From the IMG/VR virus record IMGVR_UViG_3300010882_000011, positions 64,001 through 128,000 of that record: a stretch of DNA of 64,000 nucleotides; one strand, written 5' to 3'. The notes below the pieces were generated by a model. That model was not told the DNA's origin. It ran no database searches and saw nothing but the letters and a program-made list of their open reading frames with translations. Both the position numbers and the translations under genes were made by a program. Origin of the DNA: a virus (taxonomy: Duplodnaviria; Heunggongvirae; Uroviricota; Caudoviricetes). Below, in pieces: positions 1-64,000 of this stretch. Within the stretch, counting starts at the first letter, position 1, and the number at the start of each line of letters is the position of its first letter.

Positions 1-747
1 TATTTAAGATCTAATAACGTAACATTAGAACAAGTTGTAGATTACTTTGCAAACCAGAGGCTAGAAGACTATTTATCACAAAATCCTGACCAAAGACAAA
101 TTCAGTCTTACTCGATTGATGAATATACTAATGAAGAACTCTACGTTGCAGATATCAAGTCGAAATTCCCATCTTTGAGTGATGAAGAATTACAACAGGA
201 ATTAGATAGAGCTAAAGAAAATGAAGATTTGTTTAATAAAAAAGTTGAAATTCTTCGCGAGACTTATAAAGCTGAAGAACAGAAACAAATCGAGTTAAAC
301 GAGCAACAGGTTCAACAGCAATTTGAAGATCTTAAAAATAACCTAACAAGTGTATTATATAATTTCAATGAAATACCGTTAGATTATGATGATCCTCAAA
401 CTGATATGTTAGTTATTGAAGACGCAGACAAAAATCAAGTATTATCTTATTTGCTTGAACAAGATTCAGAAGGTAAAAGTCAATTTGTAAGAGATATTGA
501 AAATCCAGAGAAGTTAATTGAATTGGCATGGCTTGCCCTACAGGGAATGACTACAATTACTGAAACTTCTCAATATTGAAAAGATATTTTAAAATCTGAA
601 CGAAAGAAGATTTCAACTCTGGAGAAAGAGATTGAATCTTTAAAAGCAAGGGGACAAAATACTGTTATAATTGACAAAGGTAATGATACACCTCCACAAG
701 TATCTGGGATGGGTTCACTTTGAAGTTCGCGAAACAACCTAATATAG
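1..747 (+). CDS. Acidic conserved crAss-like protein upstream of MCP (possible scaffolding protein), 5'-partial; TGA=Trp at 577-579 and 721-723
   Basis: Frame 1 is open from base 1 and reads through two TGAs to TAG at 745-747; acidic, coiled-coil-like; sits directly upstream of MCP. Confidence 0.7.
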
Positions 748-771
748 GCAAATAAATAATATATTTAAATT

Positions 772-2199
772 ATGAGAATAACAAACTTTACAACTGTAAG
801 ACCTAATATGAGCGAAACTCGCACATATGAGGATTTTATGAAATTTTTAGGGGCTAACCCTGCAAGACTTGGTATTGTATCTACTTTGTATGATCAATAC
901 ACAGCAACTCACTTAACTGAAGCTCTTTTGAATACTTATACATTGGAAAAAGGTAAGAAAAATGCTTTCCAAAGTATTGATTCATTCGTAGTTGAATGGG
1001 ACATTAATGTAAACCGTATCAAACGTGTACATTTCAAAGCTGTTCCTGAAGGCGATGGCGCTAACGGAAGTGATATTATATTTAGATTTGGAGAAAACTA
1101 CTACCAGAAATTTGACACTTTCATTATAGAAAGAACTCGTCAGTTGATTATCGTTCTAAATCGTCCACAACGTATTAGCGATAATGAATGGGTAGTAATT
1201 GGTAAAATCCAAGACAGCGATTACGGCTCTGTTCTTGATACGTCTGGCACACAAGTTGGTATGCCTACACGTTTCGTAACGAACTACATGCCTGAAATGC
1301 ACGAAGAAGGATACGTTAAGTATCAAAGTAACGTTGAACGTCACAGAACTTATATTGGAACACACAGAGCTGATGCTTCTATGTCTGCACAATACAATGC
1401 AATGGAAGACGTATTTATCCAAATTGGAAAAGGTGATAAAGACGATCCTATCTATAAACTAAACACTGCTGAGAAGGACTGTTTAGATTCATTTATGGAA
1501 GCTCGTAACAACGCTTGTTTGTGGGGTAAAACAAATATGGATCAATTCGGTAAACCGAAAATTTATGACCCTGAAACTGGCCGTCCAATTATTGCTCCTG
1601 ATGGAATTATAGCTCAGATCGAGCGTTTTGCTACTAAATTTGCTTTCAGCAGATTGAACACCAAATTCTTCCACAAAGCATTACAAGTAATGGTTACTAA
1701 ATCCACAAAAGCAACTGGAAACGATTATTTATTCCTTTGCAACACTGCTATGTGGACTGAAATTCAAGAAACACTTTCAACTTGGATTCGTGATTGGAAA
1801 ACTGTAGGTACATTCGTATTCTCTACAGCATCTAACGGATATGTTGATTTAGGTGCAACTTACAACTCCTATGAGTTTGCAGGTAATAAAGTTACTTTCA
1901 AAGTTGACCGTTCATTTGACATTGAATATCCAACTCGTAAATTCGGTATTTTCTTAGATTTAACAGCCGATGCTGTATCTGGAAAAGCTGCTTTGAATAT
2001 GTTTACCTTCAAGAGAGGTGAAATTATTCATAACTTTATCAAAGGTGTTGGTGGAAACACTGGTTTACAACACGGCGAAGTATCTTCTCCTGTTGCTGCA
2101 TCTAAGATAATCAACTGGGGTTATGCAGGTGTTGGGGTTTATAATCCTTATCGTTCTGTAATCCTAATTTCTGAAGAAACTAGAACTCTTTGGTTCTAA
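772..2199 (+). CDS. Major capsid protein (crAss-like, HK97 fold)
   Basis: 475-aa ORF with crAss MCP-like sequence (e.g. GYVKYQSNVERHRTYIGTHR, LWGKTNMDQFGK); position at the head of the virion module. Confidence 0.85.
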   Translation: MRITNFTTVRPNMSETRTYEDFMKFLGANPARLGIVSTLYDQYTATHLTEALLNTYTLEKGKKNAFQSIDSFVVEWDINVNRIKRVHFKAVPEGDGANGSDIIFRFGENYYQKFDTFIIERTRQLIIVLNRPQRISDNEWVVIGKIQDSDYGSVLDTSGTQVGMPTRFVTNYMPEMHEEGYVKYQSNVERHRTYIGTHRADASMSAQYNAMEDVFIQIGKGDKDDPIYKLNTAEKDCLDSFMEARNNACLWGKTNMDQFGKPKIYDPETGRPIIAPDGIIAQIERFATKFAFSRLNTKFFHKALQVMVTKSTKATGNDYLFLCNTAMWTEIQETLSTWIRDWKTVGTFVFSTASNGYVDLGATYNSYEFAGNKVTFKVDRSFDIEYPTRKFGIFLDLTADAVSGKAALNMFTFKRGEIIHNFIKGVGGNTGLQHGEVSSPVAASKIINWGYAGVGVYNPYRSVILISEETRTLWF

Positions 2200-2217
2200 G
2201 AGATAATATTGGTGATA

Positions 2218-2242
2218 GTGCTCCTGTCTATGATGGGAGCAC
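2218..2242 (+). terminator. Stem-loop after MCP (attenuator or mRNA-stabilising hairpin)
   Basis: GTGCTCCTGTC-TAT-GATGGGAGCAC, 11-bp stem with two G-U pairs; no immediately adjacent U-tract. Confidence 0.55.
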
Positions 2243-2292
2243 ATAAACCTTTTAGATAAAATCTTAACAAGATAATTTGAATAAGAAATAAT

Positions 2293-3213
2293 ATGGAAAA
2301 TAAAACTATAACAATACGTAGCGTCTATAAAGTAAAACAATATTACATTCAGCCGCTAAAACAAAAGAATGGGATGAATCATCCATTTGTAAAGAAAGTA
2401 AGAATTAATCCGAATGGAGAATCCGAGATGATTCTTAGTGAAAAGGAAATGAATGATCCAGAAAGTCAATATTTCATCCCAGAAGATATGGAAATATTTA
2501 TTGAAGATGGAACAACTTTTAACTTAGCTGATCCTTTGCAAAGAAATAAATGGTTGGCCATTCAGGATTCTGAATTAATTGTTCCAACACGTGGAGCAAA
2601 AGATGAACATGGTAATTTAATCATTGATGGAGATAAACGTAGATATGGATTAGCCGAACTTTACGTTGATGTTCCTGGAGAAGAATCAGAAAAGAGTGTT
2701 AATAAGAGAAAACTAATCACCAAAGCATGGACATATATTGAAAATGATTCTGCTGCTGGTAGATTAACAAAGGTGAAATTACTAGGTAAAGTAATGAGAA
2801 ATGCTCCAGAATCGGACATTGCGGATTACTTATATCAAAAAGCAGAAGCTAAACCTGAATTGGTAATTGATCTTTATACAAGTCCCGATAGTGTACTGAA
2901 ACTTTTACTTATTGACGCAAGAGAGAAAAACGTTATAAGAAAAATCAATCAGTTATTCATGTATGGAGACACTGTTCTCGGAGCAACTGATGAAGCAATG
3001 ATATTATTCTTGAAAACTCCTTCTAATAAGAGAGTTTTAGAAGCCATCAAAAACGAAACATATCCCGATTTTGTTCGTACTGTAAATTCCAATTTAGATG
3101 GACAACAAGACCCTAATGATGAAAATCCTGGTCTTGCACTTACAAACGAAGACCCTATTCCCGAAATAAGTGAAGTTGACAAACAACTTAACAAAGGGAA
3201 AAATAATAAATAA
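2293..3213 (+). CDS. Conserved crAss-like virion protein (p-crAssphage gene 75-like position)
   Basis: 306-aa ORF following MCP; synteny. Confidence 0.65.
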   Translation: MENKTITIRSVYKVKQYYIQPLKQKNGMNHPFVKKVRINPNGESEMILSEKEMNDPESQYFIPEDMEIFIEDGTTFNLADPLQRNKWLAIQDSELIVPTRGAKDEHGNLIIDGDKRRYGLAELYVDVPGEESEKSVNKRKLITKAWTYIENDSAAGRLTKVKLLGKVMRNAPESDIADYLYQKAEAKPELVIDLYTSPDSVLKLLLIDAREKNVIRKINQLFMYGDTVLGATDEAMILFLKTPSNKRVLEAIKNETYPDFVRTVNSNLDGQQDPNDENPGLALTNEDPIPEISEVDKQLNKGKNNK

Positions 3214-3233
3214 TAAATAACAAGTAGAAACCT

Positions 3234-4121
3234 ATGACAAGTCGCGAACTTTATGAATATGCTTTAATTGAAATTAATAAGTTAGAAGCGCCTTCATTAC
3301 TACTGGAAGATTATAACTATTTTATTAATAAGGCTGTTCAACAGTATATTAATAAAGTTTATAATCGATACGACATTAATCAACAGTCAACAGACGATTT
3401 ACGAGTATTAAAGTCCTCTTCAATTTTGGAATTGGAACTTGATGCTTCTGAAATTAGCATGATAAACCTTCTTAATAGAACGTATTCATGTTTTATGCCA
3501 GACGATTATCTTCACATTTTGAACTGTGTGGTTGAATATGAAGTATTATCACAAAACTTTAAATGTTACGATGTTGGAACTAGAGTTTATTTCCCCGCAA
3601 GGAGATTAACTGCCGATATGTATTCACTGATTATCAATAATGCTTATATGCGTCCAATGTATAAAAGACCATATTACTTTATTAATAATGTGAACCTTAC
3701 TGAATATCAAAATAGTAATCTAATTGCTGTACCACAGAAACCAATATTGCCGTCTAATCCAGAAATGGATCAGGAAATTATTGACTCTGATCAAATTGAC
3801 AGTATTAGACCAATCTTTGATAGAAAATCCAATAACTCCACAGTTAAACTAGAAATTAGATATGGACAAGATGATGCTTTATTTTTAGCAAGAAGAGCAT
3901 ATGTGGATTATATTAAATCTCCAATGTTCGTTCGTCTTACTCAATCTCAAATTGACAGAACAGTTGATACTTCACAGGTTTTAGAATTTCCAGATTATGT
4001 ATGTTTTGAAATAGTAAACGAATTCGTTAAACTATTGTTAGAAAACGCAAGTGATCCTAGAATCCAAACTAATCCAGTAGTAAATCAAACAATTGCAACG
4101 GGAATACCTGAGCAACAATAA
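3234..4121 (+). CDS. Conserved crAss-like neck/tail ring protein (gene 74-like)
   Basis: 295-aa ORF; N-terminus YALIEINKLEAPSLLLEDYNYFINKAV and DDLRVLK resemble the crAss ring-protein family; synteny. Confidence 0.65.
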   Translation: MTSRELYEYALIEINKLEAPSLLLEDYNYFINKAVQQYINKVYNRYDINQQSTDDLRVLKSSSILELELDASEISMINLLNRTYSCFMPDDYLHILNCVVEYEVLSQNFKCYDVGTRVYFPARRLTADMYSLIINNAYMRPMYKRPYYFINNVNLTEYQNSNLIAVPQKPILPSNPEMDQEIIDSDQIDSIRPIFDRKSNNSTVKLEIRYGQDDALFLARRAYVDYIKSPMFVRLTQSQIDRTVDTSQVLEFPDYVCFEIVNEFVKLLLENASDPRIQTNPVVNQTIATGIPEQQ

Positions 4122-4154
4122 AAGAAAATAGAAATTTAAAACAAGTAAGAAATT

Positions 4155-5333
4155 ATGTTTACCTATACAAAAGAAATTATCATCAACTCGATGTATGCTG
4201 ACCAAGATGCTTATGGTTCAGGTCAACAGTTGCCTAAAATACAATCTGTAATTACTCCTGCTCCGAATACAGCACCTGCTGGTGTACTTAGAATATTAAG
4301 AGCTGGTGAGTACAAACAAGAAAACATTCAAGGAGCTAGAATTTTCAAAACTCCTGGTGTTGTTGGACAAACTGCTACAATGTTAGTTCCAAATGCAGCT
4401 GGTTTAATGGCCACTGCTGGTATTTACAGAGTTTCCATTTATATTGGAATGGCTCATAAATACTTAGGAGACTTTGCTCACGCAAACTGGTATCCATTTG
4501 GTAAAGCATTAGTTGCTGACTTCTCTGTTGCAGACGGAATGAGTGCTGCTGAGAAAATGCAACAAATGACAAATGCAATCAACTTGACTATTCCTCGCAA
4601 TAACATTTTTGCAAGAACAGTTCTTAACGGAGTTGACCTTTCAGTTTATTTAACTGATCCTTATGCTTTCATCGCCAGAGCTACTTTGGAATGGTATGAT
4701 CCAAACGAATGTAATCTTTGCTCTGGATTCTACACAGAAATTCCAGAATTTGAAAACCTAGTTGAAATTACTAGAAATGTTGAGCCATTTGCAACTGCTG
4801 CATGGTTAGTAGAAAACTTGAGATTCCCAAGTTATCCGAATGTTCGTTATGCTGCTTTGTATGCTGATGAATATCCAATTGCTGGACAACTTTACACTAT
4901 GTATTCATTTGCATATGATGTTGAAAGAACTGGTTACTTCGGATTAAACGGAGTTAACGAGAAAATGGGTGCTGTAACAAGACACGTGTACTATGTACTT
5001 AATAGCGAAGTTGCTGCTTTTGAAGCACAAGTAACTGCTGCATTCCCAAATGTTGCTATTGTAGAAAATAATACTGTTATGATTACAACTGCTCCAACAG
5101 TTGCTAACGATGGTGTTGCTATTCAATTAGTAGCTACTACTTGGCCAATGGATTCTTCTGCAACTATCACTTGGGCTTCTGCGGATCTTCCAGCTGATGT
5201 TACTTTAACTTCTACTGGTATATTGACTGCTGATCCTGCCGCTGTAGTTGGAGCAACATTCACCGTAACTGCTACATCCAGCAATCCTGACTATAAAGAA
5301 GCATCTATATTGATGACTGTAATTGCAGGATAA
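4155..5333 (+). CDS. Auxiliary capsid/decoration protein with C-terminal Ig-like domain
   Basis: 392-aa ORF; C-terminal ~85 aa is Thr/Ala/Val-rich with Ig-like pattern (ATITWASAD...TGILTA...TFTVTATS). Confidence 0.6.
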   Translation: MFTYTKEIIINSMYADQDAYGSGQQLPKIQSVITPAPNTAPAGVLRILRAGEYKQENIQGARIFKTPGVVGQTATMLVPNAAGLMATAGIYRVSIYIGMAHKYLGDFAHANWYPFGKALVADFSVADGMSAAEKMQQMTNAINLTIPRNNIFARTVLNGVDLSVYLTDPYAFIARATLEWYDPNECNLCSGFYTEIPEFENLVEITRNVEPFATAAWLVENLRFPSYPNVRYAALYADEYPIAGQLYTMYSFAYDVERTGYFGLNGVNEKMGAVTRHVYYVLNSEVAAFEAQVTAAFPNVAIVENNTVMITTAPTVANDGVAIQLVATTWPMDSSATITWASADLPADVTLTSTGILTADPAAVVGATFTVTATSSNPDYKEASILMTVIAG

Positions 5334-5357
5334 CAATAGATAACAAAATATTTGAAT

Positions 5358-5400
5358 AAGGGCGAAGTGGAATTCGGTTTCGCTTCGCCCTTTTCATTTT
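5358..5400 (+). terminator. Rho-independent terminator ending the capsid operon
   Basis: AAGGGCGAAG...CTTCGCCCTT stem (5358-5392) followed by T-rich tract. Confidence 0.85.
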
Positions 5401-5413
5401 TAAATTTACTTAT

Positions 5414-6079
5414 ATGTTACTAACAGAATTGGCTTCTGCCATATATAATGATGTTGTGGGTGGTTTACGCGGATATGCAGCTACTCCAAATATGTCTTTG
5501 GAACAGCTTGAAGATGAAATCATTGAAGAAAGACAGGCTGTAATTAAAGAATGATATTGAAAAGGAATATTATCCGTAAAGGATTTATTATTGGCTATTA
5601 ACTGTATTGAAGTTGATTGTAAAGATCAATCCCGTTGTTGTGGTTTTGAATTGGGAAGGAATGCAATGCACTTTGAAATTCCCCCGCTGATTAATGATTT
5701 AGGTTCACAGGCAATTAAATTTGTTGGCAGTGTTGACAGACAAGTAAATTATTATGTGTATATGACTGATGCTTTTAGATACCACAAGTATAGAAAACGC
5801 AGTGCTGATGAACCATACGTTTACATTGAACCTACACCAAACGAAAACGGCATGTATGACGGATGAATTTTTAATGTGCCGTTTGTGAAGTATATTTCAG
5901 TTATAGGAATTTTTCGTGATCCCAGAATGCTCGAAATGTTTAATTGTTGTGAGAAAACCCACATCTTAAATTTGGGTGCAGTATCCAGCGAAGTAAAAAG
6001 AAGATTAACGGAGAAAAAATTGAGGTACTATCGTCAATTTGCACCACCTCCACATCCTAATGATCAAATCCCACGTTAG
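5414..6079 (+). CDS. crAss-like tail/neck ring protein, 221 aa (TGA=Trp x3)
   Basis: ATG 5414 in frame with track fragments 5591 and 5876; TGA at 5552, 5558, 5864; ends TAG. Confidence 0.7.
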
Positions 6080-6081
6080 TT

Positions 6082-6771
6082 ATGAGATTAAATAACATGC
6101 GATCAATCATACCAATGATTCGTATTCTTTATGATGTTGATATCGATTCAACTGAATTTGAAGATTTAGCAATGAATGCTTGGGAACAAATTGGTCAAAG
6201 ACACACACAATTACATAGATATGTAGCCAACACTGTTGATAGAATGTTGGAATTACCGTGTAATCTTGATATAATTGAATCTGTACATATTCCAATTAAT
6301 GATGCTCAGATGACCAGTAATCAAGACATCTTCCACTCAGTTCAAACTCTATGAGTTGAAAATTATATTGATCTATGGAAACGATTAGAACATCCAATAG
6401 CTGGACGAGGAAAACTTGTGAAGTATTGGGAAGCTGGAAATCAATTGCAATTTTCCAGAGATTATAGAAATGTAATGGTTATTTATCATGGAATCATTGT
6501 TGATGATGATGGACTTCCATTGATAAATGAAAAGGAAGAAAAAGCTATTTCTGCTTATATTGCTTATATATACCTATATAAAGAAGCTCTTAAAAAGAGA
6601 GATAAAGTATTAATGGAAATGTCTCAATTAGTAAAAAGAGATTGATTAAAATATTGTAATGCGGCTAGAATTCCTGCAAATATCACACAGAACGATATGG
6701 ATCAAATACTTGATGTTAAGGTTCGATGGGATAGAAAGCAATTTGGAAAATCAATTAAACCAATATTATAA
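6082..6771 (+). CDS. crAss-like tail/neck ring protein, 229 aa (TGA=Trp x2)
   Basis: Joins fragments 6082 and 6418 through TGA 6352 and 6643; ends TAA abutting the next ATG at 6772. Confidence 0.7.
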
Positions 6772-7212
6772 ATGCGATATAAAACAGGGTACTGTTTTAC
6801 TGCAGAAGATTTATACTATAGTTTCGACTATAAAAGATTAAACATTCGGAAAGAAACAGTACAGAAGAAATATAAGGTTGTTAATAGGCAACAATTGTGT
6901 GGTAGAATTTTAGTTTATCTTTTTTACCTCATCATCTTGGATATTATAAAAAATAATGTTACCTTTGCATGACGTATTAAGTCACGAGAGATGATGATCC
7001 ATGTTAAGTCTTTCGAGGGAGAAAGATTTAAGAACATGTATAGAAAGGGGTGCTTTATGGGTATTGATTATCTAAACTCAAATTTCATGGGCTATCAGAT
7101 TTACTTTTGATATCCTTACAAAGAAGGAATTAGGGAAAAGCCAATATACATAAACAAAAGACTAAAAGAGATGTTCTATGAGAACATCAATAATGGTATG
7201 CAATATTATTAA
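6772..7212 (+). CDS. Basic conserved crAss protein, possibly IHF-like, 146 aa (TGA=Trp x2)
   Basis: Reads through TGA 6970 and 7108 to TAA; TAATG overlap with the next gene; the IHF-like label rests on size and synteny only. Confidence 0.55.
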
Positions 7213-7757
7213 TGGAAATACGAAACCCATCAGATTATTACGAAAAAGTGCAGGAGAAATTCCCAGATTTAACTCTGGCAGAAATTAAAAGAGTTGTGGA
7301 TTTTGGATTAAAGTCTTTTTACAGACATAATCTAATTGGTGGGGATGTTCTTCTAAAATCACGAGATATAACCGTTTATAGTGGTAAAATGTTTGCCAGT
7401 AATTTGGTCTTTTACCACTATTGACGTATAAAACATAAAATTAAATTGAGATTCAAATACAGAAGTAGTAAAACTCAATTTAATGGCGAATACTATTTTG
7501 GATTAAGCCAAAGACAATTTGATGAATATTGTGGTAAATTTACTAAAAATAAGAAGAAAAATCCAAAATTGACTTTTAAAGACATTATTCTATATAAGAT
7601 ATTAGATGAGTGTCTTTTAGATAGAAATAAAAAATACTTCTTTGTATGATACTTCAATCAAAATATTGGGTACTCATATCATAAAGAGGAATTAACAACA
7701 AGGAATTTTAAATATATATATAAGAGAAATGATAAAAATGAAATTGAACCAATATAA
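7212..7757 (+). CDS. Basic conserved crAss protein, possibly IHF-like, 181 aa (TGA=Trp x2)
   Basis: Reads through TGA 7422 and 7647; TAATG overlaps at both ends. Confidence 0.55.
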
Positions 7758-10700
7758 TGAGACAAGAAGCAACTAACACTTTCATTGAAGGTGTAAACAT
7801 GGATTTAAGTCCGTTGACTACTCCTAATAATGTGTTAACGGATTGTTTAAATGGCACAATTATTACTTATGATGGAAATGAATTTGTACTCCAGAATGAT
7901 ATGGGGAATTACAAGTTGGAAAATTGTAAGTTACATGAAGGTTTTATTCCTGTCGGAATAAAAGGATATAGTGATATTTTATATATTGTTTCTTATAATC
8001 CTTTAACAAGGGAAACTGAGGTGGGAAGTTATCCTAGTCCTAGAAGAATTTTTAGTACTAGAGATAGGGATCAAAAATTAATTTTTATTCCTATTATTCC
8101 CATGCCGACAGAATTTACTGATGATGGTAGATACCTGATACCTGATTGACCTGATTGACCTAATTTACCTGGTGTAAAAGGAGATAATAATAACACAGGT
8201 ATTGTACTACCAGATGGTCCAAATAATTTAACAAACGATAAGCGAGTATATCAAAAATATACTGAGTTAGTAAAAAAAGGAGATCTACAAATATTTATTC
8301 TTTCTGATCAGGTAGAAACATTTAAATTATATCCGAATGATGAATTTAAGTTAACCAAAGATAAAGAAGACTCTGTCTTTCCTTATCAAACACTGCAATA
8401 CTTTATTTTAAGTGATGACAAAAAACTATATGATTTAGATATCCCGAAAAGTTATCAGGATGGAGAGTTCCACAAAGTGTTTTGGCAAATCCCTGGATGA
8501 CTTAGTGCAAAGTATAGACTTGCAAACTTATCGAAATTTGAAATAAATATTCGTAGATTACGAGTTGACCAGCTTGTAGATAAGGATGAAGAATTCTATA
8601 TTCCGAAGGAAAGCATAATTAATTTTCAGTTAACAATATCCGATTTCCTATTTAAGCAATATAATGGAACCAATACGGATTTAAAGGTAAGATTGCAATT
8701 TGCAGTAAAAGATGAAAATGGAATTATAAATTTTGTGTGTAATAAAAATGAAGAGGCACAATATGTATCCAATTATTACTTATCTACTAGGTTAGATCAG
8801 TTAAGCTATAATAATATAGAAAATATATATTATACTAACATGACAATTCCTAGAGATATTGGTCCATTAAAAAGAACAGATTCATTAATCATAATTTCTA
8901 CTCCAGTACTTCAATATAGAAACTTAAATGATCCAATTCCTGATCAATATATAGTGTATGATCAATTTGAAACATGAAATGAGTATTTAATCAGCAATCT
9001 GCTAGATAATTCATTAATTAATGTTGGAAATGATACATTTAAATGGTATGTTACACCAGAAAGAATAGTAAACAATGTAATAAATTATGGGAATGTGGCT
9101 CTCACTTTTAATACAGTTACACCACTCAATCTAGACAATCTAGAACTTTCCTATGAAATATATGCCCTTTCCTCACTGTTAAATGATAATCCAATAAGTG
9201 TTAAATCTAAAACAAAGCTAAGTAACTTCAATGCCATAGGAGATAATACAATTGATATTGATTTTGATGGTCCAGTAAATAGTAATATTGAGACTTTTAA
9301 GCAAGAGAGCATATACTTAATAGTTTTTAGGTTTGAACAAGATGGTATTGTGCAAAGGCAAGTAAATAAGGTGTTAATAACTAGTATGACATTCAACCAT
9401 CATCTGAATGTTTCGGGCGATCGAGGAGATGCTTCATTTAATTCTATTGCTGATTATAATACAATTCCATTGGAACGATGGGTTCACAACTATAAGAATT
9501 ACTTAAGTATAGGTGGAAGTATTGATTGAGATAATCCAATAATTGGACCAAATACAAATACAAATAATTATTCTGGAACATTACTTAACAATCCCAATTG
9601 GCCAACAAGTGGAGAATCTACGTTTTTTTATTGGTTTAGAACTGGAAGTATCAATGTTAATAGTATTCCTAATATAGTCTTGTCTGTTACTCATAAGAAA
9701 AAACTTTCTGTTAAACTAACATATGAAGTTGAAAGATTAATGGGAGACTTATGGAATTTTTACTCGAAAGTGGCATTGTATTCTAATGGAGGGGAATATT
9801 CTCCCACTGCAGAAGATAACATACAGACTGATACTGGAAAATTTATAACAAATTTAGTATGTAATCTGGAACCATATCTTACTATAAAAGCCAAATTTGA
9901 TTTAGAAGCAGTAACTTATCTGAAAAGTGGACAAAAATATTTTTTCTCTAACGCTATTAAATTAAATAGAAGTCAGGAAATTGTATCCGTAAATGACCCC
10001 AATGGATATAGATGGATGTTGCAATCAAATGCATATAGAGGTGGAACTGGAGATGGAGGAATATTACACTTAATATCTAATAATTGAGTACAAGCTCCTA
10101 ATCCAGCAGTTAATGGATGATATTTTTATTCTGCAGGGATAAATATCAGTTCTAGTAATGCTTTTAATGGTGTTTGAAATTACCCTTCTCAAGGAAGTTA
10201 TGATACCAGAAGTCGACAACGAGGAGGTACTCTAACTACTACAAATGCTAATTTAGGTAACAGTCGGTCTTTTTGACAACAATTTCGTGAAATTCCTTTT
10301 GTATATAATTACTTAAGAAATAGTAATGAAACGGTTAATAGCCGACATTGAGGATGGTTAGTTGATGATGCTGGAGCAGGTTCTGGGGGAAATTTCGGTT
10401 TAGATCCAGATGATTTTGAAAAAGACTCAACCATTTGATCCTTAGAAACCACATTTCAACCAGTTGTACTTTTATGTAGAGATGGGTATAGTGGAGCAAA
10501 TACTGACAACATGTTAGGAAATCAAGGAAATCAAGAAAATTGATCAACTGCTTCGCGAAATGATGGGTTAGTGGCATTTAAAGTAAAGAATTTAGGATCA
10601 GGAGATCAAGGAGCAGAACGGTGATTTACTCAGTATGAAAATAATGCCCCTGCTTACAACGTTGATTTATTATTTGAAAGTTTATATCAGTTTTGTTTAA

Positions 10701-11470
10701 GAGCTTATGTGTTTCACAATGTGGAATCACTTCCTGGTAACTTTATAAAAGTGGGAATAGATGAATCTAACAAAAAATCTTTATTTGATATAAATCCATC
10801 AACTTTACATTATAAATTTGTTAATCCCAGATTTGAATTAAAAGGAAAGTATTATAACTTGCTATCTAGTAATGAAGATTTACCTCCGAGTAGCTTTGTA
10901 AGCTTGATAACTACTGCAGAGAGCTACATTGCAGGATCATTTGTAATCAAATCTAATACATCTAATTTTACTATATCTAACACCTCCTTATTTAATACAA
11001 CTACTTTTGCCGAAAATATAATTCTTCCTGGTCGTACAGTAGATAGTAGGTTTGTCCCAACTTTAGTTGATGAACAAAAAATGGAAGAAGCAAGAATAGT
11101 TATTAGAGATAAACAGTCAGAAATAAGTACTCAATCATCTAAATTTGCAAGTTTTAATCTTAGCGTTAAAGATATAATGATTGATGATAGTGAGTGAGAT
11201 TCCAGTAGGGATATTGCAACACAATCCAATTTTGCTTTATGACTTCCGAGAGCTCGAGATTTTGCTGAACACTTAAATGTAACTAACACAACTGATATTA
11301 ATACATCTTCCCTAAGAAAGACGGCCTTCGTCAGATCTGGAAGATTAAAAACAAACAGAACTTTAGTAATCACCACTTCTGGAAATGATTACCCTTCTGG
11401 AGGATCTAATAAAAGACCTAAAGTCCAGATAGCTAAATATAGTCAGGGAGTATTTCCCCTTATAAAATAA
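7757..11470 (+). CDS. Large tail protein, 1237 aa (15 TGA=Trp)
   Basis: N-terminus MRQEATNTFIEGVNMDLSPLTTPNNVLTDCLNGT...QNDMGN resembles the crAss tail-stabilisation-type family; single frame free of TAA/TAG; TAATG overlaps at both ends. Confidence 0.75.
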
Positions 11471-14400
11471 TGCCAACATTACATATCAAAAAGTATTTTC
11501 AGGAAGGGGATTTGGCCCATGAATACAATCCCCTTTTAAATAAAGTAAACAAAAATGTTATTCCAGATAGCAATATCAAATTAAATGAAATAACAAATTT
11601 TGTAACTAATAAAATAGGTATAAATTTAAATAATCCAGTTAATATTGAATGTCAACCCTCCTATGATGGGACTGTCAATCTTATTATAAACGATGATATA
11701 AATCCTCCTCGTATTATAAATTCTAGGTTTTCAAAGGTGGAAGATAATCGATATAGGATTATAAATCGTAATCAATTACATCAAACTAATTTATATGTGG
11801 AAGACAAGATAGATTCACAAACTAGACTTTTTAGAAATATAAATAATATTCCAAGGTTTGATTTATTAAATGTAGGATACTTTGGTCAACTTAAAGGGGG
11901 GAATTATACATTCTATGCTAAATTTGCCGATAATGATTATAACCAAACAGATATCGTGGCTGAATCATCTCAGGTTAGCATATTTAAGGGTACCATAATT
12001 AAACCCAGCAGTATTTCTGGAACTTTACAGGATGAGAAGACAGATAAATCAATTCTATTATTTATCTCGAATATAGATACTAGTTTTTCTAAGGTATATC
12101 TATATTATAGTCGTGAAACTAGCGATATAAATGGATTTAGAACAACTGAATACGGAATGGTTAAAGTTCCTTATGAAATAAAAGAATCAACATTGCTAAT
12201 TAATTTCAATGGATTTGAGGAGATAATCAACATTGATGAAGAACAATTAAACATAAAGTATAATTTAGTAACAGCGGTTAAGACGCAAACACAGGTTCAA
12301 AATATGTTATTTTTTGGAAATATTCAAGGAGTAAATATAAATGTGAAAGATTTACAAAATATATCTTTATTTATCCCAGTCACATTAACACAGGAAAATT
12401 CTTCTATTGGGTATGTAAGAAACAATTACACATCTCAGGAAAATGATTCTGTGGAATCAGTTGAATACTATAACCCGCTAAATATATACTATAAGTTAGG
12501 TTATTGACCAGGTGAAATATATAGGCTCGGAATAGTTTACATAATGAATGATGACTCATTGAGTCCTGTGTTTAATTTGCGTGGATGTGAGTTTATAAAA
12601 ACGGAAGGAGGATTTAGTTCTAATTTTTATTCCGATGAAATCTATGGTAAATTATTTGATGATAAGAATAATATGAATTATTTGCCGCAAGATAGTTTTT
12701 TATATACTGATTATTTGAATAATACTAAAGGTGTATTTAAAAATCCTGAATTAATCAGTCCATATGATTTTGATAATAAAAAAATTAGACCCTTCTGTTA
12801 TAAAATTGAAATAACGAAAGAAATAAATGATAAATTGAAAAGTTTGTATGGTGTAAAAGGATACTTTATTGTAAGACAAAAACGCATCCCAATTACATTA
12901 TGTCAAGGATTGTCTGTTGGGATAGATAAAGTTTCATATATTCCAATGTTGAAAGATGGGGATGATTATTTTACAGAAAGCTTTATTAGTAGGAATAAAG
13001 TATTGACAACTGATTTTTCAAGTAGAAAAATTACTACTCCATTAAAACAGACAAGTGGATTACTTTCAGTTGATGTCTGTGTAAATCCACAGTTACAATC
13101 CCTTTTTGATGGTTCTGATTTTGTTTGTCAGAAATTCGCAGAAGTTAATAATATTTCTCCTTCTGGTAGATTGTTCTCGTATAGTTCTTATAAGAATTTT
13201 GATAGCATACTTTTAACAAATAACACTGATTTAATCTTTGTTAATTCAGATATTCCTTTAAAATACATTAACAACAATAACTATGCAACTAGAGTTGGTA
13301 CTGCAGAAGATGTGAAACAATTCGGGTTTATAGAAAATAGATCATTAAATGATTCCGATGCAGTAAATCTAGTTAGGGGGGTATATTGCCCTTTTCTGGG
13401 ATCATCAATGAATTTGTTTGATAATAGTATATATAATATTCGTATTAAAAACTATTCTAGTATTTTTGTTAGAGAGTATTTTAATATACGATTCAATGAT
13501 AATTCTCCATTTTTTGCAATCAGTGATAGGTATGAATTATTACCCATTACTACTGGTATAGGTGATCCTGATTCTGAAGATTATATTGATTCAGAGGAGG
13601 AGTACAGAAATCTTTACGAAATACAGGGATTGTCTAATGTTTATCGCGGGGATTGCTTCACAAATACAGTTACTATTAGACTAAATAGAAATTTTGTTGA
13701 TCCTGATGTTCCTGTTAATGAAACAATTGTAGATACCAATACATGAACTCATTATAGAGGAATAGGGGCAACTGAAGCAGAGGATTGGTCGGAGATAAAT
13801 AGAGCGGATTTAAATACTGTCCCTTTAGGAATGTGGGTAACATTTAAATGTTTATCTAATTATAATTTAGGACTTCGTTCAGAAGATAGGACAAACACAG
13901 ATGAAATGGCAATAATGGGAAATTCAAGAAAATTTTTCCCATTATCCAATACTTCAGTTTCCGTAGCAAATAAACTTGATGAAAGTTGAAAGCTAAATGA
14001 CGGCTACAACTCTACTGTTGGAAAAAAACGAAATGCAACAGCTATGGATGTGCCTTATATTAAGGATTTGTTCGATAACAGAATAATGTTCAGCAATGTT
14101 CAGATTGATGATGATTTTATAAATGCCTATAGAATATTTCAGGGATTGGCATATAAAGATATCGATAGACAATATGGAGCAATTGTAAAACTTATTGACT
14201 GGGGAGTAAATCTACTCTGCGTTTTCGAGAACGGACTCGCATTAATTCCAATTAATGAAAAGGCATTGATGACCACAAATACTGGACAATCAATTCACAT
14301 GTACGGAGCTGGTGTAATTCAAAATCAGGTTACATTAATCACTCCCGATTATGGAAGTATATGGCCAGAATCTGTCATAAGAACTCCAACTGGAGTTTAC

Positions 14401-16296
14401 GGTGTCGATACCTACGCCAAGAAAATATGGCGGTTTTCTAATTCAAATGGATTTGAGTTAATTTCCGATATGAAAATTCAGCAATTTTTAAATGAAAATA
14501 TTAAATTAGCTGAAAAGGATAAATATCCTACAATTGCACTAAAGAATGTAAAATCTCATTTTAACAACTATAAGGGTGATGTAATGTTTACTTTTTATAA
14601 TGTGGATGAAGATGAAATCGAGTGGAATTTCTGTTATAATGAAAGACTTGGTAAGTGAATAACTCGCTACAGTTGAACACCATTATGTTCCGAAAACATT
14701 AATAATATTTTCTATAGTTTAGATAAAAGACGTGCTGAATTATTGGCATTCATTTATGATAATTTGAATAGTACGGCTGGCCTCAATACTGTTCCCTATA
14801 TTTCTAATATATTTACTGATGCCAATTTGTGATCAACTGAGCATAATGAACATGAAGATGATGGAGACACTCATATTGATTTTAATACATTGATTAATAT
14901 TGTTAATTATAACTTCTACGATTGATTTAAAATTAAGTTAAATGGAATTGAATCTTCGTATATTGATAATCAAGGAAATGAAGTTTTATTGGTTTTCAAT
15001 AGTAAAGATAATGAAGGAAACATTATTGGAGAGAACAAACAAATAATCTGTAAATTAGAAGATAATTACTTTTATGTTAGAAAAAGTACACTAGAAGTTG
15101 GCGAACACTTATTATGAAATTCTTATATATCTAATGAGAATAGGGTATGAGAACCAATAAAGACCGATACTATTGTAAGTAGTCTTATTAGTGGTGAAAC
15201 ATTTTACAAGTTTGATAGAACATCATTAACTCATGAATTATGATATAATTTTGAAGGAGAAGATATTGAAGACAATGATACTTTCAAAAGAGAAATACTA
15301 AAATCTGATATATACAACGGAAAACTATGATTGAATAAGGATTTCCTCAATTACGATGAAATAAATCTTTACTATTTTAAAATTAGTATTTCTATAATTC
15401 CAATGGTACATACATATAATGATGATGGGAGTATAAAATGGAAGGAAATTGAGGTATTTGATGAGGAGGGCAATGTGATAGGAACCGAATTAATACATGC
15501 AGATTTATCTGGAAGTACATTTAAGCAAACAGTAGGTATTATACTTAATTATAAAAATCTTGATTATGATAGAAAAATTGAGTACGACAAACTCCTTCTA
15601 AACGGCTTCTATGTCCACGGCAAAGCAGGAATTTTTGATGAAATCGACTATACTGACAAAGACGAAACAAACGAAATTCTTCCAACAAAATGGTATGATA
15701 AACAGGAACCATTTGAATATGAGTTCGTTGTAAATAACTTAACTGGTTTACATAAAATCTTTAATGATTTAGTTATTATATCCAATAATGTTGCACCAGA
15801 GTTATTCACATTTACTATTCTTGGGGATGTTTATAATTTCAATAAACGGGGAATTCATAGGTACAAAACTTTCGGAGAATCTGAATGGCTGAGTGGTACT
15901 AAAACTTCGCAGGATTTCTATATGGAAGGAGCATTTGATCCAAATGAACCAGAAAGTATGGATAATCAAAATACTGGAACTTATATTAAACGTGACTTGA
16001 CTACAAGAGAATATTATCTTAAAACTAATCAAATTGCGAAGGATATAAAGAATCCTGATTATGGAAGACGTAGAGGTAACATGTCATACAAAGAAGATTC
16101 TTGATATACAACTATTGAACCCATTCGTTTTAGGTCTAAGTATAGAGATCCTTCTACAGGAGAAATTTCAATTGATAAGGATTTCAATTCCACAAGAATA
16201 AGAGATAAGTTCTTAAAAGTAAGAGTAAGATATGACGGTAAAAACCTAGCATTAATTACTGCACTAAAGACTTTAATGACAGTTAGTTACTCTTAA
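11470..16296 (+). CDS. Tail stabilisation/muzzle-like protein, 1608 aa (12 TGA=Trp)
   Basis: Fragments 11470, 12544, 14044, 15331 share a frame and the gaps contain only TGA; readthrough gives KWITRYSWTP and C-terminus RIRDKFLKVRVRYDG...TVSYS*. Confidence 0.75.
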
Positions 16297-16298
16297 TT

Positions 16299-17939
16299 AT
16301 GACACAAAATATGCTAGAAGCACTTGGTTTCGCTAACTCAATATATGGAAGTTTAGTTGACCAAAGTGCTATGAGAAAACAAGGTGTAGGTGGACTTGAG
16401 AATGTATTTCCAATTTTATCTAGACCAGAACAAAAAACTTACTGAAAGGAGAGTATGAAGGATAGTCCTTCAGCTCTTTCTTTTAGAAAGTTTAAGTTTG
16501 GATTGCTTTCAGAAATTGAAAAGGATAAAATAGCAACGGCGGCGTCTGCAGTTGCAACTGAAGGAACTCCTCCAGCAGAGGGACTTCCCACTGCTACTCA
16601 AAGAGTTTTGACAGCTCCTCCTTCTAATAAAGACTTTAGAGCGACTCTTAAAGCTGGGGAATCTAATACCACTCCTACTCTTAATCGGAGACAAACGAAT
16701 CTGCAAGGAAAACATAATGCCTTAGTTGATTTAAGTAATAAAACTGACGAGGAGGGCAATAAAAAATTCTTCAATGAAGGTAAAACTGTGAAACAAATAA
16801 AGCAAGAAGCAAAGTTTGCGGGTGCAAATCCGAGAGAGGCAGTAAAAACCTACAATGAAGAACAGATAGCACAAGGTAATTCCCCTGCAACTGGTACAGG
16901 TGGCTCAATAACGAACATGAGTCAAGGAATGCAAGGTGCATTAAGTGGTGCAGGATCTGCACTTGGTGGTTTATCAGCTGGAAACATGGATGAAGGAGAT
17001 TTAGCAGTACGAGAAGGAATTCGAGGAGCAATTGGAAAGATGGGTCCGTGAGGTGCAATTATTTCAGCTGCTTCTGGTGTTGTTGATGCTGTGGGAGATA
17101 TGACTGGTTTAAATCTTGATACTATTGATCCTAATTCTGCAAAACGTGCGGGAGTTGGGGGTGCTGCTACATTTAATAAAATGATGAATATGTTACCAGG
17201 TAATAGTATGATTTATGGCTCAATAGCTGCTCTTACAGGTGGTAAAACGGCTGAGGCTCAAATGTCTGAACAGACACAACAGCTTGGTGGTGCATTCGGA
17301 GGAACAGTTAACGATATTGCTGCCGCCCAAGATTTGGGAGGTAAATCAATGTTGTTTGGAAGAAAGAAAGCAAATGCCTTTATTAGGGACGCTAATGAAA
17401 AAAACAGGCAGTTGACATCTATGAAAGACGAGAATGATAGAAGATTACAAAACACCGCTGGTGCTGATTTAGCTAATCAAAACTTCAATCGCTATTTAGG
17501 AAACACTATGCAAAATACCATGCGTGTTGGAAAATCTGGAATGAAATTCCCCCACTTAGATGAAGTAAGGTTAATCATAAATAACTTTCAATCCGAAGTT
17601 GTTCAGAAATTTGCCGATGGGGGTAAAATGAATGTTATTGTCGAAGGAGCATTGCATTCTAGAAAAAACAACCTACAAGACTTAGAAGACTTAGAAGATG
17701 TAACCAAAAAGGGAATACCTGTAATTACTTACGAAGAGGGTGGTGAAGTTGTGCAAGTTGCAGAAGTGGAAGATGGAGAACTTGTCTTAATAAAGGAAAT
17801 TACAGATAAGCTAGAGGTTTTATATGAGGATGGATCAGAAGAAGCGATGATTGAAGCTGGTAAAATATTAGCTGAAGAACTTATGACTAATACAGATGAC
17901 AGAACTGATAAATTATTAACTGATGAAGATAAGGATTAA
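16299..17939 (+). CDS. Putative cargo/ejection protein, 546 aa, Gly/Ala-rich (TGA=Trp x2)
   Basis: ATG 16299 in frame with 16455 and 17091; Gly/Ala-rich hydrophobic segments; KFADGG motif. Confidence 0.65.
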
Positions 17940-18498
17940 CGGAAAGGATTATGATGTTATAGTACTCAAAACTAATGAAGAAAAAATGAAAGGTCTTCAA
18001 GATGTTGAGGAAATGGAGGATAATGAGGGAGCGTTGTTTATTTATGATGAACCACAGGAACTGAATTATTGAATGAAAGATACAACTATTCCTTTAGATA
18101 TTATTTTTATTAGTCCTGAATGGGTTGTTAATTCTGTGCATCAAGGAGAGCCTCTATCAGAGGAACTTATATCTGATCCAGACTCACAGTACTGTTTGGA
18201 GTTAAATCAGAACTCGGGAGTACAACCTGGCATGGAAGTAGAGATTGATGAAGTGGATGATGATTTTTTTGAAATGGAATCTGAAGGGATGCATATCATC
18301 GGATCTGATGGAGAAAGTCAAATGGAAATAGAAGCGGGTGAAAGAATATTCAGTCGTCCTAATACTAAAACTCTAGTTAATATGGCTAGGCGTGCATACA
18401 TGTCGAAAAAGGATTCTGACTATAAGAGATTGGGCAAAAAACTCTTTGAATACCTTAAAACACAAGATAATCGAAAACCAGAGTATGTTGAAGAATAA
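17923..18498 (+). CDS. DUF192-like domain protein with crAss cargo-type C-terminal domain, 191 aa
   Basis: Readthrough of TGA 18070 restores the DUF192-type motif GALFIY...YWMKDTTIPLDIIFI...YCLELN. Confidence 0.7.
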
Positions 18499-18508
18499 TG
18501 TTCTATAC

Positions 18509-18540
18509 TTTGGATTTTACAAAAAATAATAGTAAATTTG
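18509..18540 (+). promoter_or_regulatory. Bacteroidota sigma-A-type promoter (-33 TTTG, -7 TAnnTTTG)
   Basis: TTTG at 18509-18512, 20-nt spacer, TAAATTTG at 18533-18540, in an intergenic gap. Confidence 0.7.
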
Positions 18541-18575
18541 AGATTGTTAAAAACCCAAAATTAAATTTTAAATAA

Positions 18576-18824
18576 ATGAGGAGAAAAACACTAGAAGAAT
18601 TCATCACAGATGCAAAAGAAGTTCATGGTGAAAAATATGATTATACGATGACGAAATATAGGAATAACAAAGATCATGTTATAATCATTTGCCCAATTCA
18701 TGGAATATTTACTAGAACGCCTAACAAACACCTAATTGGTTGAGGTTGTCCTGAATGTAAAAGTGATACGTTAATGAAGAGACAATTAAGCAAACAAAAT
18801 CTACAACAAAGTTATGAAAATTAA
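18576..18824 (+). CDS. Stand-alone Zn-binding domain protein (DUF723/homing-endonuclease-associated type), 82 aa, one TGA
   Basis: MRRKTLEEFITDAKEVHGEKYDY...IICPIHGIFTRTPNKHLIG-W(TGA 18741)-GCPEC; absent from the ORF track. Confidence 0.75.
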
Positions 18825-19176
18825 GAAATTTCAAATGGGTGGTGAGATGCCAGCTCCTGAAGGACAACCAATGCCACCACAAGGAGGCCCAGAACAAGGC
18901 GGGGATCCATTAATGCAAATTGCACAAGTGGCAGCAGAAGCGCTACAAACACAAAATTGTGAAGCAGCTATGGCTGTATGTGAAGCATTCATGATGTTAA
19001 TGGAACAAGCACAAGGTGGACAACCAGAAGTGGGTGCACCAGTTGAAGAACCCGTTTTCAAAAAAGGTGGAAAAATGAAAAAACCCATCAAAAAAGAAGG
19101 CGGCGGAACTGTTAAAAAAGGTAAGGACTTAAATCTTAAAGTTGAACTTACTAAATCTAAAGATAAGAAATACTAA
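18814..19176 (+). CDS. Small Gln/Gly/Pro/Met-rich crAss-like protein (putative cargo)
   Basis: 120-aa ORF with KKFQMGG and FKKGGK motifs. Confidence 0.7.
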   Translation: MKIKKFQMGGEMPAPEGQPMPPQGGPEQGGDPLMQIAQVAAEALQTQNCEAAMAVCEAFMMLMEQAQGGQPEVGAPVEEPVFKKGGKMKKPIKKEGGGTVKKGKDLNLKVELTKSKDKKY

Positions 19177-19198
19177 TATTCCCTTATAGTAACAACAC

Positions 19199-19236
19199 AA
19201 AATGAGAGATTGGAGACTATCTGGTCTCTCATTTTT
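19199..19236 (+). terminator. Intrinsic terminator-like hairpin
   Basis: AAAATGAGAGA...TCTCTCATTTT 11-bp stem extended by wobble pairs, ending in a T run. Confidence 0.7.
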
Positions 19237-19260
19237 GGTTTAACCACAAATAACATAATT

Positions 19261-22200
19261 ATGAGTCAAGTTAATAAAGATATTTTAAAGTTCGATGGTG
19301 GAGGCCCAACCTCAGTGGTTGCGCCTAAAACTTATGGAACATTTACAAGAGTAGGTGGTAAAACAGAAACTGTGGATGATAATTGGTTATCGCAATATAG
19401 CCAGTTTACTAATACTCTAAATGATAGCGAGCGTTTGCATTTGTCAAACGTTCGTAATGCTCTATTGCGTGGTGAGAATGTTACTTACGATCCAGATACA
19501 AATAGAGTATGGTCGGATGCCAAAGGGGATCTTACAGGTACTATAAGAAATCCTAGAGAAAAAGCTCGTTCTGCAGGAAGTATAAATAAAGCAGGCAGAT
19601 TTCTTGAAAGGTTGGGTATTAGAACAGAACGCAATGAATATGCGGGCGCAATGCAAAGGTTACGAGACTTTACTGTAAGTACACCAGAGCCAGAAGCGCC
19701 TAAATTAACGGAGTTGAGTTTTGGCAGGCGTGATGCTGATTACAATTTAGTCAATCCCGCAGATAAGAAAAATACTACACGTCAATATTCAAAAAGTATC
19801 GGTAATCAAACAATAGTTGATCTATTAAGAAATTACAATACTTATGCAACCGCCAAAGATGAACAAGGAAATTGAGTAGGTGATAAACAATATAAAGTAT
19901 CGGGTTTAGGAGATAATGACAAAACTATTCGTGATTTAATTGCTGGTCAACCAGATTATATTGAAAATTTAATTAACCAAATGCAGCAGCACACTTACAA
20001 AGAAGGTGATGTAGCAGAGGAAAATGAATTATGGGATAACTTAAGAGCATTTAACATATATAGGCCTGGTACTACACCACCTGTAATCACAGGTGGGGGA
20101 GCAGGTACAACACCTGCTGTTAAGGGAGCAACTGTAACTAATGCGGCAGGAAAACAAATTACAGCACCGTGAATAAAAGACTTTGCAGGTCTTAGTTTTG
20201 GAGGTAATCCTTTAGTAAGTTTAGTAGAAGGGACTCCAACATGAAGTTATACTGGAGGGCCTTTAATATTCAATGAATATAGTGGTTTGTCAAGAAACAA
20301 TCCTTATTACGGTGGTATGGTTTATGATGGTCGCTTTTACACTAAAGCCGAGCTTAATGACCCAAATGATCCTTATAATCTAAGAATTGCCCTTTCTCCA
20401 ATGTCCGCTGCTTTCAAAAGAGGGACATATGATGATCCTGCATTGGCAGGATATTACTGAGGAAATAGTCCATGAAAAACTTATGGAGATACTGATTATC
20501 TAGATTGGTTTCATAATAGACTATCTAAAAGTAAAAATTATCAGTATTTTAATTTAGGTGGGGATAGATTCGCAGTTGGTACTATTACTGGCAATCCTAC
20601 GTATCATCCTGTTACTGGGGCACCTAGTATGCAGTGAACTTCTTATACACCTGGAAGTACTTTGTCAAGTTGAAATAAGGAAGATTATACTAGTGCAGAG
20701 GATCTTTTATCTAAAAATACAATACAGCAGGGGCCTGAGAGAATTGGCACAGTGGAAAACATTGGAGGCCAGAAGTATGGTTCAATATATACATTCAGTC
20801 AAGGTGCAAATGATCCTACATATACCATCTTCAAAAAAGTAGGAGATAATCAAACATTATACGTTAAAGACAGCGCTGGCAGAATACAAAGAATTACTAA
20901 TCTAGACTGGCTTACCACATTAATGCAGCGTAAATCTACGGATAAGATTGATACAGCGGATATTAAGAAATTATATAGTACACCTTTAACTAATGCACAA
21001 AACGAAGAGGAGTTAATAAAACAAGGTTATAAAAAATCCACATTTCTTGGAGATACAGTCTGAATAAAAGATGGTAAAAAATATTCTATGACTGCCAGAG
21101 GTATAGTACCTTATAAAGACGGTGGAGTATTAGGACAATTGTCTTTGATACTTGAAGAGCCTGTTCGTAAATATCAAATGGGAGGAATGGCTCCTACGGA
21201 GAGAAAACTTGCTGGAACACAGGTAGATTATTTACGTGATGTAACTAAAACGTATAGTGCTGAAGATAAAGAAAAGGCTAATGTATCTGGTGCAATGGCG
21301 AATTTAACTGAAGCTGATAAGTTACAGTTAGGGTCACTTTTAGCAGATACTGGTGCAATGGGTTTATCTGTTGCAACAGGAAATAATCCCATAACTGGAT
21401 TTGTATCAGCTGGCATGGGATTAACTGGAACAGGCTTACAATTTGTAGCCGATGTTAAACGTGATGGTTTAGATTGAGGTGATGTTGGTAGAGCTGCATT
21501 TGGGTTAGGTTTTGATATTGCAGGATTAGTTCCAATATTTGGATCTGCTGCAAAGGTCGGCAAATTTGCAAAAGGTTTAAAAACTGCTAAAAAGACTGTT
21601 CAGTTAGCTCTTGGGGGACTGGGTGTTTCTAGTGCTGCAAGAGTAGCCTGGGATAAATGAGAGAGAAAAGATAGAGGAGAGAATGTAAACATGTCCCTTG
21701 ATGACTATAGAGCAATTGCACAAGGTCTTATGGGTGTGATGTCTTTAGGTAGAGCCGCTGACAGTAAATTAGCGAGAACAAAAAAACAAGCAGACGTTTC
21801 TTTAACATCGAAACAAGCCGATGATAGTGGCTTAACTATTAATATTAAACCACAGGATGCTGCATCTATTAACTCGTTGAAAGGGGCTGATAAAACAGCC
21901 AAACTTGAATCTGTTATTAAGAAGGAAGTACTTGCTTCTAGTGATCCAAGAGCAAAGCGTATCCAAGACTTAGCCCAAGATCCAAATGTTAATCAGCAAC
22001 AACTATGAAAGGATGTTCGTGAAAATGACTTTGGATTAATTGAATCTAATAAATGGTTCAATAGAAAAGGTAAAGGGATGAATGTTAAAGACTTTGACAT
22101 CAAAAACAATAATGAACTTCGAGACGTTAAAGACTATCAGAAATGATGGCAAGTGATACGCAGAAGAGCTATTCAAAGGGAAAGTGCTTGGGAAAAAGGA

Positions 22201-24537
22201 TGGAATCCATCAGGTCCTGTACAACAACAGTTTACACGTGGAAATACAACCCTCAATACAACAGGTATGAGACAAGTTGTAGATACCAGAACAGGACAAA
22301 TACGTTATTACAAAGGAAATGAAGAAGTTAATCCGATGACCCTTCTTCGTCAACAGTGATGGAATAAAGTTCCAGGAAGTGGATTTGACAAAAGTAGTGG
22401 AGGTAAAAGTTCAGACATAGGCAACTTTAACAGAGGTGGATTTAGACCAGAAACAGGGACCCAAGGTGGAACACGTGCTCCAAGAAATGCTGCCCAAACT
22501 GAAGGTTTCAGAAATGAAAGAGGCGATATTGTTTCTGGAGGTAGTACTGAAATACAAGGACAATTGGCTTTACCACTCCCTCAATATGCATACAGAGCAC
22601 CTGGTTTTCAGGGTGAAAAGTCTGTTCGTACTGGTAGAAAACATGGTTACGGTTCAACTAATAGGAAAGATCGTGAAAGAGGACCAAACAAGAATTTAAA
22701 GAATACATGGCAACGACAGTTGGATGAAATGTTAAGTACTTTAAGTGGAGAAGTGTCTCCAATCTTTAGAGCACCTCAAGCACAGCCTCTTTATGTGAAC
22801 AGGCCACCAGAGTCAGTACCTGTATTAAACCCTCCAACTAAATTCTTAGATTGGATGAGACTAACAAATGCAATGAAAACTGCCACACCTACTACTGGAG
22901 TACAAACACAGAATTATAGTATTCCTACAAATACAAGGTTTTTTGATCAGTTCTTTAGTCGTTGGAAACCGCAGTTTAGTCAAGGACAACAACGTGGCGT
23001 AACTCGAAGAAAAGAAGGTGGAAAAATTTTAAAATTTTTGGACGGAAATACTACAAGTCTGCTTGTAGATCCATATGCTGGATTAACACGTTATAATACA
23101 GACCAAAGGGGAGATATTCAAGCATTTCCTTTTGGAAATAACCCAACATCAAATTCAATTGGATGGAAATTTCTGCCAAATGAAAATGCGTTTGTAATGA
23201 CGGAGAAAAATCGGGCCTGGAAAGCCCCTTCAACTCCAGTTTCTGCAACTAATCCAACTACTACAATTGTACAACCAACCAATGACTTAAGAACAGAAGA
23301 AGCTTCAAAAGAAAGACAAGCTACTCTTGAGGCCTACCAATCAGATTGGATAAAGAAGAATACAACTCCATTGGTTTCTAATACACTTTTACCAATGAAT
23401 AACTCTATTTCCGATGCATTAGCTGCTATGCCTGCTACGACACGTAAAGACATTAAAAAGGAATTAGGTGTAAAAAACTTAAAACAGTATAATGCTCGTT
23501 TAGTGGAAAATGATTTGGATCCTATAACTAAAATGGAGTGGAAAAATATGGGGAAAGATACTGAAGGTACAGGTGGAGAAAATAACAAACGTTTTAATTT
23601 ATCAGGTCTTGTGGATGCTGAAGACATGTTGCACGTTGGTCGTTTAATTGCCTCTGTTCGTAAGAACAACAAAATGGCAGGTGTAATGAATGAAGCTATT
23701 AACAAAGCAACTAATGCAGCAATGCCTCAGTATGTTTCTGAAATTTATAACTCTTATTATGGTTCTCCTGAAGCTAGAGGATTACGATTACAAGCTGATG
23801 CTGTACAATCAAATCCAGTGATTCACTCCGACCCTTTTCTAGCAAATGCCTTTGCGCAGTCAAACCAACAACAACGTAATGCATTACTAAATCAAGCTGT
23901 AGCTGCAGAAGCAGGGGCATGACAGAATACTATGTTGCAGAATACTGATCTTGCTAGAAATTATGCTGGATTTAGAAATCAAACTGCGAATGCACGTGGA
24001 CAACTTACTGCGAGTGCTATAATGCAAAAAGCAACTAATAAAAATGCTGCTATATATGGCAACTGGCAATCGGGAGAAAATGCAGCTCTACAATATGCAA
24101 ACAGACTTGCAGGTGACAGAGAAATACGTGATAACGTTAACGCTCAAATATTGTCAAATAAAGCCCAAATGGATTTTAATAAGTCTATAGCTAATGCTGT
24201 TCAACCTTATAAATCGGAATTTAAAAGTTGGCAGGATAATAATCCTACTCTAGTGGCAACTTATCCAACCATTGAAGATTATGTTCAAGCATATCATCCT
24301 GAAAAATGAGCTGTAATTCAACAAAATGCAATGGGATCTGGTTATTCAAGTTATCTTAAACAAATAGGGAATAGTAGAATTCGTACTCCATTTTATAAAT
24401 TTCAATATGCTAAGAAGGGTGCTAAACTTTTAAATGCAACTGATCACATTTGAATTGACAGTAATAGAGCTACTAAAAAAGCTATAAGCAAATTAAATGA
24501 TCATATAATTGATTTATTTAAAAGAACTTTACGATAA
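19261..24537 (+). CDS. Large cargo/ejection protein, 1758 aa, with hydrophobic Gly/Ala helices (many TGA=Trp)
   Basis: Eight track fragments share one frame and the gaps contain only TGA; ends TAA overlapping the next ATG. Confidence 0.75.
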
Positions 24538-26360
24538 TGAAAATACGAAAACATCAAGTAGGGGGTGCAATATACACCCCCTTTATATATCAGCCGCAAG
24601 CCCAAGAGGCAGAAAAAGCGGCTGCTGGTAAAGGTGGTGCTGACAAGATCACTGGGACTATGACAAAGGAAATTGTTGATGTGCTAAAGGAAAATGGCAT
24701 CCCTAATGATGTTAATATGTTTTTAGCGCAAGCAAATTCTTTTTTACAAAGTTCGAAATCTTTGTCTGATACTATTTTATTCGGAGGTAGAGAAAGAGAA
24801 TACGATTTAGGTGATTTAGTTAAAATTCATTCTATGGCAAATAAAGTGAAGTTTAATAAACAATTATACGATAAAGCGGCAGAGAGGCTAACCGCCGAGC
24901 GATCTTGGTCTGAAGTCGCTGTTGACGAACGAGGAAGAATGTATGTTCACTCTGATGAGGGAATAGATATGATAAGTGCGGAAGAATACGCAACTAATAG
25001 AGATAAATACGTGGCATTAACGAATTCTGAATTGTTATCTATGAGAGAACAAAGTCCAGAATTAACATTTAATCAAGGTATTTTAAATAATATAACAAAT
25101 GCTGTTGGTTTAGAAAGTATTACTAATTATGTAAAAGGGATTATTAAGGACTTTGGTACTAAAACTCATGAAGGATATACTACCCGTGATAGGGATATTA
25201 TTCAAGAAGGATTTAGAGCTTTAATGGCAGGTGGTCCAGAAGGTTACTACAAAGTAACTCATGAAGATCAAGGAACAGAAGCTGCTTTACGATATTTAGT
25301 AAACGCTTTACCCTCAAATATGAGACAAATACTTAAGGCAAAAACTGCTGCTGAAGGCGGTGATCCAGGTTCTGCAGGTGATGTTTATAGACTCCTTGCT
25401 TTAGGACTTACAGAACATACTAATAGAAAACGTTCGGTTAATTTCGATGCCCAAGCTACTAATTTTGAATATGGTCGTGCTAAGGATGAAAAAGAGAAGA
25501 ATGTGAAGGAAAGTTTTGTAGAAACTATGGTTTATGGTGAGGGAGGTAAAGAAATTACAATAAATTTAGCTCCTCGTAATAAAAGTAGAATACTCACGTT
25601 AGAAGGTATGGATCTTGGAACTCCCGTAGATAATCATGCTAAATCAGTGGGACCTGCAAACTTCAGAACTTTATTCGATACTGCTACATTTGGTGGCGTT
25701 ATAGATCAAAATTCTGTATATATGGGTGATATTAAAGTTCCCACATCAGAAGTTAACAGAGTAGTAACGACTGGTAGTAGTCCAGTTGTTCGTGTTCTTA
25801 TGCCTTTTCAAACTATGCCTGATGGTTCTGTTCGTCCAGATTTGGATTATAACATGAAATTCGAGGAGCTCAATGATTGGATTAAAAATAATCCAGGTGC
25901 TAGTCAGCTACAGAAAAACATGGAGGCTCAAAACCGAGGATTAGATGTAACTTATGATGCAGCAACTAATTCTTATGTATGAAATTCAAGAGCCGTTAAA
26001 CCTTTCTTTATGATAGAGGGAGTTGCAGGAAGTTCTGCAATTACAAACTTTGATAAAAAATCTAACTGAATCACTCAAGTTTCTAAACAAGAGGAAGATA
26101 GATGGCAGCTAGATACCAACTATGAAAACTTAGTTAACTATGGAACTTTAAGTAGTGGTAAGAAAAACCAAAGAATAGACAATGTTGGGACGTGAAACTG
26201 AAATTTATATAAAGGACAAATTTTTGTTCCTATTATTGAAGGAGGTTTAGCTTCAGTTAAATATAATAATCAATTACAACCAGAGGATGCCTATAAAGAT
26301 ATACAAAATCAGTATAAGGCACAACAAAAAAGAAATCAATTAACTACAACTCTAGATTAA
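24537..26360 (+). CDS. Cargo protein, 607 aa
   Basis: MKIRKHQVGG start; reads through TGAs after 25980 to TAA 26358-26360. Confidence 0.7.
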
Positions 26361-26363
26361 AAC

Positions 26364-29300
26364 ATGAATAGTAAACAGAATGATTGGCTTGCAACACTAT
26401 TGTTTCAACCAGATATGACTCTTCAGGATTTTTACAATAATAATATAACTCCTGAAAATACTACTTTGCAGTCAAGGGAGTATTATAAACAAAAACCGAA
26501 GATTATAGACGCTTTCACAAAGGATGGCAAATTCGAGGACAATATCTTTGAGAACTTTTACCAAAGTGCTCTCAGTATGTATAATGTGTATGCAAACCAA
26601 CAATTCGAGGATACTTTATCTGAGACGTTTAGTTATGACCCATTTAATCGTTTTGCTCCTGCAGGATCAAAAACATCTGATGTTTTACCTCGTGTAAAAT
26701 TGAGTTCCAATAACTATTATCAAGGTATTGGATTAACAGGTATTAATTCCTATACTGGTACTACACGCAGTGCCCGCTCTATAGCACAAGAAAATAGAGT
26801 TTGAGATCCCCAAGTAGGAGAATTTCTGGATTGAACACCAGAGGATAGAGGAGGATTTCTTAAAGGATTAATAAGACCTACACTGGCGTTAGCAATATGA
26901 GATTCTGATGGAGAGCATGAAATTGATGGCAGAACAATAAAACATCAAAAAGGTGATTTAAGAGTTGATGACAATGGAGATTATTTTTATGAACTACTAG
27001 GAAATAAAAGTACAATTGGCAGGGATATTCTACCCTATACCGATACTTTAACTCGCGAATCAAGTTGAATGCATAAATATGACTTTATGGATTCTGATGA
27101 TTTGGAAAAGACAGTAGCAGGAACAATATCTAAATTAGTTGTTTCTGTTGCTCCTTTGTTTATTCCTGGAGTTGGTTGGTATTATGGAGCAGCGACTGCT
27201 GGTGTTCAACTAGCAAAACTTGCGCCTAGTTTAATAAAAGCTGTGAATGGTATTGTTGGTGGAGATACAAGTGATGATAATACTTTTATCCAGAAACTTA
27301 ATGTAGCTGACTCTTGGATGGCAAGATTTACTCCCAGTGTTTCAGATTATTCTAGAGATAGAATTGCAACGATTGAGAATTTAGGTGTTTTACTTAAAGA
27401 TGTATCAATGCAGTTGTATCAACAAAGACTTATGGGAGAAATTCCTAGATGATTCACTGGTAGAGAAGACAGAGCCATTCGTAAACTAGGACAAACAATG
27501 TCTTTAGCTTACATGTCTGGTATTTCTTCTCAAGAGGTGTATGATGAGTTTAAACAAGCGGGTGCCAGTGATAGAGTAGCAGGATTAGGTATGATTGCCA
27601 GTATTGGTGCAATGTACAAATTGATGTCCATTGATTACTTTAGAGATATGTTATTTAGAGGTACATACCTTGATGAGAGTCCTGCGAGATTGGCTCCTAA
27701 GATGTTGGGTAAAAAAGCTCTTTTAGACCAGGCATCCAAAAGTGAGATAGCAGCCTTCACTGCTTCTGGAGTAAAACAAAATGCCAAATTTGTTCAGAAA
27801 TGAACAAACAAGCTTGTAGAAAAAATGGGCAATTCAGCTTATCTTAGTCGTTCGGTTAATGAGGCTTTGGAAGAAACTGCAGAGGAAATGAGTGCAGACT
27901 TAGTAAAGGCACTTGCTTTAGGTGCAGATGCTTTAGGATTTTCTACAACTACTGATGGTTCTAATTTAAACTTCGACTACACTGTAAGTGATGTTCTCCA
28001 GAGATACGGAATGGCATTCGCTGGCGGTGCTTTAGGGGGCCCAGTATTTGAATTACATATGCAATATCAAAATTATTTGGGCGGTATTAATAACAAACTG
28101 GCCAAAATGAATGTTGATAACGTTAATGAACAGCTAGTTTATTTAATACGTAATGGGTATGTGGATGAAGTTAGAGAGGGTGTAAACAAACTTATGGAAA
28201 AAGGTAAGTTAGGAAGTACATCTCTGTCGGGTAATCAATATGAAGTTGTTGATGGTAAGATTAAATTTCATGAAGCTAAAAGTAATGATTCTCAAAATAC
28301 CATTATAGGTAAAGCTATTTTAGACTATATTGATAATGTAGAAGAAGTAATGGGTAAAGCTGCTTTGTATATTACTGACGAAGAACTGGAATTACTACAG
28401 GCAGGTGTCAGAGCCGATGGTAGTAAAATGGACCCAATTGCGGAGAAAGTAATACAAAGTGGGGTAGCTAGTAAAATATTTAGAGAGTATAGTGATCTTG
28501 CTGGTAAAGTAGTTAGTCTTACTGGTGCTATAAATGAAGAAGCTGCCAAAATAGTAGTACCTTCAGATAGTCAGGAAAAACAGAAAGAACAAGCTGATCA
28601 AAATTCAAAAATACAAGCATTAAGAAAACAACTTAATGAAACAAAACAAAAGTTAGAGGATATTACTGAAGGTAAATATGCAGCTGATTATTTAGGGCAA
28701 GCATTGTTTATTTTAGATAAAAATATTAATAGTCTCTATACAACAGCTACTTTAGAAGATTATACACAAGCAATGTATAGTCGTTCCTTCAATAGTTTAG
28801 ATGAAGAAACTAAAAATCTAGTCACTGCCAACTTCGACAAATTTAAAAATGCGGATTTACAAGATAAATTGTATGAAGCATATGAATTACATAAAAGTCT
28901 GAGCAAACTAATGAAGTCTGATTTAGAGGATTTTAGCAATTTAAAAGCCAAGATGTCCAAAGTATTTCAAAGTGGGACACTTGCGTTTGAAGGACTTTCT
29001 GAAATACTTGTTAGTATAACTGAATTAGAAGAGAAAATAACTGAGGAAAAAGCAAAGGATAAACCTAATGTAGAAAAAATAAGTAAATGGGAAGCCGATA
29101 TCGAAGAAAAAGGCCAAATTTTAGAAATTATGAACGCAAACAAAAGTTCATATCTAATTCCCAATATGACCGAAGAAGGTCAGACTATATTAGGACGATT
29201 TTTGGATGATACTGAACAGAAACAGAAAATGACAAGGTATGCTGATGGTATATTAAAGCTATTGAAGCATACCAGAGACAATAAAATGATTATTGACGTT

Positions 29301-32300
29301 TCTGACAATGAGGTAAATACTTTACTAAACCAATGGAAACAATTGTGGGTATCAGAAGGAACAGACATAAGTTCGTTATTTGTTAATCGTATGGACATGT
29401 TAGCCAGAGATGAACAGCATAATTGAACTGATGTTACTGATGAATACGGCGGCATGTTAAATGTAGAGTCTTTATCTATTCATAATAATCCTGACTTTAT
29501 GGGCTTGTTGGCTGCCTTTGATATTAACCTTGGGACCGATGTTAAAAAAGCTTTAAATGTATGAGAGGAAATTCAACATAAAGTAAAGGAGAGTGTTAAA
29601 GCACAGGATGCTAATCCTGTGGACAGTGATGGTAATCCAATTGATCTTGCTCAAGCTATCTTAGATGGCATGCTACCATCCATAGGAAACCTTGATGTAG
29701 TTGAATACTTGAAAAAGTATCTTAATCTTAAGGGACAAAATATACATTCTCCAGTGTTTGAAATGCTTAATAAGTTTAGTACTTCAATAAGCGGAAATGC
29801 TGAAACTTTGATTAATCTTCTTAATCAAGAAGAAAGCAATTTTGTAAATGCAGAATCAATTGAAAGTTACATTATTCAAAATCCTGAAATCACTGCCCAG
29901 TTGTTACAATTGGGGAAGATGATTGATATGACACAAGCAGTTGTAAATTCTGCCACAACTCTAGGTGATTTAGGTTCATTTAATGCTGCAATAAATAATC
30001 GTGCTGGACATAAGAAAGTAGCAGAACTGGATATGGAATCAGGACTGATTCTTAGTGCTGAACTACTTCAACTTAAAACTAAGGTTGATTTTTTATTAGA
30101 TCTTTCTGATGGCAATAGACAACAAAAACTACGTAATCAACGCGATGTTGCTATTAATATACGACAATTGCAAAAGGATGTCTTAACTTTTGATGACAGT
30201 ACACTTAGACAAAACTTTGAGAAGGCTTTTCCAGAAGTAGATCTTAGAGAAATATGAAAGGAATTGTCAAAGGTTAGTACCGAAATAAATGATAGTAACT
30301 ACCATACTTTTGAGGAAAGTGTTATAAAACTTGAAACTGAAATATGAGAAAAATTGGGAAAAAAATATACTTCTGAAGAAGAACTTAAAGAATTGGCCAA
30401 AAAGTTAGTTGGTTTATTTCCCAAGAATACTTTATATAAATTACGATCTACAAAGTTGTCAAGACATTCTCCTCGAATTACAGAATATGACCAACTTGTT
30501 TATTTAGCTTCTTTAATATCAAAACCCTCGGAAGACTTTTATGCTCGTCTGAAAGATGTAGTAGAGGATAAAGAATTTGATTTGGCTCCTGTGTTTGGAC
30601 AAGAATATGCGTCTAGGGTTATTGATGCCCAAATCTCAAATCCCAAATTATTTAATAATATTCTTGATTTAATAACTCAAGATGAAATAGGAGATCCGTA
30701 TATAAATAATCGTTCAGTGCTTCATAATTTCGTGTGAGGTATTGGTAGTGCGGGATCTGGGAAAACTAAAGGTATTGGTAATGTTATAATGAGAATAATA
30801 GGAAAGGATGCCCAAGTATTAACAGTTGCTCCTGCTCTATCACAAGCTCAAAACTTAGCAAAAGGAATTGGACGCGAGGCTGCTCCTAGTTTTACTAAGG
30901 ATGCCTTTATTACTAATATTAATGGTGGTAATCCATTAACTGCGGATTATTTTCATAATTGAGACCAGAGTATAGAGGGATCTACTGGAAATGTGACTTT
31001 AAACGAAAATGTAAATCCACCTGTTACTAATTTATTTGAAGACAATGGTACTAAAAGATTTCTATTCCTTGATGAAGTCTCTTTATTTCACGAAGGGGAA
31101 TTAAAATTCTTAAGTAAGTGGGCGGAGAACAATGATGTAATGGTAATTGCCTTTGGTGACTTGAAACAAAATATGGCAAAGGTAAAATGGGTTAATTCTA
31201 AAGGAGAACTTAAAGTTATAAACGGAGGAATTGATGGTACTGTACATATTAAATCCCCAAGTTTAACTGCGGCATTTAGGCCTGCTAATATAGCTAAAGC
31301 AGAAAATGCTGAAGCATTGGCCACTCTTCTTGATGACGAATTAGATAATTTTTCGGATGATATTACTATGTCTCTTGGCGAAAGAGCTGCTTATATTACT
31401 GACAAATTAAATGAAATGAAAGGTATTGTCCTTAAGTATTATGATTCTGAAACAGAGTTTGCAGGTGAAATGATGCTTAATGACTTTGAGAAGTTTGTTA
31501 GGAAAATGCAAAACATTGCTACTAACAATCCTAATGCAAAAATGGCACTCGTAACTGAAGCTGACAATGTACCAGACATTCCCAATGTACGTAGAGTTCC
31601 AGAAGATGTAATTCAGGGAGACGAATTTGACTATGTGTTTATATATAAACCCTGGTCAACTAATGCGTATATTGCTGCCCAAGATCTATACACGATGATT
31701 CAAAGATCTACAAAGGGTACTATTATATATAATCGTCCTTCAGATAATACTTTGGCAAAAGTACTTCCTCAAATTAGATTTGAATTTCGTAATGGTGTAA
31801 ACAAAAGTATCGAAATACCTAGTGAAGCTTTAACTGAATTTAAAGAATGGAGATTGAGGGGACTAGCAAATCTTCAGAAGAGTTCCGAAGAAGTAGCTGG
31901 ACCTCAAAAGGAATCTACTGAGCCAGTAGAACAACCAACACCCGCTGAACAACCAATTTCAAGACCTAAATATTATACTCCAACCCAAACCGCATCTAAT
32001 ACAACATCTGCGGAAATAAACAATAACTCTGTTGTTAGTGAATCTGGCGATCTTAACACCGAAGAGGATAAACCAAATCCTAATCAAGAGATTATTACAA
32101 AAGCTAACGTACAAACGGAAGGTAATGTAGCTCCTAAAGCCACAAAAACTCCTGTAAAACCTGTTGTTAACAAGGTAATTACAACTACTCTTCCTGTTTC
32201 TACAAAAACAGAATTATCTCTGAATAGTACTCTTATGAACGCTTATTATGGAGAGGATGGAGAAAGGAAACCATTCTGAGAAAGAAGGGCTGAGCCTACT

Positions 32301-34841
32301 AGTTTATTTAAAGAACTGCATCTTAATGATTTAAAAATGCCAGTAGATAAGTACCAAACACTTTTACAGACGTTAGGATCATACTACATGTTCAATCATC
32401 ATGATATTGAAGGTAAAACACTCAATGAGATTGGACAAAAACAACTGATGTTAAAGATGTTTTTAACAGATATATTTTCTTTTCAAGGAGGAAATACTAT
32501 TGTAAATGATCTTATGACGGGGTTAGTTTCTCGTCCTATATTTGAGATAGTTCCTTACGAAGATAAACATGGTTTATTAGTTTCGTCTTTTAATGTGAAC
32601 AATAAAAAGGTAAGTATTCCTTTGTTTATAACTGAGCCATCATATGGTGTATTAGAGGATGCGCGTTTTGTAAAAGTAAAAGGTCCAACAATGGGAGTGA
32701 AGGAGAATACTTTATTTCCATTAAAACTGAATGGTAGAATGCAATACTTCGAGAAGGTATTTGCTTTTATGGCTGGCAAGGATGTGGATGATACAATATT
32801 TGGAAAACATAACCAAAGGTTTTTACATGGTAGTCCAAACTACGACGAAAACGGAAATTATATAGGCTGAACTAAGGGTACAAAAGGAAAGGCGATGATT
32901 GCGTTTACTGATGATTTATTTACGGGTTATCAAGACTTTATTACCCTACTACAACCTTCCTATGCATCTAATAATTCCAGTAACATATCTGATATTTCTT
33001 TAGAGCATGTGAAAACTAGTGGTGATAAAGAAGGTATGACTTATTTAGTACATAAAGGTAACAAGTTTGCCTTAATGGGAGTTCAGCGTCCTATTACTTT
33101 TAGTGAATGAGTGTTACAAGCGCGGAAACAAATAAGTTTGTTAAAAAGAGGTTTCATTGCTACTAATTCCCAAACTAAAGATGAGAACTTCATTATTGAA
33201 TATGGTCTTAATCAGGCTTTAAATAAAGGTGGAAAAAAAGTTGTATTTGATAAGTTTGATAGTAATATTAATCAAATTGTATTCGAGAACACAACAGATG
33301 CATTTTTCACAGAATTGCTTAGATTAACTTTGCCAGATAGTGAAATATCTGATTATCAGAGATCAGAACTTAGAAAAGTGTATTCTAATCTTTGGGGATA
33401 TTTAATGCAACAAACCGAAAATGCGTTAGCTGGAAGTAAGCAATACAATAACAATGCTATTGTAATAGAAGTAATTAAAGAAAGTCAAGCAAGTAACGAA
33501 GCAGAAGAAAAATACAAACGTACGAGATGACAAGGTGGGAAGGGTAAATATTACATTCAGCTGAAGAAAACTAATAATCAAGGAGATAAATTAGTACTGT
33601 ATAGATTTGATGGTCATACTAAGACTGGGGATGGTATTGCTGAAATAGGAGTACCTGCTCAGATAGCAGAAGGAAACATTAATATATATAGTACGTTAAT
33701 GAAGTTTATTGAAGAAATTGGCAGAGATGATGAAAGTAAGCGATTTCTTGGAGAAGACCTAGCGGAAAATCTTAAGCCTGATAATATTCTGATGTATCTT
33801 GCCGAAATAACTCCTAATACTGTATTTGCAGCGTCTAGTAATAGAACAGTCGAAATGCTAACTCGTGGAATGAATGAAGGAACACTTGGCGAATTTGACA
33901 AAGTTTTTGAAGAAGTAAAGTTTAAAAATGACTTTTATGCAAATGATCCTGTAGATAATACAGCTATAAGTCCTTATATTAAACCTGTTATAGTTCCAAT
34001 AGAGGAATATCTAACAGATAGGCCAAATCCCACTTTTTCACAATTTAAAATTAATCGTAAATTTAAATCTGAGCCAGAAACTGAACAAACGTTACCTGCT
34101 ACAATTGAAACAACTTCGGGATTAACTGAAGAAATTTCTACGGAAGTATCTGAGGAAACACAAGTAAATGCAGAGGAAATAATTGAAACTACTTCTGAAA
34201 CTGTTACCGAAGATATTACTGAAGCAGAAACTCAACTTTCAGAAGAAGAAACTTTACGACAAACTTTATCTGATAACGACATAAATTACGCTTTTAAAAC
34301 TCCTATAAAAGATATTCAACAGTTAGTTCAACGTATAAATAAGAAATTACAAAGTACACAGAATGAGCCTATTCTTAAACAATTGACTTCTATTGATACT
34401 GTCGAAGCAACCTTAAATTGGAGTAATCTTATTGAGAACTTTCTTAAAGGAAAAAATATTGAATATAGTAACTACAATTTAATTACTGGAGATCCCAATA
34501 GAAATTACGCAGTGTTCTTCATTGAAAACAACGAAGTTCCTTCGGGATATAGGTTAATGAAACGGGATGGAGTTTGGGATATGTATGATTTTAATTCTTT
34601 TCCCCAATATAAAAACCTTGTTGATTTTATAAATGAGGACTATAATGGTCTGTATGTAACTCTTGATAAAATGTCAAGACAATATTTGGGTAAATTACTA
34701 TATGAAGGTGAAATCGAAGCAGAACATGCTCAAGGATTTTATGACTTTGTATCCCAAAATTTAGGAGATGAAAACCTATCTAGATTAAATAACTTAGTAA
34801 ATGAATACTTACTACAAAGAATAAAAAATAATGAGTGCTAA
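26364..34841 (+). CDS. Giant virion protein, 2825 aa, with internal SF1 helicase-like domain
   Basis: Eleven fragments in one frame joined through TGA; motifs GSAGSGKT, FLDEVS, AFGDLKQ, QGDEFDYV, YTMIQRS. Confidence 0.75.
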
Positions 34842-37800
34842 ATGTCCGCCTGATAAAAAATTTATACCTTTAATAAAACACATGCAAAATACCTTAAGCC
34901 CTGAAGAGTTTAAGGCGTTTATAAATGATAGTTTTGAAAATGCGGAACAACTATATACAGAATTAGTGGGGAATATCAGTTATAATGATTCCCCACCTCC
35001 TGTTATAGAAGTTGAAGAGATAAAAACATCATCTACTATGACTCCAGAAATTACTGTAGCAAATGACTTGTATGTTGGAGATACAGCATGGTTTAATACT
35101 ATGCATCGTGGATTTGTAAGAAAGATTACAGCGAGTTCTGTTTTTGATGTAGCTACAAAGACTTTCGTAAAGGCAAATGAAAAAACTGATAAGTTAACTC
35201 TATTAAATGAACGTATCTTTCAATATAAGTTGGAATTGTTGAAGACTCTGGCGGAATATACTGGAGATACATCTTATAATACGCAGGTGTTAAATGCCGA
35301 AGCGGATCCAGAAGTATTAACGGAAGTTTCAAACGGAATAATTTCCAATTTTGCCAACACAGTTAATAGTGCTAACTTTAAAGAGAAACCTCCTGTGTTC
35401 AAGGCAGCTTACAATGCATACACTATTTTAACTAAATTCGATGAATTGTTAGACAAACACATTCCATTTGTTAAAGTAAAAAACGAAGTTAAAAAATCTA
35501 ATAAATTTCATGTTGACAAATATACTTACATTGGGCCAGAAATTGACCAAATAACTAGCTGAAATGATAGTAATGAATTTGAAAGCGCCAATAAACATGT
35601 AAGTGAAACTGCCAAGATTCTATTAGATGTTATACCTGAAGTAAATATAGATCTAGATGAAGTAGATAATACTTCAATTACTTTAGATGGATTTAATTCA
35701 ATTATGACCAGAGTATTTTCTTCTCTTATCTATGAACCTCTAATGAAAGATTTACGCCCAGAGTTAGATAGAGGTGTTAATATCGATATGAATAAAGTAA
35801 TTAGTACTTATTTAGAACTTTCGAGAAAAAATCAACAGTTAGAAATTGAAAATACCACTAGTTTATACAATAAACTTCGCGGTATTCAAAGCTACATATA
35901 TTCTTCAAGTATGGATGCGGAATTGCGAAATATATTTACCCAAATGGCATATAAGATAACCCCTATGTCATACTTAGAATATATTCAAACAGACGGAACA
36001 ACTACAGCGAAGAATTTGAAAGAAGCAAGAATGAATAATGAGAGGTTCTCTCTTAGAAATATGCTTCAATCAAGAGTACACTTTCTCAATCAAAATCCTC
36101 AACTTTATAAGGGTTTATTAGCAAGACACAAAATCGAAATAAATCCCAATTCCGTTACATTTGATAATAATGGGGAAAGGTATTCTGTTGAGTATTGAAC
36201 AAAAATCTCACAGAAAAATCCAAATAAAAATGCTTTTGGTTTTGAGATAGATAGTGATATGTCTCCTCAAATTCTATCTAATTTAGTTTATGATTTTCTA
36301 TCTGACGTTATTTCTCCAGATTTTGAACAGTATGCTAGACAAACACATCCTCAAACTTCCGCTTTGTGAAATCCAGCGGAATTATATATGCCACTTGTAA
36401 CAGCCGTTATCTTAAATATTGAGAATAAAGGAATGTTTTATGACAAAGATGGTTTGGTAAAGACTCTGGGATATGATGAATATACTACTAAGTTAGCTAA
36501 TATTAATGTAGCTTTACATGGAGCTGATGTTGTAAATGTTATTAAGAATTCTGAAGGTAACAATTTGCCTTTATATAAACTAATAAGTTTGGCTTCCAAT
36601 CACAACAGTATGTTTAACAAAATAAGTCGAGAATTTGTTAACCAAACACGTGGCAGAAACAATATTTTAGCACAAAACGTGCTATTTAGGAATATGCAAA
36701 AGAATTTCCTGTTACCTCCTCAAATACGTAGCGATGTGGTGATTGGGAAAAGTTTCAAAAGTCCACAAGATTTAACGCAGTCTGAATTATTACGGTTATC
36801 TATCATACATGACTTCTTTCAGGGTATTACTGATTTAGAAGAAGGTGTAATTAGTCTTCAACCTACTACATTCTCAGATAAGGCTATGCACTTTTTATCT
36901 ACTTTTAATGTAAAACAAAACTTGGATTATGGATATAAAAAGTCAATTAATATACAGCAGGAAGTAGTAAGCTTTTTGGAGGGCAGTGGAAATCTTAATA
37001 AACTTACTGATGCTTTAATTGATATTAGAAGAGAATCTATTACTGCTCTTGTCGATAACATAGTTTCTGACTATACAGAAGTTTATAATCGAGATTTTAA
37101 AAATCTTGAATCTATTAATAAATTTATTGCAAACAAGAGAGTTGACGACATTAGAGCTGATTTTATAAGGGCAAATGTTCCCTTTACTGACGAGTTACAT
37201 GCTTATAGAGATCAAGTAAATGGTGTTGCTAGAGTAAATGAAACTATTGAAAATCATCACAACACATTCAATAACAAAGCCGAAGCTCAAAAACGACTGG
37301 AACAGAAAAAGCGAGAGTTTGCTTTTGCTTTACTGACAAATCCTTTATCTCTTAATAATTCTGAGGATATTATCCCAACTACCTACACACGTTTAAATGG
37401 GTGGTTTGATGCAGTTACAGAAAACTTAATCTTAGTTAAAACTAAAGAAAATGGGAAGGAAGTTACACTTGACCATATAAGTGACTTAATAATAAATGAT
37501 AATTTAAAGGTTGAATTAAATCCAATTGCTGAAGCTTATTTCTTGGTAGATAATCTACTATCAAATGCATATGATGAATTAATGACGGGTGGAATTTATG
37601 CTCATCCCAATAAAAATAAAAGTGGGGATAAATTATTATTCTATGAATATGGAGAAGCTCAACGATTAAATGCAAAATTCAAACGTAACGGTATTTATGG
37701 ATCTACTTACCATCCATTAGCACAAGGTCTAAACAATGGTGTTTTACGAAATGTCAAAATAGCCGTAATTAAGGATGTTCTTGGAACAACCTTTAATATG

Positions 37801-40800
37801 ATGGGACAGCAAAAAACTGATAATGAAGTAATGGATGGATCTGGTTGGTCTAGTCCGTACTATTCACGTATGGTAAATAATTCTTTATTAGATGCAAGAG
37901 CTGGGAAAAACAAAAAAACTATATTCCACGACACTGATGTTTACTATGGCACTCAAAAACAGTTAAAGTGAGCAGAGTATGAAATATCTAACATGATGAG
38001 GTCTCAAAATCCGTATAGTGATGTAAAAGCCGAGTTAATGTTTAAAAAAATGCATAATATTCCTTTGGAGACAAATGTAGATTTTAGTACATATTATCAA
38101 CGGTATAAAGACAAAAATGGACAAAGTAAGATCTATTATAGAGATATAAATGATAACAAAATCTATGCTATAAATGATATTACATACGATAATCAGACAA
38201 ACACTACCAGAAGAATAATTGAAGAATATTCTGAAGAAGGTATTGGTTTAAGAAACACCTTAATGGATGATTTTCAAATAAATACTTTGTATGACGCTGA
38301 TCAATTATTTGGGGGTGCATTTGCTTTAACTTATAGTACAGAATTTGGTAGATTTATTCCATCGGAATCCAATATTGATGTAGTATTTGATGCCATTGTA
38401 CAAGAGGATTTAAGAGACAAAATGATTGGTTATTTAGTAAATAAATCGGCAGTTAAAGTGGGTTCTACTAATCTTAATGAATCTTCTAAGTTTTTCAATG
38501 ATTATGATGCTCTTATTAAAGAAGGATTTAGTCATGAAGATGCCTTACAGTTAAGTGAACTTAATACAATGGACTTCTCTACAGAATTTGGCGGACTTCA
38601 ATTGGATTCAGACCACGACTTAGATTTTTCTGAGGTATCAGAGGTAACACAAATGATTTCTTCTTTAGAGGAAATGGGATATACACATGCTATAGTTAAC
38701 AATATCTACAATGATATAGCCAATGTAGTAAGAGAATCTCTAGTTGAATTTGATTCTGCTTTAGCTTCGGAAAATAATGAGGAATTGTACAAAATACTAG
38801 CTAAAAGCTTTGTTACTGCCTTTATGACTGGAGACAGAGACACAATAGGTTTAGCACAATCATTTGTAACACTTGCAAATCAAAGTTTACAAAAAGCAAA
38901 TTTGGAATATAAAATTCCTTTTAGTGCGGCAACTATTAATGGCATTTTTGTTTCTACTGTAGTTTCAAATATGGTGAAAGCAGGTATTAAAAGAAAATAT
39001 GCGGGTGTAGCGTCAGTTATTGCCCCATCTAATGGTATTTATCAATACTATAATATTGATGGAGCAAATTATGTATTTTCAGAATTACATTCACTTGCTG
39101 AACAAGCTGGCATACTTCCTATAATGGATGAAAACAATCGTATTATAAGGAGTGTTGTTGATCAGGCAATCAATGACGTTATGTTCAATTCAGCGATTGC
39201 TACTACTAATATGACAAACATATTAAATGGTATTCCTCATGCAATTGCATCTCCATTTAATAATCCATTTATTAAACCAATTCTTAAAGAAGATATAGAT
39301 TTTGAAGATACTGTAATTGCGTATAACCCCGTTGCGGGAACATATACAGTTGAAAAAATTGATTCCTTTTCCCAGTATGAAAAGGTTAAAAGAGGAACTC
39401 CTTCTACAATGTATCTTAATTGAACTATTAAACCGAAAAATTTAAAACAAGGAAATACCTTTTTTACTATTGGGGATAAAAAGTTTAATATCTATGATTT
39501 AGATTCTGTAAGGTTATCATTTAATTTAGCTAAATATGGAAATTCTATTAATTACAAAGACTTAGATGCAGTAGATCGCGAGCTCTTAACTTCAATATAT
39601 AAAACACGTAGGTTGGAAGAACAAATGCAGCCTAACGCAATTTTAAATAAACAGGGTTTATTAACTATCCTTAAAAAAGAAACACAATCTATTCTTAATA
39701 AATTGGCTAGTGGAGAACAAATACCAACCAGTATTGCTTTTAATATGCCAGGTGTTATGTATGTCGTACCTAGTAATGTACAAGTTGCTGCTGCTCAGAT
39801 AATGATGGGTAGATTGCAAGCCAAACAATTAGGATTACAACCAGGGGATACTGTTAATCAAATTAAGTCTAATAGAAACTTCTTCTACGATAGAATGTCT
39901 GGTAATTACAATCTATCCACCAATAATGGTGATAATATGGATTTGAATACTTATGATATAGTCCTATTTGATGGCAAAGGAAAGAAATTCTATGTAAAGT
40001 ATGTGGACAGCATCAATGAAATTATGGATTTTAACTTTACTGATAATCCTGATTTCCGAATAATTGATAATGAAAGTGTATGATATAACGGAACACTAGT
40101 TTCTGATGCTGGAGAAAAGATTTTCAAAAAGTACACTGATGGGGAAGGAATGACTCACGATATGATAGTAATTACTAACATGGATCGAATAAACGAGTTA
40201 ACTAAATCTAAGTTATTTGATACATATAAGTTAAATTATACAGAAGCCAACAAACAACGTTTATTACAGCATCAATTTAACTGGAATATAGAAAACAACG
40301 TTCCTGTAACTTTGAAAAGACCTTACGGGAACTCCTTTCACGAATTTACAGTTAATAGTTTTGATGGCTTAAGTCAAGTAAGTGCTGCAACCCTTAATCA
40401 AAATGAAATCTATACTTTTGATGACCGTCTACAAGATATTGCTACTATGAAACGTGATAGTTTTGAAAAACTGTTGACGTACGTAGGTTCCAGGATTCCT
40501 GCGCAATCTATGCAGTCTTTTATGGCGATGGAACTTGTAGCATTTACAGAGGATACTACAAACGTAGTCTATGTTCCTAAAGTGCAATTATGGTTACAAG
40601 GAAGTGACTTTGATATTGATAAGTTATACATTATGAGTTATGCTTTAAGTGATAGTGGAAGATTTCACTCTTTCTCTAACTTAATAAAAACACATAACAT
40701 AGATGCTGTTATAAAACTCCCTAGACCAGATGGTACAAAATATATTCGTAATAGAGAGGGAACAAATCTTGTTACTGCGGAAGATATTCAGAATACTCGA

Positions 40801-43800
40801 TACAACAATTTAGATGCTGTTGATAGAGTACTGAGGAGTGATTCTAATACTGTACAATTTGGAAGTGGTGTAACTAGGGAAGAGTCTCTAGAATTTATGA
40901 GAGTTTTAAACACTCATAGTTCCTCAAAGATTTCCGATAATATAGAGGATAATGCTTTGAAAAATACAATTGTTGATGGGATTATTAACGTGGTCAAGGA
41001 TCCCCGTAATCAAATTAACTTATTTACTCCAGTAAATATGGATGATCCTAGATTGGCAGCTGCTGATTCCAATCTTGGAAGAATGGGCAATAGGAATTCT
41101 ATTGACAATCCCGCAACTAAGGTGATGATGCAAATAGAAAATATGCTGGGTAAAAAAGTGGTTGGGATTACAGCTGTAGCTTTAAAGTCATTTTTCTTTT
41201 TGTCCAATTTCTATAATAATAAAATAGAGGAAGCGTTACAAGCATTTAGAAATGAAGACTATACTGAATTTTTCTATATAATGGATAAAATTGCCTTTAA
41301 AAATCCTCTCAATTATGACATAGCTGTGTTATCTAATATCAATTTTGATGATTTGTGAACAGAAATTCAACAAATTAGAGGAGATTCTCCATTGGAATTG
41401 ACTGTGCCAATTAATTTTAGAGGTGCCAACAATTTGGGAAACTATGTTACTAATCAACAGTTAAACGTTGAGGGCATGGTTAGGAAACTTCGAGAACTGG
41501 CTGATGTAACACCTGCTTCCTTGACTATCAGTGCAATTTTATCAGCAGCAACCGATAATGCTAAGGAGTTGATATTAGCGAAAATTAATGCAACTCCTGG
41601 ACTTGTTGACTTGTATAACTATCTTACATCTATTGGATATAGTTTTGATAAGATTGCCTCTATCATGACCTCCACCTTAATGGATCGTATTGCCCAGATG
41701 AGTAACAGTAATATATTTGATAATAGTACATACAGTTTTAACCTGAAAAATGCAATTGCATTTTATTCTGAAAACGAGGTACTACCAATGGTAGAGAAAC
41801 ATTTTCTAGTAAAATTCCTCGATGCTGCTGGTATCTCAACAAGTATGGCTAATTTAAATCCTACTCTTAGAAATACTGAAAATGTCAAAACCCTACAATC
41901 ATATCTGGCAAGGAAGGTGATTGAATCAAGGACTGCCAAATCTTATGCAAATGAGGGAACCCATGAAGAACAGCAACCTGATGATACATATGATGATACA
42001 TATGATTCAGAACAGGCCCAAAGTACTAATCCTACTAAACGTATTACTCCTAATAAACATGATTATAAAGCTGCTTATGTATTAACCAAGTATATTATTG
42101 AACGTAATAATTTGTTAGATGTTACTCCTGATAGCGAAAAAAAGGATTTACAACGAATATATGATGCAGTATTACCTGGTATTGAAGAAATGCAGTTAGT
42201 TGGTAAATTCACTGCTTTTAATAAGGGTATAAATACAAACTCCTTTGACAAGTACAATCAATTTAAGTCAATTGAAACTGGTGTTAATAGAGTAATACAA
42301 CAATACAATAGACGAAATAAAACTAATCATCCATCATTCAATTTAATGACCTTCTTAGCAGATGAGTCTTCCAGACAAACTTGGATTGATTTATATGAGG
42401 AAATGAAAACATATGCCAATCCACTAGATGCGGTAAATAATGTTCCACATTTTAGAGAAATGATTAAAATGGCTTATTATGTGGAAAGTGTTATTAACGC
42501 AGTATCTATGAAGGATAGGTTTACATCTAAAATAATTAACGAAGTACTACAAAAACCAACTCAAAAGTTAGATAAGAGGGAATATAAAGCTGTTGATAAA
42601 TACGTTAATGATGTACTAATATTTAATTGAATAAAACAATTAAACAGGGAGATAAAAATTCCAGTGGGACAAAAATACTTTACTAATAAGATTGGAGAAA
42701 TACTAACAAATAATCCTGTTGATCCTAGTGTTCCTGTTGATTCTAACAACCCTGTTAATCCAGAGAATTTTACAATTCCTTTGAATACTATTCAGGATAT
42801 AGCTTCATTTAAGATGTTAATGGATAATTTCATCATACCTAATATGAAAATACATCCTGACTATAAAAATAATGAATTTATTAAAAACCTTACTACAGGA
42901 GTCTTTTCTAATCAACACGGAATTCATCAGTTCTGGAAACCACCTATAGATATGATGCAGATTGATAGATCTTTTAGAAACCAAACAGCATACGAAAATA
43001 TGTTAGCTGGTTTTAATAATCTGGATGGCAAAAGTATATACGGTTGAAATGTGGTAGATCTCTTTTATTTGTATAATCTTGTTACAAACAAGGATGGTTT
43101 TGGAAGATCAGCCCTTACAAGATTCTTTGAAGATATTTACAAAACAAGTCACTCTAATCTTTTGATTGGAGACTTTTATAAATATTTAGCTAATTTGGAT
43201 TTTAGTTCAGATTCTGAATTAGAATATAATATAAATGATTTAAGATATCGAATAACGTTTGCATCAAATAATTCCTATAATAAATTTGAATCGTATCTTT
43301 CATCTAAAAGAGATGCAGCAAGTTTAGTTATGCGGGATCCTAAAACAAAAAGTGTTATAACAACAGTAGTAGAAAATGCAGTGGGTCCGAATGCGGAGTT
43401 CTTTACTTTTACTATGCCGTTTTTATTTAAACAGGTTGCTAAACGCGTTATTGGCGATGTAAAACCTATAGTTAATGAGGAAACTCCATTTTTTAACATC
43501 CCTATAAATCAAAATTCTTTAATGAAAGATGTGATGAACAATATAAGGGAACTTTATGGAGACAATATTTCAGAAGTTTATAATGATGAATTTAACGAAG
43601 AAACTGACCCAGCCATACGCAATGCAAATGCATACATAGAAGAGGGGAGAGCCTATATTAATATGGATAAATTAGACATTGCTTCTCCAGTGCATGAATT
43701 TACTCACATGTTATTAGCGGGATTGAAGGAAAGAAATCCAGATATATATTATCATCTATTATCATTGGTAAGAGACCATGAGTTGTATAGTGAATTGTTA

Positions 43801-44166
43801 AATAACTTGGCTTATGCAAACAAACGAGGGTCTGACATCGATGAAGAGGTATTTGCTACTATAATGGGAGAGTACTTTAAAAATAGAATGTACAACTGGA
43901 GTGGTAACGTAGAATTAAAAGGAATTGAATCTGAACTTCTTGATGTAGTCAAGGAAATATTTGGTTTAACTGAAGATATTAATGTAGATATTCAAAGCCT
44001 AATGGCAACTTCTTTAGATGATGTGATGCAGGTTTTTGGTAGTGTACTGTTTTCTAACAACATTGGAGACTTGATGGACATTGAGTTTGTCAAACTGAAT
44101 CAGAAGATGGCTACTTTGAAAGATAATCTGATGAGTCAGGAAATAATAAAAACAAACTGTAAGTAA
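34831..44166 (+). CDS. Virion two-barrel DNA-dependent RNA polymerase, 3111 aa, with C-terminal zincin motif
   Basis: GSRIPAQ...QGSDFDIDKLY catalytic motif (DFDID 40606-40620); HEFTH at 43693-43707; single frame under table 4. Confidence 0.85.
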
Positions 44167-47100
44167 TGGAAAGATGTGATAAGTTTAAGGTAAAAATAAA
44201 TGGCAAATGAAAGACGTTTAATTCCGATAGAGAACTAGACCTTTTCCTAAAGTCGAATCAAGATAAATACAAAATAGATGAAGTTCATAAAACGTTCTCT
44301 ATTGATCCTATGGCTGAAGCCCTCGCTAATCTTGAAAAAGCGAGGGTTAAGACCCAAATAGAAGAAACAAAGGATGTAGCAATGCAGCCAACTATGGAAG
44401 AATTAAAAGAAGGTATTGAAGTTGATATTAGTAATGAGAAGTACACAAAGGTACCAAACTCAATGTCTGTAACACAGTTTAATTCCACATTTGGTAAACC
44501 TGACAATTGAGCTGAACCTGCGGTTACTCCCTATAATAAAGAGGCTATAAAAAACTTTTTGTTAACTAAATACAGAATAACTAATACTGAAGCTGAGGCT
44601 CAGAAAATGACCCAAGATACTCTTAATTCTTATGAACAACAAACTCAATATGGTACTGATGTCCATGATTATATGGAATCTATTATTAAGGGTGTAAGTA
44701 AAGAATTTAAACTTGACGGTGGTCAATTTAGAGGTAAGGCGGAAAGATTTATACGTGAGACAATTGACAAGCATACTATAAACGGAAAAAAACCTGAAGT
44801 TTTTAGTGAATATGCTATACAATCCAAAGAGTTAGATAGGGAACTTATAAAAGCTACAGGTGACAAATTTAAGACACTTCATGGTAGAATGGATTTACTC
44901 ATTATAGACAGTGCGGGAAAAGCACATATATATGATTTTAAGGTTTCTAAAAGGGAAGTTGGAGACTGGGACATTACTGAAAACTATGTTATTAATAAAG
45001 GTGGATATTGACATTCAACAAAGAAATATGGTACTGCTTCTCAATTAGCATATTATAGAAGAATACTAGAGCAACACGGTGTACGTGTTGGAACAACAAA
45101 TGTTGTTCCTATAAAGTTAGATCTAGAATATGAGGATGATAATATAAATATTAAGGGTGTTAGAAATATTGTTATAGGGGAAACTTTAACTAACGTTAAG
45201 GGGACAAGACCTGGTTCTAGAATGTATCGCAATATTTATAATATGCTGCCTTCTCAATATGAAGTTGGTGAAACAGGAAGATTTTCAACCACTATATCCA
45301 AAACCGCTGCCCTATTTCCTATCGCAAATAAAAAATTTACAAGTATCAATCAAGACAGAAATGTAGATTTTCTTATAAAAGACAAGAAAGTTTGAAACCA
45401 TGTTGATTCTAGTACTGAAAAAGGTCAAGAAGGATATAAATATCAAATATTTTTCAATAGAATTAAGGGTTCTAGTAGTCTTTTTTATAAAACGAAGGAA
45501 GAGTTTGAAGCAGGTATGAAAGAATATGCTGATGCTATAACTTCTTCTAGAGGACAAGAAATGAAAGATATAGCAAACGCGATCTTAGAAGTACAGGATG
45601 GTACAATGGATATTACTGAAATATCAGGAAGTGATAAAAATGCATACGTTAATTTCATTGCGAGACATTTCGATAGATACATAAAAAATGACTGAAAACT
45701 CCTTAAAATTGATGAATTAATACAAAATGGATACTTTGTATTTCAGAAACATGGGCGTACAGAGGTGCTATTAATGACAGATCAAACACTACGTAATGTA
45801 AATGAACTTGCACGAGGAACTTCTCTGTTAGGACAATGAAAATCTGATACTACACAGAAACTAAAACAAGTATTACCTGCTAGTAATGCTAATATTGAAA
45901 TGATGAAAGCAATGATTTTCATCACAGAAAATCCTGAATTATTCACTGAAACACAAATTGACAAAATTGATGTTATAAATCCTTGACATCGCAGTAATGT
46001 ATTTAGTTACAATGAAGATCTAGTATTCAATTATCAACAACTTAGACAATATTCCTCTGATTCTTTAAAAAATATTCCACCAAATCTCTTTAGCAATAAT
46101 GTTGAGTCTAAACTTAGACAAGCAGATGCCATTGTAGAATATGGAAGTGACTGAAAAGCCATCGGAGATCTCCTTAAAAATGATGCAAATAAAGCAATTA
46201 TTGCTAAGAAGGATATTAAAGCATTAATTGATGAGTTAATAAGATCAAACGGCAGAAAAGGTGGTACACTTTGAAATGCCAAAACTCTGGATCCTAATAA
46301 TGATGATGTTAAAATTCTATTTTATTTAACACAGGCTTATCTTGCAGTGGATGGTTACAAGGCATATGATGAATTGGATGTAAACAAATGGTTGCAAGGT
46401 GTATATCCAACAGGAGGATACCTCTCCAGTCCCGACTTTTCTCGTTCTAGAAATGTTCAGCAAATGGCAGATATCGTATCTCGTTATTCTACAGAAGTAC
46501 GTCAGGGGGTGGCTAAGAAAGTAGCGATTTATGAAAAACCTCTCCGTGATTTATATAACAGCAATAAGCTCCATATTGAAGGAGGAGAAGCCAATATCTT
46601 CAAAGAATTTCTTAGAAGGGATCCAACTACAGGAAAAGTTGATTCTCGTTTATTGTGAAAAACATTAGATGATCCTTACTTTGTAGATAGACCTAAAGAA
46701 AAGAAAGTTATGGAATTATACTTCAAAATATGAGAGGAATATAGGTACAATAACAATGAAACTGATATTTCTGCTGCCAAAGCTAATGATTCATATTACG
46801 AAGTTCCCCTAATGCCAGCAAAATTTGTTCGGCAAGTAAAGAATGATAAATTGGCTGCTGTAGCCAAAAACATATATAAGGAAGCAATGAATCTTATTGA
46901 AGGCTTATCTCATGACCAAACTGAAATGAAACAGAAGTATGAAGCTGATCATCAAAGTCTTTTTAATAGGTTTAATACGAATGAATTTTCTAGACAAACA
47001 CTACTAGATAGCCAAAATACTGGATATTGGGAATTTGACTTAGAGCGTATTCTAATTAATGTTATAGAAGAATATGAACAAGAAAAAGCTAGTGCTAGAT

Positions 47101-48677
47101 ATATACCTGCAATACAAGGTCTTCAAATGGCTTTGCATGTATATGGTTTATTTGCCAATGGAGAAGCAGTAATTCCTAATGTTGAAGAAGTTATTCAAAA
47201 ATATTTGACGCGCACATTATATGAATCTCCAATTATGGATGAGAGTTTAATCCCAGCTTATAGAGTTATGAGTATATTTAAGGATGCCACATCTAAACTT
47301 ATGTTGGGAGGTAACTTTCGTTCTGGCATTAGAGAGTTAATACAAGGAGGTTTATTTATTGGAGCTGTTAGAGCATTTTCAGGTCAAATGGGAGACCATA
47401 TTGATGTGGCCAATTACACAAAAGCTTATACTTATATTTTAACAGAATTCCCCAGTTCTATAAACAAGATTCATTTCGTGGAATGGCTAAATGCCGAATA
47501 CGGTATGGCAAATATATCTATAAATGAAATTGCAGAGTATTTCAGATTAAATCAGTTAGGGATTCGTAACTTTGGAAGTCATCAATTATTCTTTGCAGCC
47601 AAAATGGGAGATTTTCTTCATAGAATGACTTTCTTAATAGGAAAGATGATGAAAGATGGTTCTTGGGAAGCCCATAGTGCTAATGAAGAAACTGGTAAAG
47701 CAGAATATGATTTTTATAAAGACTCTCGTTATACTAAATTTGTCGAAGGTGATGTACATCATCCTGACTATGCAAAACAGAAAGCGCTATACCTTGTTAA
47801 TATGGAAAAATTTAACGAGGAAGGTATATGAGGACACATTGATTATACTCCAGGTGAAAAACCTATGCCATTGCCTAGAGCTTACACACATACTGAAGGT
47901 AAAGCCATGAAAGTATATGCGGACTTACTATACGGTCACTATGATTTAGAATCAAGAGCCTTACTTAATAGTACATTCTTAGGAGCTTTTTTCATACAAT
48001 TTCAAACATTTACCATCGGTAAATTAGAACAATGGTTCTTAAAACCTGGCTTATATAATATAGAATCTCCAAAGCAACAATATTTGGATGGGGAAAGATT
48101 GTGGAGAGTTGAAAGATACCCAGTAATTAATGAAGATGGTACGTTTAGTGGTTTTCCAGAAGTTGACTTTGTTAAAGAATCTTTATTGCAAGAATCGGAT
48201 AAAAAATTTGCTTCTCTTTATATGGAATTTGAAGCCCAACCTTTGGAGGGTATATGGTTTTCAATGATGAGTTATGCAAAAGATATTTTTAGTCTAGACT
48301 CAGCAGGACTTAAAGAACACTGGGATGATCCAGTAAAGAGGGCTAACTTGGTACACTTCCTTAGTGACATTATAGGTATGATTATTCTAGGATATTTAGT
48401 TAAATGAGCATTTGATTGAAAAAACTTGAAAGATGAAGGCGTACTTAAAAACTATGCAGCCCAAATAGCCTATGGCTCCACACAGGATGGCCCAATTCTT
48501 AATATCATAGACCAATTAGTTGGAGATCTGAATCCTCCAACTAAATCCACAATGGAAAAATTGTGAAATTCTACGGGTTCTATGATTATCGGGGATGTTA
48601 ATATGTGGCAATGATTAACTACTAATGTTGGTGCAATACGTGAATTCAGAGTTGTATCTAACAAAATGACACAATAA
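44166..48677 (+). CDS. Giant virion protein, 1503 aa, with PD-(D/E)xK nuclease domain and hydrophobic C-terminal segment
   Basis: TAATG overlap start; GTDVH...GRMDLLII...IYDFK...QLAYY; frame checked through 45011-46347 (only TGA); ends TAA. Confidence 0.75.
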
Positions 48678-48679
48678 TC

Positions 48680-48726
48680 AAAAAAAAATAGCCCGCACTC
48701 CTTTCGGAATACGGGCTATTTTTTAT
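48680..48726. terminator. Bidirectional intrinsic terminator between the convergent modules
   Basis: A-tract-TAGCCCG...CGGGCTA-T-tract at the strand switch. Confidence 0.9.
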
Positions 48727-49442
48727 TTTAAGAGTTTTGCTAATTTCTTACATTTATCAAACAAATCGGATAATGTACCATCGTTTTCTAGTAAATGGTG
48801 GTACATTTTTTCGTTTAATAACTCTTCTAATTCGGATTCAGAAGAGTGAACTCCTGGTTTAGTACCAGGTCTTGTAATGTGAACTACCTTAGCTTTATTG
48901 GCTATGGCTTTATTGTGTTCATTTACAAATCTTTGGTCACATATAATCAGATTATCATACACTGATTTCAATGTAGATAATATCCAAATATCCTGACCAA
49001 AATGGAATCTCATTATTTCTGTCCCGAAGTATTGCATTACTTGACGAACAGATAAATAATAAGTACTTGTTAGTTGATAACCTAAACGATTCATTTCTTT
49101 CATAAACTTTGAATCAGATAGAATCTTTGAACTATCAAGTTTATCCCTGTGTGCTACAGTTAATGTAGTAAAATCAACAAAATAATTTTCCTTGAAGTCT
49201 CTATCTTCCAACGATGCTCTATCAACATTTAATAATTCTGCAATCATTACTTTGATTTTTTCAGCATACAATGTTGTATGATATTTACTCTTGGAGTATT
49301 TCAAGATTGGTTGTAATAACCTATACATCTTATAATTGTGAAGAAACTTTGGCATATTTAAACAATATACCAGCATTTCTCCAGAAACAGATTTACCACT
49401 GTTTTTATAACCTTGTATAGTAATTATACTCCTTACCCCCAT
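48723..49442 (-). CDS. Deoxynucleoside monophosphate kinase (T4 gp1-like)
   Basis: GYKNSGKS P-loop, RQVMQYFGTE, ICDQRFVNE. Confidence 0.75.
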   Translation of the reverse strand: MGVRSIITIQGYKNSGKSVSGEMLVYCLNMPKFLHNYKMYRLLQPILKYSKSKYHTTLYAEKIKVMIAELLNVDRASLEDRDFKENYFVDFTTLTVAHRDKLDSSKILSDSKFMKEMNRLGYQLTSTYYLSVRQVMQYFGTEIMRFHFGQDIWILSTLKSVYDNLIICDQRFVNEHNKAIANKAKVVHITRPGTKPGVHSSESELEELLNEKMYHHLLENDGTLSDLFDKCKKLAKLLK

Positions 49443-49678
49443 ATAATAATAGTATTACCTGGGAATTTAGGATGTTCTTCAACAGCATAACCTAATTCAA
49501 CAAGCTCATCATATAGATCAGTGTTTACTGTTGTACTAATAGCAAAATCAACAGTAATTCTAGTTGCATTAGTAAATCTCTGTCTTCCTAATAGTGTTGC
49601 AACTTTAAGAAATCTTGTATCTAATAGTCTCCCTTCTTGGGCAGCTGCAAGTTGTTCTGCAGAAATAATGTCTACCAT
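49433..49678 (-). CDS. Hypothetical protein, 81 aa
   Basis: ORF with TAATG coupling to the upstream gene. Confidence 0.65.
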   Translation of the reverse strand: MVDIISAEQLAAAQEGRLLDTRFLKVATLLGRQRFTNATRITVDFAISTTVNTDLYDELVELGYAVEEHPKFPGNTIIIWG

Positions 49679-49920
49679 TATTCGTAATTATTAATTAATT
49701 CTTTAATCTCTTTTAACTCAACAAGTATATTTTTATGTTCAGTGTCATAATAATACTTACGATCTATAACCTTGTACTTGCGAGGTAGTGTAGTTCCTTG
49801 ATATCTCCCTTGAGTTGCAGGAATAGTAATTATTTCTCCAACTTCGGGAATTACTAGAAAGTTTGTTTCAAGGAGAACAAAACTTTCACATTTGTATATA
49901 ACGTGGTATTTACTAATCAT
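49678..49920 (-). CDS. Hypothetical protein, 80 aa (IPxVG motif)
   Basis: TAATG coupling at both ends. Confidence 0.65.
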   Translation of the reverse strand: MISKYHVIYKCESFVLLETNFLVIPEVGEIITIPATQGRYQGTTLPRKYKVIDRKYYYDTEHKNILVELKEIKELINNYE

Positions 49921-50294
49921 TATCAGTCATATGTAAATCCGATTATGCGATCTTTTTTAACTTTTTCAAAGAGAATATCAATAAGTTCTTCTACGTTGTC
50001 GTGAATATTATCATCCTCACATTCCTTTGCATATTCAATTAACGCTGGAAATGACCTTTCCATATATTTCTCTCACCACGGTCCACTATCATATTCATTG
50101 GTAAATTTTTCCCATTTCTCGTCCTCGAAGTCTAACATTCAACCACTGTAGGGCAATAAACCATATGCGTCAATCAACGTCATTATTTCTAATTTGGTTA
50201 GACCAGAGTTTGTCTCCAATAAGTTATCAACTAAAGACTTCTTTTGCTGATTATATATTTCCAACACCGCAGCCCATTCTGAAAACTTACTCAC
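49920..50294 (-). CDS. Hypothetical protein, 124 aa (TGA=Trp x3)
   Basis: GTG 50294 overlapping the thyX stop; TGA at 50139, 50073, 49923; final TAA overlaps the next ATG. Confidence 0.6.
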
Positions 50295-51144
50295 TGATAT
50301 ATCCTTTCTCCTTAAATTCTTCATATAACGGTATTGCCAATTCTCTCATCTGAGGATGCGCACTTTCTGCTACTCTTAAACCAAAGAAGTGTTTTCAATC
50401 ATCTAGGAATCCTGTCATTACTACTTCTGTTTTAAGTGCGTTTGGTAATACTGCTCTTGCTTGTTGAGGTTGCCAATTACATTCATTCAATAAGTTAAAA
50501 TATCTATTTTCACATTCTCGTAAATGATAATTGAATATTCTACTATCTTTATCAGTGTCTGTATTATCTAACCAAGTAGGTTGTATAAAAGTAATTTCAT
50601 TATTAAACTTATCTTTAGAATAGTTACAATATCTTGTACTCTCTTGAGCAAAACTAAATACTCTATGTCTTACTAATTCATGGGATACGCCTCTATCACA
50701 AATCCATCTAACTGATACTCTTTTTTCATGGTGTTTTGTTGGTAAACAAATATATTCTAAATCATCTAACCAATTATTCTCTAAAAGAACTCTATAGTTA
50801 GTTGTGATATAATATTTATGTTCATTACCATTATAATTACAAACTGAATATTTATTATCACTATACTTTAAACCATTGGGTTCTTCAATATATAAATAAA
50901 CAGTACCATGTTCCAACATAGCCGTATGACCTCTTTCGATAATCATATCTACAAATTTCTTCGCAGAATCATCAGTTATTCTATCTTCGGACTTGTAGCA
51001 AGTTCTCCCTGCTACTTCAATTTGTTTATACACTACATCTAAAGGATCATTTTCTAAAGTCATAGAACCTGTTTTTGCACCTTTACATATAGTAGTATAA
51101 TATTCTGGATTTAGTATTTCTACTGATGGCTTAATTAGCTTCAT
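50287..51144 (-). CDS. thyX: Flavin-dependent thymidylate synthase, 285 aa
   Basis: GHTAMLEH, ELVRHRVFSFAQESTRY; readthrough of TGA 50395 restores W-KHFFGLRVAESAHPQMRELA. Confidence 0.9.
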
Positions 51145-51319
51145 ATTCTTTTTCAAGGATTAAACGTACATGCTCATCACAATCATCACATCATATAGAG
51201 TCAATATCATCTAAGCATGCTTCGCTTGTATATTCGTAGGTATTGGCATCAACTCAAGCTATAACACTAACGTTCCTAGATCCACATTCTGCACATACCC
51301 ATATTTGTTTTTCGTTCAT
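51131..51319 (-). CDS. Small Zn-finger protein, 62 aa (TGA=Trp x2)
   Basis: WVCAECGSRNV...AWVDANT...WCDDCDE; absent from the ORF track. Confidence 0.7.
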
Positions 51320-51328
51320 TGTTCAATT

Positions 51329-53317
51329 TTAATGAATTCAGCAATCTCCAACCTGAACATCAGCGCCCAATTTAATATTGGTACAGAATACAGCTCCTGC
51401 TCTTTCCATACAGTCAACTAAGACTCTGGACATTTCGTCAGCTATTTCTTCTGGAGATTCTATGTTTATTTCGTCATGAGCAGGTATAGTGAACTTCACT
51501 TTAAATAGAAGATCATTTTGTATTAAATAATCATACAAGAATATACAGGCATACTTAAACATAAGTGCGCCACAGCCTTGAATACGATAGTTGATACTTT
51601 GTTTTTCACTTTCTGCTCATCTTCTTGCAAGTTTTCTTACATCTTGCACTGTTGGACAATCTGGATCCATTTCTTTCAGTCCTCTGTAGGTTTCCCAAAA
51701 GCCAGATTCATTCTGCCGTTTCTGCATTCGTTTCAACTCCTCAAAGTCATAGATATATGCTTTGTGTCCAGTTATTGGGCTCAATTCGATAAATCCCTTT
51801 TGCCGAACCTCCTTTCTTGCCCATTTCTGGTAGTCACGGAGACCAGAGAAACCTTCCATATATTTATCATATACTTCTTTTGCTCATGCTGCACTAATAC
51901 CATAGTTTCTTACTAAAGTACTATCCTGTCCACCATAATTAAAGGCAAATTCATATCCTTTTGCTTCCTGACGAAGATGTTTATATTTGGTTTTTATTTC
52001 CTCTAGTGGAAAATCGTTTGGTATTTCATCAAATACCATCCTAGCAGTTAGACTATGTAAGTCTCCAGAACCGTGAATGAGTTCATAAAGCATAGCCTCA
52101 TCATTAGAGATCGATGCCATGATAACACTCTCCTGACCTTGATAGTCAGCAGAAATTCACTTATGACCCTTCTCTGCAACGAAACATGCTCTGGTTGTAG
52201 CATCTCTTGGCAAGTTTTGTAAGTTTGGATCTGAAGAACTTAACCGTCCAGTATCTGCACCTAATTGCCAGAAATTCGCATGGATTCTTCCAGTCTTTGG
52301 GTTGATTAAATCCAGAAACTTTTCTCCGAATGTTCCTACCAAAATAGCTGCCTTCTTATATCCTATAAATATGGGTATGAGAGGGCTTTTTTCTTTCTGT
52401 GGCTCAATTACTTTGATATCCACAGACTTTTTCATTTTCTTAGTTACTTTGTCTAATGTGTTGACATTTATCCCAAGTTGTTCAAATAATGGAATAACTT
52501 GTTTAGAGCTTTTCCAGTTAATGTTACACTTTGGTCTTGTGTCAAATCCAGAGAATAAATCTCCCTGAATATTAACTGTTACAAATTTTCCTCCGACATT
52601 TTCCTCTACTCAAGCATTAAGCTCATTAACTCTTTCTTCACAAGTATCAGAGTCGTCAGTCATTTTTGCACGTCATTTATTAGTATCGACCTTTGTTCCA
52701 CAAAACTCAAAATAAGCAAGTGGTTTCACAAAATGATTTTCAACTTTAATAGCATTAAGAAGCCCTTGTTCTGCAAGTTTTTCTTCTTGTTTTTCTTTAA
52801 TTTTTTCCAGATATTTAACATCTAATGCAGCATATTCTACTACATTTTCAGTTAATCCTTTATCAATAATTTGACCACGTACCGTCTTATCTAATTCAAT
52901 TCCTAGATAATTCATACCAGCTGCTTTTAAATTCATTTCATGCATACCAGGTGGATAACCTAGCCACAATAGTTTTTCAGCCAAGAATCCGTCCCAAATT
53001 TTCTTCGGCACTATTCCCTGCTTAAATAAGAATTTTAAGTCAAACTTCGCATTTCAAAATAGAAATGTTCTATTGGATTCTAAATAAGGTTTGTATCGTT
53101 GTATATCAACAGTCAAGCAATCAATAACTATCTGGAAATCATAACAACCTAACTGAAGGGATAAGAGTTTCTTTGTATAAACATCAAATCCCTCAGTTTC
53201 AGTATCCGTTCCAACTGTCTTCAAAGATTCTAACATCTCTAGAGACTTTTCTACTGATATAATTTCGTACATCGTAGATTTTAATAGTTGGGGTGCATTA
53301 GTTACTAGGTAAATCAT
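51329..53317 (-). CDS. polA: Family A DNA polymerase with 3'-5' exonuclease, 662 aa (7 TGA=Trp)
   Basis: Six fragments in one frame; DTETEG exonuclease motif, TGRLSSSDPNLQN, ADYQGQE, RQEAKGYEFAFNYG, AHDE; ends GDCWIH*. Confidence 0.92.
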
Positions 53318-53701
53318 TTAATTTCACATGGTTTTACACTCCTTGCATTCTAAATAAATAGTTTCATAGCAATCGTTATAATGTACTATAAGACTATTGC
53401 TGAAGCAAGTGGGGCAATGGGTACTAGTTGGGTCGATGTATGTTTGTTCAAATACATCAGGTTTGCAAGGATAGAATTCACCCTTTATTCCTTTAATAAC
53501 AAAGTCTCCTTCCGATAACATATAGCTGCATCCTTCAAGAGTATCTATGCAGTAACCCACATAATCAGTGCAAGTGCAAGAGTCTACACGCGGAACTGGT
53601 ATTAATTTGTCTCCGCAAAACTCTTTTATTTCGTCAAAATTAGAACCAGTACATTGAATAGCTTCAATTGTTACTGGTTTTTTCTTATATTGTTTAACCA
53701 T
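53318..53701 (-). CDS. Conserved phage protein (KKPVxIEA...GEFYPCKPD family) with C-terminal CxxC...CxxC extension, 127 aa
   Basis: Motifs YKKKPVTIEAIQ, TLEG, GDFVIKGIKGEFYPCKPDVF; reads through TGA 53324 to TAA abutting the polA ATG. Confidence 0.7.
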
Positions 53702-53997
53702 TATAGTTCCTGTATTGTTAGTACTTCTACACTATAACTATCAAAAACCATATCTGCAAGAACTGGATGTTCTGTTTCTATGGCTATTTTGATAGTCTCG
53801 TGTAATCTTCAGAAATCAGAATCAAATTCTTCATATTGCATTGGGGCTGGTATAGAAATTGAGTATTTCTCTATATCAGATACAAACCTATAGCCAGCAA
53901 TATAAAGAGTTATTTGGTACGTAGCTTGGTAATCTCTGTCATTTCATGGTGCACCAATCATCGAATCAGTTACACCAGGTGGGAGATTACCATTCAT
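53701..53997 (-). CDS. Hypothetical protein, 98 aa (NLPPG...GAPWN motif; TGA=Trp x2)
   Basis: Fills the gap between flanking genes; TAATG coupling; absent from the ORF track. Confidence 0.65.
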
Positions 53998-54298
53998 CCT
54001 TATCATCTGGATCAGCATCGTAATCACGATTTTCATCGTGTTCTCTTACATAGTATGAAAGCCAGTCCTCACGTTCTTCATTGAATATATCAATTGCTTC
54101 CTCTTCATCAACCCCATCATCTTCCATGATTTCATCAATGCCTCTAATACCATGTAATCCTATGTAAGACTCGTATGTTTCGCAGGCACATTCCCATGCA
54201 TAGTTTTCAGCATCAGCTTCTGACTCAAACTCTATAGTATCAATGTAATCCACTGATCCAAGAGTTTCGTATAATCCAGCGTATATTCTATATTTCAT
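53987..54298 (-). CDS. Highly acidic hypothetical protein, 103 aa
   Basis: 35 Asp/Glu versus 7 Lys/Arg. Confidence 0.7.
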   Translation of the reverse strand: MKYRIYAGLYETLGSVDYIDTIEFESEADAENYAWECACETYESYIGLHGIRGIDEIMEDDGVDEEEAIDIFNEEREDWLSYYVREHDENRDYDADPDDKDEW

Positions 54299-54467
54299 TT
54301 GTTTTCCTTAAATCAACATTGCTTAATCAAACCATGTTCACAAAATATGAAGATGATCCAAAATCTTCTAATCCTTTATCATCATTAATCAGATAAGAAT
54401 TTTGTTCAAACCCTTCGATCTCCATTAACTGTTGAACGAAGGGTCATTGTATTGGTACGAAACTCAT
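54288..54467 (-). CDS. Hypothetical protein, 59 aa (QWPFVQQLM motif; TGA=Trp x2)
   Basis: TAATG-coupled start; ends TAG; absent from the ORF track. Confidence 0.6.
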
Positions 54468-54778
54468 TATTCTTCTGTTACGTCTGTTATAGTATAGTTT
54501 CCGTAATAAGCACTTCCACTAAACCTAAACTTAACGTTATGATATTCAAAGAAGTGATTAAACATTAAAGTCCAGTTATTGAATTCAATGTCTTTTTCGT
54601 GTACCTCAATACCTAATTGCCAAAATGCTTTGTATATAGTTCAAATACAAGCTTCATTAATTTCCAGAGCTTTTTCTGGCTTAAAGGCTGTTGTCCCACT
54701 GGCAATTAGGAACGAAGTTATTTCGTTTTGTAGGCATTCTCTACCATTGCTGAATGCCTGTTTATTTGTTAATCCCAT
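54467..54778 (-). CDS. Hypothetical protein, 103 aa (one TGA=Trp)
   Basis: ATG 54778 directly after the upstream stop; TGA 54641; TAA overlaps the next ATG. Confidence 0.6.
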
Positions 54779-54780
54779 AA

Positions 54781-54990
54781 TTATGCTACCCAAATTATTA
54801 TCATTTCATTATCTTGACAGCAAAACTGTCTTCGTGTTACATGCATGTATGCAGGAGTATGTCCACAAACATAGACTTCATCTCCAACGTTTGGAATCAT
54901 CATAGTATTATCAGTTTGATATATACTATTTTTACTAAGTGATATTCCTCCATACATAAAGTGAATTTTGTATTGTTTAGAAGTCTCCAT
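54781..54990 (-). CDS. Hypothetical protein, 69 aa (IPxVG motif)
   Basis: ORF packed between neighbours. Confidence 0.6.
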   Translation of the reverse strand: METSKQYKIHFMYGGISLSKNSIYQTDNTMMIPNVGDEVYVCGHTPAYMHVTRRQFCCQDNEMIIIWVA

Positions 54991-55882
54991 AATATACCTG
55001 ACAACAAAGTAAACCTAAATCTCTCCACATATCTACTACTTTTTGTCGATCATCAAAGACACACAAAACATTGTATTTTCCTTCAATATGTTTTTCGTAT
55101 AATTCTTTCTTTATAATTGCATCATTACGGTGATCACCGTACTCTCGCATATAAAGATCAAATTCTAAATAGGGTAGGTGTTTCTTTAACCAATTGAAGG
55201 TGTCCGCATAGCAATTTGGTACACATTCTCTTCCAGAAAAGAAAATTAGCTTTGTATTTGTGTCTTTGATCATTCGGCTAAGCAAATAAGATAAACGAAT
55301 ATCTTCTTTATCAGTTGATACTCGTGTATAATCATACGGACTACGACCAGTTCTAAGGGCCAGAGTTCCGTCTATATCACATATTACACAATCATTATCA
55401 ATACCCATACACGGATTTATCATTTTACGTGTATCAACAAACCTTTCATCAACAATAGGTTCACTTGGAAAATATTTTCGGAAAAATCTTTCTAACACCT
55501 TCTTACCAACAGCACGTTTTCCTTCCTTTTCACGCTTTGTATCGCGTTCTAAGGCCGTTTTCCAATCGACTTCAAACAGTTTAAACTCGATATCACAATC
55601 GTGATGATTTGCATAAAGTCTCCATTTATCAATTGTTTTAGGATTTAAGTTTGTAGCATCAATGATAACGCTTAATCCGTCACTAAGTGCAGCAGTTACT
55701 TGGAAGTCTTCAACACTAGTAATATAATCCTCCCTTTCGGGAACCCAATATATACCACTTGCTTCACGGATTTCGTCTCGTGATACAATCACGTAACTTT
55801 TATCCTTTGCCGCTAGCTCTCTAGCAAAGGTGCTCTTGCCAGAAGCAGGAACACCTTGTAATACTAATATTTTATTCTTCAT
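54977..55882 (-). CDS. Polynucleotide kinase-phosphatase (T4 PseT/Pnkp-like), 301 aa
   Basis: GVPASGKST P-loop kinase plus HAD phosphatase DIDGT and FDDR motifs. Confidence 0.85.
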   Translation of the reverse strand: MKNKILVLQGVPASGKSTFARELAAKDKSYVIVSRDEIREASGIYWVPEREDYITSVEDFQVTAALSDGLSVIIDATNLNPKTIDKWRLYANHHDCDIEFKLFEVDWKTALERDTKREKEGKRAVGKKVLERFFRKYFPSEPIVDERFVDTRKMINPCMGIDNDCVICDIDGTLALRTGRSPYDYTRVSTDKEDIRLSYLLSRMIKDTNTKLIFFSGRECVPNCYADTFNWLKKHLPYLEFDLYMREYGDHRNDAIIKKELYEKHIEGKYNVLCVFDDRQKVVDMWRDLGLLCCQVYYGDF

Positions 55883-57284
55883 TGTCTTCTCCTTCTTGTG
55901 TTTCCATGTCAATTACACCTTTGTCCAAATTTTCAGTTTCTTTTCTTAAGAAAGCTAATGATTTGAGTTTGTAAGCCTCGAAATTAGGTTGATCAACTCT
56001 TAATACAACCCCTTCTCTTGGAACTTTGTTGTAACAATATAAACAGTTCATTTCTAAATAATCATCTGTTAGATGTTTCAGAAATGCTTCTCTCATGCTT
56101 TCAAAGCTTTCCCATTCGGTTTCTCTGTTGCAAAGGTAGCTATCCACAGTTCCATAGAATATTTCTCTAACTGGCATTAATCCAATTCTTTCGCAATACT
56201 GTCGTAAGTTTACTGCTGACATTTCAGTTACAACTCCATCAACATTCGTTTGCGTAATACGATAGACGACTATTTTAAATAGATTTGCATCAAGCATTTG
56301 CTGTGGTGTCATTTTGTTATAATCGTAGATTTTTGGGAAATACTCACATCCATAGTCATATTCCTTCTGAAGCATTCCTCCGTTAGGCAAGTAACCAACT
56401 ACTTCAGCATAGATGGTCATTCCTTTCTTAAGATGTGGTCTTATTAATTCTAAAGTAATACCCCAGATATCTACATCGCCATAAAATCCAGATCCTAATG
56501 ATTTATTCAATTCAGGATCTTTAATTACTTTACGAGATGCAGAGAATATTTGGTACTTTGTATCAACAATATTAACCTTAATAAGTTTAAGAAACTTTTC
56601 AAATATAGAAAGTTTCTTTTTTACAAGTAGATTGCAATAGATAGCTGATGTTCCGTGCCATTTGTCAGAGATATGGATTAATGTTTCTGGATTGAACTTG
56701 TGTAAGTTCTTTTTTAATTGAGCAGTATCATCATGAAATCTGAATTGTTCTTCGACAATCACGTCTTCGTATTTCCTTTCCTTCTTTCTGTTTTTACCTC
56801 CAGTTCCAGGTTGACCTGGAGTACGAGAGTGCTTAGGAATATATTTCTTCACAAATTGATAGTCATTAATCACATCAAATTCAGTCCCAACTAATGCATC
56901 TATGTTTTTCGGTAGATCCATAAGTGGTAGTAAAGAAGAAATAGGCATTACAAATCCCTCAGAATCAAAGTCTCGAAGTCTAACACAACGTACACGTCTA
57001 TTCTTTTCAAAATATCCTCCTTTACAGGTAGTGTCGCGATTGAGATTACCTTCTGAGGTTACTCTGTATAAGTTATTACAGTGTAAATAATCGTGGTGTA
57101 TTTCACACTCAGTAGGAAAGTAGATGAATATCCCTGGTTCTGTATCAATACCCACAGAGATCACAAATCCATCTACTGTAGCTAATTTCATTCTATCAGC
57201 ATTTGGATGTGGTTTAAATGAATCAATTCTTGCTATTTTGGCAAGATAATTCGGGTTTGCGTTTTTACTTATCGTTAGGTTCAT
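55872..57284 (-). CDS. RNA ligase (DRB0094/Rnl2-like with N-terminal OB-like domain), 470 aa
   Basis: HPNADRMKLA N-terminus, motif I DKWHGTS, YAEVVG, REGVVLR...YKLKS. Confidence 0.8.
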   Translation of the reverse strand: MNLTISKNANPNYLAKIARIDSFKPHPNADRMKLATVDGFVISVGIDTEPGIFIYFPTECEIHHDYLHCNNLYRVTSEGNLNRDTTCKGGYFEKNRRVRCVRLRDFDSEGFVMPISSLLPLMDLPKNIDALVGTEFDVINDYQFVKKYIPKHSRTPGQPGTGGKNRKKERKYEDVIVEEQFRFHDDTAQLKKNLHKFNPETLIHISDKWHGTSAIYCNLLVKKKLSIFEKFLKLIKVNIVDTKYQIFSASRKVIKDPELNKSLGSGFYGDVDIWGITLELIRPHLKKGMTIYAEVVGYLPNGGMLQKEYDYGCEYFPKIYDYNKMTPQQMLDANLFKIVVYRITQTNVDGVVTEMSAVNLRQYCERIGLMPVREIFYGTVDSYLCNRETEWESFESMREAFLKHLTDDYLEMNCLYCYNKVPREGVVLRVDQPNFEAYKLKSLAFLRKETENLDKGVIDMETQEGEDNEE

Positions 57285-57552
57285 ACCAGCTGTTTACTAC
57301 TTTATGATAATTATGGTCAATACTACTCTGGCCAAGCAGAAAAGCTTCCCAAAGTAATACCTCTAACGGAGATGGGTGATCTTCGTTATCAAATATTTCA
57401 TTTATTTTGTTGTAGGTTTCATTGTTTCCGTAGCAATCTAGATCACTTAACCACTCTGTGAAGTGTATATCTTCGTGAAAGGAAGAAAGAAGGCCAACAT
57501 TAGGACCTCTCATGATTCTTTTTTGAAAGTCTGTTATAGGTTTATTTTCCAT
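57265..57552 (-). CDS. Hypothetical protein, 95 aa
   Basis: ORF overlapping both neighbours. Confidence 0.6.
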   Translation of the reverse strand: MENKPITDFQKRIMRGPNVGLLSSFHEDIHFTEWLSDLDCYGNNETYNKINEIFDNEDHPSPLEVLLWEAFLLGQSSIDHNYHKVVNSWYEPNDK

Positions 57553-58153
57553 GTAATTGTTGTGTAAAAATTGTTTTTAAATCCTGATAAAGTACTGGTT
57601 TGAAATTATTATTATCAACTCCAACATCATAACTTGGTAAAGGTCTATTAGCGATATAATCAACATCAAGTTGTTTGGTTGATAATGGAGAAGTGTGTGA
57701 ATGTCCGAAACAGTGATATACTCCATTCCATTGTCCTGGCCATGAGGTCATACAATAGTGAAACAAACAGAAATTAGTGTAAGTTTCTGTTTCCTCCTCC
57801 CATATAGAAAGATAAACTATATCATCAACAGATTCAAACCCATCATGATATATCTCATCTGGCCTATCATGGTTTCCTAGAATTAAGTACTTCTTCCCAT
57901 TCAGGTTATCTAAGTGCTTTTTCCATTCTTTCTTACTGCCAAAACAGAAGTCTCCTAAAACAAAAACGAGGTCATCGTTTGTGACAACCTCGTTCCAGTT
58001 CGTAGTAAGAGCCTCGTTCATCTCTTGACGAGATATAAAAGGTCTGTTGCAGTATTTGGTAATATTAAAATGAGAAAAATGTAAATCACTTGTAAAGAAT
58101 ACATTGCCTGTAAATTCTTTAGGTATTGTTATCCTCTTCATAGTTATGTTCAA
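57542..58153 (-). CDS. Calcineurin-like metallophosphoesterase
   Basis: SDLHF, LGDF, GNHD, GHSH motifs; exact start uncertain. Confidence 0.85.
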   Translation of the reverse strand: MNITMKRITIPKEFTGNVFFTSDLHFSHFNITKYCNRPFISRQEMNEALTTNWNEVVTNDDLVFVLGDFCFGSKKEWKKHLDNLNGKKYLILGNHDRPDEIYHDGFESVDDIVYLSIWEEETETYTNFCLFHYCMTSWPGQWNGVYHCFGHSHTSPLSTKQLDVDYIANRPLPSYDVGVDNNNFKPVLYQDLKTIFTQQLHGK

Positions 58154-58694
58154 ATAAGTATTCTATAGTTTCTTGCCATTCCCTGTATTTTTTAACAGCT
58201 TCATCGTATTCATCCCAGTATTCTGGTTTTAAGTAGTTTTGTTGTAGTGTAAAATATGAAGTTCCTATATTGTCTTTGTTATAGGTAGTCCACTTTCCCT
58301 CCGCCTTCATTGTTTCAAATAAGTCACCTGGTTTTTCACCATGTAGGTAACTTAATATGCTTGTCCAATAATGATCAGAACTTTCGTGTTCAGAATGTGG
58401 CCAATATTTCCACCAGTAAAAGCACAGCCCAAAGAAGACAATGCCGAATGTTGGAGGAAATTCATAGCGGAAATCATAACTAGTCCATTTTGTTTTGTAG
58501 AACAAATCCCAGTTAAAGATATAAAAACTTAACCAGATTGGAAGGTTAAATGATTTTCCAAAGATTTTGATATAATTCCCCCTTCTCCATATAGGTAAGC
58601 CTGGACTCTTTCTCCATCTTCCGAAGAAGAATGCGTTTTTCGGAGCTACAAAGACATCCTTTACCTTGTTGTAAGTTTTATTTATTTTTATCAT
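58119..58694 (-). CDS. Trp/Phe/Tyr-rich hypothetical protein, 191 aa
   Basis: 12 Trp, all TGG. Confidence 0.65.
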   Translation of the reverse strand: MIKINKTYNKVKDVFVAPKNAFFFGRWRKSPGLPIWRRGNYIKIFGKSFNLPIWLSFYIFNWDLFYKTKWTSYDFRYEFPPTFGIVFFGLCFYWWKYWPHSEHESSDHYWTSILSYLHGEKPGDLFETMKAEGKWTTYNKDNIGTSYFTLQQNYLKPEYWDEYDEAVKKYREWQETIEYLFEHNYEEDNNT

Positions 58695-58713
58695 TGTTTT
58701 TGATTTTATTCAT

Positions 58714-58795
58714 TTTTAGACGTTCTGGGAGACTTTGTGTCGATCTGGACCTGTCCCTCATGTTGGTACTCAAAGTCCCGCCAGAGTGCCTAAAA
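58714..58795 (-). ncRNA. Candidate structured intergenic RNA/DNA element
   Basis: 56% GC over 58721-58790; 14-bp plus 8-bp interrupted stem whose G-U pairs favour the - strand. Confidence 0.45.
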
Positions 58796-58820
58796 TCAAA
58801 TGAAAAGTGTATAATTTTTT

Positions 58821-59081
58821 CTATTTTGAGATGATTTCCCAAAGGTCATTAAACGAAATATCAGTTTGCTTAAAGAGATATTCCTCTATTAGTTCTTGGT
58901 TTTTTTCTCCAAATATATGTCCAATTAATTTGAATATAACATAATTAACATTGGAGTAGTAACTACATTCCTGTGAATCTATATCTACACCTACTACAGA
59001 TAACCTTTCCTTAATTTCTTCAGAATTTTGGTATGCCCGTAGAATTAGTAGAAATTCCTCTTTAGTCATTGTCGTCTTCAT
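58821..59081 (-). CDS. Hypothetical protein, 86 aa
   Basis: ORF overlapping the DNA ligase stop. Confidence 0.6.
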   Translation of the reverse strand: MKTTMTKEEFLLILRAYQNSEEIKERLSVVGVDIDSQECSYYSNVNYVIFKLIGHIFGEKNQELIEEYLFKQTDISFNDLWEIISK

Positions 59082-60243
59082 ATCTTACGTATTTGAATAT
59101 CGGTAAATTTGGTACTCCATCTGGTGTAAAGCCAAAGAATTTTACTGTACCTTGTTGTCCGATTATGTTGTTCATGTTTTTTCTGTATTCCTGTTTCAAA
59201 GCTCTATCGCCAATTGGCTTAGCTTCAAATGATCTTCCGTTAGGAGCTTGTAATTGAAATACAAAATCCTCCTCACGGAGACCTTCAACCATTCCAGTGA
59301 TGAGAAACTCATCATCCTGAAACATTTTAATTTTTATCATGCGGTTATCTCGCTTTCCAAATCCATATTCCTTATTAGGATTACGGATTATACAACCTTC
59401 ATATCCTTCCTTCACATATTTATCATGTAAGTGATCAATATCACTCCATGATGTAGTTTTTACATGTTCGCATACAACTATTTTGTCAGAGTCCTCAAAT
59501 ACATCTTGCATTTCTTCCAAAAGTGCAAGTCTTTCAGTAAATGGAACATCAGGAATAGCTATATCAAACACGTAGTATTTCAAATCACAGTGATGTGCTT
59601 CAAGTGTAATTTTTCTACATAATCCAGAAATATATGGTAATGGTAAACCATGAATATACAATTCACCATCTAATACAATGTCTGGATAAGATTGCATGAA
59701 TTCTATTAGTTTGGGATCTTGAAGAATATGTGTAGATGGAATATCATAATTGCCTCCACCTCTTGATGAAGTTTTCAACTCATCATCCTGCATTTTCATC
59801 ATCATGCGTACTCCATCGAGCTTTCGGCTACAATAATGCTCTTTCTCAAATGTAGAGAGAGCGACATCATTATAAGATTTACATTGCATTGGCTTCTGGA
59901 AGCCTGCTTGATCTGTAACCTCCTGTGGAAATACTTCGTTTGGATCAAATTCATCTAATGATGAATATCCAAAATCTTGTATATCCTTATATCCTTTATC
60001 AAGATATTTTTTAATATGAGAATTATATTCCAGATCAATTTGTTCGGCTAAAGTTCTTTTAGCTTTACCTTTGTTAACTTCGATTAGTGGTTGCTCAGTA
60101 ATTTTACCTCCAAGTTGAGAGGTTTTCCTGATGATTATAAATGAATGTAGTGCTTCATTCCACTGATAACAGATATCTACAACTCTAATCTTTCCTTTGC
60201 TGTCTCGTGTAATTAGTATATTATTCATTCTCAATGGGTTCAA
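59062..60243 (-). CDS. ATP-dependent DNA ligase
   Basis: SRKLDGVR, VLDGELY, YEGCIIR, IKIKMFQDDEF, VKFF...G.P..P OB motifs. Confidence 0.9.
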   Translation of the reverse strand: MNPLRMNNILITRDSKGKIRVVDICYQWNEALHSFIIIRKTSQLGGKITEQPLIEVNKGKAKRTLAEQIDLEYNSHIKKYLDKGYKDIQDFGYSSLDEFDPNEVFPQEVTDQAGFQKPMQCKSYNDVALSTFEKEHYCSRKLDGVRMMMKMQDDELKTSSRGGGNYDIPSTHILQDPKLIEFMQSYPDIVLDGELYIHGLPLPYISGLCRKITLEAHHCDLKYYVFDIAIPDVPFTERLALLEEMQDVFEDSDKIVVCEHVKTTSWSDIDHLHDKYVKEGYEGCIIRNPNKEYGFGKRDNRMIKIKMFQDDEFLITGMVEGLREEDFVFQLQAPNGRSFEAKPIGDRALKQEYRKNMNNIIGQQGTVKFFGFTPDGVPNLPIFKYVRYEDDND

Positions 60244-60457
60244 ACTCGGTAGAAATAATTCTTTCCTCTACAGGTAGTAATTCGTTACCAAATTGACCTT
60301 CCCTTTCTCCCCACTTCTTAGCTTCTTGAACTATAAACTGAAGATCATCTTGGTCAATCTGGTTATACCTCGCTACTTTATCAAGTATTTCTCTTGTTTT
60401 CTGCTTTGGAGAACCATTCTCTTTGAAGTTAGATAAGGTTTCGTATTTATAAGGCAT
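60221..60457 (-). CDS. Hypothetical protein, 78 aa
   Basis: ORF overlapping neighbours. Confidence 0.6.
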   Translation of the reverse strand: MPYKYETLSNFKENGSPKQKTREILDKVARYNQIDQDDLQFIVQEAKKWGEREGQFGNELLPVEERIISTEFEPIENE

Positions 60458-60608
60458 TTTCAGTAGGTTTATATTTCCTCCTCTTGTATCTCTTTTTAGA
60501 TTCTACAATATTGGAGTAATTGATTGATTTGCCATGAAGTTCAAATTCCTCTTCTCTTGCTTTACGTTTAGCTACTTTCATGGCATCTTTTATGCGATTT
60601 CTTTTCAT
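60447..60608 (-). CDS. Small basic hypothetical protein, 53 aa
   Basis: MKRNRIKDAMKVAKRKAREEEFELHGK...; fills the gap; below the track cutoff. Confidence 0.6.
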   Translation of the reverse strand: MKRNRIKDAMKVAKRKAREEEFELHGKSINYSNIVESKKRYKRRKYKPTENAL

Positions 60609-60609
60609 G

Positions 60610-62034
60610 TTACTTAATTAACATATGTATATCCTTTCTTGTTCTGGACATACTAACATATTGTAATTGTCTTAATTCTTGCTTATTTGTACATCTCAAT
60701 ATATTTTCCATATCAATCAGTACATTGTCAAATGAGCTTCCTTGACTTTTGTGGGTACTTAGACAGTAACCGTAACTCAAACTTTTATTCCGAATTACTC
60801 TACCATCAAAAATCATATCAATTGGAGTTAGAAATGATCCCATGATTTTGAAATACTTAACCCACAACTTATTTCGTTTTTCCTTACTTCTCTCGTTTAT
60901 GGCATCAAACCTTGCTCTCTCTACACAATAAGCTATTGAATTAAATACTTCAAGGGAATTTTGTGTTGATAGAACATAAACATGCAGAAAGAATTCCTCA
61001 TAAACGGAATATAAATCTAATAAATAACCTTCCGTTCAAATTCCACAAATTTCCTTTTGATGGGGACATATACCTGTGACTATGTAATCGTTAGAATTAT
61101 ATAGTTTATAGGATAATCCTCCTCTGGAAAATGAATAGTGCATATTATCTGACTTATATTCACAAGAATCATGGGCCATTAATATATCACCAAGATTGTA
61201 TTCATTGTCGTTTTCAAAAATCATTTTCCTAATTACTTTATTAAAGGCATCTACTCGTTTATTAGTATATGCTAGTAATTTAATGAGATTGGGATTTTGA
61301 TCTTTAACTGATTGCTTAAATAGAGAAATGTTCTTACCCAATAATCGCTGCCAATTATTATATATTACTAGATTTCCATTCGGAGAAATAATTTCTGAAA
61401 AGTTTTTCTGGCTTTTAGTTCGCAGTTCAGTTAGAACATCAAGTATAGGATTATCATCTTCTTGTCGATAAATTTTACTTAACTGAAAAGTTGAGTCAAT
61501 CTTTGTAGCTTTAGACAATTTGTTATCCTTAACTGGTTGTAACTGACAGGCATCTAAAATCCATATGATTTTACAATCTCTTCTTTTACACTGTTCGACT
61601 ATATAATCAAATAGCACTTCATTTATCATTGAAGCTTCATCAATTAATAATATTCCATCTCGTGGAATACCGTTGTCTAATGTATTAGAATTGAATTGCA
61701 GATCTTTGAAATCTAGTTCAAGAATGTCAAGAGTTGGTTTAAGTGAAAGTAGTTGATGTACTGTAATAACATCCCGTTCAGTTGATTCCGAAATAACTCG
61801 TTTGGCTTTATGAGTTGGGGCAGCAATTATATAAGATAATCTTTTTTCTTCAATATATCTTATTATTAATTTAGTAATGGTTGTCTTTCCAGTTCCAGCA
61901 GATCCAATTAGAGAACATTGTTTTTGATCAACATCCTCTATAAAATTAAAAATTGAGAGAAGTACATCTCTCTGTTCTTCTCCCAATTTAAATTTTAAGT
62001 ATTGTTTCTCTAAATTGTCTATAGTGGGATTCAC
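60610..62034 (-). CDS. SF1B (Dda/RecD-like) DNA helicase, 474 aa (one TGA=Trp at 61036)
   Basis: GSAGTGKT, DEASM, IYRQ, THKSQGSSF, YVSMSR; two track fragments in one frame. Confidence 0.88.
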
Positions 62035-62417
62035 TATTTTTTCAATTCGCCCATTACTCCACGACTGACTCTATCATCAATTCGTCTTTTACAGGCAGTA
62101 AGAAACATTTCCAATCCTGTTTTCATTGGTTCATATTGGTCATGCGGATAAACTGCATTAAGCTTTTCTAACCTATCTAATAGAATATAGGCTAGTTGCT
62201 CGCTCTGAAGACCTGGTAAAATATCACCATTATCAAATTTCTGAACAAATCGAATTCTTATTTCGTCATCAATATACTCAGTTTTTCCTTCGTTGTAGCC
62301 AAGAGTTGGTTTACACCAGTACTCATGTGCTCCGCCGTACGTATCATCAAGTTTTACACTTATCGTGCATTCATCACTTGGATAAACCTTCCAGTCTAAT
62401 GTTTTGAAAAATTCCAT
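62034..62417 (-). CDS. Tad1-like (Thoeris anti-defence sponge) protein, divergent, 127 aa
   Basis: GGAHEY, I-x-F-x-Q, G-x5-L-x2-I-x2-DRL and RR-x2-DR-x2-R-x-V-x-G match the Tad1 pattern as recalled; ATG 62417 one base after the dut stop. Confidence 0.6.
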   Translation of the reverse strand: MEFFKTLDWKVYPSDECTISVKLDDTYGGAHEYWCKPTLGYNEGKTEYIDDEIRIRFVQKFDNGDILPGLQSEQLAYILLDRLEKLNAVYPHDQYEPMKTGLEMFLTACKRRIDDRVSRGVMGELKK

Positions 62418-62418
62418 G

Positions 62419-62889
62419 TTATTTCTTATCAGTTGATCCAAATCCACCTGTTCCTCTTTCAGTTTCAGACAGATCTTCTACTTCTTCAAACTCAATTGCA
62501 GGATAAGGTAAAATCATTATTTGACCTATCTTATCTCCAATTGCATATTGCTGATCGCAATTTAACCATGTTTCCATGTGTCCATTTTCGTTCTCAAACG
62601 TTACTGGTCTAAGAACTCTTTTGTAACGGAATAATAATTCTCCACGATATCCACTGTCAAGGACTCCTACACTGTTACATAGTAATAGGTCTTTTTTACT
62701 GTTGCTGGATCTTGGGAAAATTAGCATTACGTGTCCTTCTGGAACTTCAAAAGAAAGTCCAGTTCCATATTCAACATACTCGTCTGTATTATTTAGAGAG
62801 ATAGCTGTTATGTCCATCCCTGCGTCTCCTGGTTTAGAGTAACTAGGAATAACTGCGTCAGGGTGTATTTTTTTTATTTTAACTTGCAT
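62419..62889 (-). CDS. dut: dUTPase (trimeric), 156 aa
   Basis: AGMD, PRSS, GVLDSGYRGE, RGTGGFGST motifs; ATG 62889 in TAATG overlap. Confidence 0.92.
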   Translation of the reverse strand: MQVKIKKIHPDAVIPSYSKPGDAGMDITAISLNNTDEYVEYGTGLSFEVPEGHVMLIFPRSSNSKKDLLLCNSVGVLDSGYRGELLFRYKRVLRPVTFENENGHMETWLNCDQQYAIGDKIGQIMILPYPAIEFEEVEDLSETERGTGGFGSTDKK

Positions 62890-63062
62890 TAAAATACTAT
62901 TATTATAAATGAAATGGTTACCCATATCAGAATTCTAACGATTAGAATTTCGTTAGTAAACTGTGAGAAATCAATCTTCTTTATGATAGCATCTTTGCTT
63001 ACGATTAATGCATTTCCTATTACTTCTAATAGAACCATTAACGCAATTATAAATTTAAGCAT
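62889..63062 (-). CDS. Small two-TM membrane protein, 57 aa
   Basis: MLKFIIALMVLLEVIGNALIV...EILIVRILIWVTISFIIIVF*; TAATG coupling. Confidence 0.6.
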   Translation of the reverse strand: MLKFIIALMVLLEVIGNALIVSKDAIIKKIDFSQFTNEILIVRILIWVTISFIIIVF

Positions 63063-63528
63063 TTCTTCAAAACTTTTCAGTTATATCAACAAATTGCTCA
63101 CCATTGATTTTATATAATCTTTGGTTCGTGTTTGGGTTATTCAAAGCACCTAGTTCCTCAACATAGGGGCCGAGTTTGATGTAATCAAATGCAGAAAGAA
63201 AACTGGCATTTTGATATGCATCTTCCAATTCCTTTCTTCCAGAATACCAGGCTGTTTTTATTCCATGTACTTCTTTAACTGTATAAGCCATTAGCCATAC
63301 TTCATGGGCAGTTTTATCGCCACCCATAAAACATAAACAAGTAGTATTTGGATACTTTTTCAGTAACCTTTCTACTACTTTCATATCAAAACGTTTGCCG
63401 ACATTTTCCTGTAATTCAGGAGTATGGCAACCTTTACAATGATAAGGACAGTTAGACAAATTGATTGCTAACGTTGTTTCGTCTGGTATCTCTGTAAATA
63501 CAATATCGTATTCAGTATATTTAAGCAT
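63055..63528 (-). CDS. nrdG: Anaerobic ribonucleotide reductase activase (radical SAM), 157 aa
   Basis: CPYHCKGC, CFMGGD, DYIKLGPY, TNQR; ends DITEKF-W(TGA)-RNA*. Confidence 0.9.
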
Positions 63529-64000
63529 AATACCGTTGTTTTGCCTCTACTTGTCTTCCTTCACTAAATGCACTTACTGGTCTTAAATAACCAATAATTC
63601 TTGTCCATTGTGTAATCTTATGACTTCCGCATTTTGGACATTCATTTAGTGGTCTTTTCTCAATATATCCACAACTATTACATTCACTATTAGGAACATT
63701 GAACGTAAAGTAGCTAGTACCTTCCTTAATAGCAAAGTTAATAACATTTCTATATTGTTCCTGACTTAAATGATCAGCTAAATTAATGTGGGCACCAACA
63801 CCGCCATCAAGCTTATCAGTATATTTCTTACCATGAAGTGTGAGTTTATCAAACACATTTAAGGTGTTATCCTCTGGTTTATAGAAGTATGAATTATAAC
63901 AATTCCTATCTAAAGGAACCCAATAATTGTCTTCCTTATCCCAATTATAGTTTTTGATGCCCAATCCTTCTGCTGGAACAAATTCAGTATTGAACTTGAT
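63521..64000 (-). CDS. nrdD: Anaerobic ribonucleoside-triphosphate reductase, C-terminal part (5'-partial)
   Basis: TEFVPAEG, GGVGAHINL, CPKCGS Zn ribbon, glycyl-radical loop TRIIGYL. Confidence 0.9.
   Translation of the reverse strand: MKFNTEFVPAEGLGIKNYNWDKEDNYWVPLDRNCYNSYFYKPEDNTLNVFDKLTLHGKKYTDKLDGGVGAHINLADHLSQEQYRNVINFAIKEGTSYFTFNVPNSECNSCGYIEKRPLNECPKCGSHKITQWTRIIGYLRPVSAFSEGRQVEAKQRYYA

Follow-up and report, generated by a model that had tools for sequence, protein, structure and literature searches.

In the middle part of a 170,238-bp phage genome from a termite gut (IMGVR_UViG_3300010882_000011), long genes on both strands are broken only by TGA, which raises two questions. First, is TGA read as tryptophan, and is it so read throughout the genome, as a first-pass annotation of this 64,000-nucleotide stretch (hereafter the window) had proposed? 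Second, when would TGA have to be read, given that genes for DNA replication carry it as well? The contig end overlaps the contig start within a tandem repeat and CheckV gives a completeness of 100%; the genome is complete and probably circular.

The assignment to the crAss-like phages is supported by several proteins. The terminase TerL shares 28–29% identity with Crassvirales terminases (E 1e-53), the portal shares 20–27% with crAss portals and also matches P22_portal, the family A DNA polymerase (PolA) is 61% identical to that of phage cr111_1, and CrAss_Ring_1 is matched at 41.2 bits (cut-off 27). The match to CrAss_Ring_2 is weak and, at 18.2 bits, under its cut-off. ORF 772–2199 is the probable crAss-type major capsid protein, a lead given by Atlas feature similarity to Crass_capsid PF23898 alone, a Pfam hmmscan of this candidate having returned no match. 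The phage resembles the Zeta group (proposed Echekviridae) in genome features: it has 170 kb, a PolA, a block of tRNA genes and opal recoding, and its homologues lie on contigs of 150–190 kb. A search of the phage collection found no named Zeta genome. Inteins are sometimes present in the TerL homologues, on contigs of 150–176 kb.

When genes are called with TGA as a sense codon (table 4), the fragmentation seen under the standard table 11 is repaired. Across the whole genome, greedy ORF coverage rises from 85% to 96% and mean ORF length from 159 to 267 aa, whereas table 15 brings no gain (87%). The window then holds 37 long ORFs, and ORFs of 1237, 1608, 1775, 2825, 3111 and 1503 aa, all fragmented under table 11, are intact. 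Genome-wide, 282 in-frame TGA codons stand beside 499 TGG codons. The TGA sites singled out earlier were all located, at 18070 on the plus strand and at 50395, 63067 and 51338 on the minus strand, and TAATG was found at 10 of 10 named gene junctions (7212, 7757, 11470, 24537 and 44166 within the late block; 49678, 49920, 53701, 54467 and 62889) and TAGTG at 62034. That every gene ends in TAA or TAG and that no junction uses ATGA, by comparison, is true by construction once TGA is taken as sense.

The identity of the residue can be read from aligned columns, and here the proposed tryptophans hold. Homologues of TerL have tryptophan at 6 of 6 TGA columns. In PolA, 5 of 7 TGA columns, including the C-terminal one (51338, codon 660), are invariant tryptophan among 17 homologues; the remaining two align with arginine or lysine, which fits a single-base change from AGA or CGA and is not Trp-conserved. 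In three ThyX chains of known structure, the residue aligned to the ThyX TGA (50395) is the tryptophan of the W-x-H-F motif; the TGA of the DUF192 protein (18070) aligns to tryptophan in 3pjy and 3m7a. The NrdG-like protein found no match in the PDB, and its TGA at 63067, codon 154 of 157, could be sense or, alternatively, the stop. The PolA orthologues in the relatives L009–L011 translate by table 11 and spell the five invariant tryptophans TGG. When the replisome genes are compared with their standard-code counterparts in L009, 15 of 23 TGA codons and 14 of 25 TGG codons stand opposite TGG, and TGA and TGG interchange in late genes with L016–L018. TGA and TGG together make up 1.35–1.58% of codons in each of the gene tiers described below. 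At the level of sequence comparison, these data show that in-frame TGA encodes tryptophan.

Table 1. Features of the 64,000-nt window, with positions counted from its first nucleotide.
Feature	Position	Strand	Remarks
Capsid operon	772–5333	+	TGA-free; 15/15 Trp codons TGG
Capsid operon ORFs	772–2199, 2293–3213, 3234–4121, 4155–5333	+	First is the probable major capsid protein
Terminator-like hairpin, strong	5358–5392	+	16 pairs and T tail; closes capsid operon
Late/virion block	5414–48677	+	Dense TGA recoding
CrAss_Ring_2, weak	5414–6079	+	Profile match
CrAss_Ring_1	6082–6771	+	Profile match
Late ORFs	6772–7212, 7212–7757	+	
Late ORF	7757–11470	+	15 TGA
Late ORF	11470–16296	+	12 TGA
Late ORF	16299–17939	+	
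DUF192	17923–18498	+	TGA at 18070; aligned to 3pjy, 3m7a
Late ORF	19210–24537	+	16 TGA
Late ORF	24537–26360	+	4 TGA
Giant ORF	26364–34841	+	16 TGA
Giant ORF	34831–44166	+	9 TGA
Late ORF	44166–48677	+	16 TGA
Terminator-like hairpin	48683–48724	reported on −	19 pairs, T tail; gap between convergent + and − gene blocks
dNMP kinase	48723–49442	−	0 TGA
ThyX	50287–51156	−	Single TGA, 50395–50397 (codon 254, conserved Trp)
PolA with 3′-5′ exonuclease domain	51329–53317	−	7 TGA
Small ORFs, from PolA up to TGA-free block	53318–54467	−	
Individual small ORFs	53318–53701, 53701–54036, 53987–54298, 54288–54467	−	1, 2, 0 and 2 TGA
TGA-free block amid replication-side genes (PNKP to ligase)	54977–60608	−	TGA-free
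PNKP	54977–55912	−	TGA-free
470-aa PHA02142-like protein; metallophosphoesterase; small ORFs	within 54977–60608	−	TGA-free
191-aa ORF	within 54977–60608	−	TGA-free; 12 TGG
ATP-dependent DNA ligase	59062–60243	−	TGA-free
Dda-like SF1 helicase	60610–62034	−	1 TGA (codon 333)
137-aa ORF and dUTPase	62034–62925	−	0 TGA; TAGTG junction at 62034
NrdG-like radical-SAM activase	63055–63528	−	TGA at 63067
NrdD (anaerobic ribonucleotide reductase), C-terminal part	63521–64000	−	

The reassignment thus stands, but its extension throughout the genome does not, since one tier of genes and two blocks inside the window (772–5333 and 54977–60608) are free of TGA. Counted over ORFs of at least 150 aa with their ends trimmed, the outer minus-strand tier, which lies beyond the tRNA(UCA) gene as seen from the replication genes, has 0 TGA and 67 TGG in 24 long ORFs, the replication and nucleotide genes have 30 TGA and 125 TGG (about one fifth of Trp codons), and the late genes have 168 and 162 (about half), with Fisher p values of 1.7e-5 and 1.8e-11. 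All 24 long ORFs of the outer tier terminate in TAA or TAG, and this part of the genome stays compatible with the standard code. A few small ORFs there have a TGA near one end, for which a role as stop or as sense is possible. Within the late genes, the capsid operon (0 TGA, 15 TGG) departs from the remaining late block (193 and 164; Fisher p=1.3e-5), and TGA reappears right after the hairpin that closes it, with 3 in ORF 5414–6079. In crAss-like phages, a block of giant proteins includes the virion RNA polymerase (DxDxD motif); the window has two giant ORFs (2825 and 3111 aa), with no PHROG or named tblastn match. Given the TGA-free outer tier, the codon counts fit a gradation from early through middle to late genes better than one code for the entire genome.

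The second question concerns the middle tier. PolA, ThyX and the Dda-like helicase had been said to need readthrough, and all three do carry in-frame TGA: in PolA at codons 88, 215, 236, 387, 478, 567 and 660 (53054, 52673, 52610, 52157, 51884, 51617 and 51338), and in the helicase within a segment that is unaligned to T4 Dda. Outside the window, TGA is also found in the primase, the DnaB-type helicase, the SNF2 helicase, the AAA_24 ATPase and RNase H, and most replisome TGA codons fall on Trp positions of standard-code orthologues. Among the replication-side genes, TGA is thus concentrated in the replisome and ThyX. In the entire NrdD gene (710 aa), all 11 Trp codons are TGG and none is TGA, and the small ORFs of 53318–54467 matched no family. 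The first TGA comes at codon 88 in PolA and at codon 23 in SNF2; termination at either would leave useless fragments, so that a functional phage replisome needs suppression. It is therefore reasonable to suppose that suppression would have to precede DNA replication. Recoded replication genes are already known, and the inference is not new in kind: a Zeta-group PolB with multiple TGA has been described (Yutin 2021, PMC7886860), phage Lera has TGA in helicase, RNAP and "DNA-processing enzymes" (Babkin 2025, PMC12386605), and replication machinery has been described as "variably encoded in alternative code" (Borges preprint, bioRxiv 10.1101/2021.08.26.457843).

No tRNA gene lies within the window. 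A phage-borne UCA suppressor, for which a search of the rest of the genome had been suggested, was found there as a single gene of 94 nt (ARAGORN; contig 162826–162919, minus strand) scoring 60.7 bits on the Rfam tRNA model. Profiles RF-1, PCRF and tRNA-synt_1b had no match across the genome, which is thus without release factor and without TrpRS. The bacterial Trp identity set comprises the G73 discriminator, A1-U72 and G2-C71 to G5-C68 (PMC9976931), and A1-U72, G2-G5:C68-C71 and G73 are all read in the phage tRNA, whose anticodon retains C35 and A36 with C34 changed to U. Its fold has acceptor and T stems of 7 and 5 pairs and a 4-bp D stem, and its variable region, at 25 nt with a 5-bp stem and a 7-nt loop, is not the short variable loop of class I tRNAs.

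Taken as a whole, the observations are probably best explained by TGA read as tryptophan, tiered use of the codon, and staged suppression by the phage tRNA(UCA) in a standard-code host. Under this scheme, the host would use the standard code, and the first genes to be expressed would be the code-neutral ones, whose ORF cores have no sense TGA and which hardly ever use it as stop. Transcribed together with them, the tRNA(UCA) would be charged with tryptophan by host TrpRS; only after this charging would the proteins of the replisome be completed, followed later by the virion proteins with their heavy recoding. TGA would be kept below its mutational equilibrium and would be missing from the most abundant proteins, probably via competition with host RF2. 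The temporal order is read from the strand and order of the genes and from their codon counts, with "upstream of the tRNA" meaning gene order and not a transcript map.

An alternative interpretation, which we regard as a serious possibility at somewhat under even chances, is permissive drift with no gate. The suppressor would be present within minutes of infection, A/T mutation pressure would spread TGA into tolerant genes, and the TGA codons of the replisome would have no timing role and mark only a lineage whose recoding has advanced further. In its favor, relatives freely exchange TGA for TGG, and the reverse, at homologous Trp positions, PolA carries 7 TGA in this phage against 3 in L008 and none in L009–L011, and the accessory genes with TGA are not the same ones in L008: the ligase has 0 here and 4 there, the helicase 1 here and 0 there, while the PNKP and phosphoesterase genes are TGA-free in both. 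The ease with which TGA positions change between relatives is consistent with permissive drift no less than with a designed gate, and their low conservation, with the differing sets of genes, argues for drift over a tuned gate. The TGA share also goes up as GC3 falls, yet it stays under the 0.7–0.8 of other A/G codon pairs, whose A-ending share is 0.64–0.82 across all tiers. Against it, TGA is absent under equal A/T pressure from all 67 core Trp codons of the outer tier, and also from the 15 of the capsid operon, both of which indicate that strong selection shapes TGA placement. Drift and an effect of timing are compatible, not exclusive.

It is quite improbable that TGA is an amino-acid codon in the host too (table 4 or 25) and that the phage, with no code switch, simply matches its host. 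TGA is sense in a few bacterial lineages, and the sample is from a termite gut; this reading nevertheless leaves the 24 TGA-free long ORFs and the TGA-free capsid operon unexplained, the phage has a tRNA(UCA) of its own, the corresponding PolA tryptophans are TGG in close relatives, and the nearest matches of TerL, portal and PolA are in phages infecting Bacteroidota, a group with the standard code (PMC7886860). We consider it very improbable that TGA is read as another residue, be it Ser, Gly (table 25) or Sec/Cys. The tRNA is 94 nt long, its long variable arm and G73 do resemble SerRS determinants, and ARAGORN labels it tRNA-SeC; against this, tryptophan occupies the TGA columns of TerL, PolA (5 of 7), ThyX and DUF192, the tRNA scores as an ordinary one with a 7/5 rather than the 8/5 Sec form, and its extra arm, with a 7-nt anticodon-like loop and linkers of 4–5 nt, is unlike Ser-type arms. 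That the replication genes with TGA are in decay or can be dispensed with, host replication enzymes being used instead, is hardly credible, for this draws only on the stop codons under table 11, while with TGA as Trp the genes are full length, 64–72% identical to intact orthologues, keep all catalytic Pfam domains and show no other stops or frameshifts.

Mycoplasma and Spiroplasma use genetic code 4, in which UGA is read as Trp and RF2 has been lost. Reading by a tRNA-Trp with anticodon UCA is shared with the present phage, but theirs is a fixed cellular code, whereas here the tRNA is phage-borne, the cell presumably uses the standard code and part of the genome is code-neutral. Among phages, the recoding is of a known kind, TGA to Trp in virion and DNA-replication genes. 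The Zeta crAss-like phages (Lera, ct1yV3; PMC12386605, PMC7886860) share genomes of 145–192 kb, a block of ~20–30 tRNA genes, PolA, tRNA-SUP-TCA, and TGA read as Trp in TerL, in structural genes and in some of the DNA-processing enzymes; in both cases, even short distances between relatives span switches among TGA recoding, TAG recoding and the standard code. They differ in coming from human gut, and the papers on them name a helicase, an RNAP or a single PolB, where in the present phage TGA extends to the whole core replisome, and describe neither a three-tier gradient nor a tRNA extra arm. The code-4 phages of Borges (Agate, Jade) share an early phase under the standard code and a suppressor tRNA, the enrichment of TGA in genes for structure and lysis, where it is sense, with next to no use as terminator, and "variably" recoded replication genes. 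Jade phages, however, add RF1 and TrpRS, which the present genome lacks, and the crAss-like example in that work has its replication genes in the standard code, whereas here they are recoded.

Returning to the staged suppression that we favor, the extra arm of the tRNA deserves attention, for this second hairpin copies the anticodon loop of tRNA-Trp, N-U-CCA-A-A. In scans of IMG/VR, in which the arm motif was not a requirement for inclusion, UCCAAA occurs in the extra arm of 28 of 52 unique long tRNA(UCA), and U[CU]UGA, the Gln anticodon loop version (U-C/U-UG-A), in that of 51 of 81 unique long tRNA(CUA), the amber suppressors of TAG-to-Gln phages; among other long tRNAs at the same loci, the motifs occur in 2 of 115 and 1 of 115, respectively. 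The stems of the extra arms covary. Engineered pseudo-anticodon-arm tRNAs (Mukai 2020, PMC7590224, section 2.6) likewise present a cognate anticodon loop on a variable-arm hairpin, which recruits the anticodon-binding domain of the synthetase and leaves the true anticodon free to read a stop codon. Those are synthetic, in a His system whose synthetase has an added binding domain, whereas the tRNAs of the phages occur naturally and would need to function with unmodified host TrpRS or GlnRS. A literature search found no published description of a pseudo-anticodon extra-arm design in natural tRNAs. Host TrpRS identity relies on anticodon bases that are changed for UGA reading, and the extra arm may restore recognition; tentatively, at little short of even chances, we propose that the code switch depends on such a natural "two-headed" suppressor tRNA. 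If this is true, the pseudo-anticodon would predict the amino acid inserted by a recoded phage, and would explain how suppression could be effective early enough for a recoded replisome to be built.

When the contig is read with the standard code (table 11), its long genes are interrupted, whereas reading TGA as Trp (table 4) yields plus-strand ORFs of 1237, 1608, 1775, 2825, 3111 and 1503 aa, and a minus-strand PolA of 662 aa. In a greedy non-overlapping ORF set, genome-wide coverage was 96% for table 4, 85% for table 11 and 87% when TAG was read as sense (table 15, rejected as giving no coding gain), and the mean ORF length was 267 aa with table 4 versus 159 aa with table 11. The 206 ORFs contain 282 in-frame TGA and 499 TGG codons. 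Re-calling of the genes therefore favours the TGA-sense reading of the first-pass annotation, whose four named TGA codons are all present, as are its ten TAATG junctions and the single TAGTG. The 488-aa gene with ten TGA codons occurs in a public 50%-identity protein library only as three pieces (147, 70 and 69 aa) that match it at 100% identity, so the phage has been annotated with table 11. An exhaustive representative search with this protein recovered only table-11 fragments from this phage, plus a common domain, and no orthologues usable for its TGA columns.

Coordinates of the features discussed (window, numbering of the 64,000-nt stretch; contig, numbering of the whole record)
Feature	Coordinates	Strand	Remarks
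Tandem repeat, contig ends	contig 1-202 and 170175-170238		GCCAKMGCC-type units; Gly-X repeats on the minus strand
Late block	contig 26.9-112.7 kb (includes window 5414-48677)	+	
TerL gene	contig 39459-41744	+	761 aa; six TGA
488-aa gene	contig 49337-50803 (L003:13337-14803, a piece of the same contig)	+	10 TGA
Capsid operon	window 772-5333	+	0 TGA among 15 Trp codons
PolA codon 567	window 51617-51619	-	TGA
PolA codon 478	window 51884-51886	-	TGA
191-aa ORF	window 58119-58694	-	in PNKP-ligase block; 12 TGG (6% Trp), 0 TGA; no family
137-aa ORF	window 62034-62447	-	between helicase and dUTPase; no Pfam match
tRNA cluster	contig 156.7-163.0 kb	-	
HNH-type homing endonuclease gene	contig 157939-158544	-	amid tRNA genes; 3 TGA
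HNH-type homing endonuclease gene	contig 160787-161641	-	amid tRNA genes; 4 TGA
tRNA(UCA) gene	contig 162826-162919	-	94 nt; outside the window
LAGLIDADG-type ORF	L011:5852-6661 (a relative's 181-kb contig)		at the place of PNKP

The genome is a single contig of 170,238 bp with a G+C content of 34.5%, of which the window covers bases 64001-128000, and CheckV gives the IMG/VR record a completeness of 100%. Its last 64 bases recur at 139-202, within a short tandem repeat, so the genome is most likely circular, with the assembly cut in the repeat. The stretch tested was present in full in three public DNA runs from two termite-gut studies; the public runs listed for it included no RNA run. The plus-strand block encodes TerL, a P22-like portal, crAss ring proteins, a large cell-wall hydrolase, Ig-repeat fibre proteins and giant ORFs. 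The minus-strand genes run from ~26.9 kb leftwards over the contig junction as far as 112.7 kb and include NAD-salvage enzymes, a GroEL-type chaperonin, an SPFH protein and a PurA-like protein, together with the tRNA cluster and the replication and nucleotide genes. Of 17 late proteins, 16 had no PHROGs match. A tblastn search with the 2825-aa ORF found two unannotated contigs only, and these matches do not establish an RNAP identity. A sigma-70 promoter scan stayed at or below shuffle expectation. At the PNKP locus, the LAGLIDADG-type ORF of L011 probably reflects the insertion of a mobile intron or intein; it leaves a PNKP remnant of 264 aa, and the gene is intact in the near-twin contig L010.

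The identity of the inserted amino acid was examined in alignment columns. Annotated Crassvirales terminases share 28-29% identity with TerL across ~80% of the TerL sequence (E 1e-53); among 21 homologues of 56-68% identity, five of its six TGA columns are invariant Trp, and the sixth is Trp wherever a residue is aligned. For PolA (17 homologues, 64-72% identity), five of the seven TGA columns are invariant Trp. Only three of its six TGG columns are so, which makes the TGA columns at least as Trp-like as the TGG columns. The two remaining TGA codons of PolA, 478 and 567, are aligned with Arg/Lys in nearly all homologues, codon 567 being Trp in one close relative; from the alignment, they look like AGA/CGA-to-TGA changes, new Trp substitutions allowed by the code. 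PolA orthologues on 172.6-kb and ~160-181-kb contigs can be translated with table 11, which means that they spell Trp as TGG, and the PolA of the closest relative requires TGA as Trp. Against the standard-code replisome genes of a relative's contig (L009), TGA of the present genome stands opposite TGG at 15 of 23 sites, compared with 14 of 25 for its own TGG. In the late genes, TGA stands opposite TGA or TGG in 20/25, 13/19 and 14/20 cases against three relatives (L016-L018); the remaining codons are mostly aromatic, and the relatives' TGA is often opposite TGG here. TGA and TGG together make up 1.35-1.58% of codons in each part of the genome, and the Trp content of the late block would halve if TGG were counted alone. 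The Trp motif sites that had been proposed in ThyX and DUF192 do fall on conserved Trp residues of solved structures. A PDB search with NrdG, whose TGA at the putative KFW motif is codon 154 of 157, gave no match, and the TGA of the Dda-like helicase lies outside the stretch aligned to T4 Dda. The assignment of TGA to Trp is secure.

TGA is not used evenly. Counting ORFs of at least 150 aa without their first 25 and last 10 codons, the minus-strand genes beyond the tRNA(UCA) gene, on the far side from the replication genes, contain 0 TGA and 67 TGG (24 ORFs); those from the tRNA cluster to the replication end contain 30 TGA and 125 TGG (40 ORFs); and the plus-strand late block contains 168 TGA and 162 TGG (34 ORFs). 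Both steps are significant (Fisher, outer versus middle tier, p=1.7e-5; middle versus late, p=1.8e-11). This is a clean example of graded recoding, in which the share of TGA among Trp codons climbs from 0% through about 20% to about 50%. The few TGA codons of the outer tier are confined to the ends of ORFs or to tiny ORFs. Middle-tier TGA codons are found in the genes for primase (2), AAA_24 ATPase (1), DnaB (2), SNF2 helicase (3), RNase H (2), PolA (7), the Dda-like helicase (1), ThyX (1) and some unknowns, and are absent from those for NrdD, dUTPase, dNMP kinase, PNKP, both ligase-type proteins and the phosphoesterases, as well as GroEL. The two HNH endonuclease genes are the most recoded on the minus-strand side. 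The capsid operon, closed by a terminator-like hairpin of 16 bp, differs in its TGA use from the rest of the late block (p=1.3e-5). Hence the earlier claim of reassignment holds for the replication genes, but not "throughout": there is a three-tier gradient, and two TGA-free islands lie in the window. In every tier, the A-ending member makes up 64-82% of other A/G-ending codon pairs, so TGA is kept below mutational equilibrium everywhere, and this holding-down is strongest in the outer-tier and capsid genes. Genome-wide, A follows 46% of sense TGA codons but 33% of TGG codons (chi-square p=0.007), which may be a context effect on release-factor competition; true stops are mostly followed by T or A.

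What does this distribution imply for the timing of suppression? In PolA the first TGA comes at codon 88 of 662, in SNF2 at codon 23 of 414, in DnaB at codon 128 of 367 and in primase at codon 142 of 340, so the phage replisome cannot be made without UGA suppression. The need for readthrough noted for PolA, ThyX and the Dda-like helicase is borne out and extends to primase, DnaB and SNF2. The suppressor tRNA gene separates the TGA-free genes from the replisome genes, all on one strand, an order that fits expression of tRNA(UCA) ahead of, or along with, the replication genes. Judged from gene order and codon positions, suppression active before replication is plausible. The TGA pattern may, on the other hand, be a record of tolerance rather than a purpose-built gate, since TGA positions, and even the TGA-bearing genes, vary among close relatives; one relative's contig (L008) has three TGA in PolA, four in ligase and none in helicase.

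The present genome resembles the Zeta group of crAss-like phages in size, gene content and code, no named Zeta genome being present in the phage collection searched. Zeta phages have genomes of 145-192 kb, complex replication modules with PolA/PolB switching and inteins, and TGA, TAG or standard code at short distances, and a Zeta PolB with multiple TGA has been shown (Yutin 2021, PMC7886860). In phage Lera, TGA occurs in the genes for TerL, RNAP and helicase and in structural genes, and a tRNA-SUP-TCA is present (Babkin 2025, PMC12386605), and replication machinery has been described as "variably" recoded (Borges 2021, bioRxiv 10.1101/2021.08.26.457843). The recoded replisome extends these three records, with a modestly new emphasis rather than a new principle. 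Because the replisome is on the recoded side and its proteins need suppression, the picture of a late-gene or lysis timer is incomplete for this lineage. For annotation, public protein sets carry the genes of this phage as table-11 fragments, and reading with table 4 restores TerL, portal, ring proteins, PolA and the giant virion proteins.

The most interesting item lies outside the window. No tRNA was found in the window; the genome encodes 20, all on the minus strand, and tRNA-Trp(CCA) is absent among them. The search of the whole genome, which the first-pass annotation had suggested, recovered tRNA(UCA) as the only UGA-reading tRNA (60.7 bits with the general tRNA model; labelled tRNA-SeC by ARAGORN) and found no RF1/RF2 or TrpRS genes. 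Its acceptor stem has A1-U72, four G-C pairs and discriminator G73, which are bacterial Trp identity bases (PMC9976931). Its variable region of 25 nt forms a 5-bp stem with a 7-nt loop, G-U-CCA-A-A, which is the anticodon loop of tRNA-Trp. In the RNAfold minimum-energy fold, the extra-arm region is instead base-paired to the D/anticodon stem; this pairing is not conserved in relatives, in which the loop is kept and the hairpin stem is altered by compensatory pairs, so the covarying hairpin is preferred.

The spare-anticodon arm recurs in IMG/VR, scanned with queries that did not include the arm motif. Among 52 unique long tRNA(UCA) of 91-100 nt, 28 have exact UCCAAA and about 9 more have near variants, and 51 of 81 unique long tRNA(CUA) have U[CU]UGA (Gln anticodon plus A37). 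Among 115 unique other long tRNAs from the same loci, UCCAAA occurs twice and U[CU]UGA once. Amber-suppressor tRNA(CUA) with a Gln-type arm is found on many large phage contigs (loci L161-L336, e.g. L163, L165 and L180); the tRNA(CUA) of L336 has a Trp-type loop (GUCCAAA) rather than a Gln-type one. The variable arm is not mentioned in the searchable phage-recoding papers, and "pseudo-anticodon" appears in the literature searched for an engineered device only. Several opal-recoded Zeta genomes are listed with the suppressor undetected (table in PMC12386605); the extra arm could explain why tRNA finders missed or mislabelled suppressors in such genomes. A spare Trp anticodon arm could likewise explain how the host synthetase accepts a stop-reading tRNA.

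Follow-up and report, generated by a model that had tools for sequence, protein, structure and literature searches.

The window analyzed here (the whole stretch of 64,000 nucleotides examined, positions 64,001 to 128,000 of virus record IMGVR_UViG_3300010882_000011) belongs to a crAss-like phage with a 170-kb genome, for which CheckV reports a completeness of 100%. TGA is read as tryptophan in this phage: in-frame TGA codons align with TGG/Trp columns of homologs, the late genes terminate with TAA or TAG in all cases and never with TGA, and the genome encodes its own tRNA with anticodon UCA (genome c[162826-162919]), for which charging with Trp is predicted. Searches of the genome found neither an RF-1/RF-2 release factor domain (PF00472) nor a class-Ib synthetase of the TrpRS type (PF00579). 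The late block on the plus strand (genome 26.9-112.7 kb) contains 193 TGA and 179 TGG codons. The shell genes sit midway along this co-directional block, with no sign of earlier transcription.

Table. Genes and sequence elements around the capsid genes, in window coordinates unless stated otherwise.
Feature	Position	Strand	Properties
Upstream gene, 3' part ("gene 77" position)	1-747 (genome 63665-64747)	+	360 aa; TGA at 577 and 721
Major capsid protein (MCP), putative	772-2199	+	475 aa, uninterrupted; 8 TGG, 0 TGA; C-share of NNY codons 0.49
Hairpin after MCP stop	2218-2242	+	G+C-rich 11-bp stem; z -4.1
Conserved protein ("gene 75" position)	2293-3213	+	306 aa; 2 TGG, 0 TGA
Tail-barrel ring protein (like R3-R5 of phicrAss001), predicted from AF2 and Foldseek	3234-4121	+	295 aa; no Trp codon
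Auxiliary capsid protein (aux, gp36-like), predicted	4155-5333	+	Extra C-terminal Ig-like domain; 5 TGG, 0 TGA; C-share of NNY codons 0.43
Terminator-like element	5358-5402	+	Hairpin 5358-5392, z -6.4; 16-bp stem (7 G-C pairs), 3-nt loop, T-rich tail
First downstream gene	5414-6079	+	Weak ring-protein-2-like match (PF25702, E 0.002, below cut-off); 3 of 3 Trp codons TGA (5552, 5558, 5864)
Ring protein 1	6082-6771	+	PF24228 CrAss_Ring_1, 41 bits (cut-off 27); 2 TGA, 4 TGG
Muzzle protein (low-copy comparison gene)	11470-16296	+	PF25731 crAss_MUZ, E 5.5e-32; 12 TGA, 9 TGG

The MCP is assigned by transitive homology and on sequence grounds should be regarded as putative. The window protein itself gave no match to the Crass_capsid family (PF23898) at E<=0.1; two full-length orthologs, 53% and 66% identical to it, match this family at 51.8 and 34.1 bits (cut-off 27), and most of the 120 MCP homologs listed carry it. 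For the ring gene (3234), the AF2 model (pLDDT 72) returned 7qoj_D, 7qoj_E, and 7qoj_F as its top three Foldseek matches in the PDB (E 1.5e-8 to 1e-7, TM 0.65-0.69 by target), which points to a ring fold of the R3-R5 type with a helical domain and a beta-sandwich; the product had no match in Pfam. The aux model (pLDDT 80) has chain 7qof_a (333 residues) as its best PDB match (Foldseek E 7e-8), and VIA-align superposes the two over 258 residues with a Z-score of 12.3 and an rmsd of 3.9 Å, the next unrelated row scoring Z 8.9. Judging from its length and the domain limits given in PMC10172136, chain a of 7QOF appears to be gp36; as modeled, aux would thus have the two-domain gp36-type fold, and its gene lies downstream of the MCP and ring genes.

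In the phicrAss001 virion, gp32 is the MCP, gp36 the auxiliary capsid protein, and gp34 and gp35 are ring proteins (PMC10172136; PDB: 7QOF, 7QOJ). The window shares with it the gene order of MCP, unknown gene, ring protein, and auxiliary protein, as well as the fold matches of aux and the ring protein; however, identity is only about 8-15%, the added Ig-like domain of aux is a difference, and the ring position holds one paralog rather than the two of phicrAss001. Other searches contributed little: PHROGs returned no match for nine proteins, Pfam only weak matches for the four proteins of the block, and phmmer and profile searches of PDB sequences with the MCP, aux, the ring protein, and the product of gene 2293 found no crAss001 chain. 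In the Atlas, aux and gene 2293 fell only into unnamed viral clusters, and gene 2293 is left without a family or fold assignment.

Both the MCP and aux genes are followed by a hairpin, unlike genes 2293 and 3234. The hairpin behind the MCP stop codon is a candidate attenuator or mRNA 3' stabilizer, and about 20 relatives carry a G+C hairpin at this place, in most cases with a T run, although the sequences differ. The G+C-rich hairpin with its T run behind aux has the sequence features of a rho-independent terminator and is therefore a putative terminator, as proposed in an earlier sequence-only reading of this DNA; an equivalent hairpin lies 3' of the aux ortholog in L016, L022, L043, and L054.

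That reading had further stated that every one of the 15 Trp codons in the four genes from the MCP to aux is TGG, flanked by two TGA codons in the upstream gene and three in the first gene past the terminator, and our codon counts bear out each of these statements (Table). The TGA-free reading frames span window 722 to 5551, with recoded late genes on both sides. No TGG run in the late plus-strand block is longer than these 15 codons, a length reached in 0.25% of 100,000 shuffles (p = 0.0025), and the four genes differ from the other late genes in their TGA/TGG counts (Fisher p = 1.25e-5). Thirteen of the 15 codons fall in the MCP and aux genes (0 TGA/13 TGG vs 193/164 in other late genes, where TGA makes up 54% of Trp codons), and genes 2293 and 3234 are individually almost uninformative.

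The depletion is frame-specific, since out-of-frame TGA is as common in the genes of the block (19 and 55 per 1000 codons) as elsewhere (14 and 53). The trinucleotide TGA is thus not avoided regardless of frame, and a general shift in G3 or GC was likewise rejected, the G-share of the other NNR codons being 0.19 in the block against 0.24. The base 3' of in-frame TGA showed no significant departure from background (p = 0.11), and hence no sign of context tuning against RF2.

To place these counts among relatives, we used 23 dereplicated TGA-recoded lineages. In collecting relatives, tblastn searches were cut at the best 80 matches and two of the six peptide patterns used contained Trp, which may favor uninterrupted MCPs; TGA is nevertheless present at those very Trp sites. 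Across these lineages the MCP has 17 TGA and 126 TGG codons (12% TGA), with two of the TGA calls adjoining insert junctions (position 181 in L005 and 451 in L003), aux has 0 TGA and 28 TGG, and the tail genes reach 46-83% TGA. The MCP and aux taken together differ from the rest at Fisher p = 5e-33, a pooled value that overstates independence because the lineages are related, and the direction is the same in all 10 loci with enough codons. The leakiest cases are the MCPs of L006, with four TGA among seven Trp codons, and L003, with three among seven; an Rfam search of the inserts within the L003 MCP found no family.

The sequence-only reading had taken the avoidance to be complete and a property of the whole operon, and on both counts the relatives disagree. 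One to four TGA codons occur in the MCP of 10 of the 23 relatives, mostly at conserved Trp sites, and the ring gene, which lies inside the block, has orthologs with 13 TGA and 5 TGG (72% TGA). The signal is confined to two genes, MCP and aux, and is not an operon property.

The same two genes are depleted in relatives that read TAG as Gln. There, after correction of four TAG calls of L134/L135 located in an insert extension, the MCP has 3 TAG among 68 Gln codons (4%) and aux 3 among 38 (8%), compared with 33-57% TAG in the tail genes (Fisher p = 1.5e-9 against MCP/aux). In MT835492, the TAG counts are 4/23 in the MCP and 2/15 in aux vs 42-70% in the comparison genes. The ranking of genes in TGA and TAG lineages is correlated (rho 0.65, p = 0.03), a correlation that drops to 0.38 (n.s.) when the MCP and aux are left out.

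The position of the Trp codons bears on whether selection is needed at all. A conserved MCP could simply have kept ancestral TGG, with TGA arising mainly at new Trp sites of fast-evolving tail proteins; the MCP is indeed the most conserved protein of the block, and many TGA codons of the small tail genes are at variable positions. However, the depletion is seen at conserved and variable Trp columns alike (9 TGA/59 TGG and 8/75, respectively, in the MCP; 0/22 at variable columns of aux), so that it is not a conservation effect. Aux is among the least conserved proteins, with 24-39% identity among relatives outside the closest one, and still has no TGA in 33 Trp codons. At conserved Trp columns of ring 1, gene 7757, and the muzzle gene, the TGA share is 42-73%, as opposed to 13% in the MCP, and the same gene ranking appears for TAG/CAR. 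Neutral retention is largely refuted by this comparison of columns, and we consider it highly improbable.

A capsid module acquired recently, with a standard-code relative as donor, or mere chance, is to our minds the least credible account and exceedingly improbable. Donors do exist, with standard-code, TGA-recoded, and TAG-recoded lineages interleaved in the clade (70, 56, and 11 loci among the matches listed). Yet the nearest relatives of the MCP among those matches are all TGA-recoded and share the gene order, whereas standard-code MCPs in the best 80 tblastn matches are only 52-53% identical. Identity to L003 runs smoothly across the block (72, 90, 78, 79, 61, 76, and 79%), and a pattern present in 23 lineages, with a run-length permutation p of 0.0025 and a Fisher p of 1e-5 in the window genome, speaks against chance.

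The MCP and aux genes also stand out in their codon usage. Only in these two is the C-share of NNY codons raised, against about 0.24 elsewhere, and this NNC bias is present in every relative, including those with the standard code; the phage encodes G34 tRNAs for Asn, His, Asp, Phe, Cys, and Ile. Five further NNR boxes are, like Trp, served by a U34 tRNA of the phage; there, 132 of 163 MCP and aux codons (81%) end in A, compared with 0 of 13 in the Trp box (Fisher p = 3e-9). Since the two genes prefer A-ending codons in those boxes, the avoidance is specific to the stop-derived codon. The MCP and aux genes of the relatives also favor G-ending NNR codons (0.35-0.6), so part of their TGG preference could reflect a general G3 preference, which does not apply to the window genome.

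In the T=9 shell of phicrAss001, the MCP and the gp36-type protein are present in nine copies each per asymmetric unit (PMC10172136). By homology to this virion, and from the codon bias, demand for the MCP and aux is presumably high in the window phage as well.

What has to be explained is a depletion that is restricted to two genes, conserved, repeated with TAG, and accompanied by a codon-bias signature. We favor, as the probable explanation, purifying selection that acts on individual genes and keeps the recoded stop out of the MCP and aux, presumably the two proteins in highest demand. UGA would be decoded by the phage tRNA(UCA), with no release factor or TrpRS-type synthetase supplied by the phage, and each UGA would probably be contested by host RF2, so that decoding would slow down and part of the product would be truncated. 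The more molecules are made, the higher this cost would be, and subunits that form a lattice may suffer more from it. Selection would then retain UGG in the MCP and aux while AT-biased mutation would push the Trp codons of low-copy tail, muzzle, and cargo genes toward TGA. Competition with RF2 is a plausible cause; its role and the nature of the cost we infer.

The sequence-only reading had likewise linked TGA use to copy number. Its split between shell proteins that avoid the recoded stop and tail, muzzle, and cargo proteins that use it freely is upheld in TGA and TAG relatives, but it is neither operon-wide nor complete. The suggestion that TGA density acts as a dial of stoichiometry finds no backing: with codon bias in the window genome as expression proxy, and with copy numbers from phicrAss001 covering few genes, the correlation with TGA share is rho -0.43 (p = 0.03) with the MCP and aux in the set and is no longer significant once they are removed (-0.27, p = 0.2).

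Within selection against the recoded stop, the harm could lie in the fragments rather than in lost yield, with UGA-terminated MCP and aux pieces joining the lattice and poisoning capsid assembly. Both proteins would be lattice-forming shell subunits (PMC10172136), and TGA is tolerated in the muzzle protein and in ring proteins, which form dodecamers. But ring proteins oligomerize too and use TGA freely, and the NNC bias suggests selection on translation itself. We regard such toxicity as distinctly unlikely to be the main factor; it is a sub-variant of the favored explanation, and the present data do not separate it from a cost in yield or speed.

Alternatively, timing rather than amount could be at stake: shell genes free of TGA would be translatable before the suppressor tRNA builds up, and TGA-bearing tail and lysis genes would be held back by the code switch. 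The placement of the TGA-free frames inside a recoded late block is compatible with this, as is the model of Borges et al. (bioRxiv 10.1101/2021.08.26.457843), in which recoded stops gate late-gene translation. Whether TGA or TAG is recoded, all head-side genes (gene-77-like, MCP, 2293, and aux) rank below the tail genes. Such a gate would require zero stops, however, and neither the leaky MCPs described above nor those of TAG relatives, with up to four TAG, provide this. The NNC bias of the MCP and aux extends to standard-code relatives, where the gate is absent; the gene-77-like gene and others just upstream of the MCP contain TGA, which means that TGA is not absent throughout the head module; and the mid-block, co-directional setting of the shell genes gives no hint of earlier transcription. 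On balance, timing appears unlikely.

In relatives, genes 2293 (10 TGA/39 TGG, 20%) and gene-77-like (14/38, 27%, an intermediate share) are also depleted, without NNC bias, and a split between head genes and tail genes would fit the data equally well. In its broadest form, recoded-stop density would be a heritable, gene-specific expression setting, convergent for two stops and low on the head side but high in tail, muzzle, and cargo genes; suppression would be incomplete by design, which would fix the relative amounts of the virion parts made from a single late transcript and let shell subunits precede tail and lysis proteins. This we offer as a speculation, and a rather unlikely one.

Translational selection is the classical explanation for synonymous codon bias in highly expressed genes. 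The pattern favored here resembles it in being confined to the genes presumably in highest demand, in its NNC preference matching G34 tRNAs, and in its conservation among relatives, but differs in that the disfavored codon is a reassigned stop and the likely cost is release-factor competition, not tRNA scarcity.

Block-wise stop recoding of late genes is known from gut phages, including the crAss-like Zeta group (Yutin et al. 2021, PMC7886860; Borges et al., bioRxiv 10.1101/2021.08.26.457843; Lera phage, PMC12386605). The window phage conforms to it, with TGA as Trp in structural, lysis, and packaging genes, a phage tRNA(UCA), and early genes compatible with the standard code. That selection "enriches or depletes" recoded stops in certain gene families is an idea already found in this literature. 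What these papers test for and describe is enrichment, in lysis genes and the tail tube, with structural genes taken to be recoded throughout, whereas here two shell proteins inside the recoded block are strongly depleted, with TGA and TAG alike. Capsid genes go unmentioned in the Borges preprint, and our literature search found no prior report of recoded-stop depletion in shell genes, which makes the depletion a new detail within known phage recoding.

Recoded stops have so far been seen as an on/off gate for late genes, with the search directed at enriched families; that the two virion proteins of presumably highest copy number are depleted, and consistently so among relatives, suggests otherwise. 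Because shell genes avoid the recoded stop in TGA- and TAG-recoded relatives alike, reading it appears to be costly, and a depletion running opposite to the A-ending preference is sequence-level evidence that this cost persists during infection. This is relevant to the completeness of the code switch, to whether host release factors stay active, and to the design of recoded phages or hosts. It also accounts for the MCP often still being found by standard-code annotation in recoded phages, and cautions that recoding is underestimated when judged from the codons of marker genes.

The four genes between 772 and 5333 contain no TGA, within a late block that holds 193 TGA and 179 TGG codons in all. 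The counts given by the sequence-only reading are exact: the genes for the major capsid protein (MCP), gene 2293 (genes being named by their start), ring gene 3234 and the gp36-like auxiliary capsid protein (aux) carry 8, 2, 0 and 5 TGG codons, and TGA flanks them at 577 and 721 upstream and at 5552, 5558 and 5864 downstream. No other TGG run in the late block matches these 15 codons in length, which only 0.25% of shuffles reach (Fisher p 1.25e-5 versus the remaining late genes). The four genes show no shortage of out-of-frame TGA, which makes the depletion a codon effect rather than a trinucleotide effect. The original observation is confirmed; its interpretation, discussed below, is partly supported.

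The window, bases 64001-128000 of a 170,238-bp virus record, belongs to a crAss-like phage whose late module reads TGA as Trp, an arrangement familiar from the Zeta group (PMC7886860; PMC12386605). The DNA runs containing the window originate from termite gut, and CheckV rates the record 100% complete. Its long plus-strand genes stay open only with TGA read as a residue, and all of them stop at TAA or TAG. The genome encodes 20 tRNAs and contains no release-factor or TrpRS-type gene, so decoding of TGA appears to depend on the UCA-anticodon tRNA alone.

Features of the late module and its suppressor tRNA candidate (window positions unless stated)
Feature	Position	Strand	Length	Basis
MCP	772-2199			PF23898 in orthologues
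Hairpin, directly 3' of MCP stop	2218-2242
Gene 2293	2293-3213
Ring gene 3234	3234-4121			Structural model
Aux	4155-5333			Structural model
Hairpin after aux, real and strong	5358-5392
Ring protein 2, weak match	5414-6079	+		Pfam
Ring protein 1	6082-6771	+		Pfam
Muzzle protein	11470-16296	+		Pfam
tRNA, anticodon UCA	genome c[162826-162919], outside window		94 nt	ARAGORN: SeC under standard code, Trp under code 4

The window MCP by itself gives no match to PF23898 (Crassvirus major capsid protein) above cut-off; orthologues at 53% and 66% identity do. Among PDB matches to the aux model (pLDDT 80), phicrAss001 capsid chain a is clearly ahead (Foldseek E 7e-8; VIA Z 12.3 over 258 residues); the chain's length of 333 residues fits gp36, the auxiliary capsid protein. 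Unlike the phicrAss001 protein, the window aux has an additional C-terminal Ig/cadherin-like domain (residues 305-392, window 5067-5333; similar to intimin and to the C-terminal domain of T5 pb6, with Z about 8), which may be an outward-facing decoration. The model of gene 3234 matches the tail-barrel ring proteins 7qoj_D/E/F (E about 1e-8, TM 0.65-0.69 by target), ruling it out as a capsid protein, and PDB-sequence and Atlas searches yielded no assignment for gene 2293. The T=9 shell of phicrAss001 contains nine copies each of MCP and gp36 per asymmetric unit; its ring proteins are dodecameric, and its cargo proteins number about 6-12 copies (PMC10172136).

MCP DNA-level searches, with the own-genome stretches L097 and L098 left out, recovered at least 137 related loci in IMG/VR, and GenBank added 2 phage records (L140-L141). 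With codes assigned per locus by ORF-length gain, TGA is sense in 56 of the 137 IMG/VR loci and TAG in 11, the other 70 keeping the standard code. Dereplicated at 95% nucleotide identity of the MCP gene, the TGA-recoded loci collapse to 23 lineages.

Recoded-codon use in relatives, by gene
Gene	TGA/TGG (TGA share), 23 TGA lineages	TAG share of Gln codons, 5 TAG lineages
MCP	17/126 (12%)	4% (3/68)
Aux	0/28 (0%)	8% (3/38)
Gene 2293	10/39 (20%)	11%
Gene-77-like, just upstream of MCP	14/38 (27%)	21%
Ring gene 3234	13/5 (72%)	37%
Downstream ring, tail and muzzle genes	(46-83%)	33-57%

MCP and aux differ from the remaining genes in both the TGA (Fisher p 5e-33) and the TAG lineages (p 1.5e-9), pooled values that overstate independence as the lineages are related. 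In all 10 TGA-recoded loci where both groups of genes have 4 or more Trp codons, the direction is the same. Because codon and tRNA both differ, the TAG lineages constitute an independent replication, and the more distant, TAG-recoded MT835492 has 4/23 in MCP and 2/15 in aux versus 42-70% elsewhere. Avoidance in MCP is incomplete: 10 of the 23 TGA lineages carry 1-4 TGA there, mostly at the conserved Trp sites 251, 328, 338 and 449.

Standard-code, TGA and TAG loci are interleaved within this one MCP-defined clade, and code switches are therefore frequent there, in line with published accounts of the Zeta group. The TAG-recoded L101-L104, L117 and L119, for example, lie among standard-code loci, all 73-74% identical to the MCP of L076.

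TGA avoidance is gene-specific, not operon-specific. The proposed operon-wide avoidance fails at ring gene 3234, which lies inside the block and whose orthologues make free use of the recoded codon; its window copy just has no Trp. TGA does resume at the positions described, but that this falls past the terminator is coincidental, since aux happens to be the final gene ahead of the hairpin.

Depletion is present at conserved and variable Trp columns alike. Aux, among the least conserved proteins, has 0 TGA in 22 variable-column Trp codons, and TGA makes up 42-73% of the conserved Trp columns in ring 1, gene 7757 and the muzzle gene, which together argue against a simple conservation effect. 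Nor does base composition explain the depletion in the window: across the remaining NNR codon pairs, the block has a G-share of 0.19, below the 0.24 of the late genes outside it, and MCP and aux use A-ending codons at 132/163 in the Lys, Glu, Gln, Leu-TTR and Arg-AGR boxes, for each of which the phage encodes a U34 tRNA, versus 0/13 for Trp (p 3e-9). UGA differs from other NNA codons in also being read by a release factor. Import of the module is very unlikely, since the nearest relatives are without exception TGA-recoded and share the gene order, with identity varying smoothly along it. As a signature of expression, NNC share among late genes is strongly raised only in MCP (0.49) and aux (0.43; others about 0.24), a feature of every relative, standard-code ones included. 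Selection on MCP and aux is therefore the best reading of the depletion.

In relatives, MCP and aux also favor G-ending NNR codons (G-share 0.35-0.62 versus about 0.17 in neighbors), a preference that neither the window lineage nor L003, the relative closest to it, shares (0.19 and 0.23). This change is lineage-specific and leaves TGG unaffected.

The sequence-only reading had further proposed that TGA share could act as a graded stoichiometry dial, with UGA decoding contested by host RF2. The data do not demonstrate a graded dial. A codon-bias proxy of demand does not correlate significantly with TGA share once MCP and aux are removed, and the correlation of gene rankings between TGA and TAG lineages loses significance in the same way. 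Gene 2293 and the gene-77-like gene have suggestive intermediate shares, but these would be explained just as well by a split between head and tail genes or by a model based on timing. We infer that RF2 competes at UGA; the base after TGA shows no tuning. Upstream of the window, large late genes at genome 45262-61152 (L097:1262-17152) are relatively TGA-poor (TGA/TGG 2/9, 0/4, 4/9, 7/10 and 6/19), a run broken by one TGA-rich gene (10/4). Ten He_PIG Ig domains occur in one gene of this region, and phage-tail-repeat matches in two; the genes of the run could be an intermediate-copy class suited to testing a graded dial.

Yutin et al. (PMC7886860) called recoding from stops in TerL, MCP and portal, and describe one Zeta MCP without any stops. 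In 57% of TAG-recoded genomes, Cook et al. found the MCP under table 11. Borges et al. (bioRxiv 10.1101/2021.08.26.457843) tested families for recoded-stop enrichment and put forward the idea that selection 'enriches or depletes' such stops, with no mention of capsid genes. The literature searched, whose incomplete coverage makes this absence of evidence only, contains no report of conserved recoded-stop depletion in shell proteins. We regard the finding as a new, well-replicated detail inside a known phenomenon.

A G+C-rich hairpin follows both MCP and aux, conserved in position and not in sequence, and genes 2293 and 3234 have no such conserved hairpin after them. Some 20 loci (e.g., L001, L014, L022, L054 and L076) have it in the 90 nt that follow the MCP stop; usually with a T run, and keeping its shape although stem sequences differ, it is common to TGA-recoded, TAG-recoded and standard-code relatives, and is a candidate attenuator or mRNA stabilizer. 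The window MCP is uninterrupted, unlike that of most relatives, which carries 1-4 inserts of about 1.1-1.5 kb each at residues about 27, 180/181, 267/268, 371/372 and 450 (L003:10009-14690, with an MCP 90% identical to that of the window; L005-L019; L133-L135). No Rfam intron family matches the L003 inserts at gathering score; each of them contains a NUMOD1-domain endonuclease ORF with in-frame TGA.

Follow-up and report, generated by a model that had tools for sequence, protein, structure and literature searches.

Block-wise recoding of TGA from stop to tryptophan in late genes has been described in Zeta crAss-like and other gut phages (PMC7886860; PMC12386605; bioRxiv 10.1101/2021.08.26.457843), and the general idea that recoding serves as a timer of late genes is already published (bioRxiv 10.1101/2021.08.26.457843). 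[quoted passage not shown] Near-identical Zeta crAss-like genomes differ mainly in their homing-endonuclease genes (PMC12386605), and zinc-finger arrays of the CapR, DUF4379, or DUF723 type, joined to an EDxHD/Vsr-like (or T5orf172) nuclease, make up a large class of homing endonucleases (PMC12350094; PMC10448857). CapR from the Vibrio cholerae PLE satellites is described, in the account of Netter et al. 2021 relayed by PMC10448857, as a domesticated endonuclease with DNA-binding activity that acts as a repressor of phage capsid genes.

The phage studied here is represented by a virus record of 170,238 bp with a G+C content of 34.5%, and the window analyzed is the 64,000-nucleotide stretch spanning bases 64001 to 128000 of that record. 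On the + strand, a block of recoded genes extends over genome positions 28450 to 112677; translated with table 4, it holds long genes of up to 3111 aa, which table 11 breaks only at TGA. In-frame TGA codons are concentrated in this block (185 TGA versus 169 TGG), where 36 of the 45 genes carry at least one, and the early-type blocks are almost free of them. In the DUF192 gene, the TGA aligns with the tryptophan of the FWMK(D/N)T motif of homologs. With TGA read as tryptophan in the virion block, a tRNA with the anticodon UCA encoded, and TGA-poor early-type blocks, the genome shows the same pattern as the Zeta crAss-like phages (PMC12386605; bioRxiv 10.1101/2021.08.26.457843). The UCA tRNA, at 94 nt, has an unusual length for a Trp-type suppressor. 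We also observed four successive virion-block genes (475, 306, 295, and 392 aa; window positions 772 to 5333) that contain 15 TGG and no TGA, and their neighbors differ in this respect. The features of the locus are as follows; positions are those of the window unless marked as genome positions.

17923–18498, + strand: DUF192 gene, 191 aa, with one TGA read as Trp (Pfam PF02643, E 1.4e-18); left border of the spacer
18509–18540, + strand: promoter motif of the Bacteroidota sigma-A type, TTTG-N20-TAAATTTG, read directly
18576–18824, + strand: 82-aa ORF with one DUF723/CapR-like treble-clef zinc-finger module (ATG at 18576, TAA at 18822–18824)
18741–18743, + strand: in-frame TGA, codon 56 of the 82-aa ORF, read as Trp in the late block, directly before G57-C58-P59-E60-C61
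18814–19176, + strand: gene for p120, 120 aa, with no Trp codon of either kind (ATG at 18814)
19199–19240, + strand: intrinsic terminator, a 16-bp hairpin (19199–19235) followed by a U run
19261–24537, + strand: next gene, encoding a 1758-aa virion-block protein with 16 TGA codons and a K-F-x-x-G-G type motif at its N-terminus
Genome 25379, 28384, 35337, 35378 (− strand), 63600, 131074 (− strand), and 160813 (− strand): other exact TTTG-N19–21-TAnnTTTG motifs, 27–58 nt upstream of genes or directly upstream of tRNA-Ile
Genome 162826–162919 (outside the window): tRNA with anticodon UCA, 94 nt, called tRNA-SeC by ARAGORN

The promoter motif, p120, and the terminator

The Bacteroidota consensus promoter consists of TTTG at −33 and TAnnTTTG at −7, separated by 19–21 nt. 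The motif downstream of the DUF192 gene, a predicted promoter, matches this consensus exactly, as an earlier note on this DNA had stated: TTTG occupies 18509–18512, the spacer is 20 nt, and TAAATTTG lies at 18533–18540, so the spacing is correct. The start codon of the 82-aa ORF follows 35 nt downstream, and transcription would be expected to start near 18547. Across the genome there are 13 exact matches, compared with 5.9 ± 2.4 in shuffled sequences; seven of them stand within 100 nt 5′ of a gene start on the correct strand (0.08 expected), and an eighth stands directly 5′ of a tRNA gene. This is beyond chance, and the motif is a real, enriched promoter class of this genome. The other exact motifs precede genes on both strands and include a divergent pair (genome 35290–35415) and one where the TGA-rich block begins. 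[quoted passage not shown]

The gene for p120 follows, its start overlapped by the end of the 82-aa ORF by 11 nt, and the overlap with a tryptophan-free gene reported earlier is confirmed. The p120 protein has a KFQxGG motif near its N-terminus and a basic tail, with a low-complexity linker and a helical core (DPLMQIAQ...C...C) in between. It belongs to no Pfam or PHROG family, no structure or annotation was found for it, and its neighbors in the Atlas are viral hypothetical proteins. Ten neighboring virion-block proteins likewise gave no match to PHROG at E 1e-5. The terminator downstream of p120, also proposed in the earlier note, is well supported by folding: its free energy is −19.4 kcal/mol (z = −4.2), and none of 200 shuffled sequences folds as well.

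The N-terminal motif of p120 recurs in its surroundings. K-(F/Y)-x-x-G-G sites are found in the window at 18826–18843 (KFQMGG, the p120 N-terminus), 19288–19305 (KFDGGG, the N-terminus of the 1758-aa protein), 21169–21186 (KYQMGG, inside the 1758-aa protein), and 17607–17624 (KFADGG, in an upstream 546-aa protein), and the whole genome has nine matches versus 3.7 ± 1.8 in shuffles. In relatives with a readable start, a KFxxGG-type motif is kept at the N-terminus of p120, and in several it is also kept at the start of the next gene. The motif might serve in protease cleavage or in targeting proteins to the virion. Together, p120 and its KFQxGG motif form a conserved feature of the virion block that is worth study.

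The DUF192–p120 spacer in related phages

Scans with p120 yielded 22 related loci (six from IMG/VR and 16 from metagenomes), each with a p120 homolog, and in all 20 whose contig extends far enough the DUF192 gene lies upstream of p120. The spacer between the two genes is 47–105 nt in most relatives versus 315 nt in the phage studied, and the extra length is the 82-aa ORF. Exact or one-mismatch promoter motifs occur in relatives at the place that matches the 18509 promoter: among the 13 relatives scanned for the motif, nine have it before p120, with its end 15–61 nt before the start codon. L016 and L006 have an exact copy, and L002, L004, L010, L007, L022, and L025 have one that departs from the motif at a single position. 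In L005 and L024, the motifs found stand 5′ of inserted genes, and in L003 and L019 no motif was found before p120. A GC-rich hairpin directly 3′ of the p120 stop codon was present in all 13 homologs whose downstream flank was read, with a clear T run in most. The promoter, p120, and the terminator are therefore conserved as a frame that does not need the zinc-finger ORF. The earlier proposal that promoter, ORF, p120, and terminator constitute a self-contained mini-operon consequently does not hold, and when conservation was examined in relatives the promoter recurred, but the ORF with its TGA was seen in the phage studied only.

Within the phage studied, direct reading of the sequence revealed no second −7 motif between 18576 and 18814, which makes the promoter at 18509 the most likely source of p120 transcripts. 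Alternatively, since the DUF192 gene has no terminator behind it, transcription from upstream may read through into p120. The promoter at 18509 may be either the ancestral p120 promoter or an import that arrived with an endonuclease cassette: its TTTGGATTT start resembles the promoters of L002 and L004, both of which are free of endonuclease genes, and the cassette in L024 has a promoter of its own.

The ORF is absent from 21 of the 22 related loci, and the exception, L024, has a full-length gene in the spacer. This gene encodes 310 aa with three modules of the same kind and a C-terminal nuclease domain; it matches PHROG 559 (E 8.7e-58) and PHROG 9084 (E 2e-16), which are annotated as HNH or homing endonucleases, and it has its own exact TTTG-N20-TATATTTG promoter motif and its own terminator. 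The corresponding site in L022 is empty, with 10 nt (L022:2174–2183) versus 995 nt in L024 (L024:1250–2244), and the flanks of the two loci are collinear on both sides with 69–72% nucleotide identity. Presence or absence at a fixed intergenic site is a feature of homing-endonuclease genes, and it is found at the DUF192–p120 spacer. L024 and L022 thereby make a clean pair, with and without a cassette of promoter and ORF between the DUF192 gene and a terminator. A different insertion was seen in L005 (3220–3992), where two unrelated extra genes (139 and 107 aa) occupy the spacer behind an exact promoter motif at 3640. The spacer is therefore an insertion hot spot that takes varied inserts.

No other DUF723 module was found elsewhere in the genome studied or in three related records searched whole (two complete and one approximately 63% complete). 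The IMG/VR scan found no relative of the 82-aa ORF, a search for proteins of similar length returned only the ORF itself, and a phage collection gave no useful DNA match. The identity of the module to the L024 repeats is 35–47%, versus up to 59% to unrelated members of the family; since it is no closer to the former than to the latter, the insertions in the two phages may be independent.

From these observations, we consider it probable (roughly 70%) that the 82-aa ORF, lying within the conserved p120 unit, is the relic of a homing-endonuclease gene reduced to one module, and that its TGA is an ordinary recoded codon. The stretch would then be the conserved transcription unit of p120 in a Zeta-like crAss phage, in which a host promoter of the sigma-A type stands before the gene and a strong intrinsic terminator after it. 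In the phage studied, a free-standing gene with a CapR/DUF723-like array and an EDxHD/Vsr-like nuclease would have invaded the DUF192–p120 spacer, and a later deletion would have taken the nuclease and the remaining fingers, leaving one intact module. The reading frame of the relic runs on into p120 and ends at the first stop met there. The 11-nt overlap needs no design on this account, because the last codons of the relic are simply p120 sequence read in another frame up to that stop. The relic and p120 are probably cotranscribed from 18509, and the relic would serve no dedicated role. An endonuclease remnant had been named in the earlier note as a fallback, and it is this option that the relatives favor, since the one related locus with such a sequence in the spacer has a full-length endonuclease gene. 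The comparison suggests that the ORF is debris of a selfish gene in a conserved and probably highly expressed transcription unit, and that the DUF192–p120 locus is a clean homing-endonuclease hot spot of Zeta-like crAss phages, in which an unoccupied site can be set beside a complete gene and a relic of one module.

The zinc-finger module and its family

The 82-aa ORF consists of a module at residues 2–64 and an 18-aa tail that runs into p120. It matches Pfam DUF723 (PF05265) over profile positions 4–59 of 60 (E 3.6e-6, 27.3 bits against a cut-off of 20.9) and also matches the endonuclease-annotated PHROGs 681, 559, and 4605 (E 4e-14 to 1e-11). The four predicted zinc ligands (C-x2-H ... C-x2-C) are present as C39, H42, C58, and C61, and nine further near-invariant residues (F9, H17, Y21, Y23, Y28, I37, G43, F45, and H52) are also kept. 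The AlphaFold2 model has a pLDDT of 94, with a hairpin at residues 35–47 and a helix from residue 59; no significant match to solved structures was found by sequence or by fold (best Foldseek E-value, 0.77).

An exhaustive HMMER search gathered 26,409 cluster representatives, of which the best-scoring 150 carry 5–14 repeats each, one repeat corresponding to query residues 2–64. In the longer members of the family, the repeats form arrays with a nuclease-type domain at the end. Together with the Pfam and PHROG matches and published descriptions (PMC10448857; PMC12350094), this bears out the earlier statement that the zinc module normally occurs in arrays on homing-type endonucleases. A specific origin of the module as the N-terminal first repeat of an array was also considered and rejected, because the best-matching repeat is the first in approximately 21 of the 150 top hits, which is the chance level.

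Compared with free-standing homing-endonuclease genes (PMC12350094; PMC10448857), the 82-aa ORF shares the family of approximately 60 aa, the C-x2-H...C-x2-C ligands, and the conserved H, Y-D-Y, G-F, and H-L-x-G elements. It is likewise intergenic in a phage late block, has its own promoter, and lies at a site with a presence/absence polymorphism among relatives. The difference is that one module is left and the nuclease domain is gone: active homing-endonuclease genes carry arrays, whereas the ORF has a single module and ends 18 residues past it, and the following 363 nt are the conserved p120 gene. Lacking a nuclease domain and having only one module, the ORF cannot be an active homing endonuclease.

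The module itself shows no sign of decay. It contains no frameshift, TAA, or TAG, and none of the 13 near-invariant residues has been lost. Its score against a repeat profile is 94.9 bits, at the 92nd percentile of 1232 repeats, although this profile was built from hits to the same query and is biased toward it. An intact module is compatible with a recent truncation as well as with selection for function, and a single genome does not separate the two. The intactness therefore bears on the reading that the lone module has been co-opted as a small protein that binds specific DNA sequences, is produced late, once the suppressor tRNA has appeared, and blocks cutting by related endonucleases in coinfection or acts as a CapR-like repressor. 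Beyond the intact and high-scoring module and its confident structural model, this reading could draw on the normal distance (35 nt) of the ORF from a strong promoter motif, with an A-rich leader, and on the existence of stand-alone single-module ORFs such as P0191 (70 aa), which recurs without a single difference on six contigs with phage-like surroundings. CapR, as a domesticated endonuclease reported to act as a repressor (PMC10448857), provides a precedent for a non-homing role, and in both cases the zinc-finger module is related and of homing-endonuclease origin. However, the CapR Pfam model matches the 82-aa ORF only weakly (E 0.15, below the cut-off), CapR is described in that source as retaining a T5orf172 domain, and the regulatory role belongs to CapR. 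Moreover, the ORF was seen in one phage genome only; short DUF723 proteins are few and do not make up a conserved family, most being singletons from short contigs; the C-terminal tail is partly out-of-frame p120 sequence and looks accidental; and one finger may give little DNA specificity, the best-scoring relatives having arrays of 5–14 fingers. We consequently regard co-option as unlikely. A narrower version, in which the intact module is a selected, domesticated remnant, restricted to late production by the host promoter together with the TGA, that shields the DUF192–p120 hot spot from the homing endonucleases of coinfecting phages or tunes the p120 promoter, seems less likely still. A functional relic would represent endonuclease domestication in a minimal form.

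The in-frame TGA at codon 56

The TGA at codon 56 is, as the earlier note had observed, the only one in the ORF and stands just before the final CPEC. The frame gives 82 aa with TGA read as tryptophan, whereas translation with table 11 ends after 55 aa. It is also correct that the zinc site is complete only when the TGA is read through, the last two ligands following it, and that without readthrough the ribosome would stop 70 nt before the p120 start. From this geometry, the earlier note had proposed that the unit could sense the code switch. On this model, the TGA would gate both the zinc site and, by translational coupling across the 11-nt overlap of stop and start, p120, so that p120 expression reports that TGA is being read as tryptophan. 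The geometry is real, and the published notion of recoding as a late-gene timer (bioRxiv 10.1101/2021.08.26.457843) is in keeping with such a device.

The statistics and the relatives do not favor it. At the codon usage of the block, one or more TGA codons would occur in 82 codons with a probability of 0.43, and 120 codons would lack tryptophan with a probability of 0.21; the TGA of the ORF, in presence as in position, and the tryptophan-free p120 are not beyond chance. All p120 homologs lack tryptophan, whatever the genetic code of their phage, and the arrangement occurs in none of the relatives, where p120 has its own short leader. The start codon of p120 falls in a stretch that is rich in A and largely unpaired, and the local fold is no better than that of shuffles (z = −0.99), so that nothing suggests a need for upstream translation. 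In addition, most genes of the block are "gated" by TGA in the same trivial sense. The code-switch sensor thus fails on chance expectation, on the homologs, and on the absence of a start-hiding fold, and we give it hardly any credence. A perfect 9-bp complementarity does exist between GGTTGTCCT and AGGACAACC, which pairs 18744–18752, the codons right after the TGA, with 18861–18869 in early p120; as a structure that hides the start it was rejected, because the overall fold is not better than shuffles, and it is probably due to chance.

Position 56 is the most variable of the module, with 19 residue types in the family (Ser 18%, Gln 12%, Arg 9%). Tryptophan is found there in four of 1212 family repeats, and the TGA does not align with a tryptophan of homologs. 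By comparison with the family, tryptophan at this position is tolerated and not ancestral, and the TGA probably arose by a point change from a Ser, Arg, Gly, or Cys codon. The rarity of tryptophan at this position is what could be cited for the case in which the TGA is a disabling mutation, the ORF a pseudogene with an inert 55-aa product, if one is made at all, and the region only a long leader of p120. This would be a subcase of the relic explanation. The tolerance of position 56 for 19 residue types speaks against it, as does the fact that dozens of essential genes of the block read TGA as tryptophan, so readthrough would occur here too once the tRNA is present; we consider a disabling TGA very improbable.

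Under the favored reading as an endonuclease relic, the TGA would be an ordinary Trp codon of the late block, acquired most simply when a single base changed at the position where the module varies most. The ORF has the features of a late gene recoded from TGA to tryptophan, namely, an in-frame TGA, a cognate suppressor tRNA in the genome, and a location in the recoded block; it does not differ from the block-wise recoding around it, and its codon usage is that of its block. For annotation, this suggests that a regulatory role need not be assumed for a small TGA-bearing zinc-finger ORF of a recoded phage.

The only contig in Logan that encodes the 82-aa ORF (SRR10512950) is 100% identical over 6.2 kb. 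With this identity, it represents the same phage and offers no comparison, but the TGA is also present in it and is therefore not an assembly error. Some of the p120 homologs contain a different recoded stop: in L002, L007, L010, L015, and L019, an in-frame TAG is found in p120 or in the motif of the next gene (KF-TAG-xGG), at positions where others have Gln. Sister lineages therefore appear to use TAG as Gln, whereas the phage studied here uses TGA as Trp.

Follow-up and report, generated by a model that had tools for sequence, protein, structure and literature searches.

The window analysed here, 64 kb of DNA, comes from a 170-kb crAss-like phage genome from termite gut, which we provisionally assign to the Zeta type from its gene order, common to this genome and 160–177 kb IMG/VR contigs. 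At window positions 54781–60608, eleven ORFs on the minus strand contain 34 TGG codons and not a single in-frame TGA (33 TGG codons without the 69-amino-acid (aa) ORF at 54781–54990), in agreement with an initial annotation that had counted no TGA among 33 Trp codons. From the right, the stretch begins with two small ORFs of 78 and 53 aa (60221–60608; one TGG, in the 78-aa ORF), followed by an ATP-dependent DNA ligase (59062–60243; PF01068; phrog_114, E = 4e-61; 2 TGG) and an 86-aa ORF (58821–59081; 1 TGG), some orthologues of which contain TGA in relatives. A non-coding gap on the same strand (58695–58820) holds a GC-rich stem-loop (−31.4 kcal/mol, z = −3.3) with no U-run after it and no Rfam match. 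Beyond it lie a Trp-rich 191-aa protein without a Pfam or PHROG family (58119–58694), which alone has 12 of the 33 TGG codons; a calcineurin-like metallophosphoesterase (57542–58153; PF00149; phrog_547, E = 2e-45; 5 TGG); and a 95-aa ORF without a family match (57265–57552; 3 TGG).

The next two genes encode a putative RNA-repair pair. An ATP-dependent RNA ligase (Rnl; 55872–57284, minus strand; 3 TGG) combines an N-terminal OB domain with a nucleotidyltransferase domain and matches phrog_968 (E = 6e-42); PF09414 is recorded on relatives. The single protein gave no sequence match to solved ligases, and its family profile (positions 14–128) matched the OB domain of the Naegleria gruberi RNA ligase (E = 4e-8). 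Membership of the Rnl1 family was rejected, as this Rnl5-type OB domain was the only match of the profile. K208, G211, T212 and S213 are invariant in nine homologues, and K208 is probably the catalytic motif I lysine. Its neighbour is a bifunctional polynucleotide 5′-kinase/3′-phosphatase of the T4 Pnkp type (54977–55912, minus strand; 6 TGG), with a 5′-kinase P-loop domain (PF13671, residues 16–147) and a HAD 3′-phosphatase domain (PF25109, residues 174–311). It matches phrog_505 (E = 3e-86), Pnkp1 (PDB 4xrp, E = 5e-43) and, over its full length, T4 Pnkp (1ltq, E = 1e-35); its start likely lies ten codons inside the ORF. The ATG of the last TGA-free gene, the 69-aa ORF (1 TGG; no family match), overlaps the Pnkp stop.

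On the left, the edge of the stretch is as sharp as first described, at about 54780: the 69-aa ORF stops with TAA at 54781, and the next ORF (54467–54793, minus strand), with a likely ATG at 54777, carries the first TGA at 54641–54643. After it come a conserved 59-aa protein (54288–54467, minus strand; 2 TGA, 0 TGG), for which TGA makes up 70% of Trp codons in relatives, and a family A DNA polymerase (PolA; 51329–53317, minus strand; phrog_17, E = 9e-100; 7 TGA, 6 TGG), with its TGA codons at conserved Trp positions. The nine adjoining ORFs at 49920–54793 use 20 TGA and 20 TGG, the same contrast as the 19 of 38 given earlier with slightly different figures (Fisher's exact test against the stretch, 4e-7). 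The only strong intergenic terminator in 48–64 kb is a hairpin of 19 pairs followed by a T-run (48683–48724, minus strand), at the junction of the minus-strand block with the convergent late block. The right edge is soft. The next gene, a Dda-like helicase (60610–62034, minus strand; phrog_325 over residues 11–472), has 1 TGA, at residue 333, and 3 TGG, and TGA remains rare up to window position 73306, beyond the 64-kb window (5 TGA and 93 TGG; 5 of 98 Trp codons).

TGA stands for Trp in this phage. Opposite its TGA codons, relatives show W 122 times and an in-frame stop of their own 74 times, and the TGA codons of relatives align mostly with W of this phage. At ThyX residue 254 (TGA here), relatives have W in 41 cases and TGA in 3; PolA residues 215, 236, 387 and 660, also TGA here, likewise face W or the relatives' own TGA. 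Judged by these alignments, the TGA codons in the block adjoining the stretch are genuine Trp codons. ARAGORN located one tRNA(UCA) (anticodon tca) at genome c[162826,162919], some 39 kb beyond the window, which itself contains none; neither a release factor gene nor a TrpRS gene was found. The phage-borne tRNA(UCA) and the TGA-free blocks suggest that the host uses the standard code. Being upstream of the TGA-free genes in the same-strand block, the suppressor tRNA gene may be transcribed ahead of them, which would weigh against the explanation favoured below.

Across the genome, TGA accounts for 193 of 372 Trp codons (52%) in the late plus-strand block and for 66 of 366 (18%) in the minus-strand block. 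Minus-strand genes with TGA include those for primase, DnaB-like and other helicases, Sak4, RusA, RNase H, PolA and HNH endonucleases; those without it include genes for RNA repair, NAD salvage and GroEL. Several TGA-free runs occur within the minus-strand block (57, 34, 32, 21, 21 and 20 Trp codons), and the stretch ranks second among them in length. Together with the soft right edge, these runs do not bear out its description as a bounded island. When TGA and TGG labels were shuffled within the block, at its rate of 18%, a run of at least 33 arose in 6.5% of trials, so that the run alone is unexceptional against its own block. It could be a stochastic gap left by incomplete recoding, with neutral TGG-to-TGA changes still accumulating. 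Most genes of the stretch hold only 1–6 Trp codons, and the DNA ligase, with two, is uninformative. However, three runs of 32–57 codons coexist in the block, and the difference from the abutting genes is pronounced.

Anchoring a comparison of relatives on the kinase gave 18 dereplicated TGA-recoded lineages with the same gene order, a sample that is unbiased for the ligase. In these, Pnkp and Rnl together contain 12 TGA codons compared with 61 expected (z = −8.5), and 17 of 18 lineages show lower TGA use in this pair than in its neighbours on the same strand (sign test, 7e-5), as do 9 of 10 lineages after clustering at 70%. In ligase-anchored relatives, Rnl has TGA at 4 of 58 Trp codons, with 20.5 expected, and Pnkp has 2 TGA and 28 TGG. 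Exceptions occur: Pnkp has 3 TGA in relative L002 and 2 in L052, and Rnl has 2 in L017 and 3 in L126. Phosphoesterase orthologues contain 0 TGA and 19 TGG in the dereplicated recoded relatives (6 TGA and 34 TGG over all nine matching loci), and the homologues of the Trp-rich protein in L019 and L051, two related loci and thus thin data, have 0 TGA and 12 TGG each. By contrast, orthologues of the DNA ligase use TGA in 30 of 36 recoded loci, at 61% of their Trp codons (70 TGA, 44 TGG). TGA use is heterogeneous among gene families (chi-square 337, 23 df), from 0–8% in phosphoesterase, Rnl and Pnkp to 47–79% in DNA ligase, PolA, dNMP kinase, NrdD and the 59-aa protein, and these fractions form a continuum, not two classes. 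The deficit in Pnkp and Rnl beside TGA-rich DNA ligase, PolA, NrdD and dNMP kinase indicates that TGA avoidance goes with the gene family and not with the block, and that in the RNA-repair genes it is under selection. Chance with ongoing neutral recoding is very improbable: independent lineages with long-saturated synonymous sites (45–55% protein identity) also have few TGA codons in these genes, and their other A/G choices are 77–80% A.

The absence of TGA from the DNA ligase and the small ORFs here is explained by their having only 1–3 Trp codons each, in a lineage low in TGA across an 18-kb auxiliary zone. For the DNA ligase, NrdD and the gene at 66477, this TGA-poor zone is lineage-specific. 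NrdD uses TGA at 0 of 11 Trp codons here compared with 25 TGA and 9 TGG (74%) in relatives (Fisher's exact test, 2e-5), for which family-wide selection is no explanation. Recent acquisition offers another reading, in which recombination with a standard-code relative brought in the block, or the broader TGA-poor zone, too recently for TGA to have accumulated. Zeta-group phages are mosaic, with codes that switch over short distances (PMC7886860; PMC12386605). Between pairs of phages, the identity of Pnkp follows that of the adjacent genes only weakly (Spearman 0.1–0.2), which leaves room for some exchange here too, and PolA is 71% identical to that of relative L030 between flanking genes at 41–49%, so that modules do move.

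The composition of the stretch nevertheless argues against import. Its GC content is 0.344 against 0.343, and neither GC3 nor synonymous codon use departs from the range seen in the rest of the minus-strand block. Lys, Glu and Gln codons end in A in 72% of cases both in the stretch and in the adjoining block; in Pnkp and Rnl of relatives, the value is 77% compared with 6.7% TGA at Trp codons. Only TGA is avoided, not A-ending codons in general. Every gene of the stretch with homologues has its nearest one in a recoded phage (best recoded versus best other: Pnkp, 56 and 53%; Rnl, 49 and 45%; phosphoesterase, 64 and 42%; DNA ligase, 60 and 46%), the nearest sampled relatives being 45–64% identical for most proteins of the region and 71% for PolA. 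The gene order (helicase, DNA ligase, phosphoesterase, Rnl, Pnkp, 59-aa gene, polymerase, ThyX, dNMP kinase) is common to many relatives. As Pnkp and Rnl are TGA-poor throughout nearly all of the recoded lineages, with a GC3 that tracks each resident genome, repeated recent imports at one site would be needed. A standard-code Zeta donor of similar composition could have left such a record, yet we hold recent import, which the initial annotation had raised as its alternative and proposed to examine by synonymous-codon comparison, to be very unlikely.

That annotation also envisaged a code switch staged along the minus strand. We found no intergenic gap of at least 35 nt between genes from window position 66.4 kb down to 48.7 kb, and at 54781 and 54977 stops and starts overlap or are 3 nt apart; no transcription boundary is visible, by gaps or stop/start spacing, where TGA-free genes give way to TGA-using ones. 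Any staging would therefore be translational. No RNA run was found to contain this phage. Relatives show genes with and without TGA in alternation: in several of them, the 59-aa gene begins 2–20 nt after the TGA-free kinase gene and carries TGA at about codon 8. Taken together, these findings do not favour a switch staged along the strand.

What, then, would keep TGA out of these genes? One answer invokes the cost of suppression and not timing: if UGA read-through always competes with host RF2, TGA would be shunned wherever truncation is harmful or Trp codons are many. The late, presumably highly expressed capsid operon (772–5333, plus strand) has TGA at 0 of 15 Trp codons, showing that TGA-free genes are not always early; the 12-Trp protein lacks TGA here and in both homologues; and the graded TGA fractions of the families would fit. 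However, giant late proteins carry 9–16 TGA codons each, which implies that read-through is efficient at some stage, and high abundance would not be expected of RNA-repair enzymes. We consider this account unlikely; it overlaps with our main explanation, both being forms of selection against dependence on the suppressor.

The explanation that we favour, and consider reasonably probable, is that RNA-repair genes are kept free of TGA because their proteins must come from unmodified host translation. The stretch would be part of the early or auxiliary minus-strand half of a Zeta-type crAss-like phage whose own tRNA(UCA) lets it decode TGA as Trp, with TGA use set by gene family. Purifying selection would hold the T4-type Pnkp, the Rnl5-like RNA ligase, the metallophosphoesterase and probably the Trp-rich protein free of TGA, while interleaved genes drift towards the A-ending codon. 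RNA-repair proteins would most likely be made by host translation in which RF2 still ends chains at UGA, at an early stage of infection or at any time when the suppressor tRNA is damaged or in short supply. As TGA-using replication genes share the same gap-free array, their delay would act at translation and not at transcription. The need for the unmodified host code, first put forward for the whole stretch, thus fits Pnkp, the RNA ligase, the phosphoesterase and, thinly, the Trp-rich protein, and does not extend to the DNA ligase; the expectation that recoded relatives would give the same count divides along the same line, with Pnkp and Rnl in accord and the DNA ligase against. A further step, possible but doubtful, is that in recoded phages a 'bootstrap set' of genes stays readable in either code, with Pnkp, the Rnl5-type ligase and the phosphoesterase as a fail-safe that restores the tRNA pool, suppressor included, after attack by host anticodon nucleases. 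If so, the decoder's repair kit cannot rely on the decoder, and the same rule would be expected in unrelated TAG-recoded phages.

Block-wise recoding with code-neutral early genes is an established pattern; what is new here is resolution. Within one unbroken array, selection appears to keep particular families codon-free across many diverged lineages while immediate neighbours use TGA, which suggests that translation is gated gene by gene and not staged by operon. RNA repair would stand out as a function barred from dependence on a suppressor tRNA, perhaps together with counter-defence genes in general. The result yields a concrete gene list for testing how and when such phages switch code, and warns that annotating the early block as standard code is too coarse. 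Ivanova's 2014 work on alternatively coded phages is reportedly among the studies of early or code-change genes compatible with the standard code. Stop-codon use is known to be enriched or depleted by gene family, with code-change genes remaining in the standard code (bioRxiv 10.1101/2021.08.26.457843; PMC7886860). Like the alternatively coded gut phages (Yutin 2021, PMC7886860; Borges 2021/2022), this phage has a suppressor tRNA, a recoded stop concentrated in structural and lysis genes, a gene subset free of that stop and families enriched or depleted in it, and for those phages, too, the proposed control is post-transcriptional. Unlike in those phages, replication genes are split here, the replisome with TGA and auxiliary genes without, and the avoided set centres on RNA repair, interleaved with TGA-using genes in one gap-free array. 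We found RNA ligase mentioned nowhere in the Borges preprint (bioRxiv 10.1101/2021.08.26.457843), and neither it nor polynucleotide kinase in the Zeta paper (PMC12386605). The TGA=Trp Zeta-group phages Lera and ct1yV3 (PMC12386605) resemble this genome in size (about 170 kb), in having about 20 tRNAs including tRNA(UCA) and two opposed gene blocks, and in a use of TGA that centres on structural genes and extends to some DNA-processing genes. The present genome differs from them in its source, termite gut.

As in phage T4, a T4-type kinase/phosphatase stands beside an ATP-dependent RNA ligase in a phage with many tRNAs. T4 Pnkp and Rnl1 repair tRNA and thereby counter the anticodon nuclease PrrC. 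The ligase here differs from Rnl1 in being Rnl5-like, with an N-terminal OB domain as in the Naegleria ligase, and the metallophosphoesterase is additional. Jade phages encode their code-change module (suppressor tRNA, TrpRS and RF1) in the standard code, so that the host code suffices to read the very genes that serve decoding. The present phage shares this likeness but has no TrpRS or release factor, and its code-neutral genes would serve to repair RNA, not to change the code.

TGA encodes tryptophan in this phage. Its long genes are fragmented under the bacterial code and intact when TGA is read as sense, as in a 1503-aa open reading frame (ORF) with 16 in-frame TGA codons. Opposite the in-frame TGA codons of the phage, relatives show Trp 122 times and an in-frame stop of their own 74 times. 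Residue 254 of ThyX is W in 41 relatives and TGA in 3, and the same Trp-or-TGA behaviour was observed at residues 215, 236, 387 and 660 of PolA and residue 154 of NrdG. The window spans bases 64001–128000 of a single 170,238-bp virus record, and one of the 20 tRNA genes in that genome, at c[162826,162919], carries the anticodon UCA; a search of the genome for a release-factor or TrpRS gene found neither. The phage sequence is present in three termite-gut DNA metagenome runs from two studies, and no RNA run was among those listed for it. Most described Zeta phages come from the human gut. Bacteroidota of the termite gut are likely host candidates here. Gene order is common to the phage and to IMG/VR contigs of 160–177 kb.

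The initial annotation had described a sharply bounded TGA-free island on the minus strand, next to a block in which about half of the Trp codons (19 of 38) are TGA. Recounting bore out both figures: the eleven minus-strand ORFs at 54781–60608 contain 0 TGA and 34 TGG codons, compared with 20 of each in nine ORFs of the adjacent block at 49920–54793 (Fisher, 4e-7). The left edge is indeed sharp, with a TAA at 54781, 2 nt, the next ATG at 54777 and the first TGA at 54641–54643. The right edge is not: the helicase gene directly beyond it (60610–62034) has one in-frame TGA, and the stretch from 54781 to position 73306 in window coordinates, past the window end, has just 5 TGA versus 93 TGG codons. 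Genome-wide, TGA makes up 193/372 Trp codons in the plus-strand late block and 66/366 in the minus-strand block, where TGA-free runs span 57, 34 (the island), 32, 21, 21 and 20 Trp codons. When labels were shuffled within the minus-strand block, a run of at least 33 arose in 6.5% of trials. The count therefore stands, but what it picks out is a single patch in a mosaic.

The capsid operon (772–5333, plus strand) belongs to the late block and has 0 TGA and 15 TGG codons between flanking genes that use TGA on both sides; thus, TGA-free does not always mean early. The longest TGA-free run, of 57 Trp codons, lies outside the window at genome positions 163286–170209 (15286–20000 of genomic locus L070), just upstream of the tRNA array. 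It includes NAPRTase-like, NAD synthase and phosphoribosyltransferase genes and a weak Macro-domain match, and looks like an NAD-salvage, counter-defence set. Within the array, two HNH endonuclease genes at genome positions 157939–158544 (L070:9939–10544) and 160787–161641 (L070:12787–13641) encode Trp by TGA only (3/3 and 4/4), and a GIY-YIG family in relatives has 89% TGA; homing endonucleases appear to have adapted completely to recoding.

Two RNA-repair genes lie in the island. The polynucleotide kinase/phosphatase (Pnkp) is of the T4-type bifunctional form (PF13671 and PF25109; PDB 4xrp, E 5e-43; 1ltq, E 1e-35). The RNA ligase (Rnl; phrog_968) has invariant residues K208, G211, T212 and S213; a profile of its family aligns with the N-terminal OB domain of the Rnl5-type ligase from Naegleria (E 4e-8). 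The island also encodes a metallophosphoesterase, an ATP-dependent DNA ligase, a 191-aa protein with 12 Trp residues and several small ORFs. Pfam and PHROG searches assigned the Trp-rich protein to no family; its Atlas look-alikes were unnamed viral clusters only, and its structure model was poor. The only sizeable gap of the island is a 126-nt non-coding stretch at 58695–58820, overlapped solely by a doubtful 54-aa ORF. On the minus strand it forms a GC-rich stem-loop (−31.4 kcal/mol, z −3.3) with no following U-run, and an Rfam search of 54–61 kb returned no match. In the adjacent block are PolA, a MazG-like protein, ThyX and small ORFs; three TGA-free genes come next, the last encoding dNMP kinase. 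Elsewhere on the minus strand, TGA-using genes encode replisome parts (primase, DnaB-like and other helicases, Sak4, RusA and RNase H) and HNH endonucleases, and TGA-free genes include those for NAD-salvage enzymes, GroEL and an exonuclease.

DNA comparison with a phage collection revealed no close relative of the stretch, and the best RNA-ligase protein match had 38% identity. Scanning viral contigs with a single protein also returned nothing, but alignment-based scans did yield loci: a kinase-homologue alignment gave 64 IMG/VR loci and exact-protein look-ups four more. The kinase-anchored sample contained 49 TGA-recoded loci, for which TGA and TGG were counted within aligned regions; dereplication at 90% kinase identity left 18 lineages, with 70% as a second level. 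The recoded loci share the order NrdD, NrdG, helicase, DNA ligase, (phosphoesterase, Trp-rich protein), Rnl, Pnkp, (59-aa gene, MazG, polymerase), ThyX, dNMP kinase and a convergent late gene, which makes the block ancestral to the group.

This conservation bears on the alternative raised in the initial annotation, that the block was recently acquired from a standard-code relative, which found no support. Island and adjacent block differ in TGA alone: they match in GC (0.344 versus 0.343), in the A-ending fraction of Lys/Glu/Gln codons (72.3% versus 71.9%) and closely in GC3 (0.280 versus 0.246; 0.27–0.30 in other minus-strand regions), and the closest homologue of each island gene that has one is in a recoded phage. 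Across the genome, GC3 inversely follows TGA use (late block, 0.22; PolA block, 0.25; TGA-poor minus-strand regions, 0.27–0.30). The TGA-poor zone spans genes that are TGA-rich elsewhere and is lineage-specific. NrdD (63521–65653, minus strand, partly beyond the window) has 0 TGA and 11 TGG codons, versus 25 TGA and 9 TGG in the recoded relatives after dereplication (2e-5), a lineage-specific loss or lack that family-level selection does not account for. The zone may stem from an older exchange with a relative that uses the standard code, or from a shift within the lineage. Correlations of pairwise identity between gene families, a gauge of transfer, were weak overall. PolA (51329–53317, minus strand) is 71% identical to its counterpart at 11890–13881 of locus L030, whose flanking genes are 41–49% identical, which suggests that the polymerase gene was exchanged between recoded lineages.

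Counting TGA in recoded relatives, the check that the initial annotation had named, separated the island genes. Across the 49 recoded loci, Rnl (3 TGA, 126 TGG; 2% TGA) and Pnkp (7, 217; 3%) were TGA-poor, followed by ThyX (22, 167; 12%), phosphoesterase (6, 34; 15%), PolA (68, 48; 59%), DNA ligase (70, 44; 61%), dNMP kinase (45, 18; 71%), NrdD (67, 22; 75%) and the late 1503-aa gene (122, 40; 75%). TGA fractions of the gene families form a continuum (heterogeneity chi-square 337, 23 df). In the 18 dereplicated lineages, Pnkp and Rnl together had 12 TGA codons versus 61 expected, and fell below their same-strand neighbours in 17/18 lineages (9/10 at 70% identity). A ligase-anchored search, whose best 80 matches could favour uninterrupted RNA-ligase genes, gave 4/58 TGA for Rnl versus 20.5 expected. 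Because uninterrupted copies of the query gene may be over-represented in each search, we relied on the cross-anchored counts: 6 TGA and 83 TGG for Rnl in the dereplicated kinase-anchored loci, and 2 TGA and 28 TGG for Pnkp in dereplicated ligase-anchored loci drawn from the best 80 matches. In relatives, 77% of the Lys/Glu/Gln codons of the two genes are A-ending, yet only 6.7% of their Trp codons are TGA, and their GC3 tracks each resident genome. Pnkp and Rnl are long-resident genes that specifically avoid TGA.

The sharp left edge is thus a conserved point at which a gene that avoids TGA meets one that tolerates it; several lineages have a TGA-free kinase gene, then within 2–20 nt the 59-aa gene, with a TGA at about codon eight. 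The latter (54288–54467, minus strand) encodes a conserved small protein of about 55–85 aa with the start motif K-Y-V-I-V-E-W-P, found 3′ of the kinase in many relatives, often 2–20 nt away (homologues at L034:10435, L060:10453 and L062:10424, in three related loci). We considered whether an early conserved TGA in this gene gates downstream translation. Of 39 related loci, 24 have TGA and 15 TGG as the first Trp codon of this gene, a ratio like that of unconstrained families; with no sign of selection for TGA, the idea was dropped.

Nothing in a promoter and terminator scan marked 54780. Genes are packed stop-on-start, with no intergenic gap of at least 35 nt from 66.4 to 48.7 kb; the only strong intergenic terminator (48683–48724) closes the minus-strand block, and a 14-pair hairpin at 57963–57996 lies inside the phosphoesterase gene. 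Sigma-70-like matches, the promoter type that the scan covered, were fewer than in shuffled sequence. With no visible transcription boundary, any TGA-imposed delay of the replication genes would act at translation, on shared transcripts; Borges et al. proposed translation-level control (bioRxiv 10.1101/2021.08.26.457843).

Pnkp, Rnl and phosphoesterase conform to the proposal that the island genes have to be readable in the host code; so does the Trp-rich protein, although the data for it are thin (two loci). The DNA ligase and an 86-aa ORF do not conform: their orthologues contain TGA, and the genes themselves have only 1–2 Trp codons each here. Nor is there support for a code switch that proceeds in stages along the strand, since genes with and without TGA alternate in one array and family fractions are continuous. 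TGA may be avoided for reasons of timing, or so that these genes do not depend on a vulnerable suppressor tRNA.

A full-text literature search found no paper tying RNA-repair genes to recoded-codon avoidance, and the Zeta paper, which reports TGA in 18% of Lera ORFs, mostly structural, names neither RNA ligase nor polynucleotide kinase (PMC12386605). The surroundings of the RNA-ligase gene in TAG-recoded Lak phages are poor in TAG throughout, not the ligase alone, and MT835470.1 uses an essentially standard code in its RNA-ligase region. Yutin et al. found little reassignment in crAss-like phages outside late-gene regions, and differing codes among Zeta branches (PMC7886860). The observation is real and its explanation largely known; the new detail is that the RNA-repair kit avoids TGA family-wide and gene-specifically.

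Follow-up and report, generated by a model that had tools for sequence, protein, structure and literature searches.

Tad1 sponges are well described. A 2025 survey (PMC12393519) catalogued 1,587 non-redundant Tad1 homologs from IMG/VR via HHpred searches against 7UAW, one of the PDB entries (7UAV, 7UAW, 8SMD and 8KBE-8KBH) of CbTad1, a protein of 124 residues encoded by a Clostridium botulinum prophage. Leavitt et al. described 11 contacts of CbTad1 to 1''-2' gcADPR, namely H29, G55, R57, R78, F82, F87, N92, R109, R113, G120 and N122. According to Li et al., gcADPR and CDNs share a pocket comprising F82, N92, R109 and R113, and cyclic trinucleotides (CTNs) have a separate site formed by R90 and T97, in addition to which there is a hexamer interface (W105). 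In CmTad1 (PDB 8KBB-8KBD), R88 and T95 bind cA3/cAAG and build the hexamer. Li et al. further report substitutions in the gcADPR site in 12% of Tad1 orthologs; substitutions in the CTN site occur in 6%, and this feature is not universal. Both CmTad1 and the founding Tad1, from Bacillus phage SBSphiJ7, are encoded by phages or prophages only. Given how well the sponges are described and how many homologs have been catalogued, the gene reported here does not represent a new mechanism; it is a new, divergent member of a known family, located in a crAss-like phage.

The window (the whole stretch of DNA that was analysed, 64,000 nucleotides) corresponds to bases 64001-128000 of a 170,238-bp record. 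The Tad1-like ORF occupies 62034..62417 on the minus strand, with an ATG at 62417-62415, 127 sense codons and a TAG stop at 62036-62034, and was assigned via a profile match to CbTad1, Foldseek and VIA-align. A GTG at 62447 provides an alternative start that would give a protein of 137 residues and overlaps the dUTPase gene. Since the nearest homologs are also 127 residues long and begin with the same Met, we take ATG 62417 as the start. That the ORF arose by chance is ruled out by homology statistics. A sequence-only reading of this DNA had proposed a Tad1-like sponge on the basis of several motifs, and all of these are present in the translation: GGAHEYW (residues 28-34), IRFVQK (55-60), PGLQSEQLAYILLDRL (68-83), YPHDQYEP (90-97) and KRRIDDRVSRGVMG (110-123). 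The family motifs with which they had been compared do occur in CbTad1, where a HMMER alignment gives GGAYHEY, IKFQKG, GVIDSDLLEIVRDRL, FSSRENA and RRVEDRIERNVLG. The central FSSRENA segment has indeed been replaced, as that reading had it, which puts D93 where CbTad1 has R90, the Arg that binds CTNs, and Y95 where it has N92, the Asn that reads adenine.

The relationship to Tad1 becomes visible when profiles are used. A single-sequence phmmer search against PDB chains retrieved CbTad1 at only E=0.3, in a collinear alignment covering residues 28-124. With a 50-sequence profile of close members, CbTad1 was found at E=1.6e-5, and a 90-sequence profile searched against PDB sequences gave E=2.2e-13 (53.5 bits, positions 11-122 on both sides), followed by CmTad1 at E=5.1e-10 and then by a next-best match at E=0.17. 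The description of the protein as divergent is apt: identity is 22-25% to CbTad1 and only 14-20% to CmTad1, and Pfam family PF24729 (Acb2_Tad1_hairpin; curated cut-off 27 bits) has no match in the protein, in 50 relatives or in the whole phage genome, even at E<=10. A general Pfam scan of the protein and 50 close relatives likewise returned no relevant family. At 22-25% identity, an absent HMM match would be compatible with family membership and does not exclude it. Two distant relatives that the protein itself retrieves bracket the PF24729 cut-off, with P0249 above it (32.8 bits) and P0233 below it (21.5 bits). Taken together with the profile and fold matches, the homology is secure, and the clade lies just past the reach of routine annotation.

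The protein has 183 relatives at 90% clustering and 144 representatives at 50% clustering, which are called "hypothetical protein" wherever a source names them. In PHROGs, the sole match is phrog_2428 (E=1.7e-5, with distant relatives down to 4e-25), a family labelled "unknown function", and the phage GenBank collection yielded one match, MT835470.1, which is unannotated. A DNA search of the same collection with the virion genes gave no match. The HHpred approach of the 2025 survey, with 7UAW as the reference, would probably capture this clade. In that part of the literature that our search covered, no paper reports a Tad1 gene in a crAss-like phage.

We next turn to the fold. From the family alignment, AlphaFold2 produced a model with a pLDDT of 94.6 and a pTM of 0.84, in which DSSP places strands between residues 4 and 57 and two helices, at residues 72-89 and 95-119. 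When searched against the PDB with Foldseek, the model returned exclusively Tad1 structures among the top 20 matches (E 7e-7 to 9e-3, TM 0.58-0.75), the next match being at E=0.27. VIA-align superimposes the model on CbTad1 with Z scores of 10.3 and 10.2 (rmsd 3.8 and 2.9 A over 120 and 116 residues) and on CmTad1, with which it has the fold in common, with a Z score of 9.8 (rmsd 3.0 A over 116 residues). Across the Tad1 chains, Z scores range from 9.2 to 10.3 over 109-123 residues. Among unrelated chains, the highest Z score is 6.4, for the helical hairpin only, and both programs match the model over its full length only to Tad1. Top matches in BFVD include an "Acb2/Tad1 hairpin domain-containing protein". 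Acb2 (T4 Vs.4, PDB 7UQ2), an anti-CBASS sponge, has its C-terminal helical hairpin in common with the Tad1-like protein, and the hairpin in the model of a relative aligns to 7UQ2 at Z 7.2; unlike the Tad1-like protein, however, Acb2 lacks an N-terminal beta-sheet. Membership of Acb2 was rejected, given that the N-terminal sheet is present and that no Acb2 is found among the full-length matches.

CbTad1 and the Tad1-like protein are collinear from end to end and have the same architecture of a beta-sheet followed by two helices. Tad1 dimers have been solved, and oligomer modelling predicts a homodimer for the Tad1-like protein, with a score of 0.95 compared to 0.00 for the best of 3 controls. 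This mark was reached by 20 of 30 proteins solved as pairs of one chain and by 1 of 23 proteins solved as single chains, counts that are approximate because the alignment was our own and ADP-ribose, which is not scored, was included in the run. The predicted dimer is extensive and symmetric, with at least 99% of contacts agreeing between runs and a partner pLDDT of at least 92. This pass may reflect the memory that the modelling program has of solved Tad1 dimers. The proposed membership of the Tad1 family is thus borne out by profile homology, by the fold and by the predicted homodimer, and together these support the assignment of the gene as a divergent Tad1, which adds to a known family rather than founding a new system.

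To compare the binding sites, positions were mapped via the 90-sequence profile alignment, and conservation was counted in a domain alignment of 212 members. The N-terminal antiparallel beta-sheet (residues 4-66, 62220..62408, minus strand; from DSSP on the model, alignments and conservation) contains H31, which is equivalent to CbTad1 H29, as well as Y33, F57 and K60, the last of these in the beta4-alpha1 loop region. Helix alpha1 (residues 72-89, 62151..62204, minus strand) contributes D81, R82 (CbTad1 R78) and L86 (CbTad1 F82). It is connected by the loop YPHDQY (residues 90-95, 62133..62150, minus strand), with Y90 for F87, D93 for R90 and Y95 for N92, to helix alpha2 (residues 95-119, 62061..62135, minus strand; from DSSP on the model and conservation), which carries K99, A108 (CbTad1 W105), R112 (R109), R116 (R113) and R119 (R116). 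The C-terminal tail GVMGELKK (residues 120-127, 62037..62060, minus strand), with G123 for G120 and L125 for N122, is equivalent to the CbTad1 lid, which closes over the ligand.

Five of the 11 gcADPR contacts (H31, R82, R112, R116 and G123) are therefore identical to those of CbTad1, as is R119, and the F87 contact is conservatively replaced by Tyr. G55, a backbone contact in CbTad1, aligns with K60. The other four contacts have changed: Leu takes the place of F82 and of N122, Tyr that of N92, and no residue aligns with R57; K60, which is nearly invariant in the clade, sits in the same loop region as R57. The kept pocket positions are 96-99% conserved across the 212 members (His31 in 204, Arg82 in 210, Arg112 in 210, Arg116 in 211 and Gly123 in 209), and an aromatic residue at position 90 is kept as well. 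Two of the replacements are clade-wide, with Leu86 in 201/212 and Leu125 in 204/212 members. While the substitution of several canonical pocket residues could point to a decaying or inactive Tad1 relic without a function of its own, we regard this as highly improbable, because 17 positions are conserved at >=90% across the 212 near-full-length members, the ORF is intact, the fold is predicted with confidence, the genomic position is retained in a sister phage, and the substitutions are fixed throughout the clade rather than scattered.

Instead, we consider it likely that the protein is an immune-signal sponge, in which a basic pocket at the dimer interface would withhold a host nucleotide signal from its effector. 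Two chains would form an intertwined dimer, i.e., a homo-oligomeric sponge, with H31, K60, R82, L86, Y90, Y95, K99, R112, R116 and R119 in the interface pocket and G123 on the C-terminal lid. This pocket would enclose a nucleotide alarm signal made in the host by TIR-domain or cGAS-like (CD-NTase) enzymes; with the signal withheld from the defence effector, the phage would be able to replicate. Ligand binding as such, the identity of the ligand and the inhibition of defence are what we infer. Points against the sponge reading are the four changed gcADPR contacts, the missing PF24729 match, the lack of ThsB_TIR in five lysogen genomes, the position of the gene among nucleotide-metabolism and replication genes, and the finding of the 2025 survey that some sponge homologs (19 of 84) were inactive against all seven systems assayed. 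As rough odds for the putative ligand, an ADP-ribose-derived TIR signal is our first, still tentative, candidate; a cyclic dinucleotide is a somewhat less probable one, on a par with something else altogether.

The CTN site is not conserved in the clade. At the position equivalent to CbTad1 R90 and CmTad1 R88, Arg is present in 6/212 members, and at that of CbTad1 T97 and CmTad1 T95, Thr is present in 20/212. The Tad1-like protein itself has D93 and T100 at these positions, so that R90 is Asp and T97 is kept. The Trp of the hexamer interface is not conserved either (Trp in 6/212, Ala in 167/212), and the Tad1-like protein is among those with Ala. Given these differences, we expect no cyclic-trinucleotide site, and the sponge is possibly a dimer rather than a hexamer. 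Position 95, equivalent to the adenine-reading N92, is Asn in 149/212 members and Tyr in 28/212, the Tad1-like protein belonging to the latter. Lys or Arg is found at position 99 in 24 of the 28 Tyr95 members compared to none of the 149 Asn95 members, and about 13% of the clade carries the Tyr95/Lys99 pairing. Because Tyr replaces Asn together with Lys99, base recognition is expected to differ from that of CbTad1. In a tree of the clade, which is based on a short protein, only one independent Tyr95-Lys99 pair lies on supported branches, so that we regard the coupling as an association rather than as proof of co-evolution.

These observations bear on a second possibility, namely a genuine sponge with the Tad1 fold, but for a ligand outside the known Tad1 repertoire. 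Such a ligand could be, for example, a Bacteroidota-specific molecule derived from a TIR protein or a nucleotidyltransferase, read by Tyr95/Lys99 in a dimer without a trinucleotide site. The exchange of the adenine-reading Asn, the co-occurrence of Lys/Arg99 with Tyr95, the clade-wide fixation of Leu for F82 and N122, and the lack of conservation at the interface Trp and in the CTN site would all fit, as would the many sponge homologs that have no known target in the 2025 survey (PMC12393519). However, the retention of the phosphate-binding arginines, together with the His and Arg that recognise the ribose hydroxyls, would suit a dinucleotide or a ligand resembling ADP-ribose; with only one pair on supported branches, the Tyr95-Lys99 coupling may merely follow phylogeny; and characterised Tad1 homologs vary widely in their CDN spectra, yet stay within the known ligand classes. 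On balance, a ligand outside the repertoire seems unlikely to us. The more specific proposal, that the Tyr95/Lys99 subtype is a dimeric sponge without a trinucleotide site that has been retuned to a signal bound by no characterised Tad1, is doubtful to a similar degree. If retuning were true, the subtype could be used to capture unknown Bacteroidota nucleotide signals, as CbTad1 did for gcADPR. Given that approximately a quarter of the tested sponge homologs have no known target, the clade and its subtype are reasonable choices for ligand screening.

The Tad1-like gene is tightly packed between its neighbours in the order NrdD-NrdG-dUTPase-Tad1-like-helicase-ligase, which is kept in the contig of the closest relative. 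Upstream lies the dUTPase gene (62419..62925, minus strand), the TAA stop of which ends 1 nt before the Tad1-like ATG, so that both genes are probably co-transcribed. Downstream, the GTG start of a Dda-like SF1 helicase gene (60610..62034, minus strand) overlaps the Tad1-like TAG by 1 nt; the helicase gene is full-length only when the TGA at 61036-61038 is read as Trp (W333). A promoter and terminator scan around the Tad1-like gene showed no excess over the shuffled expectation. The surroundings consist of nucleotide-metabolism and replication genes, and there is no obvious anti-defence island.

The packing between dUTPase and helicase, and the same order in the closest relative, could mean that the Tad1 fold has a role outside defence here, in which it buffers or senses a nucleotide metabolite tied to the dUTPase, ribonucleotide reductase and replication genes. 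We think this improbable. NrdG, dUTPase and helicase are adjacent to the clade gene in 0/72 other loci, the neighbours outside the lineage are unrelated, the gene comes after a DNA methyltransferase gene in Mu-like prophages, and the characterised Tad1 proteins are immune-signal sponges in every case.

The wider distribution of the clade is in keeping with the immune-signal sponge that we favour. We identified 69 clade loci in IMG/VR, which have no conserved synteny; the exceptions are some 11 large related phages, which have polA or a phosphoesterase gene in common near the clade gene. A version of 200 residues is present in a Mu-like gut prophage, where it adjoins a gene for an N6/N4 DNA methyltransferase. 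For the N-terminal extension of the 200-residue relatives, all Atlas feature matches were below 0.9, and a fold search with a relative of this length returned generic small beta-barrels (Z about 7.5), with the Tad1 part poorly predicted in this model. In bacterial assemblies, there are 26 clade loci, nearly all of them in Bacteroidota, the three exceptions being on short MAG contigs. The hosts include Alistipes, Bacteroides, Prolixibacteraceae and Draconibacterium, as well as isolates of Hymenobacter and Zeaxanthinibacter, and integrated copies are found on Mb-sized contigs, including those of the Hymenobacter and Zeaxanthinibacter isolates. Among five lysogens examined, the three Hymenobacter genomes encode proteins with SMODS and TIR_2 domains; ThsB_TIR (PF08937) was found in 0/5 lysogen genomes.

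Considering the IMG/VR loci, the Mu-like prophage, the integrated copies and the crAss-like phage, the clade is encoded by phages and prophages only. The sequence-only reading had the sponge aimed at Bacteroidota, and the clade distribution agrees with this, resembling as it does that of a mobile accessory gene for counter-defence against Bacteroidota hosts. A protein that is labelled hypothetical and missed by Pfam is given a defensible function, and a clade of Bacteroidota phages is defined by a fixed pocket variant, with Tyr95/Lys99 as a subtype within it.

Finally, we considered the phage itself. Its crAss-like nature, also part of the earlier proposal, is confirmed by a match to PF25731 crAss_MUZ, the muzzle protein, in the ORF at 11470-16296 (E=5.5e-32, code 4) and by a DFDID motif at residue 1926 of the 3,111-residue ORF at 34831-44166, a giant virion RNA polymerase; the motif is characteristic of crAss-like polymerases (PMC13573597). 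When TGA is read as sense, fragmented frames on the plus strand become ORFs of 1,244 to 3,113 residues, and full PolA and helicase proteins are restored as well. A tRNA with a UCA anticodon is encoded in the genome at 162826-162919, which confirms the recoding of TGA to Trp. Based on the muzzle match, the DFDID motif, the long TGA-read frames and the UCA tRNA, we conclude that this is a large TGA-recoded crAss-like phage.

Use of TGA differs between the parts of the genome. The gene block at 54781..64000 (minus strand), which contains the Tad1-like gene, has 1 in-frame TGA versus 45 TGG, compared to 110 TGA versus 94 TGG in the other recoded genes (Fisher p=2e-12), and over the genome as a whole TGA is scarce in the minus-strand arm and frequent in the virion arm. 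The Tad1-like ORF contains no in-frame TGA; its two Trp codons are TGG. Since recoded genes contain roughly 1 TGA per 100 codons, about 1 would be expected in a gene of 127 codons, and the TGA-free state of this gene alone is unremarkable. The suggestion that the gene, being TGA-free, can be translated from the start of infection is therefore reasonable when applied to the 9-kb block, but carries little weight for the single gene, and it is weakened further by the overlapping helicase gene with its one TGA (W333). The sequencing runs that contain the whole stretch are termite gut metagenomes, and large TGA-recoded crAss-like phages of the termite gut carry putative immune-signal sponges in their standard-code arm.

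The Tad1-like gene shares its TGA-poor block with three minus-strand genes clustered at window positions 54977-58153, which encode a polynucleotide kinase/phosphatase (54977-55912, -), an RNA ligase (55872-57284, -) and a metallophosphoesterase (57542-58153, -). This cluster, which is retained in the sister phage, resembles a T4 Pnk/Rnl-type module for tRNA repair. Such repair counters anticodon nucleases.

Approximately 98 of the 260 Tad1-like family members carry N-terminal extensions, which belong to at least 3 unrelated types. One example, in a relative of the Tad1-like protein, lies at 8001-8228 (+) of the locus L070. The most frequent type is approximately 74 residues long with the pattern GNWRI...QGIF...IGLP...WCE, and is found in Mu-like Alistipes-type prophages. 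Its structure is confidently predicted as a small Sm/SH3-like beta-barrel (pLDDT approximately 90), for which a fold search gave no informative match. Because it is fused to the sponge, this extension is a candidate second anti-defence module.

The only in-frame TGA of the 54.8 to 64 kb block (61036-61038, -) is codon W333 of the helicase gene (60610-62034, -). Since the UvrD_C_2 domain is located downstream of this codon, the helicase TGA needs readthrough; in the contig of the closest relative, the helicase is called as a single gene of 466 residues. The gene for the NrdG-like radical-SAM activase (63067-63528, -) ends in TGA by table 11, and with TGA read as tryptophan (code 4) its frame extends just 4 codons further, to 63055; the codon may be a stop or may encode a tryptophan at the C terminus.

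At the left edge of the window, 4 plus-strand genes at 772-5333 use TGG for all of their tryptophans (15 of 15 codons, with no TGA). By contrast, the genes from 7.7 kb onwards have 92 TGA versus 72 TGG codons. An ORF of 3,111 residues (34831-44166, +) is open only when TGA is read as tryptophan. PHROG and Pfam searches of the giant ORFs in the window gave no family match apart from the muzzle protein, and the 3,111-residue ORF contains a DFDID motif at residue 1926 (window approximately 40606-40620, +). The virion RNA polymerases of crAss-like phages carry DFDID as their catalytic signature.

Both ends of the 170,238-bp record lie outside the window; bases 1-50 are repeated at 170072, and bases 1-20 occur a further time at 170162. 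These short repeats shared by the record ends, spaced approximately 90 bp apart, suggest either tandem copies spanning the junction of a circular genome or a repeat at the termini.
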